This document shows, piece by piece, positions 1-64,000 of a stretch of DNA of 64,000 nt; positions within the stretch are counted from its first letter, which is position 1; each line of letters starts with the position of its first letter. The notes under the pieces were generated by a model that saw nothing but the letters and a program-made list of their open reading frames with translations, ran no database searches and was not told the origin of the DNA. A program made the position numbers and the translations under genes. Location of the stretch: IMG/VR virus record IMGVR_UViG_2687453534_000001; one strand, written 5' to 3'. This DNA is from a virus.

Positions 1-849
1 TTAGCGCAGATTGAACGTCGACGGATCGGGGCCGATGCGACCGTCGGCCGCGTCGAGCCCGGTGATGCGTTCTACCTCGTCGGTGCTGAGTTCGAATCCG
101 AATACATCGAAGTTGGCCGCGATGCGCGCCGGCGTCACCGACTTGGGAATGACGACGTTGCCCAGCTGAAGATGCCAACGCAGGATCACCTGCGCTGCGC
201 TCACCCCGTGGCCCTCGGCGATGGCGCCAATGGTCGGGTCGTCCAGGATCGTGCCCTGGCCAAGTGGCGACCATGCCTCGGTGAGAATGCCGTACTCGGC
301 GTGGAAGGCGCGCAGCTCGGGCTGGGTGAACCGGGGATGCAGCTCGATCTGGTTGAGAGCAGGCACTTCTCCGGTTTCATCGATCAGCCGCTGGAGATTC
401 TCGACGGTGAAATTGCTGACCCCGATGGCCTTGGCTCGGCCGTCGGCCTGGATTCGCTGCAGAGCCTTGAAGCTGGCCACGTACTCGTCGAGTTCGGGCA
501 CCGGCCAGTGGATCAGGTACAGGTCCACATAATCGGTCTCCAGCCGCTCCAGGGAGGCGTCAAACGCGCGTAGCGCGCTGTCATAGCCCTGATCGGCATT
601 CCACAGCTTGGTGGTCAGGAAGACATCCCCACGGGGAACCCCGGACTGCGCGATGGCGCGTCCTGTGCCCTCCTCGTTCTCGTACACCTTCGCGGTGTCG
701 ATGCTCCGGTATCCGACCTGCAGTGCGGTCGATACCGCCGCCTCGGCTTCGTCACTGGGCACTTGCCAGACGCCATAGCCGAGCTGGGGAATCGTGGTAC
801 CGGAATTGAGCGTCACGTTGGGGACTATCTGGGGAACCGTCACGGTCAA
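1..849 (-). CDS. Aldo/keto reductase (2,5-diketo-D-gluconate reductase-like), host gene
   Basis: 282-aa ORF with the AKR signature (LGYGVWQV, IDTAKVYENE, LYLIHWP, IGVSNF). TTG start at 849-847, stop at 3-1. High GC3. Confidence 0.88.
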   Translation of the reverse strand: MTVTVPQIVPNVTLNSGTTIPQLGYGVWQVPSDEAEAAVSTALQVGYRSIDTAKVYENEEGTGRAIAQSGVPRGDVFLTTKLWNADQGYDSALRAFDASLERLETDYVDLYLIHWPVPELDEYVASFKALQRIQADGRAKAIGVSNFTVENLQRLIDETGEVPALNQIELHPRFTQPELRAFHAEYGILTEAWSPLGQGTILDDPTIGAIAEGHGVSAAQVILRWHLQLGNVVIPKSVTPARIAANFDVFGFELSTDEVERITGLDAADGRIGPDPSTFNLR

Positions 850-899
850 CCCAACGCGGGGCGTCGCGGAGTATTCCCGGGGGTCTCGGGGGGTAAATG

Positions 900-935
900 A
901 AACGCCCCGCTCCCAATGCTGGGAGCGGGGCGTTT
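900..935 (-). terminator. Perfect hairpin immediately 3' of the tRNA-Lys fragment (tRNA terminator; also the AKR upstream region)
   Basis: AAACGCCCCGCTCCCA-atgc-TGGGAGCGGGGCGTTT, a 16-bp perfect inverted repeat seen directly in the sequence. Confidence 0.5.
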
Positions 936-939
936 CTGG

Positions 940-995
940 TGGTGCGCCGTCAGGGGCTCGAACCCCGGACCCGCTGATTAAGAGTCATCGAGTGC
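940..995 (-). tRNA. 3' portion of tRNA-Lys (CTT), probable attL core: anticodon arm, T-arm, acceptor 3' strand and CCA
   Basis: Reverse complement reads ...GACTCTTAATCAGCGGGTCCGGGGTTCGAGCCCCTGACGGCGCACCA, with anticodon loop CTCTTAA (CTT). No matching 5' acceptor or D-arm lies to the right; the sequence diverges into phage DNA next to the integrase. Confidence 0.6.
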
Positions 996-1135
996 GGTAG
1001 AATTGAGCTGCGGATAACCTCTATTTGCGCAGGTAAGCCCTATATACTGAACAACATAGTGCACCATAGTATTCATTCTTTTAGCTACAGCTAAGCTACA
1101 GCGGCAGGGCCTCGCGAGGCGTTTGCCCGACTCGG

Positions 1136-2608
1136 ATGACAACGACGGAGAACGAAGCCATGCGATGCCCAACCCCTCAACTCAAGGGTTATCCCGACAA
1201 GACTGCGGCAGCCGACGAGCTGGCCCGTCGTTATCGAAATCCGCCGAAGGCCGTCAAGCCGTACGAGTGCGACTGCGGAGCGTGGCACCTCACGCCGCGC
1301 CAGCGCGCAGGGCGCGGTGAGGGCAAGCCTTACAAGCGCGGGGATGGTATGTGGATCTGCGCTGTGACTGTGCCGGGTGCAGACGGCAAACAGAGGCGAA
1401 AAACGGTCTCAGCGAAGGACCGCGGTATGGCGCTTGATCGGCGCAAGAAGCTGCTGGAGGACATCGCCAAGGGGAACATCATCCAGTCGCCCAAGATCAC
1501 GGTCAGTCAATGGCTCGATCACTGGCTGGAAACTATCCACAAGCCGAACGTGAAGCCCAAGACCTACCGATACTACGAATCGGGGGTTCGTCTGCTGATC
1601 AAGCCACACATCGGCAAGAAGCAGCTCGCCAAGCTGACGCCCGAGGATGTTCGTGCGGTTATCAAGAAGATCAACGAAACGGGCTCGACACGGAACGCAG
1701 TCAAGGCGCACCAGATTCTTCAGAAGGCGCTCAAGAGTGCGATCAACGAAGGCGTACTTGAGCGCAACGTCGCCACGATGGTCAAGAAGCCCAGCCACGT
1801 GACTGCGGAGATTCAGCCGTTTACAGCGGCCGAAGCCAAGCACGTCATGAGGACTGCGATCGACTTGAATGACCCCCTGGCGGATCGTTGGAGTTTCGCG
1901 TTCCTGACGGTGGCCCGCCCGAGTGAACTCAACGGCCTTGAGTGGAGCCGGGTCGACTTCGACAACAAAGTCTTGGATCTGTCCTGGCAGCTACAAGAGC
2001 TGACGAATAAGAGGCACGGGTGCGGAGAGCCCAACGACGATGGCGTCTACCCCTGCAAGCGAAAGCGCGCGGCCTGGTGCCCGCAGGCGGAGTACGACTT
2101 CCAACCCGGCTTTGAGTACCGCCCCTGTCACGGTACTCAGGTGTGGACGCGCCCCAAGACGGCCGTGGGTAAGCGCTCGCTTCCTCTCATCAAGCCGCTG
2201 GAAACTATGTTGCGCTTGCGATTAGAGCGCCAGAAGCCCGGACACCTGGACCTAGTTTGGGCTCACGATGACGGTCGGCCGTATGGTCCGACGGAGATGA
2301 ATGAGCGATGGCATGCGCTCATGGTGGCCGCTGGGTTCGAGTTTGATGAATCCGTTACCGGCCGTAATGAAATTGAGATCGAATCTGGTAACTCGGAAAT
2401 CCCAGATTTGCCTAGCAGAATGCTCTATGCGTCAAGGCACACTGCCGCAACGCTTTTGATGGAACTGAAGGTCCCCGAAGATGTGCGGATGGCGATCATG
2501 GGTCAGAGTTCTGTTGTCGCGCATCGCGGTTACGTCCACGTGGATCAGACGCAGACGAAGGCAGCATTGTCAAAACTGGCCAAGTTGTTGAATCCAGCGC
2601 TACATTGA
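1136..2608 (+). CDS. int: Tyrosine integrase (site-specific recombinase, phage integrase family)
   Basis: C-terminal catalytic region (ASRHTAATLLMELKVPEDVRMAIMGQSSVVAHRGYVHVD). N-terminal arm-binding-like KRGDGMWICAVTV. Alternative ATG at 1160 has a GGAG RBS. Adjacent to attL. Confidence 0.9.
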   Translation: MTTTENEAMRCPTPQLKGYPDKTAAADELARRYRNPPKAVKPYECDCGAWHLTPRQRAGRGEGKPYKRGDGMWICAVTVPGADGKQRRKTVSAKDRGMALDRRKKLLEDIAKGNIIQSPKITVSQWLDHWLETIHKPNVKPKTYRYYESGVRLLIKPHIGKKQLAKLTPEDVRAVIKKINETGSTRNAVKAHQILQKALKSAINEGVLERNVATMVKKPSHVTAEIQPFTAAEAKHVMRTAIDLNDPLADRWSFAFLTVARPSELNGLEWSRVDFDNKVLDLSWQLQELTNKRHGCGEPNDDGVYPCKRKRAAWCPQAEYDFQPGFEYRPCHGTQVWTRPKTAVGKRSLPLIKPLETMLRLRLERQKPGHLDLVWAHDDGRPYGPTEMNERWHALMVAAGFEFDESVTGRNEIEIESGNSEIPDLPSRMLYASRHTAATLLMELKVPEDVRMAIMGQSSVVAHRGYVHVDQTQTKAALSKLAKLLNPALH

Positions 2609-2677
2609 GTCCCACGCGGGGGCTGTCAATTGGCAGGCTGCGCGCCGTAAAGCATCGTTGCCACGGCTGCGGGGCGC

Positions 2678-3031
2678 TTGTGGCGTATGGAACAGGGGAT
2701 GATCTTGTTTGTAGCCATATACCCCTCTGTCGGTGAGGTCATATATCACCACGTCGGGCCACACGCGATGGTGTACATCGGTCAGCTAATTCAGCTCGTC
2801 ACAGGGTCGGTTGTGGTGATCCCGTGCCGGCGTGTCAACGCCGCGCAGCTCGCGGTTCAGTTCTACGCGCTTCGACAACAGGATGTGTGGACAGAAACCG
2901 ATGATGGCCTGCTGACGCATGTGTCGGTGCCCATCGATTTGTCGTGGCAGGAGCGTCCCTGCGCCGCCCCGATCGACATGCGGCGAGGGTCGAAATGGCA
3001 ACCACGCGGCGGTCACCTACTCAACTGCTGA
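2678..3031 (+). CDS. Hypothetical protein between int and repressor (candidate lysogeny-expressed accessory gene)
   Basis: 117-aa ORF. GC3 is higher than GC1 in this frame. No recognisable domain. An antisense 76-aa ORF (2786..3016) is the alternative. Confidence 0.35.
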   Translation: MWRMEQGMILFVAIYPSVGEVIYHHVGPHAMVYIGQLIQLVTGSVVVIPCRRVNAAQLAVQFYALRQQDVWTETDDGLLTHVSVPIDLSWQERPCAAPIDMRRGSKWQPRGGHLLNC

Positions 3032-3040
3032 GTCTTGGCT

Positions 3041-3535
3041 TTACTTGGGGGTGTTGGTTCGAGTCTGGCGATTCGTTTTCTTTGGGGCTCCAGGCTCAGG
3101 TTTAGTCTTGGAGCCCAATACTTTTGGGGCACTTTCAGTGTCCCTGTCGCCATCATTTTCGCTCGCTTTGATCATCTCGCGCAAGAGCGACAGCATGAGG
3201 CCGAGCTGAGCGTCACCCAATTTTTCGGCGCCAGGGGGCAGCATCGCCGCCAGTCGTGAGACGTCCTCTTCGACGGGTAGGCCGACAGATCGGGCTATCG
3301 ACAGCAATATGACATCGAGCTTCACGTTGAGCGCGCGAGCCATGCCTTCTATCGATGCGGGTTCTGGGAACTCCTTGACTTTGATCCCGTTGGTGATCTG
3401 GTTCCAACGTTGGGCCTTCACCACTCCGCCGCTGGCGTCCTCTAGGTCCTTGTATGTCCGATCACCCTTGAGCGTGAGTATCAGGTCTTGGAGAGTCAAC
3501 CCATCCTCATCGCTACTCGCGTTGGTTATAGGCAT
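3041..3535 (-). CDS. Immunity repressor, XRE-family HTH
   Basis: HTH segment RTYKDLEDASGGVVKAQRWNQI. Divergent from the cro-like operon across the operator-rich intergenic region. Confidence 0.7.
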   Translation of the reverse strand: MPITNASSDEDGLTLQDLILTLKGDRTYKDLEDASGGVVKAQRWNQITNGIKVKEFPEPASIEGMARALNVKLDVILLSIARSVGLPVEEDVSRLAAMLPPGAEKLGDAQLGLMLSLLREMIKASENDGDRDTESAPKVLGSKTKPEPGAPKKTNRQTRTNTPK

Positions 3536-3549
3536 CTTGTCTTCCGATC

Positions 3550-3795
3550 GTCGGTGTTCACTAGTAGTTAGCGGCCCTATCAGTTCTATTTGATCTCGAA
3601 ATTACCGGTAATGCAACTAGTAGCTCGTGGTTGCTGAACCTTACAACATCACTGCTCAGTGCGCAGGGCTTCGTTAGTCCGCCCGCGTGGCGGACTAGTA
3701 GATTCGCTAGACACGCCATATCAGTGGTTGACAGAGTGATAGCTAGTAGTTGATGATCTACGCATCCCGTTCACCTACTAGTCACCGCATCGTTA
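3550..3795. promoter_or_regulatory. Divergent early promoter/operator region with an ACTAGT palindrome array
   Basis: ACTAGTAG-type sites near 3560, 3616, 3695, 3743 and 3777. 23-bp palindrome TAGTCCGCCcgcgTGGCGGACTA at about 3675-3697. TTGACA at 3728-3733. Confidence 0.6.
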
Positions 3796-3799
3796 TGGG

Positions 3800-4111
3800 G
3801 TGACGCTGAAGGGTTGTGAATACGTGGCGCACGATGTCAGATCAGTCGAGGTCAAGAACCTACCGCTGCTGCGCAGCCTGGTCGGTCCTGAGCCCGAGAA
3901 GCTGATGACGGCTCGTAATCTGGCTCAAAGAATCGGCAAGCACCCGTCTTTCATCGGCCACCTCCTCAGTGGCGATCCCGATCGTTGCCGAACCTTCTCT
4001 ATCGAAGTGGCGCAGGCGATTTCGGTGGCTCTCGGCGTGAAGATGTCGAATCTTTTTCAGCCCGCATCATCAATTACCAGACAACGACGTACCAACCAAC
4101 AGGCGAGTTGA
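3800..4111 (+). CDS. Cro-like HTH transcriptional regulator
   Basis: GTG start, no SD (possibly leaderless). HTH MTARNLAQRIGKHPSFIGHLLSG. An internal ATG at 3905 is an alternative start. Confidence 0.6.
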   Translation: MTLKGCEYVAHDVRSVEVKNLPLLRSLVGPEPEKLMTARNLAQRIGKHPSFIGHLLSGDPDRCRTFSIEVAQAISVALGVKMSNLFQPASSITRQRRTNQQAS

Positions 4112-4347
4112 TGTCCGATCTGATCACGGGCGAGATCACCGTCGGAATGGAACCGATCTTCGTACCCAAGAAGGTCGCCGCTGCGGCGCTGGGTGCGATC
4201 TCTCTGAACAAGCTCAATGAACTCATTAGGACAGGTCGTATCAATCCCCGAGTGTTAGACGGACGCGTGATGTTCACACCCGAGGAGTTGCGGAGATTTG
4301 CTGCCGAGCTGCCCTCTTGGGAGCCCCCAGAGAGTCGGGGGCACTGA
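4111..4347 (+). CDS. Small HTH DNA-binding protein (excisionase/MerR-like)
   Basis: 78 aa. ISLNKLNELIRTGRINPRVLDGRVMFTPEEL. TGATG overlap with the upstream gene. Confidence 0.55.
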   Translation: MSDLITGEITVGMEPIFVPKKVAAAALGAISLNKLNELIRTGRINPRVLDGRVMFTPEELRRFAAELPSWEPPESRGH

Positions 4348-5705
4348 TGGCGCTGAAACTCGGTTCACTGTTTTCGGGCGCTGGAGGCCTGGATCTTGGT
4401 GTCACTTCCATCTTCGACGCTGAGACCGTCTGGATCTGCGAATTCAACAAAGACGCTCAGAAGGTGCTCGCGGCCCGCTTTCCGGGTTTACCCAACTTGA
4501 TCGACGTGACCGCCGTGGACTGGACCACGGTCGAGGGTGTTGACATCCTGTGCGGCGGTTTTCCCTGCCAGGACGTGAGTTGCGCGGGTGTCCGCAAGGG
4601 GTTGACCGATGGAACGCGCTCGGGCCTGTGGTCCTACTTCGCCGAGGCCATCTCAGTGCTTCGCCCGAAGTTCGTCGTGATTGAGAACGTGAGGGGTCTA
4701 CTCAGTGCAACCGCCGATCGCAACATGGAACCCAGCGACTCAGACCTGGGAGAAGACGCAGGACAGCCTTCACTCAACGCGGCCGGAGCCGTACTCGGAG
4801 ACCTGGCCGGACTCGGGTATAACGCGAGCTGGCGGACTGTATCCGCGTCATGGTGGGGAGCCCCGCATCAGCGCGAACGAGTCTTCATCCTTGCCTATCG
4901 CGCCGACCTCACGGCGGCAGAAGTCGAAGAAGCAATCCGACCCGAATCAGGAGTCATTCCTGACCTGACCGGTATCGGCGACGGTGATCTACTGCCGACG
5001 CCCACCGCGGGGTACTACACCCGCGGGTCTAAGCATCTGATGCTGCCGTACGTCGCGCAGTACGCAACGGGACATGATCCGGTGCCGAATCGGCCAGACC
5101 TCAAGGGTCGGCCCGATCCGCTGCTGCCGACGCCCATTGCGCTCCAGAACAACACGCACAACAGCGCGGGCAAGCCGATGTTGACCGGGCTGGTCAAGGA
5201 GCTGTTCCCCACACCGCGGGTGAGCGACGGCAACGGTGGTGCGGGGCACCACGGCACCGGCGGACCTGATTTACGGACGGCCATCGATGACACGTTCGCG
5301 CTCATGCCCACGCCGATGGCTACAGACGGTGTTCGTAAGGGGTATCACCCGAATCGGCGTCGCGAAATCGGCATCGGTGTATCGATCGTTCAGATGATCG
5401 ACCTCGCGGTCGCGTACAACGAACCCGAGTGGCACCAGTACGACCCCGCGGTGAAGCGGTGGGAAGCCCTCTTCCGACCCGCGCCATACCCCGTGGTCCC
5501 TGGTGGCGGGTCGCCGCAACTGAATCCGCGGTTCGCCGAGTGGATGATGGGCTGGCCGCTGGATTGGGTCAATATCGAAGGACTCTCACGGCGCGCGCAA
5601 CTGCGCATCTGTGGCAATGGCGTGGTGCCGCAACAGGCAGCCGGCGCGCTGCGCTGGATGCTCAGTGACCTACTCGCAGAGCTGCATGCGTCGGTGGCGG
5701 CATGA
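4347..5705 (+). CDS. DNA (cytosine-5)-methyltransferase (orphan Dcm-type)
   Basis: Motif I LFSGAGGLDLG, motif IV GGFPCQDVS, motif VI ENVRGL. TGATG coupling. No adjacent restriction endonuclease. Confidence 0.9.
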   Translation: MALKLGSLFSGAGGLDLGVTSIFDAETVWICEFNKDAQKVLAARFPGLPNLIDVTAVDWTTVEGVDILCGGFPCQDVSCAGVRKGLTDGTRSGLWSYFAEAISVLRPKFVVIENVRGLLSATADRNMEPSDSDLGEDAGQPSLNAAGAVLGDLAGLGYNASWRTVSASWWGAPHQRERVFILAYRADLTAAEVEEAIRPESGVIPDLTGIGDGDLLPTPTAGYYTRGSKHLMLPYVAQYATGHDPVPNRPDLKGRPDPLLPTPIALQNNTHNSAGKPMLTGLVKELFPTPRVSDGNGGAGHHGTGGPDLRTAIDDTFALMPTPMATDGVRKGYHPNRRREIGIGVSIVQMIDLAVAYNEPEWHQYDPAVKRWEALFRPAPYPVVPGGGSPQLNPRFAEWMMGWPLDWVNIEGLSRRAQLRICGNGVVPQQAAGALRWMLSDLLAELHASVAA

Positions 5706-6469
5706 GCACCGTTGACCAGTACATACCCGCGGTCGAGCTACTGGAGCCGCTAGGACTGACCTGGAGTCATCAGACCAACCTCTCTGGATTACTCGGGGCC
5801 AACGACGAGGGCAAGGACCTCGCGGCGATCGACCGGGCCGACCTCAAGGCATACCAGGTCGCCACCGCAGAAATGGAAATGGTCAGCATCCTTCCGACCT
5901 TCGTCCACGACCAGCTCGAAGCAATCGCGATTCCCGACCGAATCGTGTACTACCGCCACAACTTCTATCTGATGGGCATCGAGACGGGCGCGGAGGTTCA
6001 TCGCTCGACGATCGCACTCATGGCGTTGGCCGCGCGAGGCAAGAGCTACGACCCCGCGGCTAAGAAGCGCATCAAGGGTCTACCGATGGACATCGACCGC
6101 GGGCTGATCGTGCACATCCCCGAGGGTGCGAAGAAGGCCACCGTGCACTGGGTCAACCTGCTACGCGGATGGGGCGATGTGTCGCTGGCACACCGGCTCT
6201 CTGAGCTTCGCAAGCGCACCATCAAGGACTACATCGCGCCCGTGCGGCGTCCCGACGACCGGCCCAAGAACGCTCAGGCGTACCGCCGTCGCGGCCAGTT
6301 CGACAACTTTTCAAACAGGACACGCAAGCGGTTCGACGTACTCGCGGCACGCGCGAAGGACATCGAAGAGCTGCGCGACGTGTACACGCGAGCGCACAAG
6401 AACATTGCGCTCACCCCCAGCTTCAAAGAGGCATGCAAACGACGGCTAGCGGAGCTGTCGGCCTCCTAG
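5702..6469 (+). CDS. Exonuclease-like protein, divergent paralog of the 9411..10340 Cas4/RecB-like gene
   Basis: Shares HxP..G..K...HWV.L.RGW and the C-terminal ...KRRLAELSAS with the 9411 protein. No obvious D..K catalytic motif. Confidence 0.55.
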   Translation: MSTVDQYIPAVELLEPLGLTWSHQTNLSGLLGANDEGKDLAAIDRADLKAYQVATAEMEMVSILPTFVHDQLEAIAIPDRIVYYRHNFYLMGIETGAEVHRSTIALMALAARGKSYDPAAKKRIKGLPMDIDRGLIVHIPEGAKKATVHWVNLLRGWGDVSLAHRLSELRKRTIKDYIAPVRRPDDRPKNAQAYRRRGQFDNFSNRTRKRFDVLAARAKDIEELRDVYTRAHKNIALTPSFKEACKRRLAELSAS

Positions 6470-6511
6470 AAGGGCATCACAACAACGACACCAACGAATG
6501 GAAGGAATGAG

Positions 6512-6619
6512 ATGTCATCCAAAGAAATGACTTTCGGCGACTACGCGTCCTGGCTGATGTTGGCCATGACCGGGCCGATCGTCGCGGCGGCGTACCTGAT
6601 CCGAGTGGGGGCGTTCTGA
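6512..6619 (+). CDS. Small hydrophobic protein (35 aa)
   Basis: GGAAGGA RBS. MSSKEMTFGDYASWLMLAMTGPIVAAAYLIRVGAF. Stop overlaps the ATG of the next gene (TGATG). Confidence 0.4.
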   Translation: MSSKEMTFGDYASWLMLAMTGPIVAAAYLIRVGAF

Positions 6620-6942
6620 TGGACACCAACTACCCGACATACCCCAGCGGCACCATCGCGTACTGGGTATGCCCACGCAACGACAACCATGTCTCAGTAC
6701 TGTTGCGAGACGCCAACGGCTGGAACCTTTCCGGGGTTGCTGAGCGTGGCAATTTCACCATGTTCATGGAGCCTCTTAAGTTGGGCCTCGCGCTGTTGAC
6801 AGGTCATTCGATCCCGGTCATCAGCGACCAAGACTTCCATGAACTCCAGCAGGGACCCAAGCCGATGGTCGTGACCATCGTGCACATTCCCACCGCGCCG
6901 TTGATCACCGACGAGGACGAAGAGGTGGCCGACCATGCGTGA
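6619..6942 (+). CDS. Hypothetical protein (paralog of the next gene)
   Basis: N-terminal IAYWVCPRNDNHVSVLLRDANGW matches MVFTICPDNDNHAVFGLRAEDGW in the downstream ORF. Confidence 0.6.
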   Translation: MDTNYPTYPSGTIAYWVCPRNDNHVSVLLRDANGWNLSGVAERGNFTMFMEPLKLGLALLTGHSIPVISDQDFHELQQGPKPMVVTIVHIPTAPLITDEDEEVADHA

Positions 6943-7483
6943 GTATTCCACGGGTTCAATGGTGTTCACCATCTGCCCGGACAACGACAACCACGCCGTT
7001 TTCGGTCTACGCGCCGAGGACGGCTGGTATCTCATGCAGGTCACCGAATCGAGCACGCTCAAGATCACCCAAGAGCCGTCCACCGACGAGGAGATAATGG
7101 GCGATCTGGATATGACGTGGATCGTCTGCCGCGACCCGTCGATGACGATCATCGGGCCGGATAAGACGCGGCCGGACGAGTGTCCCAGTGGGAGTATCAT
7201 TTTCAGCCGGATGGATGATCATCCGTTCGCGATCGTCGCTGGCCTGAAAACGCTCGACGGCTGGGAATTCGCGCGTATCAACCCAGAAGGCAAGTTTGAG
7301 GCGATGGCGTTCATCCATCACCTGCTGACTCACCACTTGGGAATGAACGTCGGACTACCGCAGGACGAAAACGTCTTCGGTAGCGACAGTGTTGACCCGC
7401 GGTACGTGATCGGTGGCGACTGGACAATCGTCCACGTCCCCACGGTCGTCACCACCCCGGTATCGAAGGCGGCGGAGAACTAA
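6935..7483 (+). CDS. Hypothetical protein (paralog of 6619..6942 with a C-terminal extension)
   Basis: 182-aa ORF sharing the CP.NDNH...G.R...GW N-terminus with the upstream gene. Confidence 0.6.
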   Translation: MREYSTGSMVFTICPDNDNHAVFGLRAEDGWYLMQVTESSTLKITQEPSTDEEIMGDLDMTWIVCRDPSMTIIGPDKTRPDECPSGSIIFSRMDDHPFAIVAGLKTLDGWEFARINPEGKFEAMAFIHHLLTHHLGMNVGLPQDENVFGSDSVDPRYVIGGDWTIVHVPTVVTTPVSKAAEN

Positions 7484-8010
7484 TGGACCTGATCGTGGTG
7501 GACCTAGAGACCACAGGTCTTGACACCGATGTTCACTCGATTCTGGAGGTGGCGGCGGTCAACGTCGCCACCGGCCAGGAACTCTACTTTGTGCCCTACA
7601 TCAAGCCTGATCAGATGATGTTGGCCGACCCGGAAGCGTTGCGTATCAACAGGTATTACGAGCGCGGCGTGTTCCGCAAGATGCTCAAAAGTCCGGCCGA
7701 CAACGTCCAAGCCTATCGCGAGCTGTTCGACATGCTGAAAGACAACAGGCTCGGCGGCGCTAACCCGCGGTTCGACGCCGACATGCTGGTCAGGGCGGCG
7801 GGCTACGCGGAGTCTTGGCACTACCGACTGGCCGATGTGTGCGCGTACGTCAGTGGCGCTCTGGGATTCGACCCGAGCGACATTCGCGGCCTGCACGACG
7901 TGTGTGTATCACTCTCGGTGGACACCGGCGCTGAGCACAGCGCCCTAGACGACGCCAGGGCGACCGCAGCATGCTTCCGGGCCGCCGCACTGGGACCACG
8001 GAGTCGATGA
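7483..8010 (+). CDS. DnaQ-like 3'-5' exonuclease (DEDDh)
   Basis: Exo I DLIVVDLETTGLD and Exo III HSALDDARAT. Confidence 0.8.
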   Translation: MDLIVVDLETTGLDTDVHSILEVAAVNVATGQELYFVPYIKPDQMMLADPEALRINRYYERGVFRKMLKSPADNVQAYRELFDMLKDNRLGGANPRFDADMLVRAAGYAESWHYRLADVCAYVSGALGFDPSDIRGLHDVCVSLSVDTGAEHSALDDARATAACFRAAALGPRSR

Positions 8011-8423
8011 TGGGAAGGCTCAAAGAGTGGTTCGGCCAACTCGTGCAACAGCTTCCGTCGCTAGACGTGGAGGCGCGCGTAGAGGTCGACAACTGGCTGA
8101 CCGCAGGCAACAACCTGATCGTGGAGGCCGGGGCGCAGGACCATCAGTTGTTCCTGCGCATGAACGGTAGTGACTGGCCGCTGCGATCGGGCACGTACGC
8201 GCTGGTGACCAGTCAGGGTCGGCGGCTGCTGCTGTCAACGCACTGGGACGAAGTTGACGACTGGGCGGTCTACGTCGGCACCGAGACGGTAGACCAGCAC
8301 GACACACCTCCGGTGTGGGACGTGAAGTTCCGCATCGTCCCCTTTCACCGAGTTAGGGACCCCCTGGTCATCATCGCCCTGGAGGACGGGGAGTTCCTGA
8401 CGGACATTGAGGAGATCGCATGA
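8007..8423 (+). CDS. Hypothetical protein
   Basis: ATGATG start overlaps the upstream stop. Consistent coding GC3. Confidence 0.5.
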   Translation: MMGRLKEWFGQLVQQLPSLDVEARVEVDNWLTAGNNLIVEAGAQDHQLFLRMNGSDWPLRSGTYALVTSQGRRLLLSTHWDEVDDWAVYVGTETVDQHDTPPVWDVKFRIVPFHRVRDPLVIIALEDGEFLTDIEEIA

Positions 8424-9139
8424 CACTCGCACTGGTCACCGACGACATGACGACAGGTGTTCTGAAAACCACTGATGGTGAGCGTAACTCGCGCAAAAAG
8501 CTGTACTGGAAACGTCGGCGAGAAGCGCTATCGGCCGTCGCGCTGGAACGCTTGGCAGATCTGGGCATTGCGTTCCCGGTGGTCGCGGGAACCATGACTA
8601 TCCCCGAGGTTTGCGACTACTTCGGCATCAGCCGATCGACACTTACCAACATTGCCCGCCAGTACTACGAAGAGCTGATCGAGGTCGGTTACATGCCCGG
8701 CAGCGTGACACAGCCGACGCGGTACAGCGAGTTGGCGCTTGCGCATGTTGCGATGATCCTGCGACCCAGCACATCTGATCAGGCGATGATCATCCAGAAG
8801 GCGCTAGGCATCTACCGCGCACCTCGCGGAGCCGTCAAGGTGCACAACCAGAGCGGTGCTCACGTCAAGGTCTGCGGCCGCGTGCTCGATGAGGCATACA
8901 AGCTGATTAGTGAGATTCGCGAGGATGACCCCGAGGAGGTCTGGAAGGCGCTGGAGAAGCGCAATCGCCATGAGCTGCAAGTGCTCACGGTTGCGCTGGC
9001 GGCGCTCGTGCCGAATGACCGCGGCGGACTACGCGCCTGGCTGGCCGAAATCGGTCTGGGCATCCGCTCGGACGCTCAGAACAAGGCAGCGGTCGGACTG
9101 GCCAGCTTGGTCCCGAGTCGTCAGCAGGTGTCTGAGTGA
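8420..9139 (+). CDS. Putative HTH DNA-binding protein
   Basis: GAGGAG RBS. HTH-like MTIPEVCDYFGISRSTLTNIARQ. Confidence 0.55.
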   Translation: MTLALVTDDMTTGVLKTTDGERNSRKKLYWKRRREALSAVALERLADLGIAFPVVAGTMTIPEVCDYFGISRSTLTNIARQYYEELIEVGYMPGSVTQPTRYSELALAHVAMILRPSTSDQAMIIQKALGIYRAPRGAVKVHNQSGAHVKVCGRVLDEAYKLISEIREDDPEEVWKALEKRNRHELQVLTVALAALVPNDRGGLRAWLAEIGLGIRSDAQNKAAVGLASLVPSRQQVSE

Positions 9140-9414
9140 ACGAAGTCCCGGCGCGTCGCCGCGCGGTCTACGACGGTGACGCGCGCGAGGTTGCCAACAC
9201 CCCCCAACTGCTGGGGCCATGCTCCCGTGGCATTTTCTGGCGACCCGTGTCAGCGGCGTACGACAGCGAAAACGACAACACCACAGTCGTATTCGCACCC
9301 GTACCGCGCGACGAGGTGATGGCGATTGCTGCCAAGCAGCTTGACGCGCATCGCGAGACGCTGATTGACCTCGCTGCCAGTGGGCTTCTCGACACCAAGG
9401 GGGCACGCAAGTGA
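9136..9414 (+). CDS. Hypothetical protein
   Basis: GTG start in GTGA overlap. 92 aa. Confidence 0.5.
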   Translation: MNEVPARRRAVYDGDAREVANTPQLLGPCSRGIFWRPVSAAYDSENDNTTVVFAPVPRDEVMAIAAKQLDAHRETLIDLAASGLLDTKGARK

Positions 9415-10340
9415 GCGACCAGTTCACCAACGACATTCCACGCGATGGCTGGGGTCGCCCGAAGATCAAGCAGCCAGACGGCAAGCTCAAGGCCTACCGC
9501 CGTACCACCAAGTTCATCAACGTGCTCGAAGACACCTACAACCTGGAGAAGTGGAAGCTGCGCCAGGTGGCACTAGGCCTAGGGCAGCGTGAAGACCTGG
9601 TGCTGGCCGCTGCGTCTTGCACACAAGAGGACAAGGGGACGCTCAACGACGTAGCGCACAAGGCGATGGAGCACGCGCGGTCATCGTCTAAGTCGACCAC
9701 CGGGACGGCGCTGCACAAGCTGTGCGAGCGCGTGGACCGCGGCGAGCCCCTGGGTTCCATACCGTCAGCGTTCGTTGGTGACATCGAGGCCTATGAGAAG
9801 TGTCGCGACGCCAACGGCTTGAAATACAAGCAGATCGAAATGATGCGCGTCCTGCATGACTGGCAGGTCGCCGGCACCCCAGACCGGGTGGGGGAGTACC
9901 AGGGGAAGCACTACATCATCGACGTGAAGACCGGAGACATCACCTGGTCTGAGCGTGAGATCTCGATGCAGCTCGGCGCGTACTCGCGCAGCACGGCATA
10001 CACCGCTGACGGCGACCAGGTTGACGGCTTTGAGATCGACCAGGACCGCGCCATCGTCATTCATCTGCCATCCGGTCAGGGAAAGTGCGAATTGCACTGG
10101 GTAGACATCGCGCGCGGATGGAAGGCATGCCAGCTCGCCAAGCAGGTATGGGACTGGCGCAGCGAGAGCGGCCTGTTCGTCCCGCTCAGCGAGGACGATC
10201 CGCTGATCCCTCTCGCGCTGGCCTGCACCACCGTGGAAGAACTTCGCGACCTCTGGCAGACCGCCTACGAGGAAGACGCGATTGACGATGCGTTCAAGGT
10301 CGTCGTCAAGCGACGCCTAGCCGAACTCGGCGCGGCGTAA
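9411..10340 (+). CDS. Cas4/RecB-family PD-(D/E)xK exonuclease
   Basis: YIIDVKTG (D..K) and EISMQLGAY (QxxxY) motifs. GGGGG RBS. Confidence 0.75.
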   Translation: MSDQFTNDIPRDGWGRPKIKQPDGKLKAYRRTTKFINVLEDTYNLEKWKLRQVALGLGQREDLVLAAASCTQEDKGTLNDVAHKAMEHARSSSKSTTGTALHKLCERVDRGEPLGSIPSAFVGDIEAYEKCRDANGLKYKQIEMMRVLHDWQVAGTPDRVGEYQGKHYIIDVKTGDITWSEREISMQLGAYSRSTAYTADGDQVDGFEIDQDRAIVIHLPSGQGKCELHWVDIARGWKACQLAKQVWDWRSESGLFVPLSEDDPLIPLALACTTVEELRDLWQTAYEEDAIDDAFKVVVKRRLAELGAA

Positions 10341-10374
10341 TCACAGCAACGGCACTACCAACGAAAGGTACGAA

Positions 10375-11355
10375 ATGAGCTGGCAGATGTGGACATTCAT
10401 TGTCCTGGCGTTTATCGCGGTCCCGATCATCGGGGTCGGTCTGTGGATGCTGCGCAAGTCCGGCAGCGTCGGTCCCAAGCCTGAGAAGGATGGGCCCAAT
10501 GACTATGACTACACGTACAAGCTGCGCGACTGGGGGAACCAAGCCGATCGCGTAGCCGAGAACCGCGGCACCTCGAAGATGACGATCATCGTCGGCACCG
10601 CCATTCTCGCGCTAGCGACGATCATCCTGGCTTTCGGATGCTTCACCATCGTTGCGACGCGCAGCGTCGGCATCGTGACCACGTTCGGAAAGCCTTCCGG
10701 GGCAACGCTCCAGAATGGGCTACACATCAAGGCACCCTGGTCGAACGTCACTGAGATGGATGGCGCGATTCAAAACGACGTGTTCAACGGTGACCACCGC
10801 GTGAAGATCCGCCTCGGCAACAACTCCACCGCTGACGCTGATGTCAACGTGCGCTGGCAGATCAAGGCTGACGCAGCCGATGTGCTCTTCGTCCAGTACA
10901 AGACGTTCGACAACGTGAAGTCCAACCTCGTCACTCGCTCACTCCAGTCCGCCATGAATGAGACCTTCGCGTCATTTGATCCTCTGACGCCCAAGAATGC
11001 CACCAATGGCGCTGACCTGGGCACTTTGTCGCGGGAAGTCCAGAAACGTCTGAACGACAAGATCAGCGCGCAAATCGAGGTGCTTGAGGTCAACGTGCCG
11101 ATCATCGACTACGACCAGCAGACCGAAGACAAGATCAACCAGTTCAACGCCGAGAAGGCCAACACGGCAGTGGCAGAACAGGCCAAGCAGACGGCACAGG
11201 CGCAGGCCGACGCCAACAAGATCCTGGCGTCGTCGGTGTCCAACGATCCGAACGTCATCATCATGTACTGCATCCAGAAGTCGCTGGAGAAGGGGCAGCC
11301 CACCGCTGGCTGCTGGCCGATCAACGGCGCCATACCGACCGTGCCCGTCCGATGA
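10375..11355 (+). CDS. SPFH/band-7 (HflK/C-like) membrane protein
   Basis: Two N-terminal TM segments. SPFH core SVGIVTTFGKP...GLHIKAPW. Gln/Ala-rich coiled-coil tail. Confidence 0.8.
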   Translation: MSWQMWTFIVLAFIAVPIIGVGLWMLRKSGSVGPKPEKDGPNDYDYTYKLRDWGNQADRVAENRGTSKMTIIVGTAILALATIILAFGCFTIVATRSVGIVTTFGKPSGATLQNGLHIKAPWSNVTEMDGAIQNDVFNGDHRVKIRLGNNSTADADVNVRWQIKADAADVLFVQYKTFDNVKSNLVTRSLQSAMNETFASFDPLTPKNATNGADLGTLSREVQKRLNDKISAQIEVLEVNVPIIDYDQQTEDKINQFNAEKANTAVAEQAKQTAQAQADANKILASSVSNDPNVIIMYCIQKSLEKGQPTAGCWPINGAIPTVPVR

Positions 11356-11699
11356 TCACCCTTGACGAGTACCAGCGCCGAGCGGCTGAAACGGCCATCT
11401 ACCCGGATGCTGGAGACGCGGACAGCGCCAACGGATTGGCCTATGTCGCGCTGGGTCTCGCTGGCGAGGCCGGTGAGATCGCGAACAAGGCCAAGAAAGT
11501 GCTACGCGACGACGCTGGCGTGATCACCGATGAGGCGCGGATGCGCATCATCTTCGAGCTGGGCGATGTGCTCTGGTATGTCGCCCAGACGGCGACCCAG
11601 CTCGGCGCTGATCTTGAGTCGATCGCGGGCATCAACATTGCCAAACTGGCCTCACGGACTGAGCGTGGCACGCTGCAAGGGTCCGGTGATTCGCGATGA
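11352..11699 (+). CDS. MazG-like nucleotide pyrophosphohydrolase
   Basis: EYQRRAAETAIYP...GLAGEAGEIANK...ELGDVLWYV. Confidence 0.8.
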   Translation: MITLDEYQRRAAETAIYPDAGDADSANGLAYVALGLAGEAGEIANKAKKVLRDDAGVITDEARMRIIFELGDVLWYVAQTATQLGADLESIAGINIAKLASRTERGTLQGSGDSR

Positions 11700-12187
11700 A
11701 GAAAAAGCGGCTGCTGCGCCTGGTCGCCAGCGAGCGCGAGCGCGCCGACAAGGCGGCGCAGACGATCGAACGGCTCACCCGAGATGGCGAACAGAATCGC
11801 CAGAACCACAAGGAGACTCGCGAGAAGCTACAGCGCACGATGGGGGTCATTCGCAAGGCTGAACGCGCGGCGGCGTATCTCACGCTACCCGAGTTCGGTT
11901 CCATCCCCTACTGCCCGATGTGCGACGAGAGGCTTGAAGATATTCAGGTTCACCTCGTCGGATGGACCCAGCCTGACACGCCATTCACGAGGTCATACAG
12001 CGTGCCCACAAGCGGCGGCAGCCCTTATCTGCCTACCGGGTTCGTGCAATACACCGAATGGTTCGGCACTGTCGAGAGCGTGAACGAGAACGCTGACACA
12101 CCAGCGCATCTGGTCTATCAGTGCGGTTGCGGCTATGTCTTCCGTACGAAGACGCGCGAGGACACACCGAGGGCGGTCATCACATGA
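11696..12187 (+). CDS. Hypothetical protein with coiled-coil N-terminus and Cys4 zinc-ribbon (CPMCDE...CGCG)
   Basis: 163-aa ORF in ATGA-coupled series. Confidence 0.5.
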   Translation: MKKKRLLRLVASERERADKAAQTIERLTRDGEQNRQNHKETREKLQRTMGVIRKAERAAAYLTLPEFGSIPYCPMCDERLEDIQVHLVGWTQPDTPFTRSYSVPTSGGSPYLPTGFVQYTEWFGTVESVNENADTPAHLVYQCGCGYVFRTKTREDTPRAVIT

Positions 12188-12372
12188 CCACCCACAAACG
12201 CTACGGCTACAGAGATAGGTATGACCGCGTGACCGGAGACGACGCACAGGCGCGACGCCTGAATGCTCAGATAGCGATGATCAGGCGCGCTCGCGAAACC
12301 GGGTTCCACATCACCGAGGTCGAGGCCAACCTGGCGGGCTTGCAGTTCAAGCCGCTCGACACCAAGCCGTAA
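12184..12372 (+). CDS. Hypothetical small protein
   Basis: ATGA overlap with the upstream gene. 62 aa. Confidence 0.45.
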   Translation: MTTHKRYGYRDRYDRVTGDDAQARRLNAQIAMIRRARETGFHITEVEANLAGLQFKPLDTKP

Positions 12373-12438
12373 CCGGCTGCGCCGGAACGGGATACGTGCG
12401 CCGCGCGTATCAACTACCAGGAATGAAAGGATCAACCA

Positions 12439-12903
12439 ATGAGTGATGACCTATTCGACGGTCCGGGCTCGGCCGATGTCATCAACTGGGAGGACCTGGA
12501 GAAGCGATTGTTGCTTGTCCAGCCTCTTGAGCTGAAGGTTGGAGTGCCGACCAAGAATTACGGCCCGAAGGACGCCATCGAGGCCAACGTTCACGTGCTG
12601 GACGGCCCGGAGGCTGGCTCGGTGTACCGCAACGGGTACGTCTTCCCGCTGGTGCTGCAAGGTCAGATCAAGAGCAACATCGGAACTGGCCGTTTCAACC
12701 TTGGTCGCCTCGGCAAGGGTGTGCCCAAGCCGGGCCAGAAGCCGCCCTGGACACTGAGCGAGCCGACCGAGGATGAGAAGGCGCTGGCGCGAAAGTATCT
12801 CGCTAGCGACAAGTTCCAGCAGAACATGGCCGCACCTGTCGCCGCGGCATCCGCACCTGCGAATGACCCATGGTCGAACAACAGCGCGGAACCACCGTTC
12901 TGA
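12439..12903 (+). CDS. Hypothetical protein
   Basis: 154 aa. Preceded by the TCAACTACCAGG motif and an AAAGGA RBS. Confidence 0.6.
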   Translation: MSDDLFDGPGSADVINWEDLEKRLLLVQPLELKVGVPTKNYGPKDAIEANVHVLDGPEAGSVYRNGYVFPLVLQGQIKSNIGTGRFNLGRLGKGVPKPGQKPPWTLSEPTEDEKALARKYLASDKFQQNMAAPVAAASAPANDPWSNNSAEPPF

Positions 12904-12958
12904 TAAGCGGCCGAGGCTAGAAGCGGATCAACCCCCGCCCGATCTGCTCGTCTCGGCA

Positions 12959-13031
12959 GGCGCTCCGCTCCCGGTCCCTACCGCAACGATTGGTTTCAGG
13001 TCCCAATCGTTGGCGTCGGGGGCGGAGCGCC
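12959..13031 (+). other. Nested 73-nt stem-loop: 15-bp outer stem (one G-U) and 10-bp inner stem with a 9-nt loop; possible terminator or small structured RNA
   Basis: GGCGCTCCGCTCCCG ... CGGGGGCGGAGCGCC enclosing CAACGATTGG-tttcaggtc-CCAATCGTTG. No U-tract follows. It is not a tRNA (no cloverleaf). Confidence 0.4.
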
Positions 13032-13077
13032 ACCCCCAAACCTACTGACACAACACGACAATCACGCGGAGAGTGAA

Positions 13078-13287
13078 ATGAGCGCGCCAGCACCGGCCTG
13101 CAAGTGCGGTCACGACGATGACACGCACGTCGCCGGATTCGGTCAGTGCCTCGGTTGCACGCACTGCCCCGACATCCCGCACAACGCGAAATCCGGACAT
13201 GTCTACGAGCGCTGCCTATGCACCGAGTTCAAGCGCGACGATGAGAGCGCCGGCCAGACGGAGCGACTGATGGGAATGCAGGGGTGA
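13078..13287 (+). CDS. Small Cys/His-rich protein
   Basis: GGAGAG RBS. CKCGHDDDTH...CLGCTHCPDIPH...CLC. Confidence 0.5.
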   Translation: MSAPAPACKCGHDDDTHVAGFGQCLGCTHCPDIPHNAKSGHVYERCLCTEFKRDDESAGQTERLMGMQG

Positions 13288-13511
13288 GCGCCAAGACTAT
13301 CCGCGCGCGCGAGATCGCCAATGAGGTTCGCAACGACGCCGCGACTGATGTCAAGAACTTCGACGGCCGTGAGCTGACTGGGCGACTGGTCGGCGAAATC
13401 AATGGCAATACCAACGGTCTCATCGTCGGTCTGGCCAATTGTATAGAGACGTTGGCGACCGAGATCGAGCGGCTTGAGAATCGGATGCCCCCTCAACAGG
13501 GGTGGTGGTGA
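13284..13511 (+). CDS. Hypothetical protein
   Basis: GTG start in GTGA overlap. 75 aa. Confidence 0.5.
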   Translation: MSAKTIRAREIANEVRNDAATDVKNFDGRELTGRLVGEINGNTNGLIVGLANCIETLATEIERLENRMPPQQGWW

Positions 13512-14224
13512 TGTTCACCTATTCCACATGCGTCACGTGCAACACGATCATGATCGTTACAGACCACGACCAGCGTCAGCACCCGGAGTGTGCAGAGAAC
13601 GCGCCAGCACCAACCCTGACGCGTGTGGAACAGTTGACCGAAAAGCTGCGCGCGACGGTCCATGTGGGCGACCAGCATGAGCTGGAGGCGCGAATAGAGG
13701 CTGAGCTGAAAACAATCGATGAGCAGCCTCCAGCGCTGGGGCTTTCGGCGCTTTTCTACGCCACCGAGTACGGCTGGCCCGTGTTCCCACTGGAGGTGGG
13801 CGGGAAGCGGCCAGCGATCGCGAAAAAAGACGGCGGGAACGGTTTCAAGGATGCGACGACCGACCCTGAGCGCATCAAGAAGTTCTGGACCAAACACCCG
13901 CTATGCAACATCGGCATACCGACCGGCATCCACTTCGATGTGATCGATGTAGACGTGCCTGATGGTTGGTTGTCGTTGCGCGACATGCTTAATGAGGATC
14001 GCGTACCGGATGTTCATGGCCGCGTGGCCACCTCATCTGGTGGCGTGCACCTACTCATCGAACCCACTGGCGACGGCAACTCAGCACGCATCGCACCCGG
14101 TATCGACTACCGCGGCGCGGGTGGCTATGTCGTCGCGCCACCCTCACGAATAGACCCCCAGCACCGCTGGTCGTGGACGGTCAAGCCGTCACCGAAAGTA
14201 AAGGGAGAGAGAAACAATGAATGA
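13511..14224 (+). CDS. Bifunctional primase-polymerase (Prim-Pol) N-terminal-domain protein
   Basis: ALFYATEYGWPVFPL...GKRP...GFKDATTDPERI...NIGIPTG...VIDVDV...SGGVHLL...DYRGAGGYVVAPPS. GTG 13502 is an alternative start. Confidence 0.8.
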   Translation: MFTYSTCVTCNTIMIVTDHDQRQHPECAENAPAPTLTRVEQLTEKLRATVHVGDQHELEARIEAELKTIDEQPPALGLSALFYATEYGWPVFPLEVGGKRPAIAKKDGGNGFKDATTDPERIKKFWTKHPLCNIGIPTGIHFDVIDVDVPDGWLSLRDMLNEDRVPDVHGRVATSSGGVHLLIEPTGDGNSARIAPGIDYRGAGGYVVAPPSRIDPQHRWSWTVKPSPKVKGERNNE

Positions 14225-14528
14225 ATCAACTAACACCCATGAAGACCCCATCGTGAAGCATGTGGACTCTGAAGTCCTGCTAGACATCTGGCTCGATGGA
14301 TTCTCCAGTGGCATGGCGACTTTGATCCTGAACGCGGCCGAGGGGCACGATGACGCGCCACCTGAGATGGTGCAGGACGCCATGGTTCAGAGAATCGTCG
14401 GAGAAATCATGAGCGACCCGGCGGCGATGGAGACAGCGCGTCAGAAGATCTTTGCGCGTGTGCTCGGTGCTCCGCAGTTCGGGACCATCAAGCTCGACCT
14501 CGCGCGCATGGACCCCGATAAGTCATAG
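14217..14528 (+). CDS. Hypothetical protein
   Basis: 103 aa, acidic. Confidence 0.5.
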   Translation: MNESTNTHEDPIVKHVDSEVLLDIWLDGFSSGMATLILNAAEGHDDAPPEMVQDAMVQRIVGEIMSDPAAMETARQKIFARVLGAPQFGTIKLDLARMDPDKS

Positions 14529-14584
14529 CTCCATATCAACTACCAGGCAATGAATCAACAATCATAACAACGAAACTGGAGATA

Positions 14585-14716
14585 ATGATGAAGCACTGGA
14601 TCTACAAATTCCTGGGCATTCGAGTACGGGAGTACGACGAGACGCCCGCCTACACGGCGACCGTCAAGCGTCTCGGATTCAACCCGGAGACGCTGGTCTG
14701 GGTGGTGTCGGCATGA
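14585..14716 (+). CDS. Small protein (43 aa)
   Basis: GGAGA RBS. ATGATG start. Stop overlaps the next ATG (ATGA). Confidence 0.4.
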   Translation: MMKHWIYKFLGIRVREYDETPAYTATVKRLGFNPETLVWVVSA

Positions 14717-14961
14717 CCTACCTACCGGTCACCGAAGAGGACCAAGCCTGGCAGGAGACGGTCGGCGAGTCGCTGAACGCGATGATAAAAGAGCATCGCG
14801 ACATGGTGCGAGAGCATGGCACCCCGCCGCTGAAACTCCTGGCGGGCCTGCTGAACACGGCAGTCAAGACGTTCGGTACCGAGGACTTTCTGAGGATCGA
14901 AGATCTTATCGATCTCTTCGTCATCGCGCTTGATCGACTTGCGCAACAAGAGGTGTCGTGA
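14713..14961 (+). CDS. Small protein, member 1 of a tandem triplicated family (...DRLAQQ C-terminus)
   Basis: C-terminal IEDLIDLFVIALDRLAQQEVS resembles the next two ORFs. Confidence 0.55.
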   Translation: MTYLPVTEEDQAWQETVGESLNAMIKEHRDMVREHGTPPLKLLAGLLNTAVKTFGTEDFLRIEDLIDLFVIALDRLAQQEVS

Positions 14962-15227
14962 CCATGGACGGAATGGATGTGACACCGGTTCTCGCCGGGA
15001 TGATTGACACCTGGCCCCAAGAGGTTGGCGATGAACTCGATGAGATGATCGACGACCATGTTGAGCTGGTCGGACAGGTCACGCCTCATCGCGGCGTGGC
15101 ACTGGTCAACATCGCAGCGAAATTCGCGGCGATGCACGAGAAGGCCGAAGTTGGCGAGATCAACGAACTCGTCAGCCTTCTCGTGCTCGCAATCGACCGT
15201 CTGGCACAACAGCGGGAGGCGTCATGA
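14958..15227 (+). CDS. Small protein, member 2 of the tandem triplicated family
   Basis: INELVSLLVLAIDRLAQQREAS. GTGA overlap. Confidence 0.55.
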   Translation: MTMDGMDVTPVLAGMIDTWPQEVGDELDEMIDDHVELVGQVTPHRGVALVNIAAKFAAMHEKAEVGEINELVSLLVLAIDRLAQQREAS

Positions 15228-15469
15228 CGCACCCGTTCACGCCCGTACAAGAGGCCGAAGCGATCGCCTGGTACGCGAAAGTTGGTGCGGAGCTTGATGT
15301 GATGCTTGCTTCGCAGCCGGAAACCGGGCCACTTCCCGCGAAGTTCATCGCCGGGGTGATGGCGCTTGGGGCGTCGATGAGGCCAGAACTGAAAATGGAG
15401 AACCTCATCGACCTACTGGTCGTCGCGGTAGATCGTCTCGCGCAGCAGCGAAGTACGACTGATGGCTAA
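15224..15469 (+). CDS. Small protein, member 3 of the tandem triplicated family
   Basis: MENLIDLLVVAVDRLAQQRSTTDG. ATGA overlap. Confidence 0.55.
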   Translation: MTHPFTPVQEAEAIAWYAKVGAELDVMLASQPETGPLPAKFIAGVMALGASMRPELKMENLIDLLVVAVDRLAQQRSTTDG

Positions 15470-15716
15470 CCCGGAGCGCACTGTCTACAGCTTTCCCGGC
15501 ACTCCGTGGGTGTATCTCGTCGCGATATGTCACGACTGCGGCGAAAGGGTGGCGTTCGCTGGCCCCTCGGCGTCACGTGCGCGCGACGATTGGATGAGCA
15601 GTCACACCGACGAAAATCCAACACACCAAATCACGATAGCGGTTGAAGTGCATACAACTTCGGCGCGCGTCGAATGCACGATGGTGAGCTTTCAGGGAGT
15701 GGAGGCAAGGAGATGA
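15462..15716 (+). CDS. Hypothetical protein
   Basis: 84 aa. Confidence 0.5.
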   Translation: MANPERTVYSFPGTPWVYLVAICHDCGERVAFAGPSASRARDDWMSSHTDENPTHQITIAVEVHTTSARVECTMVSFQGVEARR

Positions 15717-16225
15717 ACACAGGACCGACCAACAAACGCTGGCTACGAAAGCTGATACGGCGCGAGCCACATCAGCTCATCTACAACAGCTACGGCGAGC
15801 TGTATCTGAAACGGTGGTATGTCATTCCGCGCAACCCGCTGCTGAATGTGTACGTCCATCAGTTCATTCACAGTGACGACGATCGCGCACCACACGACCA
15901 TCCCTGGTGGTTCGTCTCATGGGTGCTCAAGGGTCACTACTTCGAGCACACCGACACTGGAGTGATCCGGCGCGAGCGTTGGTCGTGGGCGTTTCGGCGA
16001 GCCGTCCATCGCCATCGCGTAGAGCTGCCGTCTGAGCCGACCTGGAACTTTGATCGTGATGAGTGGCAAGAGGTTCCAGCATGGACGCTGCTCATCACCG
16101 GCCGGCGCGTGCGCCAGTGGGGATTCTGGTGCCCGACGCGGTACACAGTAGGACTGGAGCCGTATAACTCAGCTGCACGCTTCGTCCCGTGGCAGGACTT
16201 CGGCGTGGGTGGGTGCGGTGAGTAG
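15713..16225 (+). CDS. Hypothetical protein
   Basis: GGAGGCAAGGAG RBS. ATGA overlap. 170 aa. Confidence 0.55.
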   Translation: MNTGPTNKRWLRKLIRREPHQLIYNSYGELYLKRWYVIPRNPLLNVYVHQFIHSDDDRAPHDHPWWFVSWVLKGHYFEHTDTGVIRRERWSWAFRRAVHRHRVELPSEPTWNFDRDEWQEVPAWTLLITGRRVRQWGFWCPTRYTVGLEPYNSAARFVPWQDFGVGGCGE

Positions 16226-16880
16226 CCCATGCCTGGTACATCACGCGGCCGTGGCCGCGGTCATCGCTATCCCGATCGCAGCAGTGGCGTACGTCGCCCT
16301 GTTCTGGGAGCCACCGCTACGGATACTCCCCAACTTCAGTGGCATCTATGCGAGAGATGCGACAAGCCATTCAGACACCCCAATATCAGAGCAAGGCTCT
16401 GCTATCTCTGCAATGAATCACAACGAAAGGTGTACGGAGACAGTGAAAACAACCATTGAACGCCTACGCGTCGAACGTGAAGGTGTCGTGAACTACCTGC
16501 GGAGCCTCGATGCCGAGATTGAGCGCGAGGAAATGTCAGGCATGCCGGTCGAGCCGAGCGAGCCATTCGCGGTCGTCGCGTTCATCAAGGTTCGCGAGGA
16601 TGACCAGCAGCCGTTGAACTACGCGGCCATTCGCAACGGCGACAGGTGGGTGCTCACGCAGGACTCACGATCCAACTACCCGCAGCGCTCGCGCTGCTGG
16701 GATGAACTTATGCGATGGATCGGGCCGGACGAATGGCCGAACGTCCGCGTGCTGGCCGAGAAGCGCGACAACCCGGTGAACAGTGATCAGATCGTGAACT
16801 ATCACGTGAACGGTCACGTCTCCGACATTGATGGATGGCTGAGTAAACGTGACAACCAACTAAGGAGTCAACAGCTATGA
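16209..16880 (+). CDS. Hypothetical protein with an N-terminal TM segment (start uncertain; possible internal start about 16413)
   Basis: In this frame GC3 is about 75% over the first 45 codons, against about 46% in the competing 16229..16459 frame. Confidence 0.45.
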   Translation: MGAVSSPCLVHHAAVAAVIAIPIAAVAYVALFWEPPLRILPNFSGIYARDATSHSDTPISEQGSAISAMNHNERCTETVKTTIERLRVEREGVVNYLRSLDAEIEREEMSGMPVEPSEPFAVVAFIKVREDDQQPLNYAAIRNGDRWVLTQDSRSNYPQRSRCWDELMRWIGPDEWPNVRVLAEKRDNPVNSDQIVNYHVNGHVSDIDGWLSKRDNQLRSQQL

Positions 16881-17314
16881 GGATGAAGCGCGCCTTGCTG
16901 ATTCAGGCAATAGATGATGCGCTCAAGGCCCACGAGGACGACAAAGACCGGTACTCGCGTGAGGTCAAGGAATGGAATACGAGACGAGAGGGGCGCTGGT
17001 ATGCGCAGTCTCAGCCGCGCTGGAGAGCGCTGCGCGACATGATCACTCAGAAGATCCGTCACAACGAGACGATCACAAACGCGGAGATCGAGCGAGCTAT
17101 GGGTGCCAGCAATCTCCGTGATCACGCCTGGTACAAGGACAAGGTGCCGCTCAACGATGCTGTTCCACGCGTGCGGCCCGTGGACGTTGTCAGCCTGACC
17201 GCACTCCGGCGCACGCTCGAAGCGATCGCCGAGGACGAGGTGAGTAGCGCTCAGCTTGAACGTCTGGGATTCCGCAAGCTGTACGACGTGTTCAGGGCCG
17301 CGGCTGGCGTCTGA
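16877..17314 (+). CDS. Hypothetical protein
   Basis: AAGGAG RBS. 145 aa. Confidence 0.55.
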   Translation: MRMKRALLIQAIDDALKAHEDDKDRYSREVKEWNTRREGRWYAQSQPRWRALRDMITQKIRHNETITNAEIERAMGASNLRDHAWYKDKVPLNDAVPRVRPVDVVSLTALRRTLEAIAEDEVSSAQLERLGFRKLYDVFRAAAGV

Positions 17315-17486
17315 TGTTCGTCCTGCGAATGTGGTGGCACTCGTTCCGCGGTCACCGCGTACTCGGCGAGACAGCCGGGCGCGGTGACCGCGCGGCGTTC
17401 GCGTGCTCATGTGGACGCGTATGGGAGCTGTAGTGCGCCCGTGTGGCGCACAATGAGAGGCAATCACAACACACCCGAGGAGTGCC

Positions 17487-17921
17487 ATGGGTTCGGAAAC
17501 CGACCTGATCAGCATGATCGAGACGACAATTACCGGGCACTGGCCAGACAAACAACAGGACACCGAGGGCGAGCCGACGCTGAGAACAGTTGCCACGGAC
17601 ATCGCCCGAGCGGTTCTCTATGCCGCTTTCCCGCAGCGTGTTCTAAACGGCCCGGACCCGAGCCGGCCGATCGACTGGGGCGAGGCCATGCGCGGCGGTA
17701 TCACCGTCGTGGACGAGTCGCCCACCGTCAAATACGTGCACACCATCCATGCGCCGCAATCGATCGTGGATCGCCTGATCGCCGGTGAGGACATGCTGGA
17801 GATGACGCGCGAAGAGTTCTTTGACGCCCCCGGTGAATGGACAGCCCTGGGTGTAGATGCCGACACGGCGCAGCGTTTCGCGGCCATTGGGTCGGCGGCC
17901 GAAGATGGTCCGTGGATCTAG
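17487..17921 (+). CDS. Hypothetical protein
   Basis: GAGGAG RBS. 144 aa. Confidence 0.5.
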   Translation: MGSETDLISMIETTITGHWPDKQQDTEGEPTLRTVATDIARAVLYAAFPQRVLNGPDPSRPIDWGEAMRGGITVVDESPTVKYVHTIHAPQSIVDRLIAGEDMLEMTREEFFDAPGEWTALGVDADTAQRFAAIGSAAEDGPWI

Positions 17922-17924
17922 TCC

Positions 17925-19571
17925 GTGACGGCGATGAGTGACGAAAACAATGACGAGACGGTAACGCCACCGCCCGAAGACAATGGCGGTCAGGTCATCT
18001 CATTCAAAGAGCGCATGCGCGGATTCCGCGGAAGCGACACCGAGCCACCACCGGCACCACGGCGCGCGACGCCTGTCGAATTCATCGGTGACGATCGCTA
18101 CGGTCGCGCCGCGATGGAAAAGGAGCTGGCGATCCTGGCCGCGACGCCAGAGGGTGCGCGCAACCAACAGCTCAACACCTCCTCATTCAGCCTCGCTGGC
18201 CTGGTGCGCGCCGGAAGGATCGACGAACAGACGGCCATCAACAACCTGGTGAGCACGGCGCGGTCGATCGGCCTGGCCGAAAGCGAGATCATGCCGACGA
18301 TCCGGTCGGCTTTCCGCGGTAGTGACGCCAAGGTCGGTGCGCGGCAGGTGCCCGAACGCGAGGAGATACCAGCGGCGTTCACCATCGACCCGAATGACCC
18401 GCTGAGTGTCCCGGCTGATTCTGCTGATGCGTCGGATGTCGCGGCGGCCGAGATCAGCGACGACGAGGCAGAGCGACTACTGGCGCACCATAGGCGCGTC
18501 CAGCAGTCCGCATACGACCTCCGCGTGTCAGACGAAGGCCGAGCGCTCTACGCGGCCCAGCAGGCGCATGAGCTAGGTCAAACTGCGCCAGATCCGGTGT
18601 CGCTGACCGACTTCTTGAGCATTCCCGATGAGGACGCCGTCTATCGCATCGGTGAGCTGCTCCCGGTTGGTGGCCGCGCGCTACTGGCGGCCCAGTACAA
18701 GGCCGGCAAGACGACGATGATGGCCAACCTGCTGCGCTCGTTGGCCGATGGTGTGTCGTTCCTCGGGAAGTTCCCGACGACTCAGGTTGAGCGGGTCACT
18801 GTGATCGATACCGAGCTAGATGAGCGCATGTTTCGCAGATGGCTACGCGCGCAGGGTATTCAGAACACCGAACGTGTGCAGGTGCTTCCGATGAAAGGCC
18901 ACCTCGCGACGTTCAACATCATCGACCCGAGCACCCGTGCATCCTGGGCGGCCAAGCTACATGGGTCGGACTTCATCATCCTGGACTGCCTACGGCCCTG
19001 TCTGGATGCCCTCGGGCTCTCGGAGGACAAGGACGCCGGTAAGTACCTGGTCGCCTGGGATGCGTTCGTGGCCGAGACCGGAGCCGACGAGTCGATCGTG
19101 GTGCACCACATGGGGCACAGCGCCGAGCGCAGCCGCGGCGATTCCCGGCTGCTCGATTGGCCGGACGTGCTCTGGAAGATCGTGCGGGAGCAGGCCGAGG
19201 AAGGGGAGGACCCGGCAGCCGATGGGGGTAAGCGATTCTTCTCGGCGCACGGGCGAGACGTGGCGGTCGCCGAAGGTTTGCTGGAGTACATCCCGGAGAC
19301 TGGCGGGCTGCTGCTACATGAGGGTGGCCGAGCGGCAACGAAAGCGCGCGACGGGCTGCCGCTGGTGGTGCAGATTCTCTCTGATCCCGAGTTCATCGGC
19401 GGCCTTGGCATGCGAGCGCTGACCGCCAAACTGGGCGAGAGCGGTGTCGGTTTCCATGCCGCGCGCAAGATCATCAAGACCGCGATCGAGGAGTCCGTCA
19501 TTCTCGTCGGTGAGGGTGCCCGTAACGCCAAGGTCATGACATTGAACCCATCTGCGGCGAGGTGGTCATGA
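17925..19571 (+). CDS. Primase C-terminal (PriCT) plus RecA-like NTPase (RepA/DnaB-like replicative helicase)
   Basis: N-terminal ...ATPEGARNQQLNTSSFSLAGLV... (PriCT-like). Walker A AQYKAGKTTMMANL. FIILDC Walker B-like. Confidence 0.8.
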   Translation: MTAMSDENNDETVTPPPEDNGGQVISFKERMRGFRGSDTEPPPAPRRATPVEFIGDDRYGRAAMEKELAILAATPEGARNQQLNTSSFSLAGLVRAGRIDEQTAINNLVSTARSIGLAESEIMPTIRSAFRGSDAKVGARQVPEREEIPAAFTIDPNDPLSVPADSADASDVAAAEISDDEAERLLAHHRRVQQSAYDLRVSDEGRALYAAQQAHELGQTAPDPVSLTDFLSIPDEDAVYRIGELLPVGGRALLAAQYKAGKTTMMANLLRSLADGVSFLGKFPTTQVERVTVIDTELDERMFRRWLRAQGIQNTERVQVLPMKGHLATFNIIDPSTRASWAAKLHGSDFIILDCLRPCLDALGLSEDKDAGKYLVAWDAFVAETGADESIVVHHMGHSAERSRGDSRLLDWPDVLWKIVREQAEEGEDPAADGGKRFFSAHGRDVAVAEGLLEYIPETGGLLLHEGGRAATKARDGLPLVVQILSDPEFIGGLGMRALTAKLGESGVGFHAARKIIKTAIEESVILVGEGARNAKVMTLNPSAARWS

Positions 19572-19589
19572 CGCTGCGGAGATGCTTCG

Positions 19590-19745
19590 ACTGTTTCAGT
19601 GTTTCAGTCAGTGAAACAGTCGAGTTGAAACAGTCAGCACGGTGTGTGACTGGCGACTGTTTCAGAAACCCTAAAGGGTTTCTGAACACAGGTCGCGAAA
19701 CAGTCACCCCGTTCACCGTATGGCTGACCGGCCCGAAACAGTGGA
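19590..19745. repeat. Iteron array (at least 7 copies of GAAACAGT/ACTGTTTC in both orientations) plus palindrome CAGAAACCCTaaAGGGTTTCTG; candidate origin of replication
   Basis: Copies near 19591, 19601, 19613, 19627, 19657, 19697 and 19735, in the non-coding gap immediately downstream of the helicase gene. Confidence 0.6.
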
Positions 19746-19893
19746 TGAAACCCATCCGCGATGTGTTGGGTGGTCTCGCGTTCACGTTGGGTGGCCTCGT
19801 TGTGGCATCCACATCAAGCGCTGGGACATCAATCATCAACCGGCGTGTGATTGAGCGTCGGGAGTCGAAACAACGCTCCAGGGAGGTTCTGGG

Positions 19894-20361
19894 ATGTCTC
19901 ACGCAGTGAACCCGTCGCCAGGTGGCGGACTACCCCCGCCGTTCGTGTCCTTGTTCGTGCCGGGTAAGGCAGCGCCCCAAGGGTCCAAACGTCACGTAGG
20001 CCGCGGCGTGCTGGTGGAAAGCTCCAAGGACCTCAAGCCGTGGCGGTCTGAGGTCGCATACTTCGCTCAGCGAGCGATGTCCGGTCGGCCGATCTACACC
20101 CAGACACCGTTAGCTGTCGAACTCGGTTTCGTCATGCCGCGGCCAACATCGGCGCCCAAAACCAAAACGCCTCCGGCCATCAAACGGCCCGACACCGACA
20201 AACTGGAGCGGGCCATTCTGGACGCTCTGACGCATGTCGTCTATGACGACGATTCGGTGATCATCGATCTGCACGGGCGAAAACGAATCGCCGAGATAGG
20301 CGAGACGCCTGGCGTATCCATCTTCGTCACCCCGGTGGACGAGGCGGGCTGGAAATGGTAG
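19894..20361 (+). CDS. rusA: RusA-like Holliday junction resolvase
   Basis: GGGAGG RBS. VPGKAAPQGSKR...SSKDLKPWR...MPRPTS...KPDTDKLERAILDAL...DDDSVIIDL. Confidence 0.85.
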   Translation: MSHAVNPSPGGGLPPPFVSLFVPGKAAPQGSKRHVGRGVLVESSKDLKPWRSEVAYFAQRAMSGRPIYTQTPLAVELGFVMPRPTSAPKTKTPPAIKRPDTDKLERAILDALTHVVYDDDSVIIDLHGRKRIAEIGETPGVSIFVTPVDEAGWKW

Positions 20362-20501
20362 GCGTGACGTTTGGGGCGCTCCAGCCCGGTCAGTGTGCGC
20401 TCTGCAGCAAGGGTTACTCACTGGGTGCGCGCGTGACGTACCGCAGCCACGACGAAGAGCCAGTGCATGTCATCTGTGCGGAGCTGGCCGATGCCGAGTA
20501 G
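20355..20501 (+). CDS. Small Cys-containing protein (48 aa, CALC...HVIC)
   Basis: ATG overlaps the RusA stop. Its own stop overlaps the next ATG. Confidence 0.4.
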   Translation: MVGVTFGALQPGQCALCSKGYSLGARVTYRSHDEEPVHVICAELADAE

Positions 20502-20745
20502 AGAATTCGAGGCGGCCTACGAGGGTCACTGTTTCGACTGCGGCGAGATGATCGCAGTCGGTCAGCACGTCGTCTATGACGATGACGGCGATCTGGTGCA
20601 TGCCGGGTGCTACAACGATCCAACATCATTCGACCCCAACGGCGATGACGAGGTGCGCTATGTCAAGTTTGTCGAGGTCAAAGAGCGCGACGACCAAAAA
20701 CCATGCGAGGCATGTCATCTAGTCCATGCAGGTGAGTGTTTCTGA
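20491..20745 (+). CDS. Small zinc-ribbon-like protein
   Basis: HCFDCGEMI...HAGCYND. Confidence 0.5.
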   Translation: MPSREFEAAYEGHCFDCGEMIAVGQHVVYDDDGDLVHAGCYNDPTSFDPNGDDEVRYVKFVEVKERDDQKPCEACHLVHAGECF

Positions 20746-21110
20746 TGACCGATCACGACGTACTAGAGGCCCTGGAGTTCACGCCCGATCACGGGCCTTG
20801 TGAGTGCGTCAAATGTGGGCTGAATGAAGACCAGCCTGAGCACGAGGGCCGATGCGGTAAGCCAGCCAAGTATCGCGCCGAGATGCACATGATCGACAAG
20901 TGCAACCAGCCGGGGCTTACCCCAAATGGCGGAACGATCTTCTTCGTCTGTGAGCGCTGCATGCTGATCGGTGAGCGTGTTGCGGCGCGGATAGCCGCGG
21001 CCAATGAGCGGCTGATCAAGGAACGCGACTTCGTGATGATGTGCACCACATGTCAACGACCGCTGAATGATCCGCACAACATCATGGAGGTTGAACCGCT
21101 CGATGAGTGA
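20745..21110 (+). CDS. Cys-rich hypothetical protein
   Basis: CECVKCG...CGK...CERC...CTTCQ. Confidence 0.5.
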   Translation: MTDHDVLEALEFTPDHGPCECVKCGLNEDQPEHEGRCGKPAKYRAEMHMIDKCNQPGLTPNGGTIFFVCERCMLIGERVAARIAAANERLIKERDFVMMCTTCQRPLNDPHNIMEVEPLDE

Positions 21111-22014
21111 GGTACGCCGATGCAAGGCTGGTCGACTGTGCGACGGCTACGAAGTAGTCGCCGGTCAGCGTCGTGCTGCCGAAGTGACCGGCGAGGCTCA
21201 TCTGTGTGAGGCGTGTCAGCTCAAGACGCGAAAACTGATCCGCCGCATGCCCAATGACTGGTGCAAGCTGAAACTGACGATCGGGGAGAAGCGAGCGCGC
21301 GGTCAGGTCGAGGAGATCAGCCGCAGACCCAAACCCGGCTCAAAGGTGCTGATCAACGTGGACACCGCCGAGCTGATGGGTGAGATCGTGGATGTTTGCG
21401 ACCGCTCTACGCGACTGGCACTAGGCAGGGGTGAGCGCAAGCGCTCACGTGGTGATGTAGTGGTTGGCCAGTCATCGGCCGACAGATACGACTTCCAGGT
21501 GGTGCTCAAAGCCGTTGACGTGGTGACCAAGAACATTGACGTGCTGGCGTCCTCGCGAGAGGGAACCATGTTGGCTCTCAAGGTGTTCGACCTCGGTTAT
21601 CGCGTCCGCCGGCATCTCGGCGAGACACTGTACCGAGAGAAGCAACACCTACCGTGCCCCGTGTGCGGCGAGCTAGCGCTAGTCAAGGAGGTGCAGGACA
21701 AACGTCGAAGCGTCAGCTCAGCCAATCAAGAGGAGATCACCCCAGAGGTCATCCGTTGCCTGGCGTGCAACGGTGGACCCAACCAGGACGGCACATGGAC
21801 CGAGGCCGAGTACAAGTGGCTCCAGTCGATGGTTCTCACAGATCAGGAGGAGCACGAGATGCTGAAATGGCTACTTGCGGAGGCGGAATGGCAGCGCGAC
21901 GTATGCGCCTGGCTGGCCGTCGAACGGCAGTGGTACCTAGAGCTGGCGTGCGCCACCACCGGCATGCCGTGGGAGCACTTCCTGACCGCGCTGGAGGGTA
22001 CTGCCGACCGATGA
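21104..22014 (+). CDS. Hypothetical protein with multiple CxxC pairs
   Basis: CEACQ...CPVCGE...CLACNG. Confidence 0.55.
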
Positions 22015-22385
22015 GCACCAACGTCCACGTCTACCGAGAGTCGCGCGAGGTTAGGAACAAGCGCATCGCGATCATCGCGATCGATCTGCTGACGCGAGTG
22101 GTCGCTGGTGACATCGAGGACCCAGCCGCGGCGCTCGCGCGATTCCATCAGGCACGCGTTGATGAGCATGTGTACTGGACGCAGCCAAGCACGATGCCGT
22201 ACGACCCTGATCAGTGGTTGACGGCCAATGAGATGGCCGAGATCGCTGACGTGCTGCCTAGCACGGTTCAGCAATGGAACTACCGCGGTTACATAACAAG
22301 TTCCGAGGCGCATGACGGAACCAAGCTGTACAACGTCGGCGAGGTGAATCGCTACCTCGCACGCAGGCGACCGCGCGAAGCCTGA
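22011..22385 (+). CDS. HTH DNA-binding protein (MerR/excisionase-like)
   Basis: LTANEMAEIADVLPSTVQQWNYRGY. ATGA overlap. Confidence 0.55.
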   Translation: MSTNVHVYRESREVRNKRIAIIAIDLLTRVVAGDIEDPAAALARFHQARVDEHVYWTQPSTMPYDPDQWLTANEMAEIADVLPSTVQQWNYRGYITSSEAHDGTKLYNVGEVNRYLARRRPREA

Positions 22386-22433
22386 TCTATACTGATCAGG
22401 CACCTTTCCGCAAAGGTGTCGTTGTTGTGATGG

Positions 22434-22475
22434 ACGAAGGCCCTCGGACCCCTCCGGGGGCCTTCGTTGTATTTC
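22434..22475 (+). terminator. Rho-independent terminator
   Basis: CGAAGGCCC ... GGGCCTTCG stem followed by TTGTATTTC. Confidence 0.5.
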
Positions 22476-22583
22476 GGGGCGCGCCATCAACTACCGGGCA
22501 ACACAATGTCCACTACACGTCGTATCATGAGCAACTGACAGACCCATCCCAAAATCAGGTCCAGGCCTTCCGTCGGAGGCGAT

Positions 22584-24008
22584 TTGAATCCATCAGTGCT
22601 GATCAATGGGGTCGAGTTCGTACCGTCCGACACGCCGACGCAATCGCATATCGGCGTCGCGATCACGACGCGGAACCGCCCCGAAGTCCTCGCCACAACA
22701 CTTGAGCATGTCCGGCGTTTTACGCCGGGTGCGACGGTGGTTGTCGTTGACGACGCATCCACGCCGCCAGGGGTAGGCATCACCTACCGATTCCCCGAGC
22801 GTGCCGGGGTCGCCGCGGCCAAGAATAAGTGCATAGAGCTGCTGGTCGACGCTGGCTGTACTGAGCTGTTCCTTCTCGATGATGACTGCTACCCGGTCAA
22901 AGAGGGCTGGACCGATCTGTATATCGACAACCCAGAGCCTCACCTGTGCTATCTGTTCAAGACGCTGGACGCGAACGGCAATCCGGTGGGCACTCCTGAG
23001 ACCATCTATGAAGATGGTCGGACGCGCGCGTTCAGTCACCCCATGGGATGCCTGATCTACATGAATCACAGCGTGATTGAGCGCTGCGGCGGCATGCGGA
23101 CCATCTTCGGTGTGTGGGGCCATGAGCACGTCGAGTACAGCCTTCGTGTCAACAACACCGGCTTGACCACCAACGCGTTTCAAGATGCCACGGGCTCGGC
23201 TGAGTTCATCTACTCAATGGATGAGCACTGGCACAAGCATCCCGAATTCAAGCGCAGTGTGAGCGATCGTGAGCGCCAGACGCAGATCGAGCGCAACGAT
23301 CATCTGCTGGCCGAGCTGCGCGAGACAACGCACGGGTTCGTCCCATACCGTCAACTGGGCAATGAAGTCATCACCACCATGTTGACGAAAGTGGTTGATC
23401 CACAGCGTAAGAACGCTTCCAAGTTGGTGTCAGCCGACTTTCAGGCCTGGCGCAAGTCGATCAGAGGTGCGAAGTCGATCATTCTGGCCGACGAACCCTA
23501 TGAGCACGACGGAGGCGCCGGGGCATCTGTGGAGTCGGGTCTGAATCCATACCTCCAGCGCTGGATAGTCTGCTATCGCTATCTGCGCGACCACGAGAGC
23601 GCGTGGGTATGGATGACCGATGGCACCGACGTCGAGATGTTGCGCGAGCCCTGGGGCTTGATGCGTGAGGGCGCGCTGTACGTCGGGTATGAGCCGACCG
23701 TCCTGGACATCCCCTGGATGCGCCAGAACCATCCGCCGTACCAACAGTGGATAGCGGAGAACGGCGGTGCTCAACTGCTCAACGCGGGCGTCGTAGGCGG
23801 CGATCACGCGACGCTGCTGGACTTCACAGCGGGCATGGTGCGCGAGATCTTCCGTGTGGGCCCAAGCAAGGTCAAGGGCGACATGGCGGCATTCAATTAC
23901 GTTGCACGGTCGCCCAAGTGGCGCGAGCGGATCGTTTGGGGCAGTCAATGGCTCACCACATTCAAGGCCAACGAACGCAACGACTGGAGCGTCTGGAAGC
24001 ACAAATGA
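22584..24008 (+). CDS. Family-2 glycosyltransferase (GT-A) with a C-terminal extension
   Basis: TTG start with GGAGG RBS. VVVVDDAS ... LLDDDC (DXD). Confidence 0.75.
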   Translation: MNPSVLINGVEFVPSDTPTQSHIGVAITTRNRPEVLATTLEHVRRFTPGATVVVVDDASTPPGVGITYRFPERAGVAAAKNKCIELLVDAGCTELFLLDDDCYPVKEGWTDLYIDNPEPHLCYLFKTLDANGNPVGTPETIYEDGRTRAFSHPMGCLIYMNHSVIERCGGMRTIFGVWGHEHVEYSLRVNNTGLTTNAFQDATGSAEFIYSMDEHWHKHPEFKRSVSDRERQTQIERNDHLLAELRETTHGFVPYRQLGNEVITTMLTKVVDPQRKNASKLVSADFQAWRKSIRGAKSIILADEPYEHDGGAGASVESGLNPYLQRWIVCYRYLRDHESAWVWMTDGTDVEMLREPWGLMREGALYVGYEPTVLDIPWMRQNHPPYQQWIAENGGAQLLNAGVVGGDHATLLDFTAGMVREIFRVGPSKVKGDMAAFNYVARSPKWRERIVWGSQWLTTFKANERNDWSVWKHK

Positions 24009-24682
24009 TGACACTCGATGAGATCGCACAGAAGCACGGCACTGACAAGTCATCGCTGAATCACAACTACACGGCGATCTATGAGCCACTACTAGAACCG
24101 CTGCGCGACAAGCCGATAACACTGCTGGAGCTAGGCTGGGGTGGTCACGAGGACCCCGACAGCGGCGGTAACAGCGCGCGCACATGGGCCGAGTACTTCA
24201 CCCATCCTGGCGCCGAGATCATCGTGGTCGAGCTGGAGTCCAAAAACGTAAGACCAGAAGACGACGAGCGAATCACCCTCTGGCAGGGCTCGCAGGACGA
24301 TCAGGCGATGATCGATCAGATCGCAGCGGTGTACGGCCCGTTCGATGTGATCATTGATGACGCAAGTCATCTGTCGTCCAAGACGATTCGCTCATTCGAG
24401 CTGCTGTTTCGTCATGTGACACCAGGCGGCATCTACGCCGTGGAGGACACGCACGCGTCCTACCACGAGCACTACTACGGGTCGATGGAAGCCAACGAGG
24501 ACCCCGAGAAGCGCAGACGTGATGGTGAGTTCACCATGATGCAGTTCTTTCAGCGGTTGACCGATGAGGTCAACTACCGCGGGCGCACAGAGCTTGACCT
24601 GTTCCCCTCGCGATACGCCTGGAACGTGCCCGTTGAGTCCATCGCGTTCTACTTCAACATGCTGGTTGCGAAGCGGCGATGA
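24005..24682 (+). CDS. Class I SAM-dependent (O-)methyltransferase
   Basis: ELGWGGHED ... EIIVVE ... DVIIDDASH ... GGIYAVED. ATGATG overlap. Confidence 0.7.
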   Translation: MMTLDEIAQKHGTDKSSLNHNYTAIYEPLLEPLRDKPITLLELGWGGHEDPDSGGNSARTWAEYFTHPGAEIIVVELESKNVRPEDDERITLWQGSQDDQAMIDQIAAVYGPFDVIIDDASHLSSKTIRSFELLFRHVTPGGIYAVEDTHASYHEHYYGSMEANEDPEKRRRDGEFTMMQFFQRLTDEVNYRGRTELDLFPSRYAWNVPVESIAFYFNMLVAKRR

Positions 24683-25392
24683 ACATCCAAATTGGGGTTG
24701 TCGCGCATCAGGATCGAATGCTTCAGGCCGAGGACATGATCGGGGCTGTTGACGCGAACGTGGTCGCGTATGACGACGGCGATCTCGGTTGCGAGGGTAA
24801 CCATCGTCGTGTGTGGTCGATGCTGACCGCGTATGACTCTGACTGGAGTGTCGTACTCGAAGACGACGCGCAGCCCGTCGAAGGCTTTCGCGCACAACTG
24901 GAATCAGCTTTGGCGGTTGCGCCTACACCGATCGTCTCGCTGTATCTGGGCAAGGGGAGACCCGAGTTCGCACAGACCAGCATCCGCACGATCGCTCGCG
25001 CGCTGTCACCAGAGACGCCGGCGGCGCCATGCTGGTTCACTGGCAACGTACTTCTGCACGCAGTGGGTGTAGCCATCCGCACACCGCTGATACGCGGCAT
25101 GCTAGACCATCTAGCCCAGCCGCCCGCGGTTTTCATGGCACAGGACCATGCGATAGAGCACTGGGCAAACACAGCAGGGCACCGCATCGGATACACCTGG
25201 CCAAGCCTGGTGAATCATGCTGACACACCAACGGTTATCGATGAACACCCCGATGGCATACCCCGCGGACCTCGCATAGTGGAGGGGGCCATAGTGGTCA
25301 CCCCACGTAGGGGGTGGCGGGTTGGAACACGCGAGCACTGGTCGAGCGATGAGATCAAGCTGACATTGAGGAGACCTCATGTACATCGCTGA
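24679..25392 (+). CDS. Putative glycosyltransferase (GT25-like)
   Basis: WSVVLEDDAQPVEGFRAQL resembles the GT25 EDD motif. 237 aa. Confidence 0.5.
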   Translation: MNIQIGVVAHQDRMLQAEDMIGAVDANVVAYDDGDLGCEGNHRRVWSMLTAYDSDWSVVLEDDAQPVEGFRAQLESALAVAPTPIVSLYLGKGRPEFAQTSIRTIARALSPETPAAPCWFTGNVLLHAVGVAIRTPLIRGMLDHLAQPPAVFMAQDHAIEHWANTAGHRIGYTWPSLVNHADTPTVIDEHPDGIPRGPRIVEGAIVVTPRRGWRVGTREHWSSDEIKLTLRRPHVHR

Positions 25393-25678
25393 CCCGTATC
25401 CCTCTGCTCATGGTGGATCATCTGATTTCGCAGGTGGTAACAGGCAGAGGGTGCACATCACCGCTGACTACACAGTGCTGGTCGATGGCGTGCAGGTGCC
25501 GGGGTTCATTGCCGAGGATGGGGTGACGGTACACCGAGGTAGTACCGATACCAATACGCTCAACACCTTGACCCTCACACTCCTAGTCTCAGACATAGAG
25601 ATCGATGACGTTGTAGTTGAGGACGTTGCGGTGCTTGAACAGGTCACCGAAGACATCAACGACACATCGCAGGACTGA
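25379..25678 (+). CDS. Hypothetical protein
   Basis: GAGGAG RBS. 99 aa. Acidic C-terminus. Confidence 0.5.
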   Translation: MYIADPYPSAHGGSSDFAGGNRQRVHITADYTVLVDGVQVPGFIAEDGVTVHRGSTDTNTLNTLTLTLLVSDIEIDDVVVEDVAVLEQVTEDINDTSQD

Positions 25679-25679
25679 G

Positions 25680-25988
25680 ATGGTGTGGGCCGGTGACGGT
25701 CGAGGCACTGGGACCAACGTTCCGGCGTCCGTACGCCGCGGTGTGCGCATCAGAGACAACGACGAGTGCCAGTTGCGCTACGACGGATGCACGGGCGTCT
25801 ACGAAGAGCTGGACCACAAAGACGGTGTGACCCAACGGGGTATCGACAGGCGTATGACCCTCACCGTGGATGAACTCCAATGCGCGTGCAGGCCATGCCA
25901 CAAGAAGAAGACCGCCAAGCAAGCGGCTCAAGGTCGTTCCCGCAAGCGATACCGGGACCCAGAACCACACCCAGGACGCAACCGATAG
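25680..25988 (+). CDS. HNH endonuclease
   Basis: ECQLRYDGC...HKDG...CACRPCHKKKT. Lies upstream of the terminase region. Confidence 0.8.
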   Translation: MVWAGDGRGTGTNVPASVRRGVRIRDNDECQLRYDGCTGVYEELDHKDGVTQRGIDRRMTLTVDELQCACRPCHKKKTAKQAAQGRSRKRYRDPEPHPGRNR

Positions 25989-26140
25989 CCCACGCGGGCG
26001 TACAGGGGCTGGGGAGGGGAGCCCCCTGGGGCCCCGGAAATCCCCGGTTGGCATAGGCGCTAAGGCTCCGTACGGGTCTGGCCTTTTTCGGATAAGTCGG
26101 AGCCCCAGGTTCAATCCCGACCGATGCGACGTTTTCAGGT

Positions 26141-26602
26141 CTAGCCGATTGGGACGGCAGAGCATAGTTTCCACTGCGAGTCCTGTTTTTGCATTTCTAC
26201 AACGACAGGATCAGCGGGTACCTTTTCGAATTCACGGGTTGGTTGACCGATTGCGATGGCGCGGTCGCCGTTCGCAACGACCCTGGCTGGGACGAAGAAC
26301 AGCTTGCCGAGTGTTTTGGCTTGGTCGGTGCCTTGCTTGACTTCATCCATGCTTAGCCCGTTGTTTGCCGCGAATCCGCAGAGCATGGTCTGTAGCTTGG
26401 CTGTATCGCCCGCCGTGTAGGTTTCTAAAATCGAATTGATTGCAGTCTCAATCGTTTTAGTCTGAGTATCGTTTTGACCGGTTGCTGGTGCGGGACTTGT
26501 CTGGCCGTGGTCGGAGGCTAAATAGAAACCTCCGGCAGTGATCGCGGCTGCAAGCAGTGCTGTGGCAGCGTGGGTTCCGAGTGTTTTGGCTGACGGTTTC
26601 AC
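26141..26602 (-). CDS. Secreted/membrane-anchored protein (moron gene 3 of 3)
   Basis: N-terminal signal/TM MKPSAKTLGTHAATALLAAAITAGG. GTG start overlapping the upstream stop. Low local GC. Confidence 0.6.
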   Translation of the reverse strand: MKPSAKTLGTHAATALLAAAITAGGFYLASDHGQTSPAPATGQNDTQTKTIETAINSILETYTAGDTAKLQTMLCGFAANNGLSMDEVKQGTDQAKTLGKLFFVPARVVANGDRAIAIGQPTREFEKVPADPVVVEMQKQDSQWKLCSAVPIG

Positions 26603-26793
26603 TTGGTCCCTCTTCTGGGCGCGCGTAGACGAATAAATACGACTGGCCAGATAATGAATACAGCGACGGCCAGTATGGCGACCCCGCCAGCATACGAAAC
26701 CTGTGCCACTGCGGTGGCAGAAGCCAGAAGCGCAACACCAATGAGCACAATATAATACTTATTTAGCTCAGCTATCCGTTCGTGAATTTTCAT
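26599..26793 (-). CDS. Small two-TM membrane protein (moron gene 2 of 3)
   Basis: AAGGTG RBS. Low-GC codons. VLIGVALLASATAVA...ILAVAVFIIWPVVFI. Confidence 0.55.
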   Translation of the reverse strand: MKIHERIAELNKYYIVLIGVALLASATAVAQVSYAGGVAILAVAVFIIWPVVFIRLRAPRRGTK

Positions 26794-26805
26794 TTACGGT
26801 GCACC

Positions 26806-27798
26806 TTAAACTATCGCCGCAGTGAGCTTGTACCCATTGAGGACAAGTTGAATATGCTTTCCTGCGGGCATTTGGAAATCTGGCCAAATTACATCGAAGA
26901 TGATAGTGCATACGACAGCCGCGCCTCCCGCTGCGATGAACTGACCGACTGGGGTGGACTCTGCGGCCAGGAGCGCGCCGAGCCCGGCGCAGGACGTGAT
27001 AAATCCTGCTTTTGGCACGTCGGTGGCCATATTGGTGAGTTTCTTACTCTGCTCCTCAGTAAGATCAAGAGTGGCACGAGGTGCCCACTTGCACGCTCCT
27101 GTCACCGGGTCTTGAGGCCCCATGGCGCACCCTTTTTGAAGATCGACCGGCCGCTTGTCGTCCGGCCACTGATTTTGATCGGGTGTAGACGGTTGGGTTG
27201 GCTGCGGTGTCGGCGCCTGGGTAGGCGCTTGAGGTTGCTGCCCTTGCTGGGGTTGTTGCGGCGCTTGAAAATCCGGGTTGGGCTTTCCGGGGCCTTGGGT
27301 GTATCCGGGCGCTGTCGAGTAGTTGGGTGGTTGCGTACCGTGTGCCGGCTGGTCCCATCCCTGTTGCGGCTGCTGCTGACCGCCGGACTGGCCGCCTTGC
27401 TGGGGTGCTCCCTGTGCGCCGGTTTGGTAGATCGAGATGCCGTTGTCCTGATTCATCGGTGGCTGATTACCGCCCTGATATTGGGGCTGCTGTCCTGGCA
27501 TTTCAGGTGGCCTGAATTGGGAACCTCCGCCGTCTGTCATCCCACCTGTCGGCCCAGGCGGGCCGGACGGGTCGGCACCCACAGTCGCCATGGTGGAGAA
27601 ACCACTGCCTGGCGTGGTGTTGTCGCCCACCACCTGCACCGCGCCGATGACCACTGCTGCGGTAGCTATCACGGCCAACGACTTTCGAAGCGTCGGTGAT
27701 GTCGTTCGTGGCTCGGGCTGCGGCTTGATTGGGGATTGCAGCACTCGGCACCAGTGCGTCTCACGCGGATTGCTGTGATCTTGAATTTCGGGCTGCAT
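26806..27798 (-). CDS. Membrane protein with a long P/Q/G-rich low-complexity region and a Cys-containing C-terminal domain (moron gene 1 of 3)
   Basis: TM LAVIATAAVVIGAVQVV, then about 170 aa of PQG repeats, then a domain with four Cys. Confidence 0.6.
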   Translation of the reverse strand: MQPEIQDHSNPRETHWCRVLQSPIKPQPEPRTTSPTLRKSLAVIATAAVVIGAVQVVGDNTTPGSGFSTMATVGADPSGPPGPTGGMTDGGGSQFRPPEMPGQQPQYQGGNQPPMNQDNGISIYQTGAQGAPQQGGQSGGQQQPQQGWDQPAHGTQPPNYSTAPGYTQGPGKPNPDFQAPQQPQQGQQPQAPTQAPTPQPTQPSTPDQNQWPDDKRPVDLQKGCAMGPQDPVTGACKWAPRATLDLTEEQSKKLTNMATDVPKAGFITSCAGLGALLAAESTPVGQFIAAGGAAVVCTIIFDVIWPDFQMPAGKHIQLVLNGYKLTAAIV

Positions 27799-28003
27799 GG
27801 GGACAACTTAGACGATTTCGAGCTGCGCTGGTAGTGGACGGCGTCAACTCTTTTAAAAGTTTGCGACTGGTTTACCGGCGACCTACTTGAAGGTAGCCGT
27901 TGTCAGTGGTGACCCCTTTGAGCTCCCGTCGGAATGTTCAGGCGTTCTACGCAGCCAGTAAACGGCCAATCAGGCGCGCGCAACGCGCACAAAGGAGCAC
28001 ATC

Positions 28004-28483
28004 ATGGCCGGAGTAGGCCCTACCCCGAAAGACCCAAGTCGGCGAGCAAGACGCAATGCAGGGCCTACGCCGCTGCGCATCATCCCGGCGACTCCCGTCG
28101 AGCAGCCTCCGCTACCGCAGTTCGACCTTGAGGTCAGCGTTGACGGTCAGATCGTCGCCCAACAGTTCAAGTGGCCCGCGCGGACAGTTGAGTGGTGGCA
28201 GATGTGGAAGGACTCGCCGCTGTCGAGCGAGTTTACTTCCACCGACTGGTCAGAACTGCTCGATACTGCTGTGCTGCACGCCCGGTACTGGAGCGGCGAC
28301 GTGAAAGTCGCCGCCGAATTGCGTTTGCGCGTTGCCAAATTCGGCGCGACTCCGGAAGATCGCGCCCGCTTGCGCATTCAGTTCGCCGCAGCCAATGAGG
28401 CGGACAAGAAGGCCAACGAGCCGGGCGCCAAGCCAAATGGCGGGTCCAAAGGGCGGTACGGGCCGCTGGGGTCGACGGGTTAG
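28004..28483 (+). CDS. terS: Terminase small subunit
   Basis: AAAGGAG RBS. Basic N-terminus. Directly precedes TerL. Confidence 0.6.
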   Translation: MAGVGPTPKDPSRRARRNAGPTPLRIIPATPVEQPPLPQFDLEVSVDGQIVAQQFKWPARTVEWWQMWKDSPLSSEFTSTDWSELLDTAVLHARYWSGDVKVAAELRLRVAKFGATPEDRARLRIQFAAANEADKKANEPGAKPNGGSKGRYGPLGSTG

Positions 28484-30226
28484 TTGCCCTGGAAGCCAAC
28501 GGTTCCGGGTGAGCGTCCCACGCTCGGCTGGGCCGTACTCGACTGGATAACCGAGTACCTCCAAGTCGTTGACGGCCCCAGCCTGGGTGAGCCGCTGATC
28601 TTCACGCCGGAACAGGCGCATTTCGTCGCGCGGCTCTACGAAGTGGACCCGCTGTTCAAGCCTGGCACCGCGATCGTCGGCCGAGCGATGAACAACGGCC
28701 GGCTGATCCGCCGTGCGGTGCTCTCCCGGCCCAAGGGCTGGGGCAAGTCGCCGCTGGTGGCGGCGCTGTGCATCGTCGAGGCGATCGGCGATGTGGTCAT
28801 GGACGGCTGGGATGCTGATGGCCAACCCGTAGGCCGCCCCTGGGTCGATCTCGGCATCAAGCCGAAGGTCCAGATCATCGCCGTCTCAGAGGATCAGACC
28901 GCCAATACCTGGGACCCATGCCTGGACATGGTGCGCAGCAGCGATCGGCTGCTCGATGACTACGACGTTGACCCGATGGAAACGTTCATCACGGTTCCGC
29001 GCGGACGAATTGAGGCCGTCACGTCGGCGGGTGTCAGCCGTGAAGGTTTCCGACCCGTCTTCACCGCAATGGATCAGACCGAGAGCTGGACCGAGACCAA
29101 TGGCGGCCTGCGGCTCGCTGGGACCATCCGTCGCAACCTCGGCAAGGTCAACGGCTGCTCGGTCGAGACGCCGAACGCTTTCCTACCCGGTGAGAACACC
29201 GTCGCCGAGCGTTCGTGGAAGACGTATCAGGCGCAGCTTATTCGTGCGGAGCGCCCACAGGGTGAGGGCCGGGTGCCTGGCGGGCTCTACTACGATCACC
29301 GCGAAGCACCACCGGAAACCGACCCATCCGACTACGACTCGCTGCGCGAGGGGCTGCGCGTGTCGTACGGCGAGTCAGCCGATGACAACGGCGGATGGGT
29401 CAACCTTGATCGCATCATCCAAGAGTATTGGGATGACGACACCGATCCGCAGGACGCGCGCCGGTACTACCTGAACCAGATCACCCACGCGTCGGACCAG
29501 TGGATCAGTCAGATCGAGTGGAGCGCGATTCGCGTTGGTGCCGAGGACAAGCCAGACCCGAACCCCATCAAGCCGGGTGATTTCATCGCGGTTGGGTTCG
29601 ACGGCTCACGCGGCCGTCAGCGTGGAAAGGCTGACGCCACGGCGCTGATCGGGTGCCGCATCCATGACGGCCGACTGTTCACCATCGGCATTTGGCAGGC
29701 CGAGAAACACGAAAAGAACTGGGTACCTCCGGTTCACGAGGTGGATGCCGCGGTACGCAAGACGTTCGCAGACTTCCGGGTCATCGCGTTCAACGCCGAC
29801 CCAACCGGCTGGACTGAGCAAGTCGTGGCCTGGGAAAAGGACTTCGGGCGACGGCTCAAGGTCAAGTGCTCCGTCAAGAATCCGATGATGGCCTGGCCAA
29901 AGGGTAAGGGCATCAACGTAGTCGAGCACATCGAGATTTTCCGTCACGCCGTCGTCACGTCGGGTCAGGATGCTGGCGCGGAAGACTCCGTCATCACGAT
30001 CAGCCACAGCGGCGATCTCGCGCTGACACAGCACATCCTCAACGCACGAAAGCGCGCCGCCAGCCGCGGCTACCTGATCCACAAGGCATATCCAGAGTCC
30101 CCCAACAAAATTGACGCCGCGTACGCGGCGGTCATGGCGTACAAGGGGCGGCTCGACTGCTACGCCCAGGGTATCGGCGTACGCGTCAACTCATCTAGCC
30201 AGGGAAGGATGGTAGTGCTCGGATGA
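28484..30226 (+). CDS. terL: Terminase large subunit
   Basis: TTG start. ATPase motif PKGWGKSPLVAALCIVEA. 580 aa. Confidence 0.9.
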   Translation: MPWKPTVPGERPTLGWAVLDWITEYLQVVDGPSLGEPLIFTPEQAHFVARLYEVDPLFKPGTAIVGRAMNNGRLIRRAVLSRPKGWGKSPLVAALCIVEAIGDVVMDGWDADGQPVGRPWVDLGIKPKVQIIAVSEDQTANTWDPCLDMVRSSDRLLDDYDVDPMETFITVPRGRIEAVTSAGVSREGFRPVFTAMDQTESWTETNGGLRLAGTIRRNLGKVNGCSVETPNAFLPGENTVAERSWKTYQAQLIRAERPQGEGRVPGGLYYDHREAPPETDPSDYDSLREGLRVSYGESADDNGGWVNLDRIIQEYWDDDTDPQDARRYYLNQITHASDQWISQIEWSAIRVGAEDKPDPNPIKPGDFIAVGFDGSRGRQRGKADATALIGCRIHDGRLFTIGIWQAEKHEKNWVPPVHEVDAAVRKTFADFRVIAFNADPTGWTEQVVAWEKDFGRRLKVKCSVKNPMMAWPKGKGINVVEHIEIFRHAVVTSGQDAGAEDSVITISHSGDLALTQHILNARKRAASRGYLIHKAYPESPNKIDAAYAAVMAYKGRLDCYAQGIGVRVNSSSQGRMVVLG

Positions 30227-31713
30227 CCACTGCAATCGCGCTGCCGTCGCTTCAATTGTCGAAGGACGAACAAGCCGTACTGATGGATCTGACTACTCAG
30301 CTCCAGAGGCACCAGGGCGAGAACCTGATCAAAGAGCAGTACTACGAGGCCAAGCGCCGAATGGAAGACCTAAAAATCGCCATTCCGCCAACGCTTTCCA
30401 ACCTGATGTGCTGCGTAGGTTGGCCCGCCGTCGCCGTTGACAGTCTGGTAGAGCGGCTGAACTTTGAGGGCTGGTCATACGAGGGTGACGGCGAGGACCG
30501 CGACCCGCTGGGGCTCGATGAGATCTTCCTGGAGAACGATCTCGATGTCGAGTCGGATGTCAACCACACAGACGGCCTGATGTACGGAACCTCCTTTGTG
30601 GCTGTTTCTTCCGGTCTCGATGATGAGCCTGAAGTGGTCGTGACGGTGGAGTCGCCGCGGAACATGACCGCGATCTACGACCCTCGGACGCGTCGCGCCA
30701 CCTCGGCGTTCTTGCAGATCGTTGACCGTGAGCAGCGGGTGGTAGGTGGGCGGTTGATACTGCCCAACGAAATCATCGCCCTGGAATGCGTTCCCATGGA
30801 ACTCAGCGCGGCGGGCGTGGGCAATATGCGTGTGGTCGACCGCAACAAACACAATCTAGAGCGCGTGCTTGTGGCGCAGATGATCAACCGGCCACGGTCG
30901 GGTGCGCGCGGCCGCAATGGTCACTCTGAGATCACCGAAACCCTTATCTCGCATACACAGTCGGGTATGCGGACCCTGGCCAACATGGAGGTGGCCCGCG
31001 AGTACTTGGCATCCCCGCAGCGGGCGGTGCTCGGCGCGAAGGAATCGTTCTTTGTCGGCGAGGACGGTAAGCCAGTCCCGGCGTGGAAGTCCTACATCGG
31101 CCGCATGATCGCGCTGGAGCGCGACGAGTACGGCGAGATCCCGGACATCAAGGAATTCAAGGGCGCCAGCCTGGAATCGTTCTTCGGCCAGATGCGCACC
31201 CTCAGCCAGCTCGTATCCTCCGAAATCGCAGTCCCTGCAAATTATTTGGGCTTTGAGACAGACAACCCGCCATCTGCCGACGCGATCCGGTCGCTAGAGG
31301 GTCGCCACGTCAAACGCGCAGAGCAGCGCCAGAAGACATTTGGCCGCGGCTGGTCGGAGACCGCGCGGCTGTGCGTGATGGTGCGTGAAGGCAAGAAGTT
31401 CAACGAACTGCCCGGCGAGATTCGCAAGGTACGCCCCCAGTGGCGCGACGCCGCAACGCCGACCTTCGCGGCCACATCCGACGCGGTGACCAAGCTCATC
31501 GACAAGGGCGTTTACACGCCGACATCGCGTGTCACCCGCGACAAGCTGGGAATCAGTCGGGCTGATCAGCGACAGATGGAGATTGACGATAAGAAGACGA
31601 CGGTCACGAACCTCGTCGCGTCGGTCCGTCAGGGTGTCGAGAATGCGCGCCAGGACAGCCAGGTAGCGTCCCTGGCTGACCGTAGAGCGGCATCTGTTGG
31701 CCAGCCTGGTTGA
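30223..31713 (+). CDS. Portal protein
   Basis: 496 aa following TerL with ATGA coupling. Confidence 0.85.
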   Translation: MTTAIALPSLQLSKDEQAVLMDLTTQLQRHQGENLIKEQYYEAKRRMEDLKIAIPPTLSNLMCCVGWPAVAVDSLVERLNFEGWSYEGDGEDRDPLGLDEIFLENDLDVESDVNHTDGLMYGTSFVAVSSGLDDEPEVVVTVESPRNMTAIYDPRTRRATSAFLQIVDREQRVVGGRLILPNEIIALECVPMELSAAGVGNMRVVDRNKHNLERVLVAQMINRPRSGARGRNGHSEITETLISHTQSGMRTLANMEVAREYLASPQRAVLGAKESFFVGEDGKPVPAWKSYIGRMIALERDEYGEIPDIKEFKGASLESFFGQMRTLSQLVSSEIAVPANYLGFETDNPPSADAIRSLEGRHVKRAEQRQKTFGRGWSETARLCVMVREGKKFNELPGEIRKVRPQWRDAATPTFAATSDAVTKLIDKGVYTPTSRVTRDKLGISRADQRQMEIDDKKTTVTNLVASVRQGVENARQDSQVASLADRRAASVGQPG

Positions 31714-34700
31714 GCAGGCTCAAGCGCTCCAGGGCGTTCTGGGTGATCTTACTACGCTGTCCACCAAAGATCTTGTGGGCCTGTACAAGAAGCTCGAAAG
31801 CGACGGCGCGACGGGTGCCGACCTGCTGGACGCGTTCAAGGCCGTTTTCCCCGAGGTTGTACAGCCCTACGTCGAGGCCGCATCCCAGGTCGCGAATCAG
31901 TGGTACGGGGAGCTGGCACCTGATGAGCCCTACACACCAAAAGCGGTTGACGCGATTGACGCGGTGCCACAAGACCGCATGATGAACTCGCTGGAGTGGG
32001 CGTTTCGCGCAGCTGGCACCGCTCATCCGCTGACCCGGCTGACGGGTTCGGCACAGCGCATGGTGTTCGACGGTGCTCGCGCGACGATTCTGCGCAACGC
32101 CGACGCCGAGAAGGTCAAGTACTCGCGCCTGGCGTCGCCGGGTGCGTGCGAGTTCTGCCGAGTGATGGCCACGCGCGGAGCGGTATACCGCAGCGCTCAC
32201 GCGGCGCAGGCCGGCCATGACAACTGCCATTGCGTGCCGGCTGTCGCTCGCGGAAAGCTCAAGTTCCAGCGTCCGGGGTATTACCAGGACTGGGACGCCG
32301 AGTACATCGACACGGTCAAACAGCTCGAAGCTGAGCAGATCAAGCCGACGCTCAACGCGGTCCTGTCGAAAATGCGGGCCAACGAACTGGCCGCGTCAGA
32401 CAGCGGGCCAACACTGGTAGCGATGTCTACCAAGAAGTCACCGGCGCCAGCAGACATGGCCAAGTGGCTTGATGCCGAGAAACAGCATCAGTACGACGTG
32501 TCAGCGTGGTTGTCGGCCGAGAAGAGTCACACCAAGAAGTTGGCCAAGGCCGCGGCGCAGGCCAAATACGTGGCCAAGAAGAAGGCGACCGCCGAATGGC
32601 TGGCGGCCGAGCAGCAGCACCAGGCCGACGTGTCGGCGTGGCTGGTGGCCGAGAAGGACTTCACCAAGAAGAAAGCGAAGGCGGCGGCGCAGGCCAAGTA
32701 TGTGGCCAACAAGAAGGCCGCCGCCAATACCGTCGCGTGGCTCAAAGCCGAGCAGGTCTACAACGAACAGCAGACATTGCTTGAGATGGCAGCCGAGGCA
32801 GCCAAGGCATCCGCGAAGGTCGCCGCAATGGCCAACGCGGCGGCGAACGTCGATCTCAAGAAGGCGTCCAAGGCGCTGGCGGCGGCCAAGCACGCGGCGA
32901 AGAAGAAGGGCGACACCACCAAGTACGACGCACTGGCCAAGATGACACCCGCCGAGTATGCGGCATCCAAGGGTGGGGTGGCCGCGCCGAAAGCCACGAC
33001 AACGATCACCGCGAAGGTCACCACCCCGGAGACCGCGGCGACGGCGGGCATCGGCACCGTCAGCACCGCCACCAAGCCCAAGGCTGTCGTTGGTGCGCTG
33101 ACCGACTCACCGAGCGCTCTCGCCAGCACCGGCCAGGTTCTCGGTACTCACGGCGCCACCGTGTACACCGACTCCACGTCTCAGAAGTGGTTGGTCAAGG
33201 GTCCCAAGAACCCGAATGATCAATTCCTGGTCACGCTGGATGCGGCATCCGCTGAGCTGCAAGCGAAGTCGGGCTTGACTACACCGGCGATGTACATCAT
33301 GACGGTAGGCGGCAAGCGTCAGTCCGTTCAGTACATGTTCCCCGGCAGCAAGAGTGCCTTTCCTTCTGGGGTTGACCTGTCCACAATCAGTGAACCTGAT
33401 CTGTTGACGATCCAGAAGCATCACGCGCTCGACTGGCTGATGGGTAACCACGACAGTCATGCCGGGCAGTTCATCCGTGCTGGTAGCGGTGAGATTGTCG
33501 GAATCGACAAGGGCCAAGCTTTCAAGTATTTCACCGGCGACAAGCTGGACTGGAACTATCACCCCAACGTCAAGCACGGCACGCCAGAACCCATTTACAA
33601 CACGCTGTTTCGACAGTACGCCGAAGGCAAGCCCGGTAAGTTGCTCAATCCCTCGGGCGGCGAGCTAGCGGACTACATCCAAGGTCTACAGGCGATCCCA
33701 GACAAGGAGATCCGCAACCTATTCCGGCCCTACGCCGAGGGTGCGGTCAAACAGGGAAAGCTGTTGGTCGAGGCCAACGGTAGCACTCCGACGAACAATG
33801 TTGACGCGTTCCTAGAAGCCGTTGTTGCCAGAAAGAACGGTCTCGCAAACGATCTGAGCGCGTACTACGTCAAGGCTGTCGAAAAGCGCCTGACGAAAAC
33901 CAAAGTCAAGGGTGAGGTCACCACCGTGACGCCGGGGATGACCATCACGCAGGGTGACTTCCTACCACCAACTCCGATCCCGACTGGTCCGACGCCGGTC
34001 CTGTCTGGAGACGCGCTCAAGAAGGCTGGTAAGGCGCTCGCATCAGCCAAGTACCTGGCGAAGAAGAAGGGGGACACCGCCAACTTCGCTCAACTGTCGA
34101 AGATGACACCCGAGCAATACTGGCAGATGAAGAACGGCAATGGGCCTAGCCAACCTGTTGCGGCACAGTCTGTTACGAAGCCTGCGAAGGGGACAAAGTC
34201 CGCCAAGTTACTTGAATGGGAAAAAGAATTCCTGAAGACGTCCGGGTCGAGTGGGTTCTTCCAGCCTGTCAAGGCGTACGCGGTCGAGAAGGGTATCAAG
34301 CTCTCCGAGGCCATCCCCGAATTCGACAAAGAGTTCGGTATCGCGGCGCTCACCACTGATCAGTTGGCGAACCTGCTGGGCTACTACGACGTTGGGGTCC
34401 AGACCAAATGGCTCGGCAAGTACGGTGACGCACTCGGCGACGACATGGCCAAGAATGTGCTGGACAAGCTCAAAGCCCAGGGTAACTCCAAGATCAAAGA
34501 ACCTCCGAAACCTGTTGTCATTAAACAGGGGACGAAGTACACCCCCGAGCATGAGCAGCCCGCGGGCGAGCTGGCCAAGCTCGGCAAGACGGTTATCGCC
34601 AACTCCAAGGCCCCCGTCGGATCTGCCGACAACCCGCACGTTTTCGATGCCAGCGGCAAGGCGGTTGAGTGGCAGCAGTTCGGCTCGCTGATGTCGCCAC

Positions 34701-35254
34701 AGAATGCCTCGGCTTGGAAATCCGACCAGCACAGTGCCATCAAGTCGTACACCGGCAGCGGCTACAGCACAATGAACGCACACGCTCGCGAAGACAAAGT
34801 GCCGTCAGCCAAAACCAAGGCGCTCGATTCGGCGTTCTACGAGCACAATCCGTTTGAGGAGCACATCGTGCTCAGCCGCGGTACGCACGCTGTCGAGTTC
34901 AACGACGAGAACAGTCTGGGAATGAAGTTCAGTTTCGGCGCTGACATCGATGCGCTCAAGGTGCTGGAGGGTGAGACGTACATCTCCAAGTCCTTCCTGT
35001 CCACGTCGATCACCACCACGCCGGCATTCCACAACCCGGTTCGCGTGCTCTACAAGATGAAGCCAGGTCAGCGCGGCATCTTCGTCTCGGGTACACCAGA
35101 CGGAATGGATCAACTGACCTCCGTCGGAACCCACGAGCGCGAGGTTATCCTTCCCCGTAACCAGAAGATGAAGGTGCTGGAAGTGCGCAAGTCAACCGGG
35201 TCGTCACAGTTCAAGGTTGACGTGATCGTGGAGGTGGTGGATCAACCTGTCTAA
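31697..35254 (+). CDS. MuF-like head morphogenesis protein fused to Lys/Ala-rich repeats, an atypical kinase-like segment and a C-terminal R-S-E ADP-ribosyltransferase domain
   Basis: MuF region CEFCRVMATRGAVY...HDNCHC. Repeats about 32460-32780, 32860-32980 and 34020-34140. ART motifs Y-x-x-x-x-Y..N, SRG (Arg), FLSTS (STS) and HEREV (ExE) in the last 200 aa. Confidence 0.85.
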   Translation: MASLVEQAQALQGVLGDLTTLSTKDLVGLYKKLESDGATGADLLDAFKAVFPEVVQPYVEAASQVANQWYGELAPDEPYTPKAVDAIDAVPQDRMMNSLEWAFRAAGTAHPLTRLTGSAQRMVFDGARATILRNADAEKVKYSRLASPGACEFCRVMATRGAVYRSAHAAQAGHDNCHCVPAVARGKLKFQRPGYYQDWDAEYIDTVKQLEAEQIKPTLNAVLSKMRANELAASDSGPTLVAMSTKKSPAPADMAKWLDAEKQHQYDVSAWLSAEKSHTKKLAKAAAQAKYVAKKKATAEWLAAEQQHQADVSAWLVAEKDFTKKKAKAAAQAKYVANKKAAANTVAWLKAEQVYNEQQTLLEMAAEAAKASAKVAAMANAAANVDLKKASKALAAAKHAAKKKGDTTKYDALAKMTPAEYAASKGGVAAPKATTTITAKVTTPETAATAGIGTVSTATKPKAVVGALTDSPSALASTGQVLGTHGATVYTDSTSQKWLVKGPKNPNDQFLVTLDAASAELQAKSGLTTPAMYIMTVGGKRQSVQYMFPGSKSAFPSGVDLSTISEPDLLTIQKHHALDWLMGNHDSHAGQFIRAGSGEIVGIDKGQAFKYFTGDKLDWNYHPNVKHGTPEPIYNTLFRQYAEGKPGKLLNPSGGELADYIQGLQAIPDKEIRNLFRPYAEGAVKQGKLLVEANGSTPTNNVDAFLEAVVARKNGLANDLSAYYVKAVEKRLTKTKVKGEVTTVTPGMTITQGDFLPPTPIPTGPTPVLSGDALKKAGKALASAKYLAKKKGDTANFAQLSKMTPEQYWQMKNGNGPSQPVAAQSVTKPAKGTKSAKLLEWEKEFLKTSGSSGFFQPVKAYAVEKGIKLSEAIPEFDKEFGIAALTTDQLANLLGYYDVGVQTKWLGKYGDALGDDMAKNVLDKLKAQGNSKIKEPPKPVVIKQGTKYTPEHEQPAGELAKLGKTVIANSKAPVGSADNPHVFDASGKAVEWQQFGSLMSPQNASAWKSDQHSAIKSYTGSGYSTMNAHAREDKVPSAKTKALDSAFYEHNPFEEHIVLSRGTHAVEFNDENSLGMKFSFGADIDALKVLEGETYISKSFLSTSITTTPAFHNPVRVLYKMKPGQRGIFVSGTPDGMDQLTSVGTHEREVILPRNQKMKVLEVRKSTGSSQFKVDVIVEVVDQPV

Positions 35255-35273
35255 TCCCATCCCCACACGCTGG

Positions 35274-35642
35274 TTGCCCAACGGCGTATACGACATCATC
35301 AGCGCCGAGCTGGGCGCGTTCTATGACCAGCCGGATTATCCCGGCGCACGCACTGGCGCTGGGCGTTACGTCGACCTCTTTCAGGACCCGGAGCTGGAAC
35401 ATCCAGTCGGGCGACTCTGGACCAACGACAAAGACGCCTGCGGTCTGCTGCATGTGGCAGACGGCGATGAGGTGCTGTACGCCTACGTTGCGCTATCAAT
35501 TCGTCGCGAGCTACATCAGGGGAGTGCCGCGAAGAACACCTTTGAGCACATGTGCGCAGAGTGGAATGAAGACGGCACGCTTACGACGACAAATCTCGCG
35601 GATATTGAAGACTCCGCGATTGCACTCAACGCAGACCTGTAG
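35274..35642 (+). CDS. Hypothetical acidic protein immediately downstream of the MuF-ART gene (candidate immunity/inhibitor)
   Basis: TTG start. GC3 about 70%. Followed by a strong terminator. Confidence 0.5.
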   Translation: MPNGVYDIISAELGAFYDQPDYPGARTGAGRYVDLFQDPELEHPVGRLWTNDKDACGLLHVADGDEVLYAYVALSIRRELHQGSAAKNTFEHMCAEWNEDGTLTTTNLADIEDSAIALNADL

Positions 35643-35654
35643 AACCAAATAGTT

Positions 35655-35690
35655 AAGGCCCCTAACGGGATTTCGTTAGGGGCCTTTTGC
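35655..35690. terminator. Bidirectional rho-independent terminator
   Basis: AAGGCCCCTAAC-gggatttc-GTTAGGGGCCTT followed by TTT. Confidence 0.7.
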
Positions 35691-35698
35691 GTGCCTGG

Positions 35699-35881
35699 TT
35701 ACGGATGAATTCCTTGCTCCCAGCATAGATAGAACTGGGCAACGGTCTCCGCCCATTCGACGCGGCGTTTCACACGTTTCGCGTACCACTTCGCGAACTG
35801 CTCGCCCATTTCGGCATCAACGCACGCGTTGTACCGCACCCATTCCAGCGCCTCTCGGTAGTCCTCATCCGTGGTCTTCAT
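35699..35881 (-). CDS. Small hypothetical protein (60 aa)
   Basis: MKTTDEDYREALEW... The rest of the 245-aa track ORF is antisense to the scaffold gene. Confidence 0.4.
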   Translation of the reverse strand: MKTTDEDYREALEWVRYNACVDAEMGEQFAKWYAKRVKRRVEWAETVAQFYLCWEQGIHP

Positions 35882-35935
35882 GGTAGAGCACTCTACCACC
35901 GAATTGGTAGAGACGTATACCACCCTCACCGCACA
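35882..35935. promoter_or_regulatory. GGTAGAG palindrome/repeat (GGTAGAGcaCTCTACC, then a second GGTAGAG); candidate operator/promoter
   Basis: The same motif family recurs at 61161-61226. Confidence 0.4.
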
Positions 35936-36009
35936 AATCTTCCGCTCACACCCGAGCGGATCGCCCGAAACGGGCGCCCCCTCTATGCGAAACGCAGGAG
36001 AGATCTCAC

Positions 36010-36630
36010 ATGTCAGAAGAAGTCGGAACCCCCACGCCCAACTCGATGCCCGGAGCGGCCGAGACCGCGGCTGGTCAGCAGCCAGACGCGACGGGGGAGA
36101 GCATCGACGAGCTGGAAACTTCGTACGACGAACAGCTCGCGACGCTGGAGGGCGAACGCGACCAGTGGCGCGACCAGGCTCGTAAGAACGAGGCTCGCGC
36201 AAAGACAAACGCGGCCAAGGCGAAGGAGCACGATCAGCACTTCGCCGAGTACAAGGCCGCGTTCGATCGCGAACAGCAGAAGAAGGAAAGCGAGAAGACA
36301 CCTGATCAGCGCGTGCTAGATCAGGCAGCTCAGGATCGGGCTCGCGCCGAGAAGGCCGAGGCTGACAAGGCTGAGGCAGATGCTCGCCTTCTGAGATACC
36401 AACTGGCCGAAGGCATTCCACCGTTTGCGCTGCCACTGATCACGGCGACTTCTGAGGAAGAGATCACTGCCGAGGTCGAGGACCTAAAGGTCAAGCTCGC
36501 TGCCTACGTCACTGAGGTGACCAATAGCCAGTCCCGCAGGCCAGCTCCCGATCCGGCGTTTGGGCGCGGTGGTGCCGCTGGAGCAACTCCAGAAGAGCAA
36601 TTCGCCGCAGCGCTCAGAGGCGTTATTTAG
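36010..36630 (+). CDS. Scaffolding protein
   Basis: GGAGAG RBS. Acidic coiled-coil protein preceding the major capsid gene. Confidence 0.7.
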   Translation: MSEEVGTPTPNSMPGAAETAAGQQPDATGESIDELETSYDEQLATLEGERDQWRDQARKNEARAKTNAAKAKEHDQHFAEYKAAFDREQQKKESEKTPDQRVLDQAAQDRARAEKAEADKAEADARLLRYQLAEGIPPFALPLITATSEEEITAEVEDLKVKLAAYVTEVTNSQSRRPAPDPAFGRGGAAGATPEEQFAAALRGVI

Positions 36631-36662
36631 CAACCACTTTCATTTGAAAGGAGGTCACACCA

Positions 36663-37556
36663 ATGGCTGGTGTGGACATCAATCGGACTACAAACGGGGT
36701 GCTTCTGCCCCCGGCTGTGTCCCAGCAGATCTGGCAGAACGTCCAGCAGGCTTCGATCATTCAGCAGCTCGTGCCGCAGATTGATCTTCCCGCTGGTGGC
36801 CTGTCCATCCCGATCATCACGGGAGATCCCCAGGCCGAGTGGGTCGATGAGACCGACGAGAAGCCGGTAAGCCGCGGATCGCTGAGTTCCAAGAACATCA
36901 AGGGCTACACGCTTGCCGTGATCGTCCCGTTCTCGAACCAGTTCAAGCGCGACCTTCCGGGCCTATACAACGCTCTCGTCAGTCGCCTTCCGCGTGTCCT
37001 TGCCAAGAAGTTCGACCGTACGTGCCTGGGGTTCGACCCCTCGCCCGGTACTGGATTCGACACTCTCGCGGCTGCGCCGACCGCTTCGATCGCTACCAAC
37101 GTCTACGACGGCTACGTCGATGCGCTGGAGTCTGTCGCTTCGGTCGAGGGCTCTGACGTCGAGCGCTGGGTTCTCACCTCTCAGGCTGAGATCGCCGCGC
37201 TGGGCGCCAAGGACACCATGGGTCGCCCAATCTTCATCGACTCGGTTACCCGTGAGGGTCGCGTTGAGCGAGAGATTCTGGCGCGTCCCGTCTCCAAGAC
37301 ACCGCATGCCTACAAGGCCGGTTCGCCGTCCACCGTGGGCTTCGGCGGCGAGTGGTCCACCGCAATGTGGGGCTACGTGGAGGGCCTGTCCATCGACATC
37401 TCCAGCCAGGCGAGCCTGACTGATGGTGCCGAAACGCTGAACCTGTGGCAGCGCAACATGTTCGCAGTCCGCGTCGAGTTCGAGGTTGGTTTCGCCGTTC
37501 GCGACGTTAACCGCTTCGTCCGCATCACGGGCGCAAACGCCGCTCCGGGTAGCTAG
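36663..37556 (+). CDS. Major capsid protein
   Basis: Strong AAAGGAGG RBS. 297 aa. Position after the scaffold. Confidence 0.85.
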   Translation: MAGVDINRTTNGVLLPPAVSQQIWQNVQQASIIQQLVPQIDLPAGGLSIPIITGDPQAEWVDETDEKPVSRGSLSSKNIKGYTLAVIVPFSNQFKRDLPGLYNALVSRLPRVLAKKFDRTCLGFDPSPGTGFDTLAAAPTASIATNVYDGYVDALESVASVEGSDVERWVLTSQAEIAALGAKDTMGRPIFIDSVTREGRVEREILARPVSKTPHAYKAGSPSTVGFGGEWSTAMWGYVEGLSIDISSQASLTDGAETLNLWQRNMFAVRVEFEVGFAVRDVNRFVRITGANAAPGS

Positions 37557-37572
37557 CAGAAGGGAGCGGACA

Positions 37573-37977
37573 GTGGCCGCCGTTGCAATCACCAGAGGCG
37601 AGATTCAGGCACATCTACCGGGTGCGCCCGATGAAGTGGTTGATCGTCTCATCGCTGGCACGATTGCGCGAGCGGCCCTGTTCGCGCCCTGCATTACCTC
37701 AGCCCAATTCCCCATAGAGAAGGCGGCCGCAGCGAAGGACATCCTGATCGATGTCATCGTGCGTGCCGCCGAATCGGGGAGTGGCGTGCAGAGCAACATT
37801 ATGGCTGGCCCTTACCAGGTCAGCTCTGATACCTCCAAACCGCGACGCCGCCGCTTTGAGACCGACGAGATACGCGATCTCAAGGCCCTGTGTGGCATCA
37901 AGTCCGGCGGTGCGTTCACCATCACTCCGACGTACGACGCGACCGACGCATATACCGAGGATGTAACCCCGGCGTGA
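37573..37977 (+). CDS. Head-to-tail connector/adaptor
   Basis: GTG start with GAAGGGAG RBS. 134 aa. Confidence 0.6.
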   Translation: MAAVAITRGEIQAHLPGAPDEVVDRLIAGTIARAALFAPCITSAQFPIEKAAAAKDILIDVIVRAAESGSGVQSNIMAGPYQVSSDTSKPRRRRFETDEIRDLKALCGIKSGGAFTITPTYDATDAYTEDVTPA

Positions 37978-38438
37978 CGATCATCGCAGCCATTCCCACC
38001 AACCTGCTCGGTGCTCTGCACCGCTACAACTCGGCCGCGGTCAACGCGGAGAACGCGCCAGTTCGCACTTGGACGCCACCCAAAGGTCAGCGCGGCATTC
38101 TGTTCTGGTTTCAGGCGGCCGCGCCCCCTGGTGGCGCTGGGGACCCCGAATACATCAAGGATCGGTCCGTCGATCGGGTTGAACTGTATATCCCGCCCTT
38201 GCTCATCGACATCGACGGCAATGCAATGGACGATCCCGGCGCGATGGATGTGATCGACCTCCCCGACAAGAACTCGTTGCGTGGCGTGCGACCAGGACGC
38301 GCCGGCCTCCTGCAAGCGCTCAATGACGACCGAATTATCTGGAACCGCTACGAGGTTCAGGGCTGGCCGCGCGATTACACCAACGGTTTTCACCTATGGC
38401 AACCAGGCAAGGTTGTCGACCTAGAGAGGGTCACCTGA
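37974..38438 (+). CDS. Head-tail joining protein
   Basis: GTGA-coupled. 154 aa. Confidence 0.55.
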   Translation: MTIIAAIPTNLLGALHRYNSAAVNAENAPVRTWTPPKGQRGILFWFQAAAPPGGAGDPEYIKDRSVDRVELYIPPLLIDIDGNAMDDPGAMDVIDLPDKNSLRGVRPGRAGLLQALNDDRIIWNRYEVQGWPRDYTNGFHLWQPGKVVDLERVT

Positions 38439-38617
38439 TGTTCCGAGTTCACCTCAAGAGCGGCGAGCACGTTGATTTTCCCGAGGATGGCAAGTCTGAG
38501 TGGGAGACCGAAGAGGTCACCAACAACCTGATAGTGAGCACCGACACCCGCATTGGGATTTTCAACGGCGACCAGTGGACGCACGTAGTCGAGGATCGCG
38601 ACACCGATGGCGAGTAG
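38438..38617 (+). CDS. Small structural-module protein
   Basis: TGATG coupling. 59 aa. Confidence 0.45.
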   Translation: MFRVHLKSGEHVDFPEDGKSEWETEEVTNNLIVSTDTRIGIFNGDQWTHVVEDRDTDGE

Positions 38618-38879
38618 TCGGGTTCGCATTCAGCACAAGGTGAACGGCTACTACAAAATTCGCGGTGCTGCGGGAGTGAGAAGCGATCTTGAGCGCCGCG
38701 CAGCCGCGATCGCCGCGGCGGCGAACGCCGAGTCCGGTACGGACGGGTTCAAAACCAGCAGTGTGCAGGGCGTTAAGCGCCCTCAAGGTCGTTGGCGTAC
38801 GACCGTAATTCCCACGACATTCAAGGCTATTCGGCACAATGCCCGACACAACACATTGGTGAAGCGGCTCCATGGCTGA
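38607..38879 (+). CDS. Hypothetical structural-module protein
   Basis: 90 aa. Confidence 0.5.
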   Translation: MASSRVRIQHKVNGYYKIRGAAGVRSDLERRAAAIAAAANAESGTDGFKTSSVQGVKRPQGRWRTTVIPTTFKAIRHNARHNTLVKRLHG

Positions 38880-39294
38880 GCTGATCGTTCCCAAACCATC
38901 TGTAGCGCTTGCGGTTCAGGCATTGACCGCAGGGTTACCGCAAGCTGGCCTAACCGGTGTCTTCGTTTCTTCCAAGAAGCCGGGCACTGCGACGGGTCAT
39001 CGCATCCTGCCAGGCAAGTTCATCCGCGTAACGCGACTGAACTCGGGTGGGATGCTCAATCGCGTTACCGACCAGGCACATCTGCTGATCGAGTGCTGGG
39101 ACGATAGCGGAGAAGGGGAGAAGCTGGCCAACACAGCGCGTGGGGTGTTGCGCGCTGTCAGTGGCCAAACGATCGCTGGCGGATTCGTTCGTTGTGCCGG
39201 TGACGACAACGGGCCCGTGGAATTTCCCGATCCCGACGTGCCGAGTCACGACCGCTATCAGTTCACGGTCGACCTGCTCATCTCCACCAACTAG
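38872..39294 (+). CDS. Tail terminator / neck protein
   Basis: 140 aa, immediately upstream of the major tail gene. Confidence 0.55.
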   Translation: MAELIVPKPSVALAVQALTAGLPQAGLTGVFVSSKKPGTATGHRILPGKFIRVTRLNSGGMLNRVTDQAHLLIECWDDSGEGEKLANTARGVLRAVSGQTIAGGFVRCAGDDNGPVEFPDPDVPSHDRYQFTVDLLISTN

Positions 39295-39360
39295 CCCGAA
39301 ACGGGTGCCCCTCAGGTCCGGTCCAAGTTCCGACCACTTCTCAGTAGAAGGGGACCAATT

Positions 39361-39942
39361 ATGGCCAATTCCAAGAACATTTGGGCGGCAACTCTTCACG
39401 AGGATGGCGGTAGCTTCTACCGTGCTCCTCTGGGGACCCCGCTGCCTGATGACGCCCTTGATGCGCTTGACGCTGCTTTCAAGGACCACGGCTGGATGGG
39501 TGACGACGGGTTCAAGGTGAGCCCCAAGCGTGACACCACCAAGCACAAGGCATTTGGTGGGTCCACGGTCAAGACGACCCAGGACAACTACGAATGCACT
39601 GTTACCGCAACGATCTACGAGCAGAACATTGTGACGCTCAAGACCGTCTTCGGTGACGACAACGTGACCGTGAGCTACGCGAGTGGTCACGCCAAGTACC
39701 GCGTCGAATGGTCTGATGCTCAGCTGCCGCGCAGCTCGTTCATCCAGCGCTACATCGACGGACGGAAGACCGCGCTCAATGTGATCGAAGAAGGCCAGAT
39801 CGTAGAGATCGAGGACATCGAGTATGTCCACGATCAACTGGTCAAGTTCACGGTCAACATCGACGTGTACAAGCCGGAATCTGGTAACCCCGGCGTCTAC
39901 TCGCTGATCGACGATCCCGACGCCACTGGCTCGGGCTCCTAG
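39361..39942 (+). CDS. Major tail protein
   Basis: Strong RBS. 193 aa. Followed by a hairpin and the chaperone pair. Confidence 0.8.
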   Translation: MANSKNIWAATLHEDGGSFYRAPLGTPLPDDALDALDAAFKDHGWMGDDGFKVSPKRDTTKHKAFGGSTVKTTQDNYECTVTATIYEQNIVTLKTVFGDDNVTVSYASGHAKYRVEWSDAQLPRSSFIQRYIDGRKTALNVIEEGQIVEIEDIEYVHDQLVKFTVNIDVYKPESGNPGVYSLIDDPDATGSGS

Positions 39943-39953
39943 ATCGAAAGTCT

Positions 39954-40014
39954 CACCCCGGCAATGGTTGTACCTCTGGACCGGACCGCCCTTGCCGGGG
40001 TGGGGCCGTCCGGT
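39954..40014 (+). terminator. Hairpin/attenuator after the major tail gene
   Basis: CACCCCGGCAA ... TTGCCGGGGTG, overlapping GACCGGAC ... GTCCGGTC. Confidence 0.5.
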
Positions 40015-40047
40015 CAACATCTCTCAAATTGAAAGGTTCGGTCCATC

Positions 40048-40506
40048 ATGGCATTTCGTATCACCCCCGCATCTGAGGCAAAGGTCGAATTTGAGGTGCC
40101 TATGAAAGACGGCTCCGTGCTGGCTTTCGCATTGCCGCACATGAACTTCATGGACGAAGACCTAGCCCGAAAGATGAAGAAAAACCTCACCGCGCTAGAC
40201 GCGCCCGTTCCAGTGCTGGATGCCGAGGGTAACCCGATTCTTGATGAAGAGGGCAACCCGGAGACCGAGGTGCCGCGCCGGACCATGCACGAGACCACCC
40301 GAGACTCGGCCCGGGCCATGCTCAGCGCGGTACTCGATGAGTCGCTGTGCGACCGGCTGATGACGCTCACGGTCGGCGAACTGGATCAGATTCTTGCCCA
40401 CTGGGCCAAGGAGTCTCAGAAGCCAGTCGGACCGGATGGCCAGACCCGCGACAACGGCGAGCCTGGCGTCAGCCTGGGGGAATCTTCCGCCTCCTCGAAC
40501 TCCTAG
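40048..40506 (+). CDS. Tail assembly chaperone (G-like)
   Basis: 152 aa between the major tail and tape-measure genes. Confidence 0.75.
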   Translation: MAFRITPASEAKVEFEVPMKDGSVLAFALPHMNFMDEDLARKMKKNLTALDAPVPVLDAEGNPILDEEGNPETEVPRRTMHETTRDSARAMLSAVLDESLCDRLMTLTVGELDQILAHWAKESQKPVGPDGQTRDNGEPGVSLGESSASSNS

Positions 40507-40925
40507 ACGAGTGGGGGGAGGCGATCCAAGCCGACCTAATGGATCGCCAGCTTCACCGTCGTGACATCGGCTCACTGCTGATGTCCTGGCAGGAATTGCG
40601 TGTGTTCCTGGAGAACTTGGGCACCAACTCCGCGCTGTTCCGTGCACGTCATCCGCGCACGTGGGCATGGGACCTGAACGTAGATCTACTGTGCGCCATC
40701 CTTTTCACGCTTCAAGGCGCGAACTGGCAGCGCGCGGGCGGCCGAGGTTCCAAGCCCAAACAGATCAAGAGGCCCAGCGACGAAGGGCCATCGATCGATC
40801 CGAATATCCCTATGGCCGTGCGTAAACAGCGGCACGACGACGAGATCGCCCGTCGTCGTGCGGTGCGAGACAAGAGGCGTGGCAGGAAATCACAGATGAT
40901 CCCGAGAGGAGTGAGCGTTGGCTAA
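40347..40925 (+). CDS. Tail assembly chaperone -1 frameshift extension (GT-like); expressed as a 40048..~40480 / 40476..40925 fusion
   Basis: Overlapping -1 frame. G-run CTGGGGGAA at about 40474-40482 is the likely slip site. Confidence 0.6.
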   Translation: MRPADDAHGRRTGSDSCPLGQGVSEASRTGWPDPRQRRAWRQPGGIFRLLELLDEWGEAIQADLMDRQLHRRDIGSLLMSWQELRVFLENLGTNSALFRARHPRTWAWDLNVDLLCAILFTLQGANWQRAGGRGSKPKQIKRPSDEGPSIDPNIPMAVRKQRHDDEIARRRAVRDKRRGRKSQMIPRGVSVG

Positions 40926-43900
40926 AGGCGTAGAGCTGGCTGTTGGATACGTCTCGCTCGTGGCAGAGACTCGCGATCTGCAAAAGGGTGTCACTCGCGC
41001 ACTGAATGCCGCTGGAAACGACGCTGACGCCATCGGCCGGCGCATGGGGCGCGATCTAGGACAGGGGGCGTCCACGTCGTTCGGCGACATCATGAAGAAG
41101 GGTCTCGCTACTGCGGGCATCGCGGGCGGCCTTGCGTCGATCACCGCTGGATTCACCGCCGCCGTCAAGTCGGGGACTGAGTTTCAGCGGAATTTGAACA
41201 CCCTTCAGGGCGCATCGAACGCATCGGCGGCCGAGATGGCCCAGATCAGCGCCAGGGCTCGCGAGCTTGGTAGGGACGTGACACTGACTGGCACCTCCGC
41301 GCAGGATGCCGCAGCCGCAATGACCGAGTTGGTGAAGGGTGGCCTGAACGTAAGGCAGGCGATGGAGGCCGCACGCGGGACTCTCCAACTCGCCACCGCC
41401 GCACAAGTGGACGCCGCAACTGCTGCCGAAATTCAGGCTCGCACTCTCAACACCTTCGGCCTTGGTGCGGAGTCCGCGGCCATGGTCGCCGACAACCTCT
41501 CGAATGCCGCCGCCGCAGCAAGTGGTGAAATCACCGATGTCGCCTACGCAATGCAGGCTGGCGGCGCAGTCGCATCCAACTTCGGCCTGTCCGTCGAAGA
41601 TACGACCACCGCACTCGCGCTGTTTGCCAAGAACGGCATCATCGGCAGTGACGCCGGAACGATGCTCAAGGCATCACTGCTGGCCATCACCGATTCGAGT
41701 AAGCCCGCCCAGGGTGCGATCGAAGAGTTGGGTCTGACTCTATACGACCAGCAGGGGCGCTTTGTCGGCATCCGCTCGATGATGGACCAGCTCAATCAGG
41801 CCGCAAAGCGGATGACGCCGGAGATGTTCCAATCCGCGACCACAACGCTCTACGGCTCGGACGCTGCCCGTATCGCCGGTATCGCAGCGCGGACGAGCGG
41901 CAAAGACTTCGACGTGATGCGGGAGGCTGTCACCAAACAAGGGGGCGCGGCACGTCTGGCCTCTGCTCAGCTCACGGGTCTACCGGGAGTCTTTGAACGT
42001 CTGTCGAATACGGTCGATGACGCCAAGCTTCAATTGTCGGATCTAGTTGATGGTCCGCTCATACAGGTCGGCAACTGGGTCAACACGACGCTTGGCGACC
42101 TCCTAGATGCACTGAAGGGCGACACCAGTAGTGGCGTCTTTTCAGACATCACTGAAGGGGTCAAAGAGGCATGGCCGGATATTCAGAAGTTCGGCAAGGC
42201 GCTCGGTGAGGTTCTCCAAACGCTTGGCAGCGCGGCGTGGACCGGCTTCGTAGAAGCGCTGAAAGTCGCTGGCGACGTTATCGGATTCGTTGCGCCGCTG
42301 CTGAGTACGGTCGCAAGCGCGCTCGACGGTCAAGAGTCGTTGGTTACCGCGGTCGCGGTGGCATGGGCTTCATGGAAGTTCATCCCCGCACTTCTAGACC
42401 GGCTTCCGGGTCCGCTGGGTAACCTGCGGCAGACCCTACCCGGTGTTGTCACCGGCATGCGTGGATTCCGCGAAGAGATGCAGTTACAGCGCAGTCTTGG
42501 GGCCGCCCAGGGTGTCCAGTTGAACGGCATGAACGCAGCTCTTGCCACCATGCAGGCGCGGTATTCGGTACTTGGTCGCATGGGTGAGGCGTACCGCTCA
42601 GGTGTCGATGGTGCCGAACGGTTCGGGCGTACAGCGGGTGTGGCACGTGCAGCGACCGCTGGCTTGTCCACCGCGGCAGGCGGTCTCATGTCAGCACTCG
42701 GTGGCCCGTGGGGGTTGGCACTTGGCGGTGCATCAGTCGCACTGGGCCTACTCGCCGCGAAGCACCAAGAGGCTGCTGACAAGGCTGCTCAACAGCGTCA
42801 GGAAGAGGAAGCACTTCGCGCCACGCTAGACAAATCCACTGGGCGAATCACTGAGCAGACGCGTGAACAGGTCGCGACCAAGTTTCAGGAGATCAACACC
42901 GATCAGCGCGCACGCAGCTACGGCCTAGATCCCACGCAGCTTCTCGACGCAGCCCTAGGAACTGGTGATCCCAACGCGTACAACGACATCCGCAATAGGG
43001 CTGCCGACATCATCGGTGAGCAAGTAGGCGATAAGGGGTTGCGAACCAGAAGCGCGATGATCGACATCCGCAATGCGGGTATCACCAATGAAGAACTGAC
43101 GCAGGCACTTCTGCGCGAGGGCACCGCGTGGGATGACGTTAACAAGAAGCTCAGTGACTATCAGTCAAACCAGAAGAGCATCAACAAGGACTACCAGAAA
43201 GGTGTTGAGGGGCTTCAGGGCTTCATCGACATCATGCCCGATGTGCGCGAGTCGTTTATCACGATGACGCAGAACATCAATGAGCAGCGCAATTCCATCG
43301 GCGACATGTCGCAGAAGCAGCGCGACCTCCAGTCGATGCTCGAAGGCACTTGGCGCGCAACAGAAGAAGGCGTAAAGCGCTTCAAGGAGCTTGGCGCATC
43401 CATTGTCCAAGTGCCAGATAGTAAGTCGGTTGTCGTCACCGCGTTGACCGAGGATGCCCAGAACAAACTTAAGGGCCTTGGCTACGAAGTTCAGAAAATG
43501 AAGGACGGCAATTTCAAGGTTGTTGCCGAAACCGACGACGCCAAGCGCCGAATTGCAGAGCTGATCGAAAAGATCAATCAGCCGCACACCATGACGATTC
43601 AGGCGCAGATGACAGGTTTGGGCGCCATTCTGCCTGGACCCATCGGCCCCGTAGCGGGTGCCTTGCAGCAACTTCCGAAGAAGAAGGATGGCGGCGCGGT
43701 CTACGGCCCCGGTAGCGGAAAGTCCGACGACGTACTCATGTGGGGTTCGCAGGGTGAGCACATGCTTACCGCTGACGACGTTGACAACATGGGCGGACAC
43801 AGAGGCGTGTTCCAACTTCGCCGGGCGGCGGCGCAGGGCATGCTTCCGGGGTTCAAGGATGGCGGACCCGTTGACCTGGAAGACCTCTTCGGCGGCGACC

Positions 43901-45474
43901 TCGGTCCGGGTCTGGCGGATGAAGCGGGCTTGCAGAGCAAGACAATTCTGATCAACCGCGCTATTTCGATGCTGTTCGGTGATCGAATTCGGAAGATCGG
44001 CGGCATGCGCGCCGACTCGCTGCCGTACCACCCGTCTGGGCGCGCACTTGACATCATGATTCCAGATTCGAGTACACCCGAGGGGAAGCAACTCGGGGAC
44101 GATATTCGTCGCCACCTGCTGGAGAATGCCAGCGCTTACGGTCTCGAAGATGTTATTTGGCAACAGAACTGGACCGGGGCGAACGGCCAATCGAACCGGA
44201 TGGACGACCGCGGTAACCCGACCGCCAACCATATGGATCACGTTCACGCCACGTCTATCGGAGGCGGGAAGCCTCGCAAAAACACCCGGTTTGTGTTGCC
44301 CGCGAAGGTGCGACGCCAGCTCACCGAGCAGTACATGGCCAATGGTGGCACCGGGCCAGCCAACGCCGCCAGCCTCATGGGGCAGATCATGGGTAACGGC
44401 GGCATTCCAACGGGGCGCGAAAGCGGCGTGAGTGCCCTGGCTGCCGGTGGCATGAACGATCGCGGCACCGACCGCACCGAAGGCTACATTCCCGCCGCGG
44501 CCGGTAGCACCGGCACTGCGGGCACCAGTTTCGCCTCCGGGCTGCTGAACATGGGTGCCGAGGCAGTCAACGGGCTCATCGATCAGGCCGCGTCAGCGGC
44601 GGCCACAGCAGCATCAGCGGCCGCCACAGCCGGCAGCTTCGGCGCTGGCGGTCAAGCCGCAGGTCCGGCCGCCGCTGCGGCGATCGGTCTCGGGGCGAAC
44701 GCGGCCAAGCGTGGTGTGAGCTGGGGCTTCCAGATGGCCGGTATCGGCGTGGACGCGCTGGTTGAGCAGTTGTTCCCATTCGGCGCTCCCCGCTGGCTGG
44801 GCTACGACTACACCGGCTTTGTCCCGCAGCTCCAGAATCAGAGCGCTGCCACCACGACATTGGAAAAGGCGGAGGCGCAGAAGTCGGCCGTCGATCCCAA
44901 TACGAAAGAGCACGGCGAGGGCCTAGGTGCCGCACCCGGCCCCGAGCTACCCGGCGCACCCGTCCAGGCGGGGCAGATGCCCGGCTCTGGCGCGCCTGGC
45001 ACACAGACACAGGCGCAGCCCGGCGCACTGCCTGGTGTGGGTGGTGGTCAGGGGCCGTTGCCGCCACCCCCCGCTAGCTCCAATCCGTTCGGCACGAAAA
45101 CCGGACCCGGTCCTGCAGCACCGCCGCCGACGATGGACGGCCCGCCCGCGGCGACACCGCAGCAGCAGAATCCGAACTCACCGATGGGCCCGGAATGGCT
45201 CAAAATGATGGGCATTTTTGACTCCGGCGGCATGCTGCCGCCTGGTGGTATGGCAATCAACCTGTCGAAGTCGCCCGAGCCTGTTCTAACCGGCCGCCAG
45301 TGGGCCGATGTCAGCACCGCGGCCGCGCGCCAGCCGCTAGAGCCGGGTGCCCTACAGGGCAACGACTACAGCATCAAGGTCGACAACATCAACGTCAAGG
45401 ATGTGGACGAATTGATGGGCCAGCTCAACGACAAGCAGAAGCTCCAGATGATGCGGTACGCGGGGCGACCGTGA
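40918..45474 (+). CDS. Tape measure protein with an embedded M15-like peptidase motif
   Basis: 1518 aa, TTG start, GGAG RBS. YHPSGRALDI ... DHVHAT. Gly/Ala/Pro-rich C-terminal third. Confidence 0.9.
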   Translation: MAKGVELAVGYVSLVAETRDLQKGVTRALNAAGNDADAIGRRMGRDLGQGASTSFGDIMKKGLATAGIAGGLASITAGFTAAVKSGTEFQRNLNTLQGASNASAAEMAQISARARELGRDVTLTGTSAQDAAAAMTELVKGGLNVRQAMEAARGTLQLATAAQVDAATAAEIQARTLNTFGLGAESAAMVADNLSNAAAAASGEITDVAYAMQAGGAVASNFGLSVEDTTTALALFAKNGIIGSDAGTMLKASLLAITDSSKPAQGAIEELGLTLYDQQGRFVGIRSMMDQLNQAAKRMTPEMFQSATTTLYGSDAARIAGIAARTSGKDFDVMREAVTKQGGAARLASAQLTGLPGVFERLSNTVDDAKLQLSDLVDGPLIQVGNWVNTTLGDLLDALKGDTSSGVFSDITEGVKEAWPDIQKFGKALGEVLQTLGSAAWTGFVEALKVAGDVIGFVAPLLSTVASALDGQESLVTAVAVAWASWKFIPALLDRLPGPLGNLRQTLPGVVTGMRGFREEMQLQRSLGAAQGVQLNGMNAALATMQARYSVLGRMGEAYRSGVDGAERFGRTAGVARAATAGLSTAAGGLMSALGGPWGLALGGASVALGLLAAKHQEAADKAAQQRQEEEALRATLDKSTGRITEQTREQVATKFQEINTDQRARSYGLDPTQLLDAALGTGDPNAYNDIRNRAADIIGEQVGDKGLRTRSAMIDIRNAGITNEELTQALLREGTAWDDVNKKLSDYQSNQKSINKDYQKGVEGLQGFIDIMPDVRESFITMTQNINEQRNSIGDMSQKQRDLQSMLEGTWRATEEGVKRFKELGASIVQVPDSKSVVVTALTEDAQNKLKGLGYEVQKMKDGNFKVVAETDDAKRRIAELIEKINQPHTMTIQAQMTGLGAILPGPIGPVAGALQQLPKKKDGGAVYGPGSGKSDDVLMWGSQGEHMLTADDVDNMGGHRGVFQLRRAAAQGMLPGFKDGGPVDLEDLFGGDLGPGLADEAGLQSKTILINRAISMLFGDRIRKIGGMRADSLPYHPSGRALDIMIPDSSTPEGKQLGDDIRRHLLENASAYGLEDVIWQQNWTGANGQSNRMDDRGNPTANHMDHVHATSIGGGKPRKNTRFVLPAKVRRQLTEQYMANGGTGPANAASLMGQIMGNGGIPTGRESGVSALAAGGMNDRGTDRTEGYIPAAAGSTGTAGTSFASGLLNMGAEAVNGLIDQAASAAATAASAAATAGSFGAGGQAAGPAAAAAIGLGANAAKRGVSWGFQMAGIGVDALVEQLFPFGAPRWLGYDYTGFVPQLQNQSAATTTLEKAEAQKSAVDPNTKEHGEGLGAAPGPELPGAPVQAGQMPGSGAPGTQTQAQPGALPGVGGGQGPLPPPPASSNPFGTKTGPGPAAPPPTMDGPPAATPQQQNPNSPMGPEWLKMMGIFDSGGMLPPGGMAINLSKSPEPVLTGRQWADVSTAAARQPLEPGALQGNDYSIKVDNINVKDVDELMGQLNDKQKLQMMRYAGRP

Positions 45475-46424
45475 GTAGCAATCCGTTCATCGTCCAGCCT
45501 GATCGCTATGAGTCGCAGATTCTTTCGATGTGGATCAGTGGTGACGGTCGCCGATTCCACACGCATGGCGAGGTCGAGGGACATGAGGGTGTCTGGAATG
45601 CCAAGGGTCAGGTGCAGGGCATCTATGACGCCCCGGTCAAGACCACCTGGAAGGCGGGCGCGTTCCAGGATGGCGCGACCCAGAAGGGCAAGAAGGTTCT
45701 GCACCGAGATCTCACGCTTGGATTCCATTGCATCGAAACACTTGGCCGCACAATGGAAGAGAACGAATCAGACTTCCGCAAGATCTTCGCCTACGAAGTG
45801 GATGAGTGGGACGACAATCCCGAGCCGATCACGCTAGGCATCGAGACTGAGAAGTCTGGCGTGCGCATGCTTGACGTGTTGATGTATGAGAACCCTGTCA
45901 TTGAATCTGACATCGATCCGATCAAACAGCAGTACCTCAACCTTATTCTGAAACTCCGTGCAGGTCAACCGATGTGGTATGAAACCCCGGTCATCACCGA
46001 GTTTTCGGATGGCGGTGCCGACGGTGTGGGGTTCATCGAGATCGAAAACCCGACAGATCAGCCCATGCGGCACAAGTGGATTCTGACTCGCGCAGAGTGG
46101 GAGATCCCGGATTTCAGCTGGCGCGGCAAGAAGTACGCGCGCAAACCCGGTGGCGCCTACCGCTCTAGGGTGCTGTCGATTCCGCCGATCACCGCGGTGC
46201 AGGGTGGCGCGGTCATCAGCCTGAACAAGCAGGACTTGATGATTCGCGATGCGCACTACACCAACATGTTGCCGCTGATGAATGGCCGATTCTTCATGCA
46301 CGTCATCCCGCCGTACACCCCGAAGCAGCAGATTCCGATCAGCTACAAGAACGCCCCCGCTGGAGGCGCGATGGCTCAACTGATACAGCCGCGGCTCTGG
46401 TCGCGGCCATGGGGTCTTGAGTGA
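45471..46424 (+). CDS. Minor tail protein (distal tail, Dit-like)
   Basis: GTG start overlapping the tape-measure stop. Confidence 0.65.
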   Translation: MSSNPFIVQPDRYESQILSMWISGDGRRFHTHGEVEGHEGVWNAKGQVQGIYDAPVKTTWKAGAFQDGATQKGKKVLHRDLTLGFHCIETLGRTMEENESDFRKIFAYEVDEWDDNPEPITLGIETEKSGVRMLDVLMYENPVIESDIDPIKQQYLNLILKLRAGQPMWYETPVITEFSDGGADGVGFIEIENPTDQPMRHKWILTRAEWEIPDFSWRGKKYARKPGGAYRSRVLSIPPITAVQGGAVISLNKQDLMIRDAHYTNMLPLMNGRFFMHVIPPYTPKQQIPISYKNAPAGGAMAQLIQPRLWSRPWGLE

Positions 46425-48148
46425 GCGTCAACGACGCCACCGCCGTACTCGACTACGAACCCATTCAGCTCGACTTCGACAACCTAGACCTGCGCGCGCA
46501 GTGCGAGGCGATCTGGGACGAGACGATCAAGCAAGAGCGCGCCGAGATCAGACTTCGCCGACAGCCACCGATCGTCCGCATCTTCGACGGTGAATGGGAA
46601 CTACACCACGTACTGGCCACCGAGTACCGCGCCGAATTCTCGTTTATTTCCAACGACTCTGGCCCCGGACAGACAGACATTCCATTCACGTCAGAAGTGG
46701 CGCAATGGATTCACGACATGCAGGGCCGCATGGACCGTGGCGAGAAGCGAAACGTCCACATCACCGTGGACTACTGTGGCGCGCGCTGGTCTGGCCGACT
46801 CGACAAGGCAACACTCAAGTCAGACGAAGATGGCGACCAAACACTCAGTGTCACTTGGCTTCACGACTACGAGAATCTTAAATGGTACAGTGTTTGGAGC
46901 AATCCATTCTTGCCCGCGGCGTTCCAAGCGCCGCGCGCGTTCATTCTCGCGGGTCCTGTCCCATGGATTCTGAAAATGAGCCTGTTCCTGCAATTTTTCC
47001 GGGAACACAACCCGCTCATCACGATTCCCGATGATCCGCTGAATCTGGCGAGCTGGTTCTCAGGGCTAGATCAGTCCACCTGGAGCATTGTCGTCAAGCC
47101 GACCTCATTCTTCGAGGCAATGGCCAGCGGTGCCGTGTGGGGCATGGTGTCGTCTCGATGGGCCAACTGGCACGACATGGCAAAGATTATGCTCGAAGAC
47201 GCCGAGTACAGCGTTGTGTGCCGCCGCTGGCTAGAGGGCGACCCCGAGCCGTGGCCCGGTGCGAAACTGCGCAGCGGAACCCTAGTCATCGACATCGTGG
47301 ACAAGTCCGGCGTGATGATCGGAACGTCACACGGCGGCACCATGTTCGACGGATTATTCCGTACCGCAGCCGAATTCGCCGACGACTTCATTGACTCGAC
47401 CGACGACCTGATCGCCGATAACGACATCCCCGAGGACTACTTCATCCCCGGACTGCGGCTTACCCGCAAGGAGATGCCGTACGTCATATACCGCGACGGT
47501 GACCAATCACCCATCCAGACATCGGAATTCACCGTGTCACCCGCCAAGGGTATTCAGGTGAACGTCGGCGGGCACTCGATGCCTGGCGTCAATGAGGCCA
47601 TCAGCGCGTCTATACAGGCCGGGTTCGACATTCTTGGCGGTATCGCCCAGATCGGCTCACTCGGTGGCACAGTTGACACACTGGTCAAACCCCTCTACGA
47701 GGACACTGTTCTAGCGTGGTGGTCGGTCAAATCAACTCAGCGGGCGCAGAATTCGGGATGGTCTCGGTATTTCGAGTACTTCCAAGATGGCGCGAACAAA
47801 GCGTACACCATCGCGGCGCTGATGGTGCTTCGTGCTGGCTTCTGGGCGACGAAGACAACCATCAGTTGCAAGGTGTCAGTGGTAGATGGTGCCCCATTCA
47901 TGGTGGGCGACAGCGGCCTTGGGCACTTCTTTCTAGATGACCGTGTAGGTATCGCCCTGCGCAATGACACGCGGAACCGAATCCAGATGGACAGGTGCCG
48001 CCGCATCGACCTCAAGTGGGATGAGGAGACCCCACCGGAATGGCAACTGACCATCGGCGACGAACGCGCGCTACAGGACCCGGCACAGCGGGCCTGGGGC
48101 AAGATCGAGTCCATCGTCGCCGCCCTGCGAGATCTGGGAGTGTACTAA
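46421..48148 (+). CDS. Minor tail protein (tip/Tal-like)
   Basis: 575 aa. Confidence 0.65.
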   Translation: MSVNDATAVLDYEPIQLDFDNLDLRAQCEAIWDETIKQERAEIRLRRQPPIVRIFDGEWELHHVLATEYRAEFSFISNDSGPGQTDIPFTSEVAQWIHDMQGRMDRGEKRNVHITVDYCGARWSGRLDKATLKSDEDGDQTLSVTWLHDYENLKWYSVWSNPFLPAAFQAPRAFILAGPVPWILKMSLFLQFFREHNPLITIPDDPLNLASWFSGLDQSTWSIVVKPTSFFEAMASGAVWGMVSSRWANWHDMAKIMLEDAEYSVVCRRWLEGDPEPWPGAKLRSGTLVIDIVDKSGVMIGTSHGGTMFDGLFRTAAEFADDFIDSTDDLIADNDIPEDYFIPGLRLTRKEMPYVIYRDGDQSPIQTSEFTVSPAKGIQVNVGGHSMPGVNEAISASIQAGFDILGGIAQIGSLGGTVDTLVKPLYEDTVLAWWSVKSTQRAQNSGWSRYFEYFQDGANKAYTIAALMVLRAGFWATKTTISCKVSVVDGAPFMVGDSGLGHFFLDDRVGIALRNDTRNRIQMDRCRRIDLKWDEETPPEWQLTIGDERALQDPAQRAWGKIESIVAALRDLGVY

Positions 48149-48580
48149 GTGACGATGCCCGCGATGAATCCCAATTTCGGGATGAACGGTGCCAACGCTC
48201 AAGACTACGAGTTCTCCAAAGGCTTTCCCACACACGAGAATTGCGACCTTGAGAACCCGCGAGAGATGTTTCTATGGATGCTCGTCGCACTACCTGGCGT
48301 CGTCGGCGCTCAGCTCGTCATGCCCATTGGTTACAACATGGCGGTCTCTGAACACCTCTACGAATGTGGCGCGGGCCTGGTGCGCGAGCCGGTCAAGAAG
48401 TGGATTCCACCGAAGGCAAACGGCCCGCACTGGATGACCTCACCGGGGCAGTGGGTACCTATGGAAACACCTGTCGAGGAGCAGCATCCAGCCGATGTGG
48501 CAATCAACAAGCTGTCCCGTCTCCAGCAGGCAGAGCTTCTAGAGCGCCTACTCAAGATGCGTGAGGGCGGTGATCTGTGA
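48149..48580 (+). CDS. Minor tail-associated protein
   Basis: 143 aa. Confidence 0.5.
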   Translation: MTMPAMNPNFGMNGANAQDYEFSKGFPTHENCDLENPREMFLWMLVALPGVVGAQLVMPIGYNMAVSEHLYECGAGLVREPVKKWIPPKANGPHWMTSPGQWVPMETPVEEQHPADVAINKLSRLQQAELLERLLKMREGGDL

Positions 48581-50712
48581 CCCAGCCCGATCAGCTCAAC
48601 CCTGAACAAGCGGCCAATTACGACAGCCTGGCCTCCTGGGCGGAGATGACCGAGATCGACTGGCGTAACAAGTACAATGCGCCCTATCAGACAGCGCTAG
48701 ATCAGTTCACGGGCGGATTCTTCGGTGGCCTGCCAACGGGTATGCCGCACAGCCTGGCGATGCTAACGGCGTTGATTCGCAAGCTGATCGGCAATCCGTT
48801 TGCGATATTCCCCTCCGCCGAGGAGGCGCTGGACGCGCTGTTTCAAATTCCGATCATCGGCGATCTGCTGTCGATCGTCTTCCGCGGCACGATTCCGCGA
48901 TCTTGGATTTCTGATGTCATCGAAGATCTGATCAGTGGCGCTGGACAGTTCCTCAACGCATTGAGCGTGAGCGGCAACCCCTTCCTCCAGTGGGACCCCG
49001 CCAAGCCAGGCTGGCAGTCTGGCGGGTCAGCCAAGATGAGTGCCAACGGAACCCAACAGTCAGCACGCTCAGAGATTTTCAATGTTGTTCCCGGACAGGT
49101 ACTTGAGCTACCAGCGGGCACCATGTGGTCAAGCCTGACCGCCACGCCGGGGACGAATCCCATCAAGGTTGGCTTCGCTACCTGGGACGCGAATAAGAAT
49201 CCGTTGCCCGATGTGATCACCGGCCAGTTGCAACCTCCCGCGGCTAACGGCATCTGGCAAGCCATGCCGTCCCAGCCCTGGAAAGTAGAGAGTGGGGTGG
49301 CCTTCGCCGCGCCGCTCCTGATGCTCGACTCCGGCGCAATTTCGGGCGATGTGTGGTTCTCGAATGTATTGCCGCACATGTCAAACAAGATCAACCCGCT
49401 GGATCTGCAAAGTATCCTAGAGGGTGGCAACAACATCGCCGAAGACATCCAGAACACCTGGAATAGCTTCTGGAATGGTGTGTTTGGTGGAAGCGCCACC
49501 GGCAAGACGCCGGACGATGTGAAGGCCGCTGCTGGACATGTCACATCAGTAGCCAGTGATGCCAGCGCCGCCGCACAGTTCGCAGCTTCGATGGTCATCC
49601 GGCCTCGGCGCAGTCCACGCTGGATCTCCACTGGAACTCACGATGATGTTTCGTTCCCAATCATTTCGGCACAGTCGATGTTCACCCCTGCGCTGAATGA
49701 CATCACCTACATCCCCATCACGCCGGACACGGATCGAGTCTATAAGGCGCTGAAGTTCGGGCTCGTCGGCTCAGCAATGACCAACTGCTATGTCGGCGTA
49801 TACAAGATCGAGACAGACGGAACACTCACCCTGGCAGTGAATCTCGGCGATAAGAAGCCAAGCCTGACGGCATCCAAGGTTCAGACATTCGCCATCCCCG
49901 GCGGTGTCGGGGTCGGTCGAGGGGAGACCGTATTCATCGCGGTACGACAGGTCGGTGGCACTGCCGGTCAGATGTTCACCACCCCTTCATTGCTTCAGGT
50001 GACGGAGGTTGTGCAGCCATTGCCGACGTACCCCACAGAGAAGAACAACACTGGCAGTGGGCTTCCCGGTTCTATCTCGGGCGCGATAGTTCGCTCCGAG
50101 TCCGCGCCCGCCTGGGGTGCACTCGGTGAGACACTTCTGGATTCGCCGTGGACAGACTTCTCAACACCAGGCACACATTCCTTCCTGATCCCTACAGATG
50201 CTCGCTATATCTACATCATTGGGTCTAGCGCTGGCGGGGGCGGTGGCGGTGGCGACGGCGGTTGGAACAAGCCGGGTGAAGGTGGACGCCGCGGGCAATG
50301 GGCGGCGGTAAGTCTAGAGCGGGGCGTTGGCATTCCCTGGGATGTCACGGAGTTGGAGATTTACCTCCCGTCTGGCGGCGCAGGCGCTCCCAGCAGAGAG
50401 CAGAACGGCAGCGCAGGCGGCGCCTTGAATGTCCACTTCGCCGATAGTCCATTCACGGTCCTACTGAACATCCCCGGTGGTGCGGGTGGGCGACTGGCAT
50501 ACGGCGGGTTTTTCAATCGCGACCCGGTAGGTGAGGCCCAAGTGAACTACCCGTTCTTTGGTCGGCTCTTTGTGGGCGGCCTCGCCGCGGCAATGGACAC
50601 CAACGGCAATCCACCTGGCGGTGGCGGTGGCGGCGGTGAGGGCGGGGTCGGCGGATCGGCTAATGGCGGTCGTCCGGGTGGCACCGGCTTCTGCGCGATT
50701 AGGACAGCCTGA
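48577..50712 (+). CDS. Minor tail protein with a glycine-rich C-terminus
   Basis: GGGGGGDGGWNKPGEGGRRG ... PPGGGGGGGEGGVGGSANGGRPGG. Confidence 0.7.
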   Translation: MTQPDQLNPEQAANYDSLASWAEMTEIDWRNKYNAPYQTALDQFTGGFFGGLPTGMPHSLAMLTALIRKLIGNPFAIFPSAEEALDALFQIPIIGDLLSIVFRGTIPRSWISDVIEDLISGAGQFLNALSVSGNPFLQWDPAKPGWQSGGSAKMSANGTQQSARSEIFNVVPGQVLELPAGTMWSSLTATPGTNPIKVGFATWDANKNPLPDVITGQLQPPAANGIWQAMPSQPWKVESGVAFAAPLLMLDSGAISGDVWFSNVLPHMSNKINPLDLQSILEGGNNIAEDIQNTWNSFWNGVFGGSATGKTPDDVKAAAGHVTSVASDASAAAQFAASMVIRPRRSPRWISTGTHDDVSFPIISAQSMFTPALNDITYIPITPDTDRVYKALKFGLVGSAMTNCYVGVYKIETDGTLTLAVNLGDKKPSLTASKVQTFAIPGGVGVGRGETVFIAVRQVGGTAGQMFTTPSLLQVTEVVQPLPTYPTEKNNTGSGLPGSISGAIVRSESAPAWGALGETLLDSPWTDFSTPGTHSFLIPTDARYIYIIGSSAGGGGGGGDGGWNKPGEGGRRGQWAAVSLERGVGIPWDVTELEIYLPSGGAGAPSREQNGSAGGALNVHFADSPFTVLLNIPGGAGGRLAYGGFFNRDPVGEAQVNYPFFGRLFVGGLAAAMDTNGNPPGGGGGGGEGGVGGSANGGRPGGTGFCAIRTA

Positions 50713-52460
50713 TGCCCCAGGGCTTCCCGGTCAAGAGTTCCGGTGGCCAATGGTACGGACGATTCAGCGCGTCAGTCCCCTCCATCCCGTCAGCAGAGGC
50801 GTTCGGCACCCCCGAGCTGGTGAAGCTTGTCTACAACCTGCGACCTACCAGCATCCCGTCCGCAGAAGCCTTCGGCTCGATGCTGGTCACATTCCCGCAG
50901 TTCACTTACCCCACCGGCATCCCGTCAGGGGAGGCGTTCGGTACAGCGCTTATCCGCAGTTCTTTCAACCCCGTATCCATTCCCTCGGAAGAGGCGTTCG
51001 GCGGGCCGACAATCTCAGTTGGCCCGGTCACCTTTACCCCTACAGGTATCCCATCGGCCGAGGCGTTCGGCACCGCGAAGTTCTCCCATGTCGTCATCGT
51101 GACGGCGGGCATCGCGTCAGCCGAAGTGGTGCCAGCCCCACGGGTAGGGCGCAACATCGGCGCGACCGGCATCGCCAGCGGCGAAGCATTCGGAACAGCG
51201 ACAGTCAACCGCGGCGCTGTCAGTGTCACTGCGTCGGGCATCCCATCGGCCGAGGCGTTCGGCGCGGCCACCTTCACGCAGCCGGCGACCGTCAATTACA
51301 GCACTCAAGGCGTGGGGAGTGAGACAACCTCGTCACCCACCCAGGTCACGATCAGTCCGAATGCTGGCGAGGACGTGCTGGCCTTCTTCTCGGTCGGCGA
51401 CGGCGGTGTCATGGGCGCTACCTACGGCGCGAGCAATCTGCCTATGACATGCGTTGGCCAAGCACTGTCATCGAGTAGCACGTTGATCGTGTGTTACCTG
51501 ATCCGCAATGTTGCTGCGGGTAGCGCAACCATCAATCTGACGAAGATCGGCAACAACTGGGGTCAAGCGGTTGCCGTGTCCTACGCCGGGGCGCAGGGCT
51601 TCCGAACGGCTAAACATGTTGTAGGCAACGGAACTTCATTCTCGCAGGCCGTAACCGTTCCGCTCAATGGCCGTACGGTACATGCATTCACGCCCGGTGA
51701 GAACAGCACCACCTTGTCAAGTCTCACAGGTGGTACTAGCCGCTATCTGGACAACGCCGGATTTCTTACGCAGTCGATAAGAGATACGGACGCGGATACC
51801 TCCTTCACAGGCACACTAAGCGCTAGCCGGCCGTGGGCAGCTTTGGCGGTGGCGCTGCGCGCAACCGCGGTTGGTGGCGTCACTCCGGGAGTTAGCGCGG
51901 GAACTGCCAGTGAAGGCAATGGCGACACGCGCACGTTTGATGTCTACGCAGCGACAGGCGATTACGTGTATGCCGTAGTCGCGCAGGACCGAACCGGCAA
52001 TCCCTCATCGGTCACGTGCGCGGGCACGGCGATGACCTTGATGGACACTCAGACTTTCACTACCGGCGTTGGTACTGGGTTCCTGAAGGTCTACCGCAGT
52101 GCATCCGCGATGGGTTCGGCTGGCGCTAAGACGGTTTCCATCACCGCCACAGGCGGCGGTTGGTGGCGTGGCTGCGGTATCGCGGTGTCGGGTGTCACCT
52201 CGCCGTCAGGGGTAGTCACCAAAACCTCGGGCTCATCGTCACAACCATCACAGGCCGTCACCTGTTCAGCCGGTGAGTTGATCCTTCAGTTCTTCGCGAC
52301 TGCTACGGAGCCGACCGGAACTGAGGGGGCCGCGACCCTGTGGCTCTCTCCGGGTGGTTCGTTCATGTTCCCCGTGATCAGCATTTCGGACGAGTCAACG
52401 ACTTTCAAGCTCTCGAACACCTCTATCAACTGGGGTGCGATCGCCGTGGTTCTCAGCTAG
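50712..52460 (+). CDS. Minor tail protein with about 9 tandem repeats of about 20 aa (core GIPSAEAFG)
   Basis: Repeats span about 50790-51290. Confidence 0.7.
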   Translation: MPQGFPVKSSGGQWYGRFSASVPSIPSAEAFGTPELVKLVYNLRPTSIPSAEAFGSMLVTFPQFTYPTGIPSGEAFGTALIRSSFNPVSIPSEEAFGGPTISVGPVTFTPTGIPSAEAFGTAKFSHVVIVTAGIASAEVVPAPRVGRNIGATGIASGEAFGTATVNRGAVSVTASGIPSAEAFGAATFTQPATVNYSTQGVGSETTSSPTQVTISPNAGEDVLAFFSVGDGGVMGATYGASNLPMTCVGQALSSSSTLIVCYLIRNVAAGSATINLTKIGNNWGQAVAVSYAGAQGFRTAKHVVGNGTSFSQAVTVPLNGRTVHAFTPGENSTTLSSLTGGTSRYLDNAGFLTQSIRDTDADTSFTGTLSASRPWAALAVALRATAVGGVTPGVSAGTASEGNGDTRTFDVYAATGDYVYAVVAQDRTGNPSSVTCAGTAMTLMDTQTFTTGVGTGFLKVYRSASAMGSAGAKTVSITATGGGWWRGCGIAVSGVTSPSGVVTKTSGSSSQPSQAVTCSAGELILQFFATATEPTGTEGAATLWLSPGGSFMFPVISISDESTTFKLSNTSINWGAIAVVLS

Positions 52461-52540
52461 CCGCAAGCCACTCAAGAAATACCAGGGGTCGATATGCCAT
52501 CGACCCCATCTAGCCCTGCGCAAAGAAAGTGGGAATCAAG

Positions 52541-52948
52541 ATGGCAAATGCTCTGTACGACAAGGGACGTGAAGCTTTCGCGACCGGTGGCATCAACTGG
52601 ACTGGCGACACCATCAAGGTCGTGTTGGTTGATACCGGCGCATACACAGTGAATCTCGCTACACATCAATTCCTTTCGGACATCCCGGCTGGTGCACGAA
52701 TCGCTACCTCATCGGCGTTGGGTTCCAAGACGGCGACCGCGGGCGTCTGCGATGCGGCTGATGTCACGCACCCTGCCGTCGCTGGCGCAAGCATCGAGGC
52801 GGCAGTGATCATCAAAGACACCGGCAGCGCTGCCACATCACCGCTGATCGCCTACATCGACACCGCGACCGGACTCCCAGTGACTCCCAACGGTGGTGAC
52901 ATCAACGTCGTTTGGGACAACGGCGCGAACAAGATATTCAAGCTGTGA
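52541..52948 (+). CDS. Hypothetical tail-module protein
   Basis: ATG 52541 (GTG 52529 is an alternative). 135 aa. Confidence 0.5.
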   Translation: MANALYDKGREAFATGGINWTGDTIKVVLVDTGAYTVNLATHQFLSDIPAGARIATSSALGSKTATAGVCDAADVTHPAVAGASIEAAVIIKDTGSAATSPLIAYIDTATGLPVTPNGGDINVVWDNGANKIFKL

Positions 52949-53211
52949 ACCCGCGGTCGCTCGTCAAATGGCTTGTGCCGGTCGTGCTTGATGCTGTCCA
53001 GGACTATCTCAAGAAAAACCCCGAGCTGTTAGATCAGTTCGGTGAGATCATCACCGCCAAGCTCGTGGCGGCGCTGCCAAGGGTCATCGACAATCTGACC
53101 AACATCACCCCCTGGAAGATCGACGATGTCGTGCTGGACAGTCTCGCGAAACGCATCGTGAACCTACTGCCGTCATTCCTGCCTGATTTTCTGAAATTCA
53201 GGCGGCCGTAG
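52945..53211 (+). CDS. Hypothetical protein
   Basis: GTG start in GTGA overlap. Confidence 0.45.
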   Translation: MNPRSLVKWLVPVVLDAVQDYLKKNPELLDQFGEIITAKLVAALPRVIDNLTNITPWKIDDVVLDSLAKRIVNLLPSFLPDFLKFRRP

Positions 53212-53361
53212 ATGAATCGGCTCGTGCAGACAGCGCTGTTTGGTGCCGGCCTAGCGAGTGTTGCCGCACTCACGGCAGGACTGACATTCATCATCCTCAC
53301 CCGTCTCTACTCACCGGGTGAGAAGGACCCGCGCCTTGCGGAAGGGAAACACGGATGGTGA
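53212..53361 (+). CDS. Small single-TM membrane protein (49 aa)
   Basis: Not in the ORF track. Confidence 0.3.
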   Translation: MNRLVQTALFGAGLASVAALTAGLTFIILTRLYSPGEKDPRLAEGKHGW

Positions 53362-53365
53362 TCCG

Positions 53366-54826
53366 ATGATGCGTTTCACGCGATCGAGGCCGATGATGAC
53401 ACGCGAAGAGATTGCACAAGAAGTTATTTCAGTAGCAGCGATGCTCGGCGTGGAGCCGAAGGGTGTCAAGATCGCGCTCGCTACGATCGCCGTGGAGGTT
53501 GGCACGACTAACCCCGAGTCTGGCGAGTACGGCTGGTGGTGCTTCGCCAACATCAAAGACCCGCAATGCCTGGCGCTGCCACACGACGCTGAGGGGGACG
53601 ACGGCTACTCATCGGGATACTTTCAGCAGCAGGCGCCCAAAGGTGCAAACTGGGGGTGGGGTGGACTGTTCGGCGATCCCGTTGGTGCATTCCGCCGCAT
53701 GGACATTCGCGAGTCCTCACGCATGTTTCTGGAGGCGCTGTTGCGCCTGTCGTATGACTACCGCGGTAATTCGCGCTCACCGGGCCGGATGGCCCAGGAC
53801 GTACAGCGATCGGCGTTCCCGGACCGCTACGACGAGCACTGGCGCGAAGCCAACGAAGTCTATGACCGCGCCGTCAGTGGCAATCCCGGCGAGCCGGAAC
53901 AGCCCTCGGGACCATGGACGGGTGACCCCGTATGGCTCGCCGACGTGCTGCGCGCCGAGGGCGTGGCCGTAGTCGAGTGCTCCGTAGGCGATGTGAGCTG
54001 GCTGGAGCGCGGCCACGGCGACATGGGCTCACTCTGGGGTGTCGTCAATCACCACACCGGAAGTAACGGCTCAACGTGGCGATCCATCTGGGATGGACGT
54101 CCAGACCTGCCAGGGCCACTGTCGCACATCCATTTACGCCGCGATGGCGTGGCTGAGCTTGTCGCTGTCGGTGTGTGTTGGCATGCGGGAACAGGCGCGT
54201 ACGGCGATCTGAGGCCCGGTACAGGTAATCAGCGGACCATAGGCATTGAATGCCAGAACGATGGCGGCGGCTCATCCGATCTGCCTTTACGCCATCGCAG
54301 CTCGTGGCCCGACTCCCAATATGAGGCGCTGGTCAAGATCAACGCCGCGATCGGTCGCCGCCTCGGCGTTGATGCAAGCCGAAGCATCTCGCACAAGGAA
54401 TACGACGACGGCGACCCGCAGACCGATGAGGGCAAGTGGGACCCCGGCCAGATCGACATGGACATCTTCCGTGCCGATGTTCAGCGTCAAATCGGCTCCA
54501 ACACAGGAGGTTTCCTCATGGCACTATCGGACGACGAACAGCGCGAGATCTTGGGCTACGTTCGGGAGCAGCGAGAGATCGTGGAATCACTCTCTCCGCT
54601 GCGCCATCTCGGTGAGAAGAAGGCGAACAACATTGCCGGGTACATCAGGGTGATGGACGCCAACAGCCACGTCGAGGCGATTGAGAAGCGCGCTGGGTAC
54701 GGAGACGCCAAAGCGATTGAGCTACTGGAGGAGATCGCTGGGGCAGACCCCGACGAGTACCCGGATCGTCAGCGAGACGCCGAGCTAGCCCGTCGCATCC
54801 TGGCTAAGGTCAGGGGCGAGAAGTGA
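53366..54826 (+). CDS. lysA: Lysin A: N-terminal peptidase-like domain, central amidase_2/PGRP amidase, C-terminal wall-binding region
   Basis: Amidase_2 region GVVNHHTGSNGST...HIHLRRDGVAEL...CWHAGTG. GTG 53318 is an alternative start. Confidence 0.85.
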   Translation: MMRFTRSRPMMTREEIAQEVISVAAMLGVEPKGVKIALATIAVEVGTTNPESGEYGWWCFANIKDPQCLALPHDAEGDDGYSSGYFQQQAPKGANWGWGGLFGDPVGAFRRMDIRESSRMFLEALLRLSYDYRGNSRSPGRMAQDVQRSAFPDRYDEHWREANEVYDRAVSGNPGEPEQPSGPWTGDPVWLADVLRAEGVAVVECSVGDVSWLERGHGDMGSLWGVVNHHTGSNGSTWRSIWDGRPDLPGPLSHIHLRRDGVAELVAVGVCWHAGTGAYGDLRPGTGNQRTIGIECQNDGGGSSDLPLRHRSSWPDSQYEALVKINAAIGRRLGVDASRSISHKEYDDGDPQTDEGKWDPGQIDMDIFRADVQRQIGSNTGGFLMALSDDEQREILGYVREQREIVESLSPLRHLGEKKANNIAGYIRVMDANSHVEAIEKRAGYGDAKAIELLEEIAGADPDEYPDRQRDAELARRILAKVRGEK

Positions 54827-55899
54827 TCGTCAACGGTCAGTTTGTCGGCTACGGCCGAGGTGACAACGGTCCCGAGGTTGAGCGAGTCCGGTACTACCTC
54901 ACCGAGAAGTTTCGATGGGCGCGCGACATGGGTATGACCCACGGCGACTACTTCGATGAACTCACTGAGCGCGTGTTGATTCAGTTCCAGAAGAACGTCG
55001 GGCTACCGGCAGTTGGCATCGCGAACTACGCGACCAGGCTGCGTTTGTACGGACTTAAACCGCTTCCATGGCAGCGCATTACCGTATACACGTTCGCCGG
55101 AACATGGTCCGCCGCGGACTGGGGTTTCCAGGCTGACGCGGCACGCGGGTTGGACCCCGGATTCTTCACCTGGGTGCCGATCGACTACCCAGCCAGTTTC
55201 GGCCCCATCCCCGGTGGTCCAGTCACCGGCATTACGTCGCTGTCGTACCAGGAATCGGTAGAGGTCGCTGTAAGGGCTGGCATCAAGCGGATCGCCGCGA
55301 CGCCGGGCAAGTTCATGCTCGGTGGCTACTCGCAGGGTGCCGAGGCGGCATCGCGTCTATTGCGAGAGATCATTCACGGCGGCTCCCTGTCGCACCGCGC
55401 GAGTGACTTCATCGGCGGCTACACCTTTGGTAATCCGTGTCGCGAGGAGAACCACACCTGGCCCGGTGACACACTCGCGGGCCGCGGCATCTCGCCGAAT
55501 CGCATCGAGGGCACGCCGCTCACCTGGCACGATTATGCACACGCTGGCGATATGTATACAGCCGTGCCGAATGGTGATGCTGGCGACGACATTACAGCCG
55601 TCTATGACGTGCTGACGCGTCTCCAGATTCACGACCCGTTTCAGATGGCCATAGATATGGTCGCGGCATTGACTGGCAAGGGTGGTCTGGCTGAGCAGAT
55701 CGCCGAGCTGTTGGGTAACCCGCTGAACCTGATCGATGCCGCGCGCGCCGCTGGTATCGCGATTCGGTTCGCGGCATCCGGTGCTCGCGATCACGGCACC
55801 TACGGGATTGATGACGTAATGGACGGCTCAGGGCGTAGCTCTGTCCACCATGCCATCGATTCGATGAACGCATACGGTCGCAAAGTGCTTGCGGTGTAG
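54823..55899 (+). CDS. lysB: Lysin B, mycolylarabinogalactan esterase (cutinase-like)
   Basis: N-terminal PG-binding-like GDNGPEVERVRYYL. GYSQGA serine-hydrolase motif. GTGA coupling. Confidence 0.85.
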   Translation: MIVNGQFVGYGRGDNGPEVERVRYYLTEKFRWARDMGMTHGDYFDELTERVLIQFQKNVGLPAVGIANYATRLRLYGLKPLPWQRITVYTFAGTWSAADWGFQADAARGLDPGFFTWVPIDYPASFGPIPGGPVTGITSLSYQESVEVAVRAGIKRIAATPGKFMLGGYSQGAEAASRLLREIIHGGSLSHRASDFIGGYTFGNPCREENHTWPGDTLAGRGISPNRIEGTPLTWHDYAHAGDMYTAVPNGDAGDDITAVYDVLTRLQIHDPFQMAIDMVAALTGKGGLAEQIAELLGNPLNLIDAARAAGIAIRFAASGARDHGTYGIDDVMDGSGRSSVHHAIDSMNAYGRKVLAV

Positions 55900-55920
55900 C
55901 GAATTACGAGAGGATTAATC

Positions 55921-56133
55921 ATGCCGAATCTGAGTGAAAAGCTGACATCGACACAGCGAATTGCGTTGTACGGCGTTACCTTCGTGGTACTCACGGGACT
56001 CGCCGCTGCCAATGTCATTGACAAAGAAGCGGTACCGCCGTTGCTGGACATGGCCGGAACCATGCTGGGTCTCGGAGTGATCGGCGTGGCCGGTCGAGTG
56101 CTGCACGAGCAGCGGCGAGACGGGTTGTTCTGA
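55921..56133 (+). CDS. Holin (two-TM)
   Basis: GAGAGGA RBS. 70 aa with 2 TM, directly after LysB. Confidence 0.7.
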   Translation: MPNLSEKLTSTQRIALYGVTFVVLTGLAAANVIDKEAVPPLLDMAGTMLGLGVIGVAGRVLHEQRRDGLF

Positions 56134-56134
56134 C

Positions 56135-56461
56135 GTGAACTGGAGCGGCATCGGAGCCGACAACCTGATGGACTTGGTCGCCTACGGCATCATCGGCATT
56201 GCCTACGTGCTGTCGCAACGACAGACGCGCAATCAGTTGGAAGCCATTCGCGGTCAGGTCCAAAACGGTCATAAGACGCCGATGCGCACCGACCTTGACG
56301 AGGTGAAAGACGACGTTCGCGGTATACGAAAGGACTTTGGCGACTTTCGCTCTGAGGTCCGCACCGGGTTCCGCAATCTGCGCGAAGACCTCAATGCCGA
56401 ACGCGACGAACGTATTGCGTCGGACCAGGAACTAGCGAAAAGGCACCGCCATGATCGGTAA
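56135..56461 (+). CDS. Membrane protein with one TM and a coiled-coil tail (holin-like/lysis accessory)
   Basis: GTG start. Confidence 0.5.
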   Translation: MNWSGIGADNLMDLVAYGIIGIAYVLSQRQTRNQLEAIRGQVQNGHKTPMRTDLDEVKDDVRGIRKDFGDFRSEVRTGFRNLREDLNAERDERIASDQELAKRHRHDR

Positions 56462-56771
56462 CGTCGCGATCGTCGATCGTATCAACCTCATTCAGGGCCA
56501 GGACCTCGCGCACCGATGGGACGTGCCAGTAGGTGATAACCTGCCCGCTGGCACCACCGTCACGCTGTACATGTACTCGCACAATTTCAGTGAGACGCTT
56601 GGCGTCTGGCCATCGATCGACGTTGACGCCTCCGGTGCGAGCTTCTTCATCGAGGCCGAGGACCTAGAGCCGATCCCAGCCGGGGCACGGTTTCGCGTCT
56701 ATCTCGTCTACCCAGACGCCCCCAAGCCTCGGCTGGTCTGGATTCTTGGCACCGTCTCAAGGCAGGGGTAG
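56451..56771 (+). CDS. Hypothetical protein
   Basis: 106 aa. Confidence 0.5.
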   Translation: MIGNVAIVDRINLIQGQDLAHRWDVPVGDNLPAGTTVTLYMYSHNFSETLGVWPSIDVDASGASFFIEAEDLEPIPAGARFRVYLVYPDAPKPRLVWILGTVSRQG

Positions 56772-56774
56772 CGG

Positions 56775-57095
56775 ATGATTGACGAATCTGTTCTGAATGC
56801 TATGTGCACCACAATGGTTGGCTACTTCGATGAGGTCTCGCTACACAACAGCGAGCCCGGTGCCGGTGGTGCCAATGAGATGCCCGGCATCGCACGCAAG
56901 ACACCGACATGGGCGCCTGCGGACAACGGCGAGTCAACGGCGGTAGTCACATTCGCGGCTTACGTCGGTGTATCGACACACATCGGCTTCTGGCATGCTG
57001 GTGCATTCGTAGGGTCCCGGCCGTTCGTTGCGAACTTCGAGGCCGCAGCCGATCTGGTTGTGGCGCTCAATCCATATGTGCAGGAACGCACATGA
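56775..57095 (+). CDS. Hypothetical protein
   Basis: RBS GGCAGGGG. 106 aa. Confidence 0.5.
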   Translation: MIDESVLNAMCTTMVGYFDEVSLHNSEPGAGGANEMPGIARKTPTWAPADNGESTAVVTFAAYVGVSTHIGFWHAGAFVGSRPFVANFEAAADLVVALNPYVQERT

Positions 57096-57787
57096 CCCTG
57101 GTATTCCCACCTAAGCCGTTCACGCGGATGGTTCACGCGCGGCCCGGTGTGCTGTCCCAGCCCATCGAGGGTGTCGGCAAGGGTGCGCGCGTCGGCGTCG
57201 TTGCTGATGTGCGCGTGACGGGCAAGATGCACGTCACCGACACCTTCACCAACCTGGACAAGTTCGCCATGGTTTACGGCGGCCTGCCGTTCTTCGGTGG
57301 TGATCCCTATATCGACGCCGGAAAGCTAGCTGGCCGCGGCCTTGTGCGCCACAAGGTGCAGGCAATGAGCGACAACGGCCGCGCCAACGCGGTCATCGGC
57401 TCACTGGCTGGCGGCAAGACCCGGCTGGTGATCTGTGGTGACGCGTTGTTCAACACCTACTACGGCATCGAGGTTGAGACCGGCATCATCAATAACAAGC
57501 TGCACATCATCAAGGGCCGCGGTAACGCGGCGACGGTGACCAAGCACGCGACGGTCAGCGTTGCGTGGGCCAACAGCGATTCGGTGTCGGTGTGGTATGA
57601 CGAGCCCAACCACACCATCCGCGCCTACCGGAACAACACGCAGGTAACGAGTCTGGCGGTGCGCGCTAATGAGATCAACCATGGACCGGGGTTCAGAAAC
57701 CACGGCGTCGCGGTCGGAGTGGATCTGTTCCTAGGTGTGATCAACGTCGGCGCGCTGTTCACGTCATACGAATATCTCGACGTGTAG
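57092..57787 (+). CDS. Hypothetical protein (231 aa)
   Basis: ATGA-coupled start. The long track ORF has a non-coding N-terminal extension. Confidence 0.55.
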   Translation: MTLVFPPKPFTRMVHARPGVLSQPIEGVGKGARVGVVADVRVTGKMHVTDTFTNLDKFAMVYGGLPFFGGDPYIDAGKLAGRGLVRHKVQAMSDNGRANAVIGSLAGGKTRLVICGDALFNTYYGIEVETGIINNKLHIIKGRGNAATVTKHATVSVAWANSDSVSVWYDEPNHTIRAYRNNTQVTSLAVRANEINHGPGFRNHGVAVGVDLFLGVINVGALFTSYEYLDV

Positions 57788-57871
57788 CGCTACCAAAACT
57801 GTAGGACATGAACTGTCAACTACCGGGCTACATTCAGCTCTGAGACCCCGTTATCCGAGCCTGGAGTAGAG

Positions 57872-59050
57872 ATGCCCGATCTGTCATTCACCATGGACCG
57901 CGACGCGTTCACAGAGGCTGTCACGTGGGCCGCACGCATCATCCCCGGTAAGCCACAGACGCCCATCCTGGCGGGAATGCTGGTGACGGGAGGGCCATCA
58001 GGACTGACGCTGAGCAGCTTCGACCTGGATGTGAGCGCCGAGATCGGCCTACCAGAAGCGCAGCAGGTGACGCCGGGTAGCTCTCTGGTCAGTGGCCGAC
58101 TGCTCGCGACGATCGCCAAGGTGCTGCCACGCAAGCCGGTCACCTGGACCGACAACGGTTCAACCGTGGCCATCCAGTGCGGCAAGGTTGACTTCAGTCT
58201 CCCGACAATGGTCGCCGACCAGTATCCCGTGCTGCCGGTGCTGCCCGAGGACACCGGCACCGTGAGCGCCGACGAGTTCAGCCATGCGGTCACGCAAGTG
58301 ATCGGCGCGGCCAGCAGCGACGAGGCCAAACCCGGTCAGATGTGCGTGAGCCTGGAGATCACCAGTCAGTCCACACTGACACTCACGACAACCAACGGCC
58401 ACCGGATCGCCATGCGTGAGATCGACTGGACGCCGCTGTCCGACAACCTGGCCATTGGGCAACGTTTACTGATCCCGACGCGAGCGCTGGCCGAGATTGG
58501 CCGACTCGGTGACGATCAGGTCTATCTCGCCATCAGTGGGAATGAAAGCGACGCACAGCTTCTCGGCATCCATGGCGGTACCCGACGCATGACTTCGCGA
58601 CTCGTCGATGACAAGTTCCCAAACTGTCGAGCCGCGCTGCCGAAGCAATACCTGACCACCGCGGCCGTTCTCGTCCCCGAGATCGCCGAGTCTGTCACCC
58701 GCGCGCTGGCGGTCACCGGCTCGTCGGCTGACAACCATCCGAGGATGAAATTGACCTTTGGTGACAACACGCTGAACGTCTACGCGAGCACTTCGATCGG
58801 CACGGTCAATGAGGACATTGACGTGCAGCTCAACGGAGAGCCTGAGACCGTGTGGATCAACCCCGTGTACCTCATGGACAGCCTGAATGCTCTCGACAGC
58901 GACAAGGCGACCATCGGCCTGCAAGGTGGTCTGCGCGGGTTGATGTTTGCGCCGGATGTTGTCGAGGCAGATGATCTTCTGGCCAATCCGCTTGCCGGTG
59001 AGACGATTCAGATGATCCAGCCGATTCGCCACACCGAACCGGCCACGTAG
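57872..59050 (+). CDS. dnaN: DNA polymerase III beta sliding clamp (DnaN-like), phage-encoded
   Basis: 392 aa. Preceded by the TCAACTACCGGG motif. Confidence 0.8.
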   Translation: MPDLSFTMDRDAFTEAVTWAARIIPGKPQTPILAGMLVTGGPSGLTLSSFDLDVSAEIGLPEAQQVTPGSSLVSGRLLATIAKVLPRKPVTWTDNGSTVAIQCGKVDFSLPTMVADQYPVLPVLPEDTGTVSADEFSHAVTQVIGAASSDEAKPGQMCVSLEITSQSTLTLTTTNGHRIAMREIDWTPLSDNLAIGQRLLIPTRALAEIGRLGDDQVYLAISGNESDAQLLGIHGGTRRMTSRLVDDKFPNCRAALPKQYLTTAAVLVPEIAESVTRALAVTGSSADNHPRMKLTFGDNTLNVYASTSIGTVNEDIDVQLNGEPETVWINPVYLMDSLNALDSDKATIGLQGGLRGLMFAPDVVEADDLLANPLAGETIQMIQPIRHTEPAT

Positions 59051-59061
59051 ATCGTTGGGAA

Positions 59062-59310
59062 TCAGGTGATTTCGCGAATCTCTTCCAAGATGTCTACGTC
59101 GGACTTACCGGTGGCTGTTGACACAGCGGAGAGAAGGATGCTCACCAATATCCTGAGTCCACGTGTCACGTCATCTTTGAAATTTGGATTACCAAGATCC
59201 TTCGCTAGATCGATCAAAGGTTCCGATTTCAGCTGCGAGACGCAGAGTCCAATTGCGAGATCGAGCGCTTCCTTCTCTTCATCTCTTTCTTCATCATCAT
59301 CATTGTTCAC
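59062..59310 (-). CDS. Small acidic protein in a low-GC (about 48%) insert
   Basis: MNNDDDEERDEEKE... Local GC far below the genome average. Confidence 0.5.
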   Translation of the reverse strand: MNNDDDEERDEEKEALDLAIGLCVSQLKSEPLIDLAKDLGNPNFKDDVTRGLRILVSILLSAVSTATGKSDVDILEEIREIT

Positions 59311-59450
59311 CGGGGGATTGTTTCACGAACCTTGCCATCGTGGGTTGCGATCAAATCGCTTGGCCCTCACATACCACCCCTGGCGGTTGTAGCGCTGGAA
59401 CCCGTCCGGTGAACCGGGTAACTGGCGCTCCCGTCAGGGGTGCCAAAAGG

Positions 59451-59495
59451 AGACGCCCCCAACCGCATTCAGTTGCGGTTGGGGGCGTCTTTTTC
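59451..59495. terminator. Bidirectional rho-independent terminator
   Basis: AGACGCCCCCAACCGCA-ttcagt-TGCGGTTGGGGGCGTCT, then TTTTCG. Confidence 0.7.
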
Positions 59496-59498
59496 GTT

Positions 59499-59933
59499 CT
59501 ACTGCCTGGTATCCAGTTCGGCTATGATGTCGGAGATTAGGCGACTTCCCGCCTCGATTCGATCGTGGACGCAGACAGCTCCTACACACGGGGGACCGTT
59601 GAATACCCTTTCAATCAGCCCTCCCAGTCGTGAGTCGCCAGACGCCATGTTGCCACCGAACATCGTCCACCGGCGCATCTGGAACGCCGAGAGCGGCACA
59701 AAATGCGGCAGCGCTCCGGGTAGATTTGGTCCGACAAGCACCACGGCGTTATCGCTCGTAGACTCCACAACCCGTGATCCCTCCGGTGGTGGAATCAGCT
59801 CACCGTTGAGGTCGCTCGCGATACCGACCAGTACCAGACGAGAATGCCGTGCGCTAATGCCATTCAGGGTGCAGTCAGGAAAGTCCGCGGGTCGCAAGAC
59901 CGTTAGTTCTAATCCCATCATTGTGTCAGTCAT
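59499..59933 (-). CDS. Unknown 144-aa protein translationally coupled to the ADP-ribosylglycohydrolase
   Basis: Start ATG at 59933-59931 overlaps the ARH stop (TGATG). The track ORF has a 26-aa N-terminal extension. Confidence 0.55.
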   Translation of the reverse strand: MTDTMMGLELTVLRPADFPDCTLNGISARHSRLVLVGIASDLNGELIPPPEGSRVVESTSDNAVVLVGPNLPGALPHFVPLSAFQMRRWTMFGGNMASGDSRLGGLIERVFNGPPCVGAVCVHDRIEAGSRLISDIIAELDTRQ

Positions 59934-60943
59934 CAGAACTCGTATCCTTCCGCTTCTGAAATCTCTTTCTGGTAGCGCGTTTCCAGCCGATCGAACCACT
60001 CGGCAGGCCATGGGTCGTCATACATCGCGCCGAGGATTGATCCCGCGACCGCCGCGATCGAGTCGCTGTCACCGCTCGTGACCGTCGCGCGGCGCAGCGC
60101 GGCTATCGGGTCATTGGGAAACAGATCGATGCAGAACAGCGCGCACGCCAGCGCATCGTGAGCGCGCCAGCCGGGGCCTGCGTGCTCACACGGATCGAGA
60201 TCCCACGGATCAGCACCAGCATCACGCAACTGGCGAAGTGCGATATCCGCGGTCAGCAGACGGTCCTGGACGAAGAGCAGACCGCGCGTCATGAACCGAC
60301 GCACGCCGACCTCAGCGACGACAGGGTGACCGTCGATCCAACGGTCAACATCCGTAAGTAGAGACGAATCATGATGTAGCCCAGTGCTTGCCAGATAGAT
60401 CGCCTCTTCGAGCAGCCGCCCTGGGTAGATGCTTCGCGCTTTGCGGATGATCGCTGCGGTTAAGAGCGACGCGGCGATGCCTGTCGCGCGTCCGTGGGTG
60501 GATGCTGCTTGCCACGCGGCGACCCCCTGCCAGCTGCGATCTTTGGTTACGAAAGCTGCGGGACTGACGCGCATTACCGTGCCGCATCCATCCGAGTTCA
60601 AAACGGTGGCCTTGGGCCAGGGGAAGTCGTTCTTCAACGCCCCGATAGCGCGCATGCACGTGTTGCCCGGTGCGCGGTTGTTGTCCGGGTCATCGAACCA
60701 CTTGATCCACTGATCGATGATCTTGACGCCGACCTCATCATCGGTCACATCTTTTGTGTCGTGGAGACCTCGCGCGAGCGCGAGCGTCATCTGAGTGTCG
60801 TCGCTGATGATCAGCTTCTCGGGCAGCTCTGGGCCCATTAGCCCGTTTTCGGTGAGCTGAGCGTACGACCTGAACTCATTGCGGTAGCCCCACGCATCGC
60901 CATAGGCGACACCACGGAGCACGTTGGACCATTTACTAGGCAT
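59933..60943 (-). CDS. ADP-ribosylglycohydrolase (DraG/ARH family)
   Basis: GAGGAA RBS. N-terminal GVAYGDAWGYRNEF and C-terminal GDSDSIAAVAGSILGA metal-binding motifs. Confidence 0.85.
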   Translation of the reverse strand: MPSKWSNVLRGVAYGDAWGYRNEFRSYAQLTENGLMGPELPEKLIISDDTQMTLALARGLHDTKDVTDDEVGVKIIDQWIKWFDDPDNNRAPGNTCMRAIGALKNDFPWPKATVLNSDGCGTVMRVSPAAFVTKDRSWQGVAAWQAASTHGRATGIAASLLTAAIIRKARSIYPGRLLEEAIYLASTGLHHDSSLLTDVDRWIDGHPVVAEVGVRRFMTRGLLFVQDRLLTADIALRQLRDAGADPWDLDPCEHAGPGWRAHDALACALFCIDLFPNDPIAALRRATVTSGDSDSIAAVAGSILGAMYDDPWPAEWFDRLETRYQKEISEAEGYEF

Positions 60944-61136
60944 TTGGTTTCCTCATGTGGAAGGGGACGCAGGTTTCGCATTCGTACTTTCCGGACTCAT
61001 CAGCGACGTACACACCGAGAGGTGTGGTGTGCCGCTTCGCGCTGGGCCGCTCCTTGATGGCGAAACGCATGTACATACCCGAGTGCTCGTCGCACGTGAC
61101 CATTCCGCCGTTATCGATCCAAACCCTCTTGGCCAT
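60936..61136 (-). CDS. Small Cys/His-containing protein (66 aa), first gene of the ARH operon
   Basis: MAKRVWIDNGGMVTCDEH...YECETCVPFH. Overlaps the ARH start by 8 nt. Confidence 0.45.
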   Translation of the reverse strand: MAKRVWIDNGGMVTCDEHSGMYMRFAIKERPSAKRHTTPLGVYVADESGKYECETCVPFHMRKPNA

Positions 61137-61160
61137 GAGCAGCCCTTTCGTCCGTTGTTT

Positions 61161-61230
61161 GGTAGACCAATCTACCGTATCACATTGGTAGAGCCGTCTA
61201 CTAGCATCTCGGTAGAATGAACTACCAAGA
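61161..61230. promoter_or_regulatory. Divergent promoter region with three GGTAGA-type palindromes; candidate -10 TAGAAT at about 61214
   Basis: GGTAGAccaaTCTACC, GGTAGAGccgTCTAC and GGTAGaatgaaCTACC. Confidence 0.45.
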
Positions 61231-61253
61231 CAACACAACATCAGAGGACACCC

Positions 61254-62051
61254 ATGACCGACGAAAAGATCGTTGACAAGATCGCAAAGCTGTTGCGACA
61301 GGCCGAGGATGTGGCAGGTACGCCCGAGGAGGAGGCATTTCAGGAACGCGCCTTCGCGCTGCTTGCCAAGCATGGCATCGACCTGGCGACTGTGCGCGCG
61401 CATCAGCGCGGTCTCGACATCAGCGACATACCGAACGCCATCGACACGCTAATGCTCGTTCATAGTCCTTACGCGAGTGAGCAGAAGCACATGCTGTCCA
61501 TCCTCGCGGAGGCGTTGCACTGCAAGACCGTTGGACTCAATGACATCCCGTTCGTGCACGTCTTCGGTATGTCTCACCATGTTGAGCGTCTACAGATGCT
61601 CTGGGAGATATTGCAACCACAGGCGACGCGCTTGGTTGCCAAAGTGCAGATGCCGGAACAGAAACGGGTTCAGAAGCTCACCCAACCCGAGTGGGCGGCG
61701 ATGAATAGAGCCGAGCGGATGAACCACCTGGTGGAGATGTCGCGCGAAATGCGCGCACCGGTATCGCTGCACGTCTACCGCCGGTCCTGGTTGATCGGGT
61801 TCGCCGCGTCGATCGCTCAGCGCATCAAGCTCCAGGAAGGTGAGGCCGCCGACAAGGCTGGCGTGGTCGCGCTGTACAAGTCCGACCGTGAGCGCGCTGA
61901 CGACGCGATGCGCGGCGCGTACCCGGACGCCGTCAACACGATGGTGGACCAGTTCAGTGACGATGGATTCAACCAGGGCGCGCGCGCCGGACAGACCGCG
62001 ACCATGGATCGGCCGGTTGAGTCGGTAGACCCTCTAGGTTTGCCGCGCTAG
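61254..62051 (+). CDS. DUF2786-domain protein
   Basis: N-terminal KIVDKIAKLLRQAEDVAGTPEEEAFQERAFALLAKHGIDL. Confidence 0.7.
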   Translation: MTDEKIVDKIAKLLRQAEDVAGTPEEEAFQERAFALLAKHGIDLATVRAHQRGLDISDIPNAIDTLMLVHSPYASEQKHMLSILAEALHCKTVGLNDIPFVHVFGMSHHVERLQMLWEILQPQATRLVAKVQMPEQKRVQKLTQPEWAAMNRAERMNHLVEMSREMRAPVSLHVYRRSWLIGFAASIAQRIKLQEGEAADKAGVVALYKSDRERADDAMRGAYPDAVNTMVDQFSDDGFNQGARAGQTATMDRPVESVDPLGLPR

Positions 62052-62087
62052 TAGCTTGCACTACCGGCCACGTCACTAGACTAAAAG

Positions 62088-62477
62088 GTGACAACTGGAG
62101 GACACTTCATGACCATGGCAACAGCTCCCACCAACGCAGCCGGATGGCTACGCGACAACGGTTTCAAGCTGTCTCGCGCAGCATCGGCGCGTTTCGCGGA
62201 CACGTTCAACGATCTTGTCGAGCGCTACGCAGACCCAGCGGAGTATCCGATGCGCGACGCGGCGATCATGGCTGCGGCGCGGTATCTCTCGGAAGAGCTG
62301 ACCCTGGATGATGCTGGTTTGGCGCTGGAGCGAGCGCGGAGCCGCGCCGACACGGGCATGGCCGTCGCGCGCGTCGTGGCGCTGCTGTCGATGGAGGACG
62401 GTCTGAGTGAGCATGGCGCACAGCGCGCGGCCCGCGTTGATCGTATGACGGTGCGGCGTTGGAGAGGGAAGCGGTGA
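62088..62477 (+). CDS. Hypothetical protein
   Basis: 129 aa. Confidence 0.5.
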   Translation: MTTGGHFMTMATAPTNAAGWLRDNGFKLSRAASARFADTFNDLVERYADPAEYPMRDAAIMAAARYLSEELTLDDAGLALERARSRADTGMAVARVVALLSMEDGLSEHGAQRAARVDRMTVRRWRGKR

Positions 62478-62761
62478 CCGACTATCTGGGTCTGACTGAC
62501 ATCTGCGCGTGCGGTCACGACCTGGAAAGCCACGACCTCGGCGACCCGCACCATCGCGCCGGCGCGTGCGCTGGCCATGAGCTGGACGGCCCGTGCGACT
62601 GCACGCACTACCGTGAGAAGTGTCGGTGCCCCGAGTGTGATGACCTGGAGGAGATCGAGGTCGAAGAGATGACCACGCGGACCCTGCTGACGACGCTGGG
62701 CGTGCTGGTCGGGTTTGGTGCTCTGCTCGGCCTGACGTTCGGGAGACTCATCAGACGCTAG
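62459..62761 (+). CDS. Cys/His-rich protein with a C-terminal TM anchor
   Basis: CACGHDLESHD...HHRAGACAGHELDGPCDCTHYREKCRCPECDD, then a hydrophobic tail. Confidence 0.5.
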   Translation: MEREAVTDYLGLTDICACGHDLESHDLGDPHHRAGACAGHELDGPCDCTHYREKCRCPECDDLEEIEVEEMTTRTLLTTLGVLVGFGALLGLTFGRLIRR

Positions 62762-62794
62762 ATGCGTCACAGTGGCGAAACACGTTGATACAGA

Positions 62795-62832
62795 AGCACC
62801 CCCGAGATTCACTCTCGGGGGTGCTTTTTTGT
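62795..62832. terminator. Bidirectional rho-independent terminator between convergent genes
   Basis: AAGCACCCCCGAGA-ttcac-TCTCGGGGGTGCTT, then TTTTTGT. Confidence 0.75.
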
Positions 62833-62846
62833 ATCTGCGGTGCGGA

Positions 62847-63986
62847 TCAGCTCTTCTTGAGCTTCAAGGTACCGACGTAATCATTGTCGTAATCCCGAAT
62901 CTCGAAGTCCGTCATGAGGTTCTGGATCTGATCGTCAATGGTCGGCGTGGCGATGCCCTCTTCGGCCTCAAACTGCGCCTTGAGCTGGTTATGTAGCGAC
63001 ACTGCTGCGCCAACCAGATCGGTGGTACCCAGCTTGTAGTTGGTTCCACCATTGAGCCGACCGATCGCGAACGTCTTGGCTCGCTCCAGAGCCTCGCGCA
63101 CGAACGCCGGATAGAAACCGACCACCACACCATCACCAAGCTGGATGGTCATCGCCTCATAGACCTTGTCGTAGTTCACGTCATCTGCAAGACGCTCGGT
63201 TGCGACGACGGCCTTGATCAGACGCTCAACACCGTTGCGGTCCAGCGCCGCGACCTCCACCACTGCATCGATGCGACCGGGACGGAGCATGCCCTTGTGG
63301 ATGCGCTCAAAGTGGTTGGTAGTCATCAGAAGTGCGACCTCGGACCCCTTGGATGTCACACCATCGAAGGTCTCCAGCAGCTTGGACACCTGATCCACGT
63401 CGCTGGTCGATGTCTGGTTGTCCACATCCTCGATGAAGACCACCGCGGGCTGGTACAACTTCGCCGTGCGGAGCACATCGTTGATGTCATCGCCCGGCCG
63501 TGCAGCGATGAAGGTCCAACCGTTCTGGACAGCCTCCAGCGCGGTGAGCTGACCGGCCGAGGTCTTCCCGGTACCGTACGGCCCCTCCAGCAGCAGCGCG
63601 CGCTTGATGCGCACACCCTCGCCTTTGAGCGCCTTGCGGTGCCGAATCACCGACCACAGAGTGCCTTCCAGTGTGCTCATCACTTCGTCGGAGAAGACGA
63701 TCTCACTCGGTACGATGGTCGCGAGGTTCAGGAACTCAGGTTCCTCGGTGCCGACAATCGCCTTGCCGCGATAGATCGAGTTGGTTTTCAGCTCCTCACC
63801 GATCGCATCCAGGAACTCACGCGCGATCTTGGCGTTCTTCTTCGCGGTGATGACGGTGACATGAGTGACGATTCCGTTGTCGCGATCGCGCTTGCCGCCC
63901 ACGGTGACCAACGTCCGGTTATCAACGCTGGGCAGGTAGACGTTGCCCCATGGAACTTCCAGGGTCTCCGTTGCGGAAATCTGCAC
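62847..63986 (-). CDS. AAA+ ATPase (classic AAA family); the N-terminus may extend past the window edge
   Basis: Walker A GPYGTGKT, Walker B VVFIEDVD, second region of homology RPGRID. GTG start at 63986 with an open frame to position 64000. Confidence 0.8.
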   Translation of the reverse strand: MQISATETLEVPWGNVYLPSVDNRTLVTVGGKRDRDNGIVTHVTVITAKKNAKIAREFLDAIGEELKTNSIYRGKAIVGTEEPEFLNLATIVPSEIVFSDEVMSTLEGTLWSVIRHRKALKGEGVRIKRALLLEGPYGTGKTSAGQLTALEAVQNGWTFIAARPGDDINDVLRTAKLYQPAVVFIEDVDNQTSTSDVDQVSKLLETFDGVTSKGSEVALLMTTNHFERIHKGMLRPGRIDAVVEVAALDRNGVERLIKAVVATERLADDVNYDKVYEAMTIQLGDGVVVGFYPAFVREALERAKTFAIGRLNGGTNYKLGTTDLVGAAVSLHNQLKAQFEAEEGIATPTIDDQIQNLMTDFEIRDYDNDYVGTLKLKKS

Positions 63987-64000
63987 CGTGCGGGTTTCCG

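What the first reader, a model, noticed from the sequence alone, without database searches (positions are those of the whole stretch)
3550..3795. Operator array of ACTAGT-centred sites plus a 23-bp palindrome between the repressor and the cro-like gene
The 265-bp divergent region contains five ACTAGT(AG)-type sites: cACTAGTAG, aACTAGTAG, gACTAGTAG, gCTAGTAG and tACTAGTca. It also contains the perfect palindrome TAGTCCGCC-cgcg-TGGCGGACTA, which itself ends in ACTAGTAG, and a TTGACA -35 hexamer at 3728. This is the probable genetic switch, with multiple operators for the XRE repressor and Cro.
Basis: seen in the sequence. Interest (0 to 1): 0.5.

Follow-up and report, generated by a model that had tools for sequence, protein, structure and literature searches.

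The report
Operator sites of prophage McProf's switch
The flagged stretch is the on/off control region of a known Mycobacterium chelonae prophage (McProf), holding five conserved copies of a short DNA word that most likely act as docking sites for the phage repressor; this is an ordinary kind of element that has not been described for this phage.

Summary
The window is prophage McProf (cluster MabR) of M. chelonae ATCC 35752, at 100% identity. The finding lies in the 288-bp gap between the annotated immunity repressor gp3 and Cro gp4.

ACTAGTAG occurs four times in 64 kb (0.24 expected), all within 3560-3782, and a fifth copy reads GCTAGTAG. The motif is R-CTAGTA-R-n-T.

The CTAGTA core is kept at four sites in all five MabR prophages, including one whose switch is only 57% identical. 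Site 4 fills the spacer of an invariant TTGACA-18-GATGAT promoter facing cro. Distant phages carrying the same repressor/Cro pair have a CTA(G/C)TAG-type element at that same position.

The 23-bp palindrome is perfect only in McProf and decays without compensation in relatives. I do not count it as a separate element.

gp3 matches no Pfam family, and a low-confidence model gives an XRE-like fold. I cannot tell from sequence whether gp3, Cro or both bind the sites.

Verdict: a probable and previously undescribed operator array, a new member of a known kind, of modest interest. A second motif class, GGTAG-N6-CTACC dyads at three other intergenic regions, was noticed in passing.

The parts
3041..3535 (-). 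gp3, the immunity repressor of McProf (164 aa). It has an N-terminal five-helix HTH-like domain, a C-terminal helix and a basic Lys/Pro/Thr-rich tail.
   Evidence: 100% identical to BK061309.1 gene 3, annotated 'immunity repressor'. Matches phrog_12831 at E 2e-38. No Pfam hit. AF2 model and Foldseek search. Highly expressed in lysogeny (PMC8191103).
3536..3823 (.). Divergent intergenic switch region (288 bp) between gp3 and cro.
   Evidence: Annotation. Alignment of five MabR prophages, A1.
3560..3569 (+). Site S1, ACTAGTAGTT. It lies 25-32 nt upstream of the gp3 start codon, in the gp3 leader.
   Evidence: Present in all five genomes; in FSQJ01 it reads GCTAGTAGTT and is shifted by 2 bp in A1.
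3616..3625 (+). Site S2, ACTAGTAGCT. It lies just downstream of the conserved minus-strand -10-like hexamer TAAGGT.
   Evidence: Variants in relatives are ACTAGTAA and GCTAGTGA.
3694..3703 (+). Site S3, ACTAGTAGAT. Its 3' half overlaps a conserved plus-strand TANNNT hexamer (TAGATT, 3699-3704), and its 5' half is the right arm of the palindrome.
3742..3751 (+). Site S4, GCTAGTAGTT. It lies inside the 18-bp spacer of the cro-ward promoter and ends 2 bp before the -10 hexamer.
   Evidence: The CTAGTA core is invariant in five genomes.
3773..3782 (-). Site S5, ACTAGTAGGT on the minus strand. It lies 16-25 bp downstream of the -10 hexamer (inside the predicted cro transcript) and forms an inverted pair with S4, 32 bp start to start.
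   Evidence: (repeat I2). Present in four genomes and lost in FSQJ01.
3728..3757 (+). Predicted early rightward promoter P_R: TTGACA (3728-3733), 18-bp spacer, GATGAT (3752-3757).
   Evidence: Both hexamers are invariant in five genomes.
3638..3643 (-). Candidate -10 hexamer (TAAGGT on the minus strand) of a leftward promoter for gp3.
   Evidence: TANNNT is kept at the aligned position in 5 of 5 genomes. This is prediction only; no -35 match was found.
3699..3704 (+). Candidate -10 hexamer (TAGATT) of a second rightward promoter, overlapping S3.
   Evidence: TANNNT is kept in 5 of 5 genomes. Prediction only.
3675..3697 (.). Interrupted palindrome TAGTCCGCC-cgcgt-GGCGGACTA. Its right arm is the 5' flank of S3. 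It is probably not an element in its own right.
   Evidence: repeat I4. It is perfect only in McProf; 4 of 9 pairs break in relatives with 0 compensatory changes. Fold z-scores are -1.6 and -1.9.
3824..4111 (+). gp4, a Cro-like HTH protein (95 aa). The Shine-Dalgarno-like GAAGGG lies at 3808-3813.
   Evidence: Annotation. Weak Pfam HTH_3 hit, E 7e-4. Homologues accompany the gp3 family in distant phages.

Best explanation
The region is the lysis/lysogeny switch of prophage McProf. Five copies of a short asymmetric word, R-CTAGTA-R-n-T (S1-S5), are operator sites for the switch regulators, most likely the immunity repressor gp3.

**Proposed mechanism (inferred, not shown).**
- gp3 bound at S4 (in the spacer of TTGACA-18-GATGAT) and at S5 (16-25 bp downstream of the -10 hexamer) blocks RNA polymerase at the cro/excise/early operon.
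- S3 covers a second possible rightward -10 hexamer.
- S2 and S1 lie in the leader of the leftward gp3 transcript and would give autoregulation.
- The sites are single words 33-78 bp apart, not 14-17-bp dyads. Occupancy therefore probably depends on protein-protein contacts between gp3 molecules, through the C-terminal helix, and on DNA looping.
- The Cro-like gp4 probably competes at a subset of the sites.

**Status of each step.** Shown: the sites exist, are far more frequent than chance, are conserved, and overlap a conserved promoter. Inferred: that gp3 binds them, the stoichiometry, the looping and the autoregulation.
For: - **Identity and context.** The window is McProf. gp3 is the annotated immunity repressor and is highly expressed in the lysogen; gp4 is the annotated Cro.
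- **Statistics.** ACTAGTAG occurs 4 times against 0.24 expected, always in this 223-bp stretch. The best 7-mer occurs 5 times, which 0 of 300 shuffles of the region reach.
- **Conservation.** CTAGTA is invariant at S1-S4 in the four close genomes. Against FSQJ01, the core is 21 of 24 identical (23 of 24 once a 2-bp misalignment at S1 is corrected), versus 57% for the rest of the region (P about 1e-3). The only changes inside sites are purine-for-purine at the two R positions.
- **Spacing.** No indels separate S2 from S5 in any of the five genomes. The CTAGTAG clusters sit in the switch of every MabR genome fetched.
- **Position.** S4 lies in the spacer of the only sigma-70-like promoter, and both hexamers are invariant.
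- **Family-wide architecture.** On the cro-ward strand, TTGACA is followed by a 17-18-bp spacer that ends in a CTA(G/C)TAG-type element just before an NAnnnT hexamer. Examples: McProf GCTAGTAG, FSQJ01 GCTAGTAA, MooMoo GCTACTAG, metagenomic L021 TTGCCTACTAGGCAA, Gordonia phages Morkie and Kenna GCCTAGnnCTAGGC, and L025 GTCTACTG.
- **Homologues.** Those with the same predicted recognition helix (KAQRWNQ, invariant in 17 proteins) show RGTAG enriched upstream: 17 observed against 4.65 expected. Of 43 TAGs there, 17 are preceded by RG, against 13.7% expected.
- **Fold.** The gp3 N-terminal domain models as five helices, and its best structural matches are XRE-type HTH repressors.
Against: - There are no binding, transcription-start or reporter data for McProf, and the two McProf/MabR papers do not mention operators.
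- The sites lack a dyad partner at one helical turn, which is unusual for XRE-type dimers.
- The FSQJ01 repressor is only about 50% identical and differs at 5 of 11 positions of the predicted recognition helix, yet it keeps the same CTAGTA sites. This fits the better-conserved Cro (68% identical) at least as well as gp3.
- The repressor and the Cro-like gene are co-inherited across the family, so covariation cannot assign the sites to either.
- The family-wide RGTAG enrichment is confounded, because intergenic DNA is compared with coding DNA. It is not significant locus by locus against dinucleotide shuffles.
- The gp3 model has low confidence (mean pLDDT 57.6), and the Foldseek E-values are 0.1-0.6.
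- The four close relatives add little statistical power (P 0.03-0.2).
Confidence: 0.62

Rival explanations
1. The CTAGTA sites are read mainly by the Cro-like protein gp4, or by gp4 and gp3 together as in lambda. The repressor's own specificity determinants would then lie elsewhere in the region.
For: - Cro's HTH segment is nearly the same in McProf and FSQJ01, and the proteins are 68% identical overall. The sites are also the same in both, whereas the gp3 recognition helix differs at 5 of 11 positions.
- The Cro-like recognition helix (PSF[IV]GHLL) stays similar in MooMoo, Morkie and L025. These share the CTA(G/C)TAG element in the P_R spacer, while their most repeated locus-specific words differ: GGTAGACGG, TAGGCG and GTAGACA.
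Against: - Five sites spread over 220 bp, including two in the gp3 leader, fit a repressor that both shuts P_R and autoregulates better than they fit a small Cro.
- Homologues sharing McProf's exact gp3 recognition helix share the GTAG/TAG core.
- No other repeated word in the McProf switch is a credible alternative repressor site.
Confidence: 0.2
2. The sites are stray half-sites of a different regulon, the GGTAG-N6-CTACC dyads found elsewhere in the prophage. That regulon would be controlled by another protein, for example the right-arm HTH protein gp89. In this reading the dyad-binding protein reads them and the immunity repressor does not.
For: - The dyads are real: 8 matches with at most 1 mismatch against 0.6 expected. 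They lie in the gp56/57, gp87/88 and gp88/89 intergenic regions.
- They are conserved in all five MabR genomes.
- In FSQJ01 the dyad half-sites read CTAGTAGA, and one is the perfect 20-bp palindrome CTAGTAGACATGTCTACTAG. The two motif classes therefore share CTAGTAG/GTAG.
Against: - No N6 dyad exists in the switch region.
- In the four McProf-type genomes the dyad half-site is TGGTAGA, which shares only GTAG with the switch word.
- In the switch, the constraint falls on CTAGTA, and the final G of GTAG is often A.
- gp89 homologues occur in about 90 cluster K phages that lack this switch.
Confidence: 0.07
3. The 23-bp palindrome is itself a functional element: a dyad operator, or an RNA hairpin or terminator separating the leftward and rightward transcription units.
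For: It has a perfect 9-bp GC-rich stem in McProf. The minimum free energy is -20.4 kcal/mol on the plus strand and -19.4 on the minus strand. The left arm, TTAGTCC, is invariant in five genomes.
Against: - It is perfect only in McProf. Four of 9 pairs break in relatives with no compensatory change, and pairing is no better than in shuffled controls.
- The hairpin disappears from the predicted folds of FSIL01, FVLQ01 and FSQJ01.
- Z-scores are only -1.6 and -1.9, there is no T-run, and no terminator-like hit was found.
Confidence: 0.06
4. The repeats are not protein-binding sites at all. They could be chance, leftovers of a local duplication, or target sites of the adjacent C5 cytosine methyltransferase gp6 or of a host restriction system.
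For: All ACTAGT (SpeI-type) sites of the window lie here. A C5 methyltransferase gene lies 600 bp downstream.
Against: - The chance expectation is 0.24.
- The flanks of the five copies are unrelated, so this is not a duplication.
- The cores are conserved above background and sit at a fixed position in the promoter spacer across distant phages.
- A methylase target would be scattered through the genome rather than confined to 220 bp.
Confidence: 0.04

Closest known systems
Lambda-type CI/Cro switch (OR1-OR3 between cI and cro)
   Same: The repressor and cro genes are divergent. Several repressor sites overlap the early rightward promoter and the repressor's own promoter region. Autoregulation and Cro competition are expected.
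   Different: Lambda operators are three adjacent 17-bp pseudo-dyads, whereas these are five 8-10-bp non-dyad words 33-78 bp apart. gp3 has no detectable S24 peptidase (RecA-cleavable) domain and no Pfam match.
Cluster A mycobacteriophage repressors (L5 gp71, TipsytheTRex) with asymmetric 13-bp operators and stoperators (PMC9283540, PMC6550527)
   Same: This is a mycobacteriophage immunity repressor for which short asymmetric sites, without dyad symmetry, are the recognition unit. One site lies at the early promoter.
   Different: Cluster A sites number 20-30 and are spread across the genome in one orientation, where they stop elongation. Here every exact site is confined to the switch. A gp3 profile finds no relative among solved structures, and its model matches plain XRE domains.
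SinR of Bacillus subtilis (own knowledge: an XRE-type HTH plus a helical oligomerisation domain, binding 7-bp GTTCTYT words in inverted, direct or single arrangements)
   Same: The domain logic is predicted to be alike: an N-terminal XRE-like HTH and a C-terminal helix. The recognition word is short and occurs as single copies, as an inverted pair (S4/S5) and, possibly, as true dyads elsewhere.
   Different: No sequence relationship was shown. SinR is a chromosomal biofilm regulator, and oligomerisation of gp3 is untested.
Phage P2 C repressor (own knowledge: binds two directly repeated 8-bp half-sites flanking the -10 of the early promoter Pe)
   Same: Short, directly repeated sites of about 8 bp, not dyads, at an early promoter.
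   Different: P2 has two sites about 22 bp apart. Here there are five sites at irregular and longer spacings, one of them inverted.
Immunity cassettes of phages with gp3 homologues: cluster K2 (Milly gp35), DS6A gp58, MooMoo gp42, Gordonia phages Morkie, Kenna and BetterKatz (phrog_12831)
   Same: The repressors are homologous (27-50% identity), and most have a homologous Cro-like partner. Each has its own repeated TAG-containing word: MooMoo GGTAGACGG in 4-5 copies, Morkie TAGGCG in 4 copies. The P_R-spacer architecture is shared.
   Different: The words differ outside the TAG core. In K2 phages the homologue is not divergent from a cro gene and sits next to a gp89-like HTH gene. I found no published operator for any of these phages.

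Membership tests
Phage immunity (repressor/Cro) switch region | Lies between divergently transcribed repressor and cro-like genes next to the integration cassette of a prophage. | tested here: met
   McProf annotation: int gp1, gp2, repressor gp3 (minus strand), Cro gp4, excise gp5. attL lies at 943-987.
Phage immunity (repressor/Cro) switch region | Repeated sites that overlap the early lytic promoter. | tested here: met
   S4 lies in the spacer of TTGACA-18-GATGAT and S5 lies 16-25 bp downstream of the -10 hexamer. The promoter is predicted, not mapped.
Phage immunity (repressor/Cro) switch region | The sites are conserved in related phages with homologous repressors. | tested here: met
   for the five MabR genomes. 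One search shows the analogous element in distant relatives.
Phage immunity (repressor/Cro) switch region | The repressor physically binds the sites and represses the promoter. | not testable with these tools
   This needs EMSA, footprinting, ChIP or reporter assays. None is published for McProf.
Lambda-like CI repressors and tripartite operators | Operators are 14-17-bp pseudo-palindromes in adjacent triplets. | tested here: not met
   The sites have no dyad partner at N6, or with up to 3 mismatches. Spacings are 56, 78, 48 and 33 bp.
Lambda-like CI repressors and tripartite operators | The repressor carries a C-terminal S24/LexA-type autocleavage domain. | tested here: not met
   No Pfam family matches at E up to 5. 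The C-terminus is one helix plus a disordered basic tail.
XRE (Cro/C1-type HTH) transcription factors | Sequence match to the HTH_3 / HTH_XRE profiles. | tested here: not met
   gp3 has 0 Pfam hits, and a profile search finds no PDB relative. Cro gp4 has a weak HTH_3 hit of 20.1 bits, below the cut-off of 23.
XRE (Cro/C1-type HTH) transcription factors | Five-helix 434-Cro-like fold. | tested here: inconclusive
   The AF2 model has helices at 15-23, 28-34, 41-48, 59-69 and 73-83, with pLDDT of only 60-76. Foldseek hits include 434 Cro, C.Esp1396I, ClgR and DdrO at TM 0.6-0.72 (target-normalised), but with E-values of 0.1-0.6.
Cluster A stoperator system | Dozens of asymmetric sites spread through the genome, oriented with transcription. 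| tested here: not met
   All ACTAGTAG copies are in the switch. CTAGTA[AG] elsewhere has 5 scattered hits in 68 kb, and two of them are halves of a different dyad motif.
phrog_12831 / MabR-K2-DS6A repressor family | Significant sequence similarity of the repressor. | tested here: met
   phrog_12831 at E 2.2e-38. tblastn hits to Milly, DS6A, Kenna and MooMoo. This agrees with PMC8191103 and PMC9434293.

The most novel reading that the evidence does not exclude
gp3 defines an uncharacterised family of actinophage repressors with no Pfam model. These proteins would read a very short TAG-centred word (CTAGTA/RGTAG) in whatever arrangement it occurs: single copies, inverted pairs 3 helical turns apart, and true GTAG-N6-CTAC dyads. 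In McProf, one repressor would then tie the lysis/lysogeny switch to the promoters of lysogenically expressed islands (gp56, gp84-87, gp88-90) in a prophage known to raise whiB7-dependent antibiotic resistance in its host.
Probability: 0.2. Interest if true: 0.55.

Novelty: new member of a known kind. Interest (0 to 1): 0.35.

Why it matters
McProf is one of the few Mycobacterium chelonae/abscessus prophages with a demonstrated effect on the host: higher whiB7 expression and increased antibiotic resistance (PMC8191103). Its control circuit has not been described.

- Knowing the operators and the early promoter gives concrete targets for building de-repressed or lytic derivatives.
- It also helps predict immunity groups among the MabR prophages. 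McProf and FSQJ01 share the same sites even though their repressors are only about 50% identical.
- It provides the information needed for ChIP and reporter experiments.

More generally, the repressor family has no Pfam model and appears to use short non-dyad words. That is a less common operator design, although not an unprecedented one.

Tried and rejected
- **More relatives for footprinting.** The genome-contig scan with a repressor alignment gave 1 locus (a first alignment was too diverse). The viral-contig scans, by protein and by DNA pattern, returned only the same MabR, DS6A and Milly contigs. The protein database gave 17 homologues. Of 9 look-ups, 6 returned DNA, 2 had no DNA available and 1 was not on record.
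- **Family-wide core as GTAG or TAG.** Tested against dinucleotide shuffles, this was not significant in most loci. Only McProf and MooMoo were clearly significant, with FSQJ01, Morkie, L021 and L024 weaker. I therefore present the family-wide code as suggestive only.
- **Palindrome as a conserved dyad or hairpin.** Rejected.
- **A second small hairpin in the cro leader (3781-3804).** It has one compensatory pair, but it is no better than shuffles and its fold z-score is about 0. Left as a passing note.
- **Dyad partners for the switch sites.** None was found at N6. The GTAG-N8-CTAC arrangement at S4 is not conserved.
- **Known RNA families.** None in 3300-4000.
- **Is gp89 related to gp3?** No.
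- **Cluster K SAS/ESAS elements as an explanation for the dyads.** The papers give no matching consensus in their text.
- **Integrase arm-type sites or iterons.** Rejected on position: the region is 2.5 kb from attL, far from the replication genes, and the spacing is irregular.

Full report
**What the window is.** A megablast of 1000-9000 matches Mycobacterium phage McProf (BK061309.1), the cluster MabR prophage of M. chelonae ATCC 35752, at 100% identity. Window position equals record position plus 942. The published 45-bp attL lies at 943-987 (sequence from PMC8191103). The GenBank annotation places these genes:
- tyrosine integrase gp1
- gp2
- immunity repressor gp3 at 3041-3535 on the minus strand
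- Cro gp4 at 3824-4111
- excise gp5
- a C5 DNA methylase, gp6

The finding therefore lies in the 288-bp divergent region 3536-3823. That codon is missing in prophiFSQJ01-1, whereas GTG 3824 and its GAAGGG ribosome-binding site are retained.

- ACTAGTAG occurs four times in 64 kb, against 0.24 expected, and none of 100 shuffles reaches four. All four copies lie in 3560-3782.
- The fifth copy of the family is GCTAGTAG at 3742-3749.
- All four ACTAGT hexamers of the window are here.
- CTAG is not avoided in the window (93 observed, 103 expected).
- The flanks of the copies are unrelated, so this is a repeated word and not a duplication.
- TTGACA at 3728 is real and pairs with GATGAT 18 bp downstream. 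This is the only sigma-70-like match in 3400-3950.
- The palindrome has 9-bp arms and a 5-nt spacer.

**What the motif is.** I aligned the five sites in the five sequenced MabR prophages: McProf, FSIL01-1, FSAT01-1, FVLQ01-1 and FSQJ01-1. This gives R-CTAGTA-R-n-T.
- The six core positions match the consensus in 22-25 of 25 instances.
- Both R positions vary only between purines.
- The T two bases downstream is present in 23 of 25 instances.

The unit is therefore asymmetric and about 10 bp long. 'ACTAGT-centred' is a side effect of two overlapping small palindromes, ACTAGT and CTA-G-TAG. Four copies point the same way. S5 is inverted and forms an inverted pair with S4, 32 bp start to start (repeat I2).

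**Conservation.** The four close genomes have switches 86-94% identical to McProf's, so they carry little weight (P 0.03-0.2). FSQJ01 is the informative one.
- Its switch is 57% identical outside the sites.
- The CTAGTA cores of S1-S4 are 21 of 24 identical in the MAFFT alignment, and 23 of 24 once a 2-bp misalignment at S1 is corrected (P about 1e-3).
- S5 is lost in FSQJ01.
- There are no indels between S2 and S5 in any genome, while the S1-S2 interval carries a 13-bp deletion in FSQJ01.
- In every MabR genome fetched, the CTAGTAG heptamers cluster in the switch.

**Relation to promoters (predicted only).**
- TTGACA-18-GATGAT is invariant in all five genomes.
- S4 fills the spacer and ends 2 bp before the -10 hexamer. 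S5 lies 16-25 bp downstream of the -10 hexamer.
- Two further TANNNT hexamers are kept at aligned positions in 5 of 5 genomes: TAGATT at 3699-3704 on the plus strand, overlapping S3, and TAAGGT at 3643-3638 on the minus strand, just upstream of S2 in the direction of gp3.
- S1 lies 25-32 nt upstream of the gp3 start codon.

A repressor bound at S3-S5 would close rightward transcription. Bound at S2 and S1, it would sit on its own leader.

**Evidence from distant relatives.** gp3 belongs to phrog_12831. It has homologues in cluster K2 phages, DS6A, MooMoo/TChen, several Gordonia phages and 16 database proteins at 41-88% identity. Most loci also carry a homologue of the Cro-like gp4.

On the cro-ward strand these loci show the same layout: TTGACA, then a 17-18-bp spacer whose 3' end is a CTA(G/C)TAG-type element, then NAnnnT.

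| Phage or locus | Element at the 3' end of the spacer |
|---|---|
| McProf | GCTAGTAG |
| FSQJ01 | GCTAGTAA |
| MooMoo | GCTACTAG |
| L021 | TTGCCTACTAGGCAA |
| Morkie / Kenna | GCCTAGnnCTAGGC |
| L025 | GTCTACTG |

This recurrence at a fixed promoter position in phages of different genera is, to my mind, the strongest argument that S4 is an operator.

Several loci also have their own repeated TAG-containing word. MooMoo has GGTAGACGG in 4-5 copies, which no shuffle reaches. Morkie has TAGGCG, L021 has GTAGGCA and L024 has GGCGACAC.

Homologues with McProf's exact predicted recognition helix (KAQRWNQ, invariant in 17 sequences) show RGTAG enriched upstream: 17 against 4.65 expected, and 17 of 43 TAGs preceded by RG against 13.7%. 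That comparison sets intergenic DNA against coding DNA and is not significant locus by locus. I treat a family-wide 'code' as suggestive only.

**The proteins.**
- gp3 has no Pfam hit, even at E 5, and no relative among solved structures by profile search.
- An AlphaFold2 model built on 17 sequences has low confidence (mean pLDDT 57.6). It gives a five-helix N-terminal domain (pLDDT 60-76), a long helix at 108-128 and a disordered basic tail.
- Foldseek's best matches to the domain are XRE-type HTH proteins: 434 Cro and repressor, C.Esp1396I, ClgR and DdrO. Target-normalised TM-scores are 0.6-0.72 and rmsd 2.6-3.6 Å, but E-values are 0.1-0.6.
- 'XRE repressor' is thus plausible at the fold level and unproven.
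- There is no LexA/S24-type domain, so induction is unlikely to follow the lambda route.
- gp4 has a weak HTH_3 hit.

**Who binds?** This cannot be settled from sequence.
- For gp3: it is the lysogenically expressed regulator, the sites cover both promoter directions, and homologues with the same helix share the core.
- For Cro: between McProf and FSQJ01 the sites are unchanged and Cro's HTH is nearly unchanged, whereas gp3's predicted recognition helix differs at 5 of 11 positions.
- The two genes travel together. As in lambda, both may use the same sites.

**The palindrome.** TAGTCCGCC-cgcgt-GGCGGACTA is perfect only in McProf. In relatives 4 of 9 pairs break, none is compensated, and pairing is no better than in shuffled controls. 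The hairpin is absent from the predicted folds of three relatives, and z-scores are -1.6 and -1.9. No terminator-like site was found. Its right arm is simply the upstream flank of S3. Its left arm, TTAGTCC, is invariant and may be a sixth, degenerate site. I do not count the palindrome as a separate element.

**Comparison with known systems.** In function this is a lambda-type divergent switch. In operator design it differs, with short non-dyad words 33-78 bp apart in place of adjacent 17-bp dyads. It resembles:
- the asymmetric sites of cluster A mycobacteriophage repressors (PMC9283540), though without their genome-wide stoperators;
- the direct repeats of the P2 C repressor (own knowledge);
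- the variable arrangements of 7-bp SinR sites (own knowledge).

Neither McProf paper mentions operators or promoters, and text searches for the motif found nothing relevant. I class the finding as a new member of a known kind.

**Noticed on the way.** A second motif class, GGTAG-N6-CTACC, gives 8 matches with at most 1 mismatch against 0.6 expected.
- It lies in the divergent gp56/gp57 region (35882, 35906), in the divergent gp87/gp88 region (61161, 61187, 61211), upstream of the HTH gene gp89 (62050), and inside gp54 (32416).
- The right-arm dyads are present in all five MabR genomes.
- In FSQJ01 their half-sites read CTAGTAGA, including the perfect 20-bp palindrome CTAGTAGACATGTCTACTAG.
- Whether gp3 or gp89 binds them is open. 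gp89 is unrelated to gp3. It has homologues in about 90 cluster K phages, and in Milly its homologue lies immediately after the gp3 homologue.

**Verdict.** Interest is modest at 0.35.

Noticed in passing
window 35882-35897, 35906-35921, 61161-61176, 61187-61202, 61211-61226, 62050-62065, 32416-32431; also L027 20395-20500 (FSQJ01): A second motif class, the 16-bp dyad GGTAG-N6-CTACC (consensus tGGTAGAnnnnTCTACCa), gives 8 matches against 0.6 expected. The copies sit in the divergent gp56/gp57 and gp87/gp88 intergenic regions, upstream of the HTH gene gp89, and once inside gp54. The right-arm copies are conserved in all five MabR prophages. In FSQJ01 the half-sites read CTAGTAGA, including the perfect 20-bp palindrome CTAGTAGACATGTCTACTAG, so they share the switch word. 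The binding protein is unknown.
   Followed up: partly
window 62109-62477 (gp89); L006 1495-2365 (Milly gp35-gp36): The right-arm HTH protein gp89 has homologues in about 90 cluster K mycobacteriophages, including TM4. In the K2 phage Milly its homologue (gp36, 47% identity over 73 aa) lies directly after the gp3 homologue gp35. The two regulators are therefore linked in K2 phages but sit at opposite prophage ends in MabR.
   Followed up: partly
window 3781-3804: A small hairpin, GTCACCgCAT-cgtt-ATGgGGTGAC, lies in the predicted cro leader, abutting S5 and just before the ribosome-binding site. One stem pair varies as T-A, C-G and T-G among relatives, and FSQJ01 has a different hairpin (CCTCG-tctt-CGAGG) at the same place. 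Statistically it is no better than shuffles, and its fold z-score is about 0.
   Followed up: yes
window 3041-3535 (gp3): The immunity repressor matches no Pfam family, even at E 5, and no solved structure by sequence. It ends in a basic Lys/Pro/Thr-rich disordered tail. The predicted recognition helix KAQRWNQ is invariant in 17 homologues that are only 41-55% identical overall.
   Followed up: partly
L009 1296-1466 (MooMoo); L012 1253-1440 (Morkie); L021 1780-1920; L025 649-830; L024 1394-1540: Distant phages and prophages with gp3 homologues each carry their own repeated TAG-containing word in the repressor/cro gap. MooMoo has GGTAGACGG in 4-5 copies, including the palindrome CGTCTACAGGTAGACG. 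Gordonia phages have TAGGCG/TAGGCGCCTA, L021 has GTAGGCA, L025 has GTAGACA/GTAGCCA, and L024 has TAGGCGACAC. I found no publication describing any of these.
   Followed up: partly
window 3560-3782 and 4317-5705: Every ACTAGT (SpeI-type) site of the 64-kb window lies in the switch region, and a C5 cytosine methyltransferase gene (gp6) lies 600 bp downstream. I did not examine whether the operator words are methylated.
   Followed up: no
window 1-942: The host flank to the left of attL (943-987) carries an aldo/keto-reductase-like ORF on the minus strand (1-849). The window ends about 5 kb before the prophage's right end (record 63058 of 68223), so the polymorphic-toxin cassette gp96-99 and attR lie outside it.
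   Followed up: no

Follow-up and report, generated by a model that had tools for sequence, protein, structure and literature searches.

The window analyzed here, a single stretch of 64,000 nucleotides taken at its full length, corresponds to the prophage McProf (cluster MabR) of Mycobacterium chelonae (BK061309.1; window coordinate = record coordinate + 942). Four of its intergenic gaps hold copies of a short word, referred to below as S1 to S4, and one of these follows a pair of terminator-like hairpins:

12409..12421, + strand: S1, ATCAACTACCAGG, in the gene 19/gene 20 gap, ending 17 nt 5' of the gene 20 ATG
14535..14547, + strand: S2, ATCAACTACCAGG, in the gene 24/gene 25 gap, beginning 6 nt past the gene 24 stop
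22399..22475, + strand: two tandem intrinsic-terminator-like hairpins at the end of the early operon, just 5' of S3
22486..22498, + strand: S3, ATCAACTACCGGG, in the gene 42 (HTH protein)/gene 43 (glycosyltransferase) gap, directly 3' of the two hairpins
57815..57827, + strand: S4, GTCAACTACCGGG, in the gene 82/gene 83 (sliding clamp) gap

The initial annotation had described a 12-mer recurring four times on the + strand, always between genes, and both an exhaustive pattern search and the deposited annotation bore this out. We observed exact copies of TCAACTACCRGG at window positions 12410-12421, 14536-14547, 22487-22498, and 57816-57827, all on the + strand, with no further exact copy on either strand of the window and none inside genes. 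The expected count is 0 (no match in 100 dinucleotide-preserving shuffles). Extended by the first base, the copies are the 13-mers ATCAACTACCAGG (twice), ATCAACTACCGGG, and GTCAACTACCGGG, letter for letter as first given, and together they make up an asymmetric 13-bp word, RTCAACTACCRGG; none of the copies showed a left half-site or dyad in its flanks. The gaps concerned (g19/g20, g24/g25, g42/g43, and g82/g83 as annotated in the deposited record) measure 59 to 210 nt. Intergenic DNA makes up 5.3% of the McProf genome, and finding 4/4 copies in gaps by chance has a probability of ∼8e-6. From motif end to annotated start codon, the distances for S1 to S4 are 17, 40, 97, and 44 nt; two gene starts first placed at 14585 and 22584 are annotated at 14588 and 22596, a slight offset. 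All four copies are sense to the rightward operons, an agreement that by itself is weak with n=4 (1 in 8).

Degenerate searches led from these gaps to the genetic switch. The pattern RTCAACTACYRG matched five times in McProf versus 0.02 expected, the matches being S1 to S4 and an inverted copy inside P_R. AACTACYRG matched six times in the phage versus 0.5 expected, always intergenically, at S1 to S4 and at switch operators A and D, and the looser TCAAYYACYRG also gave six matches in McProf. The relevant features of the switch region are as follows:

3561..3569, - strand: operator A, AACTACTAG, in the repressor gene leader, in the same direction as the repressor gene
3601..3612, no strand assigned: ATTACCGGTAAT, a perfect 12-bp palindrome, S-like, in the repressor-cro gap
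3721..3733, - strand: TGTCAACCACTGA, over the P_R -35 hexamer, a direct repeat of operator D, 21 bp off on the same strand
3728..3757, + strand: P_R, predicted early lytic promoter of cro (TTGACA, 18-nt spacer, GATGAT)
3742..3754, - strand: operator D, ATCAACTACTAGC, over the P_R spacer and first -10 bases, the fifth RTCAACTACYRG member, inverted relative to S1 to S4

P_R matches the consensus at 10/12 positions and is the sole sigma-70-type match within the switch region. The sequence that the 12-mer had been said to share with the repressor-region CAACTAGTAG is real (site at 3614), and a better match is the core of operator D, ATCAACTACTAG on the - strand at 3743-3754, which fits RTCAACTACYRG at 12/12 positions and is the closest match genome-wide outside the S sites. 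Operator D is kept in the relatives FSAT, FSIL, and FVLQ, all of which repeat the McProf layout of RTCAACTACYRG copies with an inverted one in P_R; in FSQJ it reads ATCAATTACTAGC. The neighboring site at 3721..3733 reads TGTCAACCACCGA in FVLQ and TGTCAACCACTGG in FSQJ, a full TCAACYACYRG match, and its extended -35, CAGTGGTTGAC, is also found at the rightward promoters of phage DS6A. At the position of the palindrome, which overlaps TAATTT, a - strand TANNNT and candidate -10 of the repressor promoter, FVLQ carries AACTACCAGTAAT, 12/13 identical to S1 (12/13 was reached by 1/2000 shuffled sites). Switch regions of McProf, L021, and L022 all contain YTACYRG-type cores, and natural variants pass between the S and switch forms, with CCAG, CCGG, CTGG, and CTAG all fitting YRG after CTAC. 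In McProf, however, a C and a 3' GG are constant in S1 to S4, where the five switch sites show T and an end that varies, so two separate specificities are possible. By sequence, the best explanation is that the S 13-mer belongs to the family of genetic-switch operators, with the putative consensus RTCAAC-YAC-YRG.

S-type sites were found at the matching gaps in the MabR relatives FSAT, FSIL, FVLQ, and FSQJ, the exception being S3, which is present in the first three and replaced in FSQJ. S1 is unchanged in FSAT, FSIL, and FVLQ and reads ATGAACTACTGGT in FSQJ. At S2 (ATCAACTACTGGA in FVLQ, ATCAACCACTAGA in FSQJ), the DNA 5' of the motif is unalignable among relatives and the motif is kept; S4 is kept in all five MabR phages, with the variant ATCAATTACCGGG in FVLQ. 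L022 has ATCAATTACCAGAC 5' of its gp20-like gene, and in L021 S1 has degenerated. Individual sites thus appear dispensable, given the loss of S3 in FSQJ and of an intact S1 in L021. The most distant comparison is with DS6A, a phage of M. tuberculosis (the MabR prophages come from M. abscessus/chelonae), whose non-coding DNA cannot be aligned with that of McProf. DS6A nevertheless carries GTCAACTACCAAGC 5' of its gp20 ortholog (proteins 61% identical), 71 nt from the start, and the S-like GTCAACCACGAAAC 5' of its clamp gene; three of its intergenic copies are on the sense strand. Moreover, the DS6A sequence GTCAACTACCAAGCGC, 5' of the gp20 ortholog, matches at 15/16 positions, inverted, the -35 region of a candidate rightward early promoter in that phage's own switch, and a matrix test of the DS6A S1 against its own switch gave 12/13, reached by 1/2000 shuffles. 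The S sites are therefore conserved far past their flanks and are sequence kin of P_R sites in two distant phage lineages.

This conservation makes it very improbable that the copies are short remnants of gene-module recombination with no present function. Some local observations would suit such junctions: McProf gene 88 has an ACTACC copy on either side, compared with one site in FVLQ and FSQJ; at S2, the homology between relatives starts at the motif; and two FSQJ sites are alike at 24/25 nt. However, the motif is kept 5' of orthologous genes in DS6A and L022 despite fully diverged non-coding flanks, its copies are all intergenic and in one orientation, and no mosaic boundary was seen at S1, S3, or S4.

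The placement upstream of gene blocks had also suggested a promoter element. Promoters of the SigA type have a TANNNT -10 hexamer at a fixed position, with or without a -35 hexamer 16 to 19 nt 5' of it. A consensus scan around S1 to S4 gave zero sigma-70-type matches, and TANNNT is missing from the + strand of two gaps, g19/g20 and g24/g25. Since two of its gaps lack such a hexamer, the S motif was rejected as a SigA-type promoter, and the spacing to -10-like hexamers is inconsistent where these do occur: TATCAT (22523-22528; TACACT in FSQJ) lies 23 nt 3' of S3, which places S3 at about -36 to -49 relative to it, and TACATT (57829-57834; TANNNT in all five MabR phages) lies 1 base 3' of S4. 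Of the two roles first proposed, stoperator-like or promoter, the promoter thus found no support, and the stoperator-like role is favored in silico by a motif that is asymmetric, 13 bp long, intergenic, and co-oriented, with an inverted 12/12 copy in P_R and, independently, a similar arrangement in DS6A.

It is unlikely, though worth weighing, that the S sites form parts of phage-specific internal promoters, activator bound or used for antiterminator loading (e.g., by the HTH_17 protein gp13 or gp42), that turn on lytic gene blocks. Under such a scheme, the site would be expected to stay with the downstream gene as the upstream gene changes, as seen for gp20 orthologs (MabR, L022, and DS6A) and for the clamp (MabR and DS6A). 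S3 comes after two terminators, the first being GGCACCTTTCCGCAAAGGTGTC with a T-rich tail and the second, as read from sequence, GACGAAGGCCC...GGGCCTTCGT followed by TGTATTT and kept in 5/5 MabR phages, so that a restart or antitermination signal would be needed close by; gp42, an HTH_17 protein, is encoded immediately 5' of S3. The hexamers near S3 and S4 also remain TANNNT in relatives while their inner bases vary. Against this stand the missing hexamers in two gaps, the empty consensus scan, the unequal spacing at S3 and S4, and FSQJ site 3, which retains TANNNT with the motif gone. Inverted copies in McProf P_R and in the DS6A switch promoter would likewise be unexplained.

We also considered roles in the transcript. 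The word resembles the start-associated sequences (SAS) of cluster K phages in being short, conserved, and sense oriented 5' of some genes. Cluster K SAS include the ribosome-binding site and lie a few bases from the start codon; in Milly, a K2 phage with a gp3 homolog, GGGATAGGAGCCC lies directly before start codons. The McProf word, in contrast, is devoid of Shine-Dalgarno content, each gene having a separate one, and because its distance to the start varies from 17 to about 100 nt (71 nt in DS6A), it was rejected as a start-associated sequence. It could still work in RNA or in the transcribing complex, as a processing site, a translational-regulator site, or a nut/ops-like signal. The strict sense orientation within leaders of polycistronic operons and the observed substitutions, mostly transitions, would fit, and at S4 the motif is predicted from the sequence to pair with the gene 83 Shine-Dalgarno region. 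We regard this as highly unlikely, however: neither S1 nor S3 repeats that pairing, an RNA role leaves unexplained why inverted copies lie in promoter DNA (P_R and the DS6A switch promoter), and Rfam covariance models at the gathering score gave no match over the whole window. An apparent 9-nt complementarity of the motif to the 16S rRNA 790 region is presumably chance. The window contains no tRNA genes.

A third binding scheme involves palindromes of the class GGTAGA-N4-TCTACC, located at the promoters of genes 56, 87, and 88/89, where they overlap -10 hexamers of genes that are on in the lysogen (PMC8191103; lysogen RNA-seq is described there at the gene level only). S1 to S4 might be orphan half-sites of the regulator that binds them, for which the HTH protein gp89 is the probable candidate. 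The core of the motif, ACTACC(R), is identical to the right palindrome half (GGTAGAATGAACTACCAAGA is the third palindrome, and its FVLQ equivalent ends ACTACCGGCC), and the two change in parallel in FSQJ, with palindromes becoming AGTAGA-N4-TCTACT and two S-type sites likewise going from CTACC to CTACT. The scheme is nonetheless distinctly improbable: a left half-site at the required spacing was read in 0/4 S sites, the core of S1 to S4 has a conserved ATCAA on its left and GG on its right where palindromes vary, and operator D in P_R, which outside the S sites is the genome's best match, is no palindrome.

The palindromes find their counterpart elsewhere. The repressor of Streptomyces phage phiC31 binds conserved inverted repeats (CIRs) spread through operons. 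Cluster O mycobacteriophages have 17-bp inverted repeats that are operator-like sites (PMC4351075). McProf resembles both in that operator-like sites are spread over operons, beyond one switch region. Those repeats, however, are palindromic, so that orientation is meaningless, whereas the S word is asymmetric and uniformly oriented; the McProf palindromes are the closer analogue.

For the S word itself, the closest comparison was with stoperators (PMC9934374, PMC9283540, PMC5559632, and PMC5721134) of cluster A mycobacteriophages (L5, Bxb1, and TipsytheTRex), Gordonia A15 and Rhodococcus CA phages, and M. abscessus MabJ prophages. Stoperators are asymmetric 13- to 14-bp sites, mostly in short intergenic gaps and in one orientation, with the true operator at the early promoter inverted (PMC9934374 and PMC9283540). 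Similarly, the McProf word is a 13-bp asymmetric sequence in short gaps, in one orientation to transcription; a reversed, related copy lies across the predicted early lytic promoter; and, read along transcription, the word includes the reverse complement of the -35-like TTGA(C/T). Its geometry thus matches, at the level of sequence, the features that define stoperators, copy number excepted: McProf has 4 to 5 strong copies versus 14 to 36 in known systems. Other differences are that the invariant TCAA stands at the 5' end (RTCAAC-TACCRGG) rather than at the 3' end as in stoperators (GGTGGxTGTCAAG), that the promoter copies deviate from the dispersed ones at 1 to 3 positions, and that the likely repressor has no detected kinship to L5 gp71 or the repressor of TipsytheTRex, which are monomeric, combine an HTH with a Stoperator domain, and block elongation at their sites depending on site orientation. 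Because the repressor is unrelated and copies are few, membership of the S sites in the cluster A stoperator family was rejected.

The most likely binder of S1 to S4 is predicted to be the immunity repressor gp3, an Xre-type HTH protein, with Cro (gp4) as the alternative. The recognition-helix segment KAQRWNQ of gp3 is invariant in 17 homologs of 41 to 100% identity. Searches of gp3 against PDB with phmmer gave no match even at E up to 10, and none was found in Pfam. Foldseek of the gp3 model against PDB returned Xre-family HTH domains only, at E above 0.001; with a model this weak (pLDDT 57.6), the structural side of the repressor-homology test is soft. Sequence and model searches found no Stoperator domain in gp3, only a generic Xre/434-Cro-like HTH fold, and, as modeled, gp3 resembles ordinary HTH proteins of the Xre/434-Cro type, which as a rule form dimers on symmetric sites.

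Since the S 13-mer closely resembles the site inside P_R, the S sites are probably extra docking sites for the phage repressor. Our preferred reading, to which we assign a probability of roughly 45%, is that S1 to S4 are candidate sites of repressor binding, dispersed along the phage, at which lytic transcription would be silenced or blocked; we infer both the identity of the binder and the block of transcription by binding. In this model, the P_R copies (operator D at the spacer and -10, and a second copy at the -35) would be the true operators, and S1 to S4 would be the P_R operator word reversed, set in short gaps along the rightward lytic operons. Protein bound there would prevent lytic gene expression in the prophage, stopping escaping or read-through RNA polymerase at S1 and S2 and occluding weak internal promoters at S3 and S4, near which the -10-like hexamers lie. 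The low copy number weighs against dispersed repressor sites, as does the absence of a dyad in S1 to S4 given the symmetric sites usual for Xre/434-Cro-type binders. S3 and S4 could instead be ordinary promoter-proximal operators or activator sites, and the CTACC core is also a half-site of the palindromic class, which may have its own binder.

Taking the switch and the relatives together, we tentatively propose, as a conjecture more likely to fail than to hold, a second, independently evolved stoperator-type system, in which an ordinary gp3-family Xre-type repressor with the invariant KAQRWNQ helix would use one asymmetric 13-bp word as P_R operator and, inverted, as a transcription block at a few intergenic positions, with the sites 5' of the gp20 ortholog and the sliding clamp predating the MabR/DS6A split. 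If true, these phages would have a silencing layout hitherto described only in an unrelated phage group, that of the cluster A type.

The 64,000-nt sequence belongs to McProf, the cluster MabR prophage carried by M. chelonae ATCC 35752. Over 3 kb of the window, identity to the McProf record BK061309.1 is 100%, and window coordinates equal record coordinates plus 942. The initial annotation had described an oriented 12-mer in intergenic gaps at the starts of gene blocks. A pattern search of the window with TCAACTACCRGG returned exactly four matches (12410, 14536, 22487, and 57816), all on the + strand, compared with none in 100 dinucleotide-preserving shuffles. Because every exact match also falls in a gap of the deposited annotation, that observation proved correct; the gene starts named with it held overall, with a slightly different choice of start codon at two genes. 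Intergenic DNA makes up 5.3% of McProf. When up to two mismatches were allowed, 19 matches were found versus 6.4 expected. The 13-bp sites and two related sites near the repressor gene are as follows:

12409, + strand: site 1 (S1), dispersed copy in the g19/g20 gap
14535, + strand: site 2 (S2), dispersed copy in the g24/g25 gap
22486, + strand: site 3 (S3), dispersed copy in the g42/g43 gap
57815, + strand: site 4 (S4), dispersed copy in the g82/g83 gap
3561-3569, - strand: operator A
3742-3754, - strand: operator D, a similar copy in P_R, the predicted early lytic promoter for cro

We compared these sites with four further deposited MabR prophages, all complete records (FSAT, FSIL, FVLQ, and FSQJ). 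The word was present at orthologous gaps in FSAT, FSIL, and FVLQ, with variants in FVLQ at site 2 (ATCAACTACTGGAC) and site 4 (ATCAATTACCGGGC). In FSQJ, the most diverged of the set, three sites persist in altered form (ATGAACTACTGGTA, ATCAACCACTAGAC, and GTCAACTACCGGCC) and site 3 is lost. At site 2, the motif was kept although the DNA upstream of it is unalignable among MabR phages. A search for more relatives through the clamp gene gave nothing beyond close relatives in IMG/VR and no matches in species-representative genomes, and identity within the clamp protein family drops straight from 73% to 41%. In the MabR genome paper, "motif" refers to protein motifs only, and neither promoters nor operators nor intergenic regions come up (PMC9434293). 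RNA-seq of the lysogen, at the gene level only, detected expression of gp3, gp1-2, gp48-50, gp56, and right-arm genes (PMC8191103).

Several features were observed around the sites. One ATG abuts the end of S1 and another follows S2 by 2 nt. They open mini-ORFs of 7 and 5 codons (12422-12445 and 14549-14566), the first of which ends in ATGAGTGA, overlapping the start of gene 20; these may reflect coincidence or translational coupling. A 38-codon ORF over S3 is annotated in FSIL and FVLQ and is missing from the McProf annotation. The ∼100-nt leader downstream of S3 is conserved, FSQJ included, and a small hairpin (GCCTTCCgtcGGAGGC, 22550-22580) could form between the gene 43 Shine-Dalgarno sequence GGAGG and a CCTTCC upstream of it. 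Intergenic leaders of McProf are mostly CA-rich. The 62-residue gp19 (12184-12372; L001 11242-11430) is labeled "Cas4 family exonuclease" in McProf and hypothetical protein in all four relatives, so the label looks like an annotation slip.

The gap between the genes for the putative Xre-type immunity repressor gp3 and Cro (gp4), at 3536-3823, contains CTAGTAG five times and one sigma-70-type promoter, P_R, with TTGACA (3728-3733), an 18-nt spacer, and GATGAT (3752-3757). The copy in its spacer reads ATCAACTACTAGC on the - strand. Natural variants of the dispersed sites continue after CTAC with CCAG, CCGG, CTGG, or CTAG, all compatible with Y-R-G, and we therefore adopted the unified pattern RTCAACTACYRG. 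This pattern matched five times in the window versus 0.02 expected, at S1 to S4 on the + strand and at the P_R copy on the - strand, and its layout was the same in FSAT, FSIL, and FVLQ. The shorter AACTACYRG gave six matches versus 0.5 expected, corresponding to S1 to S4 and operators A and D, every one of them intergenic. A second similar word, TGTCAACCACTGA, lies over the P_R -35 on the same strand as operator D and 21 bp away; its FSQJ counterpart, TGTCAACCACTGG, is a full match. At 3601-3612 the same gap contains ATTACCGGTAAT, a perfect palindrome; FVLQ has AACTACCAGTAAT at this position. A further S-like site lies at the 3' end of cro (4069-4082), and a Mycobacterium contig, L022, has a perfect GTCAACTACCAGGC where its cro-like gene ends. 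Membership of this cro-tail site is ambiguous, because a semi-conserved peptide, S-(I/T/N)-(T/V)-R-Q, is encoded across it and synonymous drift is seen there in FVLQ. In FSQJ, the cro-tail site (L009 3202-3226) and site 2 (15548-15572) have 24 of 25 nt in common (GATATCAACCA[G/C]TAGACCTATAAA), an identity far beyond the core word, which suggests either that one site was recently copied to the other or that the functional unit in this phage is longer.

The proposal that the word is a conserved promoter element was not supported, and a sigma-70/SigA promoter was rejected. A consensus scan found no sigma-70/SigA promoter near any of S1 to S4, and a relaxed TANNNT scan of the + strand found none in the g19/g20 and g24/g25 gaps. 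S3 stands after two tandem terminator-like hairpins and 23 nt upstream of TATCAT, and S4 lies 1 nt upstream of TACATT. These hexamers remain TANNNT in relatives, and the geometry of motif and hexamer is unequal at the two sites. With sequences read by eye, an extracytoplasmic function (ECF)-type -35 (xxAAC) was rejected for want of a consistent -10 at 16-17 nt downstream, as was an antisense promoter from the opposite-strand TTGAY, since none of the sites has a -10 spaced 16-18 nt from it. A role for S1 to S4 as promoter, activator, or antiterminator sites is unlikely. The motif is not a start-associated sequence (SAS), because it lies anywhere from 17 to 97 nt from the start codon. Scans of the window yielded no Rfam matches and no intact tRNA (ARAGORN). 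Base pairing between the motif and 16S rRNA or ribosome-binding sites, which differs from site to site, was rejected. A signal acting at the level of RNA or the elongation complex is very unlikely.

Homologs of gp3 occur in phages otherwise unrelated to McProf. In DS6A, whose repressor is 47% identical to gp3, the early region is MabR-like and the clamp gene again follows the lysis genes. Here, GTCAACTACCAAGC starts 2 nt past the gene 71 stop and ends 71 nt before gene 72, the product of which is 61% identical to McProf gp20; GTCAACCACGAAAC lies upstream of the clamp gene (product 35% identical to gp83), and GTCAACCACGAGGC stands in front of a methyltransferase gene. All three are intergenic and on the sense strand. 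Intergenic - strand copies in DS6A fall on extended -35-like sequences (CAAAYAGTGGTTGA[C]) at rightward promoter-like elements. In the DS6A switch, GCGCTTGCTAG precedes such an element (TTGACG, 17-nt spacer, CATATT), and its reverse complement, GTCAACTAGCAAGCGC, is identical to the gene 72 site at 15 of 16 positions. We also scored site 1 of each lineage against the switch region of every lineage. Against their own switches, DS6A and FVLQ each scored 12/13, equaled by 1 of 2,000 shuffled sites in each case, and FSIL scored 11/13 (20 of 2,000). In L022, a metagenome-assembled contig with a repressor 48% identical to gp3, ATCAATTACCAGAC is kept upstream of the gp20-like gene. Site 1 has degenerated in L021; an apparent covariation between this site and the switch repeats was dropped, because its sole basis is AAATGC, a word about as frequent as chance predicts (7 seen, ∼6 expected). 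The cluster K2 phage Milly encodes a gp3 homolog and contains SAS and inverted TGTTGAC repeats but no S-type sites, and Gordonia phage Kenna is uninformative, since its recognition helix and operator palindrome are both unlike those of McProf. The motif is real, non-random, and conserved over deep divergence, and by sequence comparison it is tied to putative early-promoter operators in two lineages. That the copies are relics of recombination is highly improbable.

Other similarities link McProf and DS6A. An extended -35, CAGTGGTTGAC(A) (3717-3733), is common to P_R and several putative DS6A rightward promoters (CAAAYAGTGGTTGAC; record 34918-34935, 51322-51339, and the g85/g86 gap), and the TCAACCAC form of the dispersed word is its reverse complement. 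The 45-bp att core at both McProf ends (window 943-987; record 1-45 and 68179-68223) and the DS6A g50/g51 gap (record 36377-36408; L020 6377-6408) have an exact 32-nt word in common, which suggests that both phages integrate at one site or at closely related sites.

A second class of repeat, GGTAGA-N4-TCTACC, occurs three times in the divergent g87/g88 gap (61161-61226) and once or twice in the g56/g57 gap (35882-35921), with a degenerate copy before the HTH gene 89 (62049-62064); with up to two mismatches, seven matches in all were found versus 0.87 expected. These palindromes share bases with good -10 hexamers: TAGATT in the leftward direction, TAGAAT in the rightward one, and TAGAGT at gene 56. 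The promoters serve genes expressed in the lysogen. In DS6A, GTAGA-N4-TCTAC occurs eight times, always intergenic, and four copies run directly into ATG. A separate regulator, gp89 for example, probably uses the palindromes as operators. Since the palindrome half-site and the dispersed word both contain CTACC, S1 to S4 could be half-sites for that regulator; however, they lack a second half-site, and positions conserved in S1 to S4 vary among the palindromes, making this quite unlikely.

Within 35839-35897 on the - strand, an in-frame ATG lies right after a palindrome and 8 nt past TAGAGT. Starting gene 56 there would add 14 codons (MKTTDEDYREALEW...) and give a leaderless transcript, resembling the DS6A genes that begin immediately behind a palindrome of this kind. 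Gene 56 (35699-35839) and the leftward genes 48-50 (26141-27798) are McProf-specific insertions, absent in the four relatives, and belong to the reported lysogen-expressed set (PMC8191103). In McProf (region 61211-62064), FSAT, and FSIL, gene 88 (DUF2786/DUF7168) lies between two ACTACC-containing sites; in its place, FVLQ and FSQJ carry just one palindrome, immediately 5' of the HTH gene (FVLQ record 59309-59472, L008 25309-25472). This arrangement looks like insertion or recombination at a repeated site.

The most likely binder of the dispersed word is gp3, with Cro as the alternative. The KAQRWNQ segment of the gp3 recognition helix is invariant across 17 homologs of 41 to 100% identity, which fits the YTACYRG-type cores common to the switch regions; the FSQJ-type version of the helix reads SAQRWWQ. 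Sequence comparison of gp3 found no relative in the PDB and no Pfam domain; the predicted structure (pLDDT 57.6, too weak to assign the fold firmly) resembles Xre/434-Cro-type HTH domains only. Across the five phages, gp3, Cro, gp13, gp42, and gp89 all diverge in FSQJ, so this comparison does not discriminate among binders.

Stoperators, asymmetric sites of 13 to 14 bp, all point the same way with respect to transcription and mostly occupy short intergenic gaps. One copy or more serves as a genuine operator overlying the early lytic promoter, and in MabJ prophages the remaining copies are oriented opposite to that operator (PMC9934374, PMC9283540). All described systems have cluster-A-type repressors and words ending TGTCAA(G) (PMC5559632, PMC5721134). 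The stoperator-like reading of the initial annotation stands for the site-level features, which the McProf word shares, but not for copy number or repressor family. Because these two differ, the McProf element lies outside that family despite its resemblance in look and arrangement. Our best-supported but tentative reading, with a probability of about 0.45, is that S1 to S4 are a small set of dispersed putative repressor-binding sites that would silence or block lytic transcription, every functional step of which we infer.

Genome-wide silencing by dispersed, oriented repressor sites has hitherto been linked to a single repressor family, that of cluster A phages and related phages. If our reading is true, a similar layout would be built on an unrelated, ordinary HTH repressor, making the strategy convergent, and would raise the question of how an Xre-type protein reads an asymmetric site and halts RNA polymerase in one direction. 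The dispersed sites make a simple prediction that existing lysogen RNA-seq, or ChIP, could test. Clinical M. abscessus strains carry MabR prophages, which increase drug resistance in M. chelonae, and DS6A is in use as a tuberculosis reporter and therapy phage. Once known, the immunity sites of MabR phages and DS6A would aid prediction of superinfection immunity and engineering of lytic derivatives.

Follow-up and report, generated by a model that had tools for sequence, protein, structure and literature searches.

A helicase-linked iteron array in the prophage McProf: probable recognition site of gp35 and candidate lytic origin

Introduction

What reads the short repeats that lie directly behind a helicase gene of a mycobacterial prophage, and could lytic replication start there? 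To our knowledge, hardly any mycobacteriophage has had its lytic origin mapped. The DNA analysed here, a stretch of 64,000 nucleotides (the window), is 100% identical to DNA of the McProf prophage (Mycobacterium phage McProf, BK061309.1), a full prophage of 68 kb whose host is M. chelonae ATCC 35752 and which is a member of phage cluster MabR. All positions given are those of the window; subtraction of 942 yields the BK061309.1 coordinate. An initial annotation, made from the letters alone, regarded the repeats as iterons beside an initiator/helicase gene and hence as an origin architecture. The paper describing cluster MabR is silent on replication, reviews of actinomycete integrative elements leave the Prim-Pol-associated replication modules uncharacterised, and AAA_25, the domain family of the helicase, was still of no known function in a 2022 paper (PMC8965321). 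In the literature covered, a non-exhaustive selection on mycobacteriophage iterons, AAA_25, Prim-Pol, AICE and self-loading helicases, the module considered below is not described.

The iteron array

The octamer GAAACAGT occurs in six exact copies between 19590 and 19742, two on the minus and four on the plus strand, and a near copy with a single mismatch (GAAACACT) brings the array to seven units in 153 bp (Table 1). The expected count of this octamer in 64 kb is 1.6, and none of 100 shuffles reached seven copies. The annotated presence of the repeat in both orientations is thus borne out; the figure of at least seven copies holds if one mismatch is allowed, the exact copies in the array being six. 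In a scan of all 8-mers, 19480–19800 turned out to be the only stretch of the window with at least four copies of any 8-mer per 200 bp, and a search of the 64 kb for a second iteron cluster found none. The first iteron begins 18 bp past the helicase stop, and the spacings between successive units (8, 15, 14, 29, 41 and 38 bp) follow no clean 10.5-bp helical register.

Two dyads organise the units. The central palindrome, first described with arms of 10 bp, proved to be real and longer, with perfect 12-bp arms (TTCAGAAACCCT aa AGGGTTTCTGAA); it sits in an imperfect stem of about 20 bp whose single-stranded DNA fold has an energy of −17.4 kcal/mol (z = −6.2). Oppositely oriented iterons, 19656 on the minus and 19697 on the plus strand, flank this AT-rich palindrome. 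In the left dyad, the arms 19587–19601 and 19609–19623 are 15 nt long and 93% complementary. Read in the forward orientation of the helicase family's iterons, the layout comprises a left set of two forward units facing two reverse ones, a central pair around the dyad and one outlier. The GC content is 40% over 40 bp at the array (38–46% locally) against a window mean of about 60%, which places it within the approximately 1% lowest-GC windows of the 64 kb; the AT-rich stretch is short, and the early region has AT-richer sites. Cumulative GC skew, which had been proposed as a check, climbs smoothly past the array with no inflection and is uninformative.

Several further signals were considered at the locus. 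An additional exact copy of GAAACAGT at 20528 on the minus strand lies inside a coding sequence, among codons of the HCFDCGE type, and is absent from the related prophage prophiFSQJ01-1; it was rejected as a second site resembling crr and is treated as coding or chance. The heptamer ATCCACA at about 19810 resembles a DnaA box, but was dropped because it is not conserved in the MabR alignment. A search against Rfam gave merely a chance sub-threshold match to a miRNA.

Table 1. Positions of the array units and of neighbouring features in the window
Feature	Position	Strand	Remarks
gp23, Prim-Pol primase/polymerase	13511–14224	+	Pfam Prim-Pol, E = 2e-33
gp35, putative initiator-helicase	17925–19571	+	Pfam AAA_25, E = 5e-21; GenBank 'DNAB-like dsDNA helicase'
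gp35 C-terminal winged-helix coding region (predicted)	19329–19559	+	Residues 469–545; recognition helix 510–522
Gene 36	19568–19909	+	GenBank CDS in BK061309.1, 113 aa, hypothetical; covers the whole gap
Left dyad	19587–19623		Iterons 1–2 facing iteron 3; TCGACTGTTTCAGTG / CAGTGAAACAGTCGA; DNA fold z = −4.9
Iteron 1	19590–19597	−	GAAACAGT on minus; ACTGTTTC on plus, plus being the forward orientation of the helicase family's iterons
Iteron 2	19598–19605	−	One mismatch; AGTGTTTC on plus; adjoins iteron 1 with the family-typical 8-bp period
Iteron 3	19613–19620	+	GAAACAGT
Iteron 4	19627–19634	+	GAAACAGT; GCAACAGT in prophiFVLQ01-1
Central dyad	19653–19696		Perfect palindrome 19661–19686 inside imperfect stem; centre CCCTAAAGGG
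Iteron 5	19656–19663	−	Exact copy; flanks the central dyad on the left
Iteron 6	19697–19704	+	Exact copy; flanks the central dyad on the right; GAAACACT in prophiFSQJ01-1
Iteron 7	19735–19742	+	Exact copy; outlying unit on the right-hand side

The gp35 helicase and the gp23 Prim-Pol

The helicase had been annotated as a PriCT protein, a label with no significant match behind it: PriCT_1 at the gp35 N-terminus remains sub-threshold (E = 0.16, 12 bits vs. a cut-off of 21.1), and the significant domain is AAA_25. Residues 59–163 of gp35 do resemble regions of phage Prim-Pol proteins (tblastn). Three parts can be distinguished in gp35, namely a helical domain at the N-terminus that contains an RNxxLN motif (residues ~58–136), a RecA-fold AAA_25 core (~225–465) and a C-terminal winged helix. 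An AlphaFold (AF2) model was built on 24 homologues. It predicts the N-terminal helical domain (58–136) confidently and gives the C-terminal domain (469–545) the order H-H-beta-H-H-beta-beta at a pLDDT of about 90. The best Foldseek match of the model is the hexameric helicase RepA of RSF1010 (1olo, 1nlf, 1g8y; E ~1e-7, TM (target) 0.63), followed by DnaB, with RecA and KaiC also among the best PDB matches. A sequence search of the PDB with the family profile returned no match, nor did the C-terminal domain alone match Pfam. Since the protein resembles RepA and DnaB and carries a fused DNA-binding domain, gp35 is probably its own initiator.

The likely partner in priming lies 3.7 kb upstream of gp35. 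Some homologues have Prim-Pol and helicase in a single fused protein (PF09250+PF13481), and in some relatives the Prim-Pol stands directly upstream of the helicase. It is probable that gp23 serves as the priming partner of gp35.

Conservation within cluster MabR

Four relatives of McProf are available, all in M. abscessus: prophiFSAT01-1, prophiFSIL01-1, prophiFVLQ01-1 and prophiFSQJ01-1, with identities to McProf over the array stretch of 96, 90, 83 and 77%, respectively. A tblastn search of a phage database with gp35 found full-length relatives confined to cluster MabR. IMG/VR was likewise scanned with the iteron pair, and since the matches were the four known MabR prophages only, no new diversity was gained.

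Set against the two divergent MabR prophages, the iterons (56 bases) differ at 2 of 112 compared positions and the spacers at 85 of 234 (Fisher p = 7e-15). The spacers diverge by 33–39% while the iterons are near-invariant, being conserved about 20 times better. The central palindrome behaves differently: its symmetry is kept and its sequence is not, with compensatory changes in prophiFVLQ01-1 and prophiFSQJ01-1. The variants are CAGAAACCCT-aa-AGGGTTTCTG in McProf, CAAGAACCCT-aa-AGGGTTCTTG in prophiFSQJ01-1 and CAAGTTTTCTC-ata-GAGAAAACCTTG in prophiFVLQ01-1, and all three fold, with z from −5.8 to −6.6. On the protein side, the recognition helix in MabR reads F-H-A-A-R-(K/R)-(I/V)-I-(K/Q)-T-A-I-(E/D)-E-S even as the identity of whole gp35 falls to 76%; the constancy of this helix matches the invariance of the iterons. 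These comparisons support the view that the repeats are an element selected as DNA and not as protein.

Linkage of helicase and array across Actinobacteria

The gp35 helicase family comprises 711 actinobacterial proteins at E ≤ 1e-10. Eighty genome loci were taken, one genome per species, and the strongest 8-mer cluster on either strand was recorded in each locus of about 7 kb. A cluster of at least four copies was present at 63 loci, and in 58 of these it lay in the interval from −60 to +350 bp around the point where the helicase match ends, where chance would place it with a probability of about 0.07 per locus (binomial p = 3e-62). The cluster begins 0–45 bp past the stop codon in 28 loci; in 27 relatives the helicase frame extends across the first iterons, so that the boundary between gene and array is uncertain there. 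Across Actinobacteria, the module is carried by prophages, by small islands with a linked integrase and, in at least one case, by a plasmid. A search of the plasmid database gave a single match, pDJL3, a circular Rhodococcus plasmid record of 15.9 kb; its helicase homologue has its own iteron cluster, which lies ~670 bp downstream, behind an inserted gene.

The iteron sequence varies by lineage (AGTGCGCC, AGTGCGTC, AGTGTCCC, AGTTCGTC, AGCTCGTC, GTGTTGCG and others), and a layout is common to distant loci: tandem 8-bp units, inverted units round a TAAAG, TATAG or TTAG centre, and one or two outlying units. On the plus strand the McProf units read A(C/G)TGTTTC, the family register being AGTG-NNNN. 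The McProf orientation pattern ++--+-- is close to ++---+--- in M. bohemicum (L018), where a further reverse unit stands both to the left and to the right of the central dyad. Across the helicase family, the AT-rich centre of the dyad is conserved; that of McProf, CCCTAAAGGG, is identical in L029 and one base off in L036 and L069.

Covariation between helicase residue and iteron base

The C-terminal domains of 50 loci were aligned against their respective iteron consensus. The base at iteron position 7 varies with the residue that aligns to F510 of gp35, at the N-terminus of the recognition helix. Where this residue is Gln, the base is T in 12 of 12 loci, and Arg or Lys goes with C in 18 of 18, with a Fisher p of 6e-8 in which related sequences are counted as independent. 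Outside the Gln loci, T at position 7 is found in McProf alone, where the residue is Phe. The Gln and Arg/Lys states are interleaved in a neighbour-joining tree built on the helicase core, and because one state replaces the other within at least six sister pairs (L065/L067, L051/L070, L029/L036, L049/L023, L019/L081 and L045/L027), the association of residue and base is not one inherited event.

Six additional loci were taken after the rule had been formulated, selected by protein type alone. Five of the six fit the rule cleanly and one is mixed. Three Gln-type loci have AGTTCGTC, AGCTCGTC/AGTTCGTC and AGTGCGTC; a further Gln-type locus, L094, is the one mixed at position 7, with GGTGCG(G/T)C. 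The Lys-type locus has AGTGTTCC and the Arg-type locus (A)GTGGCCC. The Phe-His type pairs with ..TGTT.., as A(C/G)TGTTTC in McProf and GTGTTGCG in L018, L091 and L093. From this covariation, the strongest evidence available on the point, we infer that gp35 itself would bind the array; the array is very probably the cognate site of its winged helix.

Proposed mechanism

Together, the results make it very likely that 19587–19742 is the site recognised by gp35; most probably, this is also where lytic replication of McProf starts. The word origin is applied by analogy. The earlier view that iterons beside an initiator/helicase gene amount to an origin architecture finds support in the conservation at the DNA level, the linkage in 58 of 63 loci, the winged helix and the covariation.

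Physical binding, melting, self-loading and origin firing at the array are what we infer, in the following form. gp35 would be a RepA/DnaB-like hexameric helicase (SF4, RecA fold) whose own winged helix reads the 8-bp iterons A(C/G)TGTTTC. Protomers on oppositely oriented iterons would assemble to the left and right of the central dyad, which would melt or extrude and thereby act as the site of melting and helicase loading. The helicase rings would load themselves with no separate loader, the gp23 Prim-Pol would prime and a host polymerase would extend.

On balance, we also lean towards a wider proposal. This would be an undescribed, widespread actinobacterial module: through a fused winged helix, an SF4 AAA_25 helicase would serve as both initiator and loader on 8-bp iterons, (C)AGTG-NNNN, which lie directly 3′ of its gene round a TAAAG/TATAG dyad, under a specificity code in which Gln reads T, Arg/Lys reads C and Phe-His reads TGTT.

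Alternative explanations

The array could be a regulatory or copy-control site, with the true origin elsewhere. In the regulatory variant, transcription towards RusA and the genes behind it would be repressed or roadblocked by the winged helix of gp35 or by a different DNA-binding protein of the phage; in the copy-control variant, the array would titrate or handcuff the initiator. The position of the array between two genes of a co-directional early operon suits such a role, winged helices shaped like that of gp35 mostly belong to transcription regulators, no long AT tract is present at the array, and plasmid iterons also function in copy control. Against this, a scan of 19300–20100 for sites resembling promoters or terminators found none, the array keeps to the 3′ end of the helicase in the 58 linked loci whichever gene comes next, the window offers no second cluster as an alternative 'real' origin, and inverted units round a meltable dyad are the layout of helicase-loading origins. 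We consider a regulatory or copy-control site of this kind unlikely.

Other cis-acting sites were also weighed. The repeats might serve packaging (pac or cos), partition as a centromere or a recombinase as arm sites, or they might belong to a rolling-circle double-strand origin with its nick in the hairpin loop. Each of these can be built of short repeats in clusters or of hairpins, and the central hairpin is indeed conserved as a structure. The terminase genes, though, are about 8.4 kb off (from 28004), neither ParA/ParB nor an HUH Rep nuclease is found among the annotated neighbours, and in distant loci the element accompanies the replicative helicase and the Prim-Pol, not terminase, integrase or partition genes. 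Any of these assignments is very improbable.

A further explanation is that the gap is simply a gene. It measures about 320–335 bp, from the helicase stop at 19571 to the RusA start at 19894 or 19906, in line with the ~320 bp reported earlier, and GenBank places gene 36 across it, with the repeats then being incidental or encoding a repeated peptide. The initial annotation had seen no convincing ORF here and had called the open frames low-complexity artefacts. The former holds as regards coding signature, although an ORF does exist, as annotated; the latter is a wrong description. The frame is open in five of five MabR prophages and its ATG start overlaps the helicase stop as ATGA, which makes some translation possible, and there may be low-level translation through the region. 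The substitution pattern speaks otherwise. Measured against divergent relatives, dN/dS is 0.63–0.91 for gene 36 vs. 0.09–0.19 for the helicase and 0.14–0.22 for RusA, and the substitutions are equal over the three codon positions, with no third-position excess. GC at codon positions 1/2/3 is.51/.53/.60, the values for gp34, RusA and the helicase being ~.65/.47/.75; the opposite strand is just as open. Indels of +4/−1/+1/−1 in prophiFVLQ01-1 shift the frame so that ~65 residues are recoded while the DNA is still alignable. Relative to gene 36, the iterons fall on either strand, and each of the three codon phases is represented among them. Gene 36 has no match in Pfam or PHROGs; the same searches gave no match for gp34. 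In a 57%-identical relative with the same helicase–RusA synteny, the equivalent gap is 296 bp with no gene called, and gene callers leave the corresponding gap empty in further relatives. We judge gene 36, from these sequence features, to be an open frame across the putative origin region and no real protein-coding gene, and we give hardly any credence to the converse.

Finally, slippage can cluster short 8-mers, but a chance or recently expanded functionless simple repeat is effectively refuted by the shuffles, by units near-invariant among strongly diverged spacers and by equivalent arrays in dozens of unrelated genomes.

Significance

The best reading of these data is that what is new here is an origin whose self-loading initiator-helicase has an SF4 motor. 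If this is true, the module would be the RecA-fold counterpart to the AAA+ helicases that load themselves in SaPIs, SCCmec and P4, and a function would be assigned to a large part of the AAA_25 family. The uncharacterised family of 711 proteins is thereby tied to a testable role as self-loading initiator-helicase, and the predicted rule of protein–DNA recognition can be tested via a single-residue swap. The cassette of helicase plus iterons, about 2 kb in size, would be a candidate for a minimal replicon on which vectors for Mycobacteroides abscessus and M. chelonae could be based, as well as a possible incompatibility or interference target for phage therapy. In addition, the result on gene 36 corrects the GenBank annotation.

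Comparison with known systems

The closest parallel in logic is the Rep-ori module of the Staphylococcus aureus pathogenicity islands (SaPI/PICI), which was reportedly the subject of work by Ubeda et al. in 2007 and 2012. Qiao et al. (2022, PMC9371898) described a helicase-initiator that loads itself and whose C-terminal winged helix reads short iterons, 6–12 of which lie directly 3′ of rep, with an AT-rich centre and oppositely oriented iterons on each side; for the SaPI module this logic is experimentally established (PMC9371898). McProf shares the position of the iterons directly 3′ of the helicase ORF, the C-terminal winged helix (predicted in gp35), the opposed iterons across an AT-rich centre, a primase gene that is near or fused, and a specificity that differs between elements. 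It differs in the motor, since SaPI Rep is an AAA+ (SF3/MCM-like) 3′–5′ helicase and gp35 a RecA-fold AAA_25 protein, in the iteron length (8 bp vs. 5–6 bp), in the primase, which is an AEP-type Prim-Pol encoded 3.7 kb upstream, and in the nature of the element, a full 68-kb prophage and not a satellite.

More distant likenesses are found in other replicons. In the lambdoid O-ori and the lactococcal P335-type origins, as in McProf, the iterons are coupled to the gene of their binder and lie near an AT-rich region, and the helicase frame that covers the first iterons in about 27 relatives recalls such iterons-in-gene origins. Lambda O is only an organiser, which needs P and the host DnaB, and its iterons are ~19 bp long and lie mid-gene. 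The SV40 large T antigen and papillomavirus E1 are initiator-helicases that act on inverted repeat pairs round a palindrome as two hexamers; they are eukaryotic viral SF3 proteins with unrelated origin-binding domains, and the likeness to gp35 is in logic only.

Replication of the IncQ plasmid RSF1010 is host-independent and uses the RepA helicase, the RepB′ primase, the iteron-binding initiator RepC and oriV. Common to both are a hexameric helicase core of the RepA type (no solved structure matches the gp35 model better than RepA), a helicase and a primase encoded by the element itself, and iterons in the origin, which in McProf is putative. In RSF1010, the iteron binder RepC is separate, the iterons are direct repeats of ~20 bp and the helicase has no DNA-binding tail, whereas gp35 has its DNA-binding domain fused and the McProf iterons are 8 bp long and on both strands.

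The P4 alpha protein combines primase and SF3 helicase in one chain. It has a C-terminal winged-helix origin-binding domain and octamer iterons in both orientations, with no separate initiator or loader, and P4 needs a second cluster, crr, ~4.5 kb from ori. McProf resembles it in the 8-bp iterons in both orientations and in the winged helix on a multifunctional replication protein. It departs from P4 in that the window has no second cluster of the crr type and the gp35 motor is not SF3; between alpha and gp35 there is no sequence relationship. Since the motor is AAA+/SF3 in SaPI Rep and P4 alpha and of the RecA fold in gp35, the relation is one of likeness and not of membership: the McProf array would work like a SaPI or P4 origin while belonging to neither family.

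Homologous helicase-iteron modules in other elements

Directly upstream of many modules homologous to that of McProf, in which a gp35-type helicase gene is followed by the proposed iteron origin, lie a tyrosine integrase gene and a small HTH_17 gene (Xis/AlpA-like). This order of integrase, regulator, replication gene and origin is the layout of a small integrative island or satellite, rather than of full prophages. One homologous locus is the Rhodococcus qingshengii plasmid pDJL3 (L090, NZ_CP025962.1), a circular molecule of 15,865 bp deposited as a plasmid, which encodes an integrase, a gp35 homologue (47.5% identity), a terminase and a tape-measure protein and carries an iteron cluster of its own. 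The molecule resembles a phage-like or satellite element that has been excised and is replicating.

In L012 (Arthrobacter sp. HY1533), L038, L040 and L046, no 8-mer cluster was detected at any point of the ~7-kb locus. The L012 helicase (P0086) has Ser at the position aligned to gp35 F510, which covaries with iteron base 7, and its C-terminal tail is divergent. These four loci may have degenerate or longer sites, or the origin may have been lost.

Coordinates of the features discussed
Feature	Location	Details
Host flank (M. chelonae)	window 1-942
gp35 N-terminal helical domain	window 18099-18413	residues 59-163; RNxxLN motif
PROPHIMCPROF_36 (GenBank CDS)	window 19568-19909
Direct repeat, two copies	window 19765-19778; 19786-19799	21 bp apart
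Lone GAAACAGT copy	window 20528-20535	- strand
pDJL3 iteron cluster	record ~2280-2432	5 copies
Integrase/HTH_17-linked module	L091 1-3500
Integrase/HTH_17-linked module	L093 1-3700
Integrase/HTH_17-linked modules	L095; L096
Open frame over iterons	L021, L023, L029, L036, L049, L097	plus ~20 others

The McProf locus and its surroundings

The N-terminal helical domain of gp35 resembles regions of Prim-Pol proteins from other mycobacteriophages, namely DS6A gp85 and prophiGD12-2 gp32, with 38-47% identity. The Prim-Pol that McProf itself encodes, gp23, is a short protein of 237 aa, so the helicase may carry a relocated primase accessory domain.

The GenBank CDS PROPHIMCPROF_36, like the corresponding CDS of each of the other four MabR records, is probably mis-annotated over a non-coding origin region. 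In its right half, past the last iteron and ahead of the RusA start, the gap holds the direct repeat GTTGGGTGG(T/C)CTCG. In the divergent relatives this repeat is conserved only in part, and it may be either a second site for protein binding or without significance.

Beyond the array, the sole copy of GAAACAGT in the 64-kb window lies within a CDS (context GGTCACTGTTTCGACTGCGG, HCFDCGE-type codons), and it is kept in four of the five MabR prophages, being missing in prophiFSQJ01-1. The copy is probably coding-driven or due to chance, and not a second origin element.

The McProf record begins at window position 943; the preceding stretch is therefore host flank, and it adjoins the prophage attachment site.

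Helicase reading frame over the iterons

In ~27 relatives the helicase reading frame runs on across the iterons for 100-500 nt, and in L097 the called gene itself (P0120) extends across them. Either this frame is spurious and is held open by high GC content, or the iterons of these relatives sit within the 3' coding end of the helicase gene. In the latter case the arrangement would be like that of lambda O, with the iterons inside the gene.
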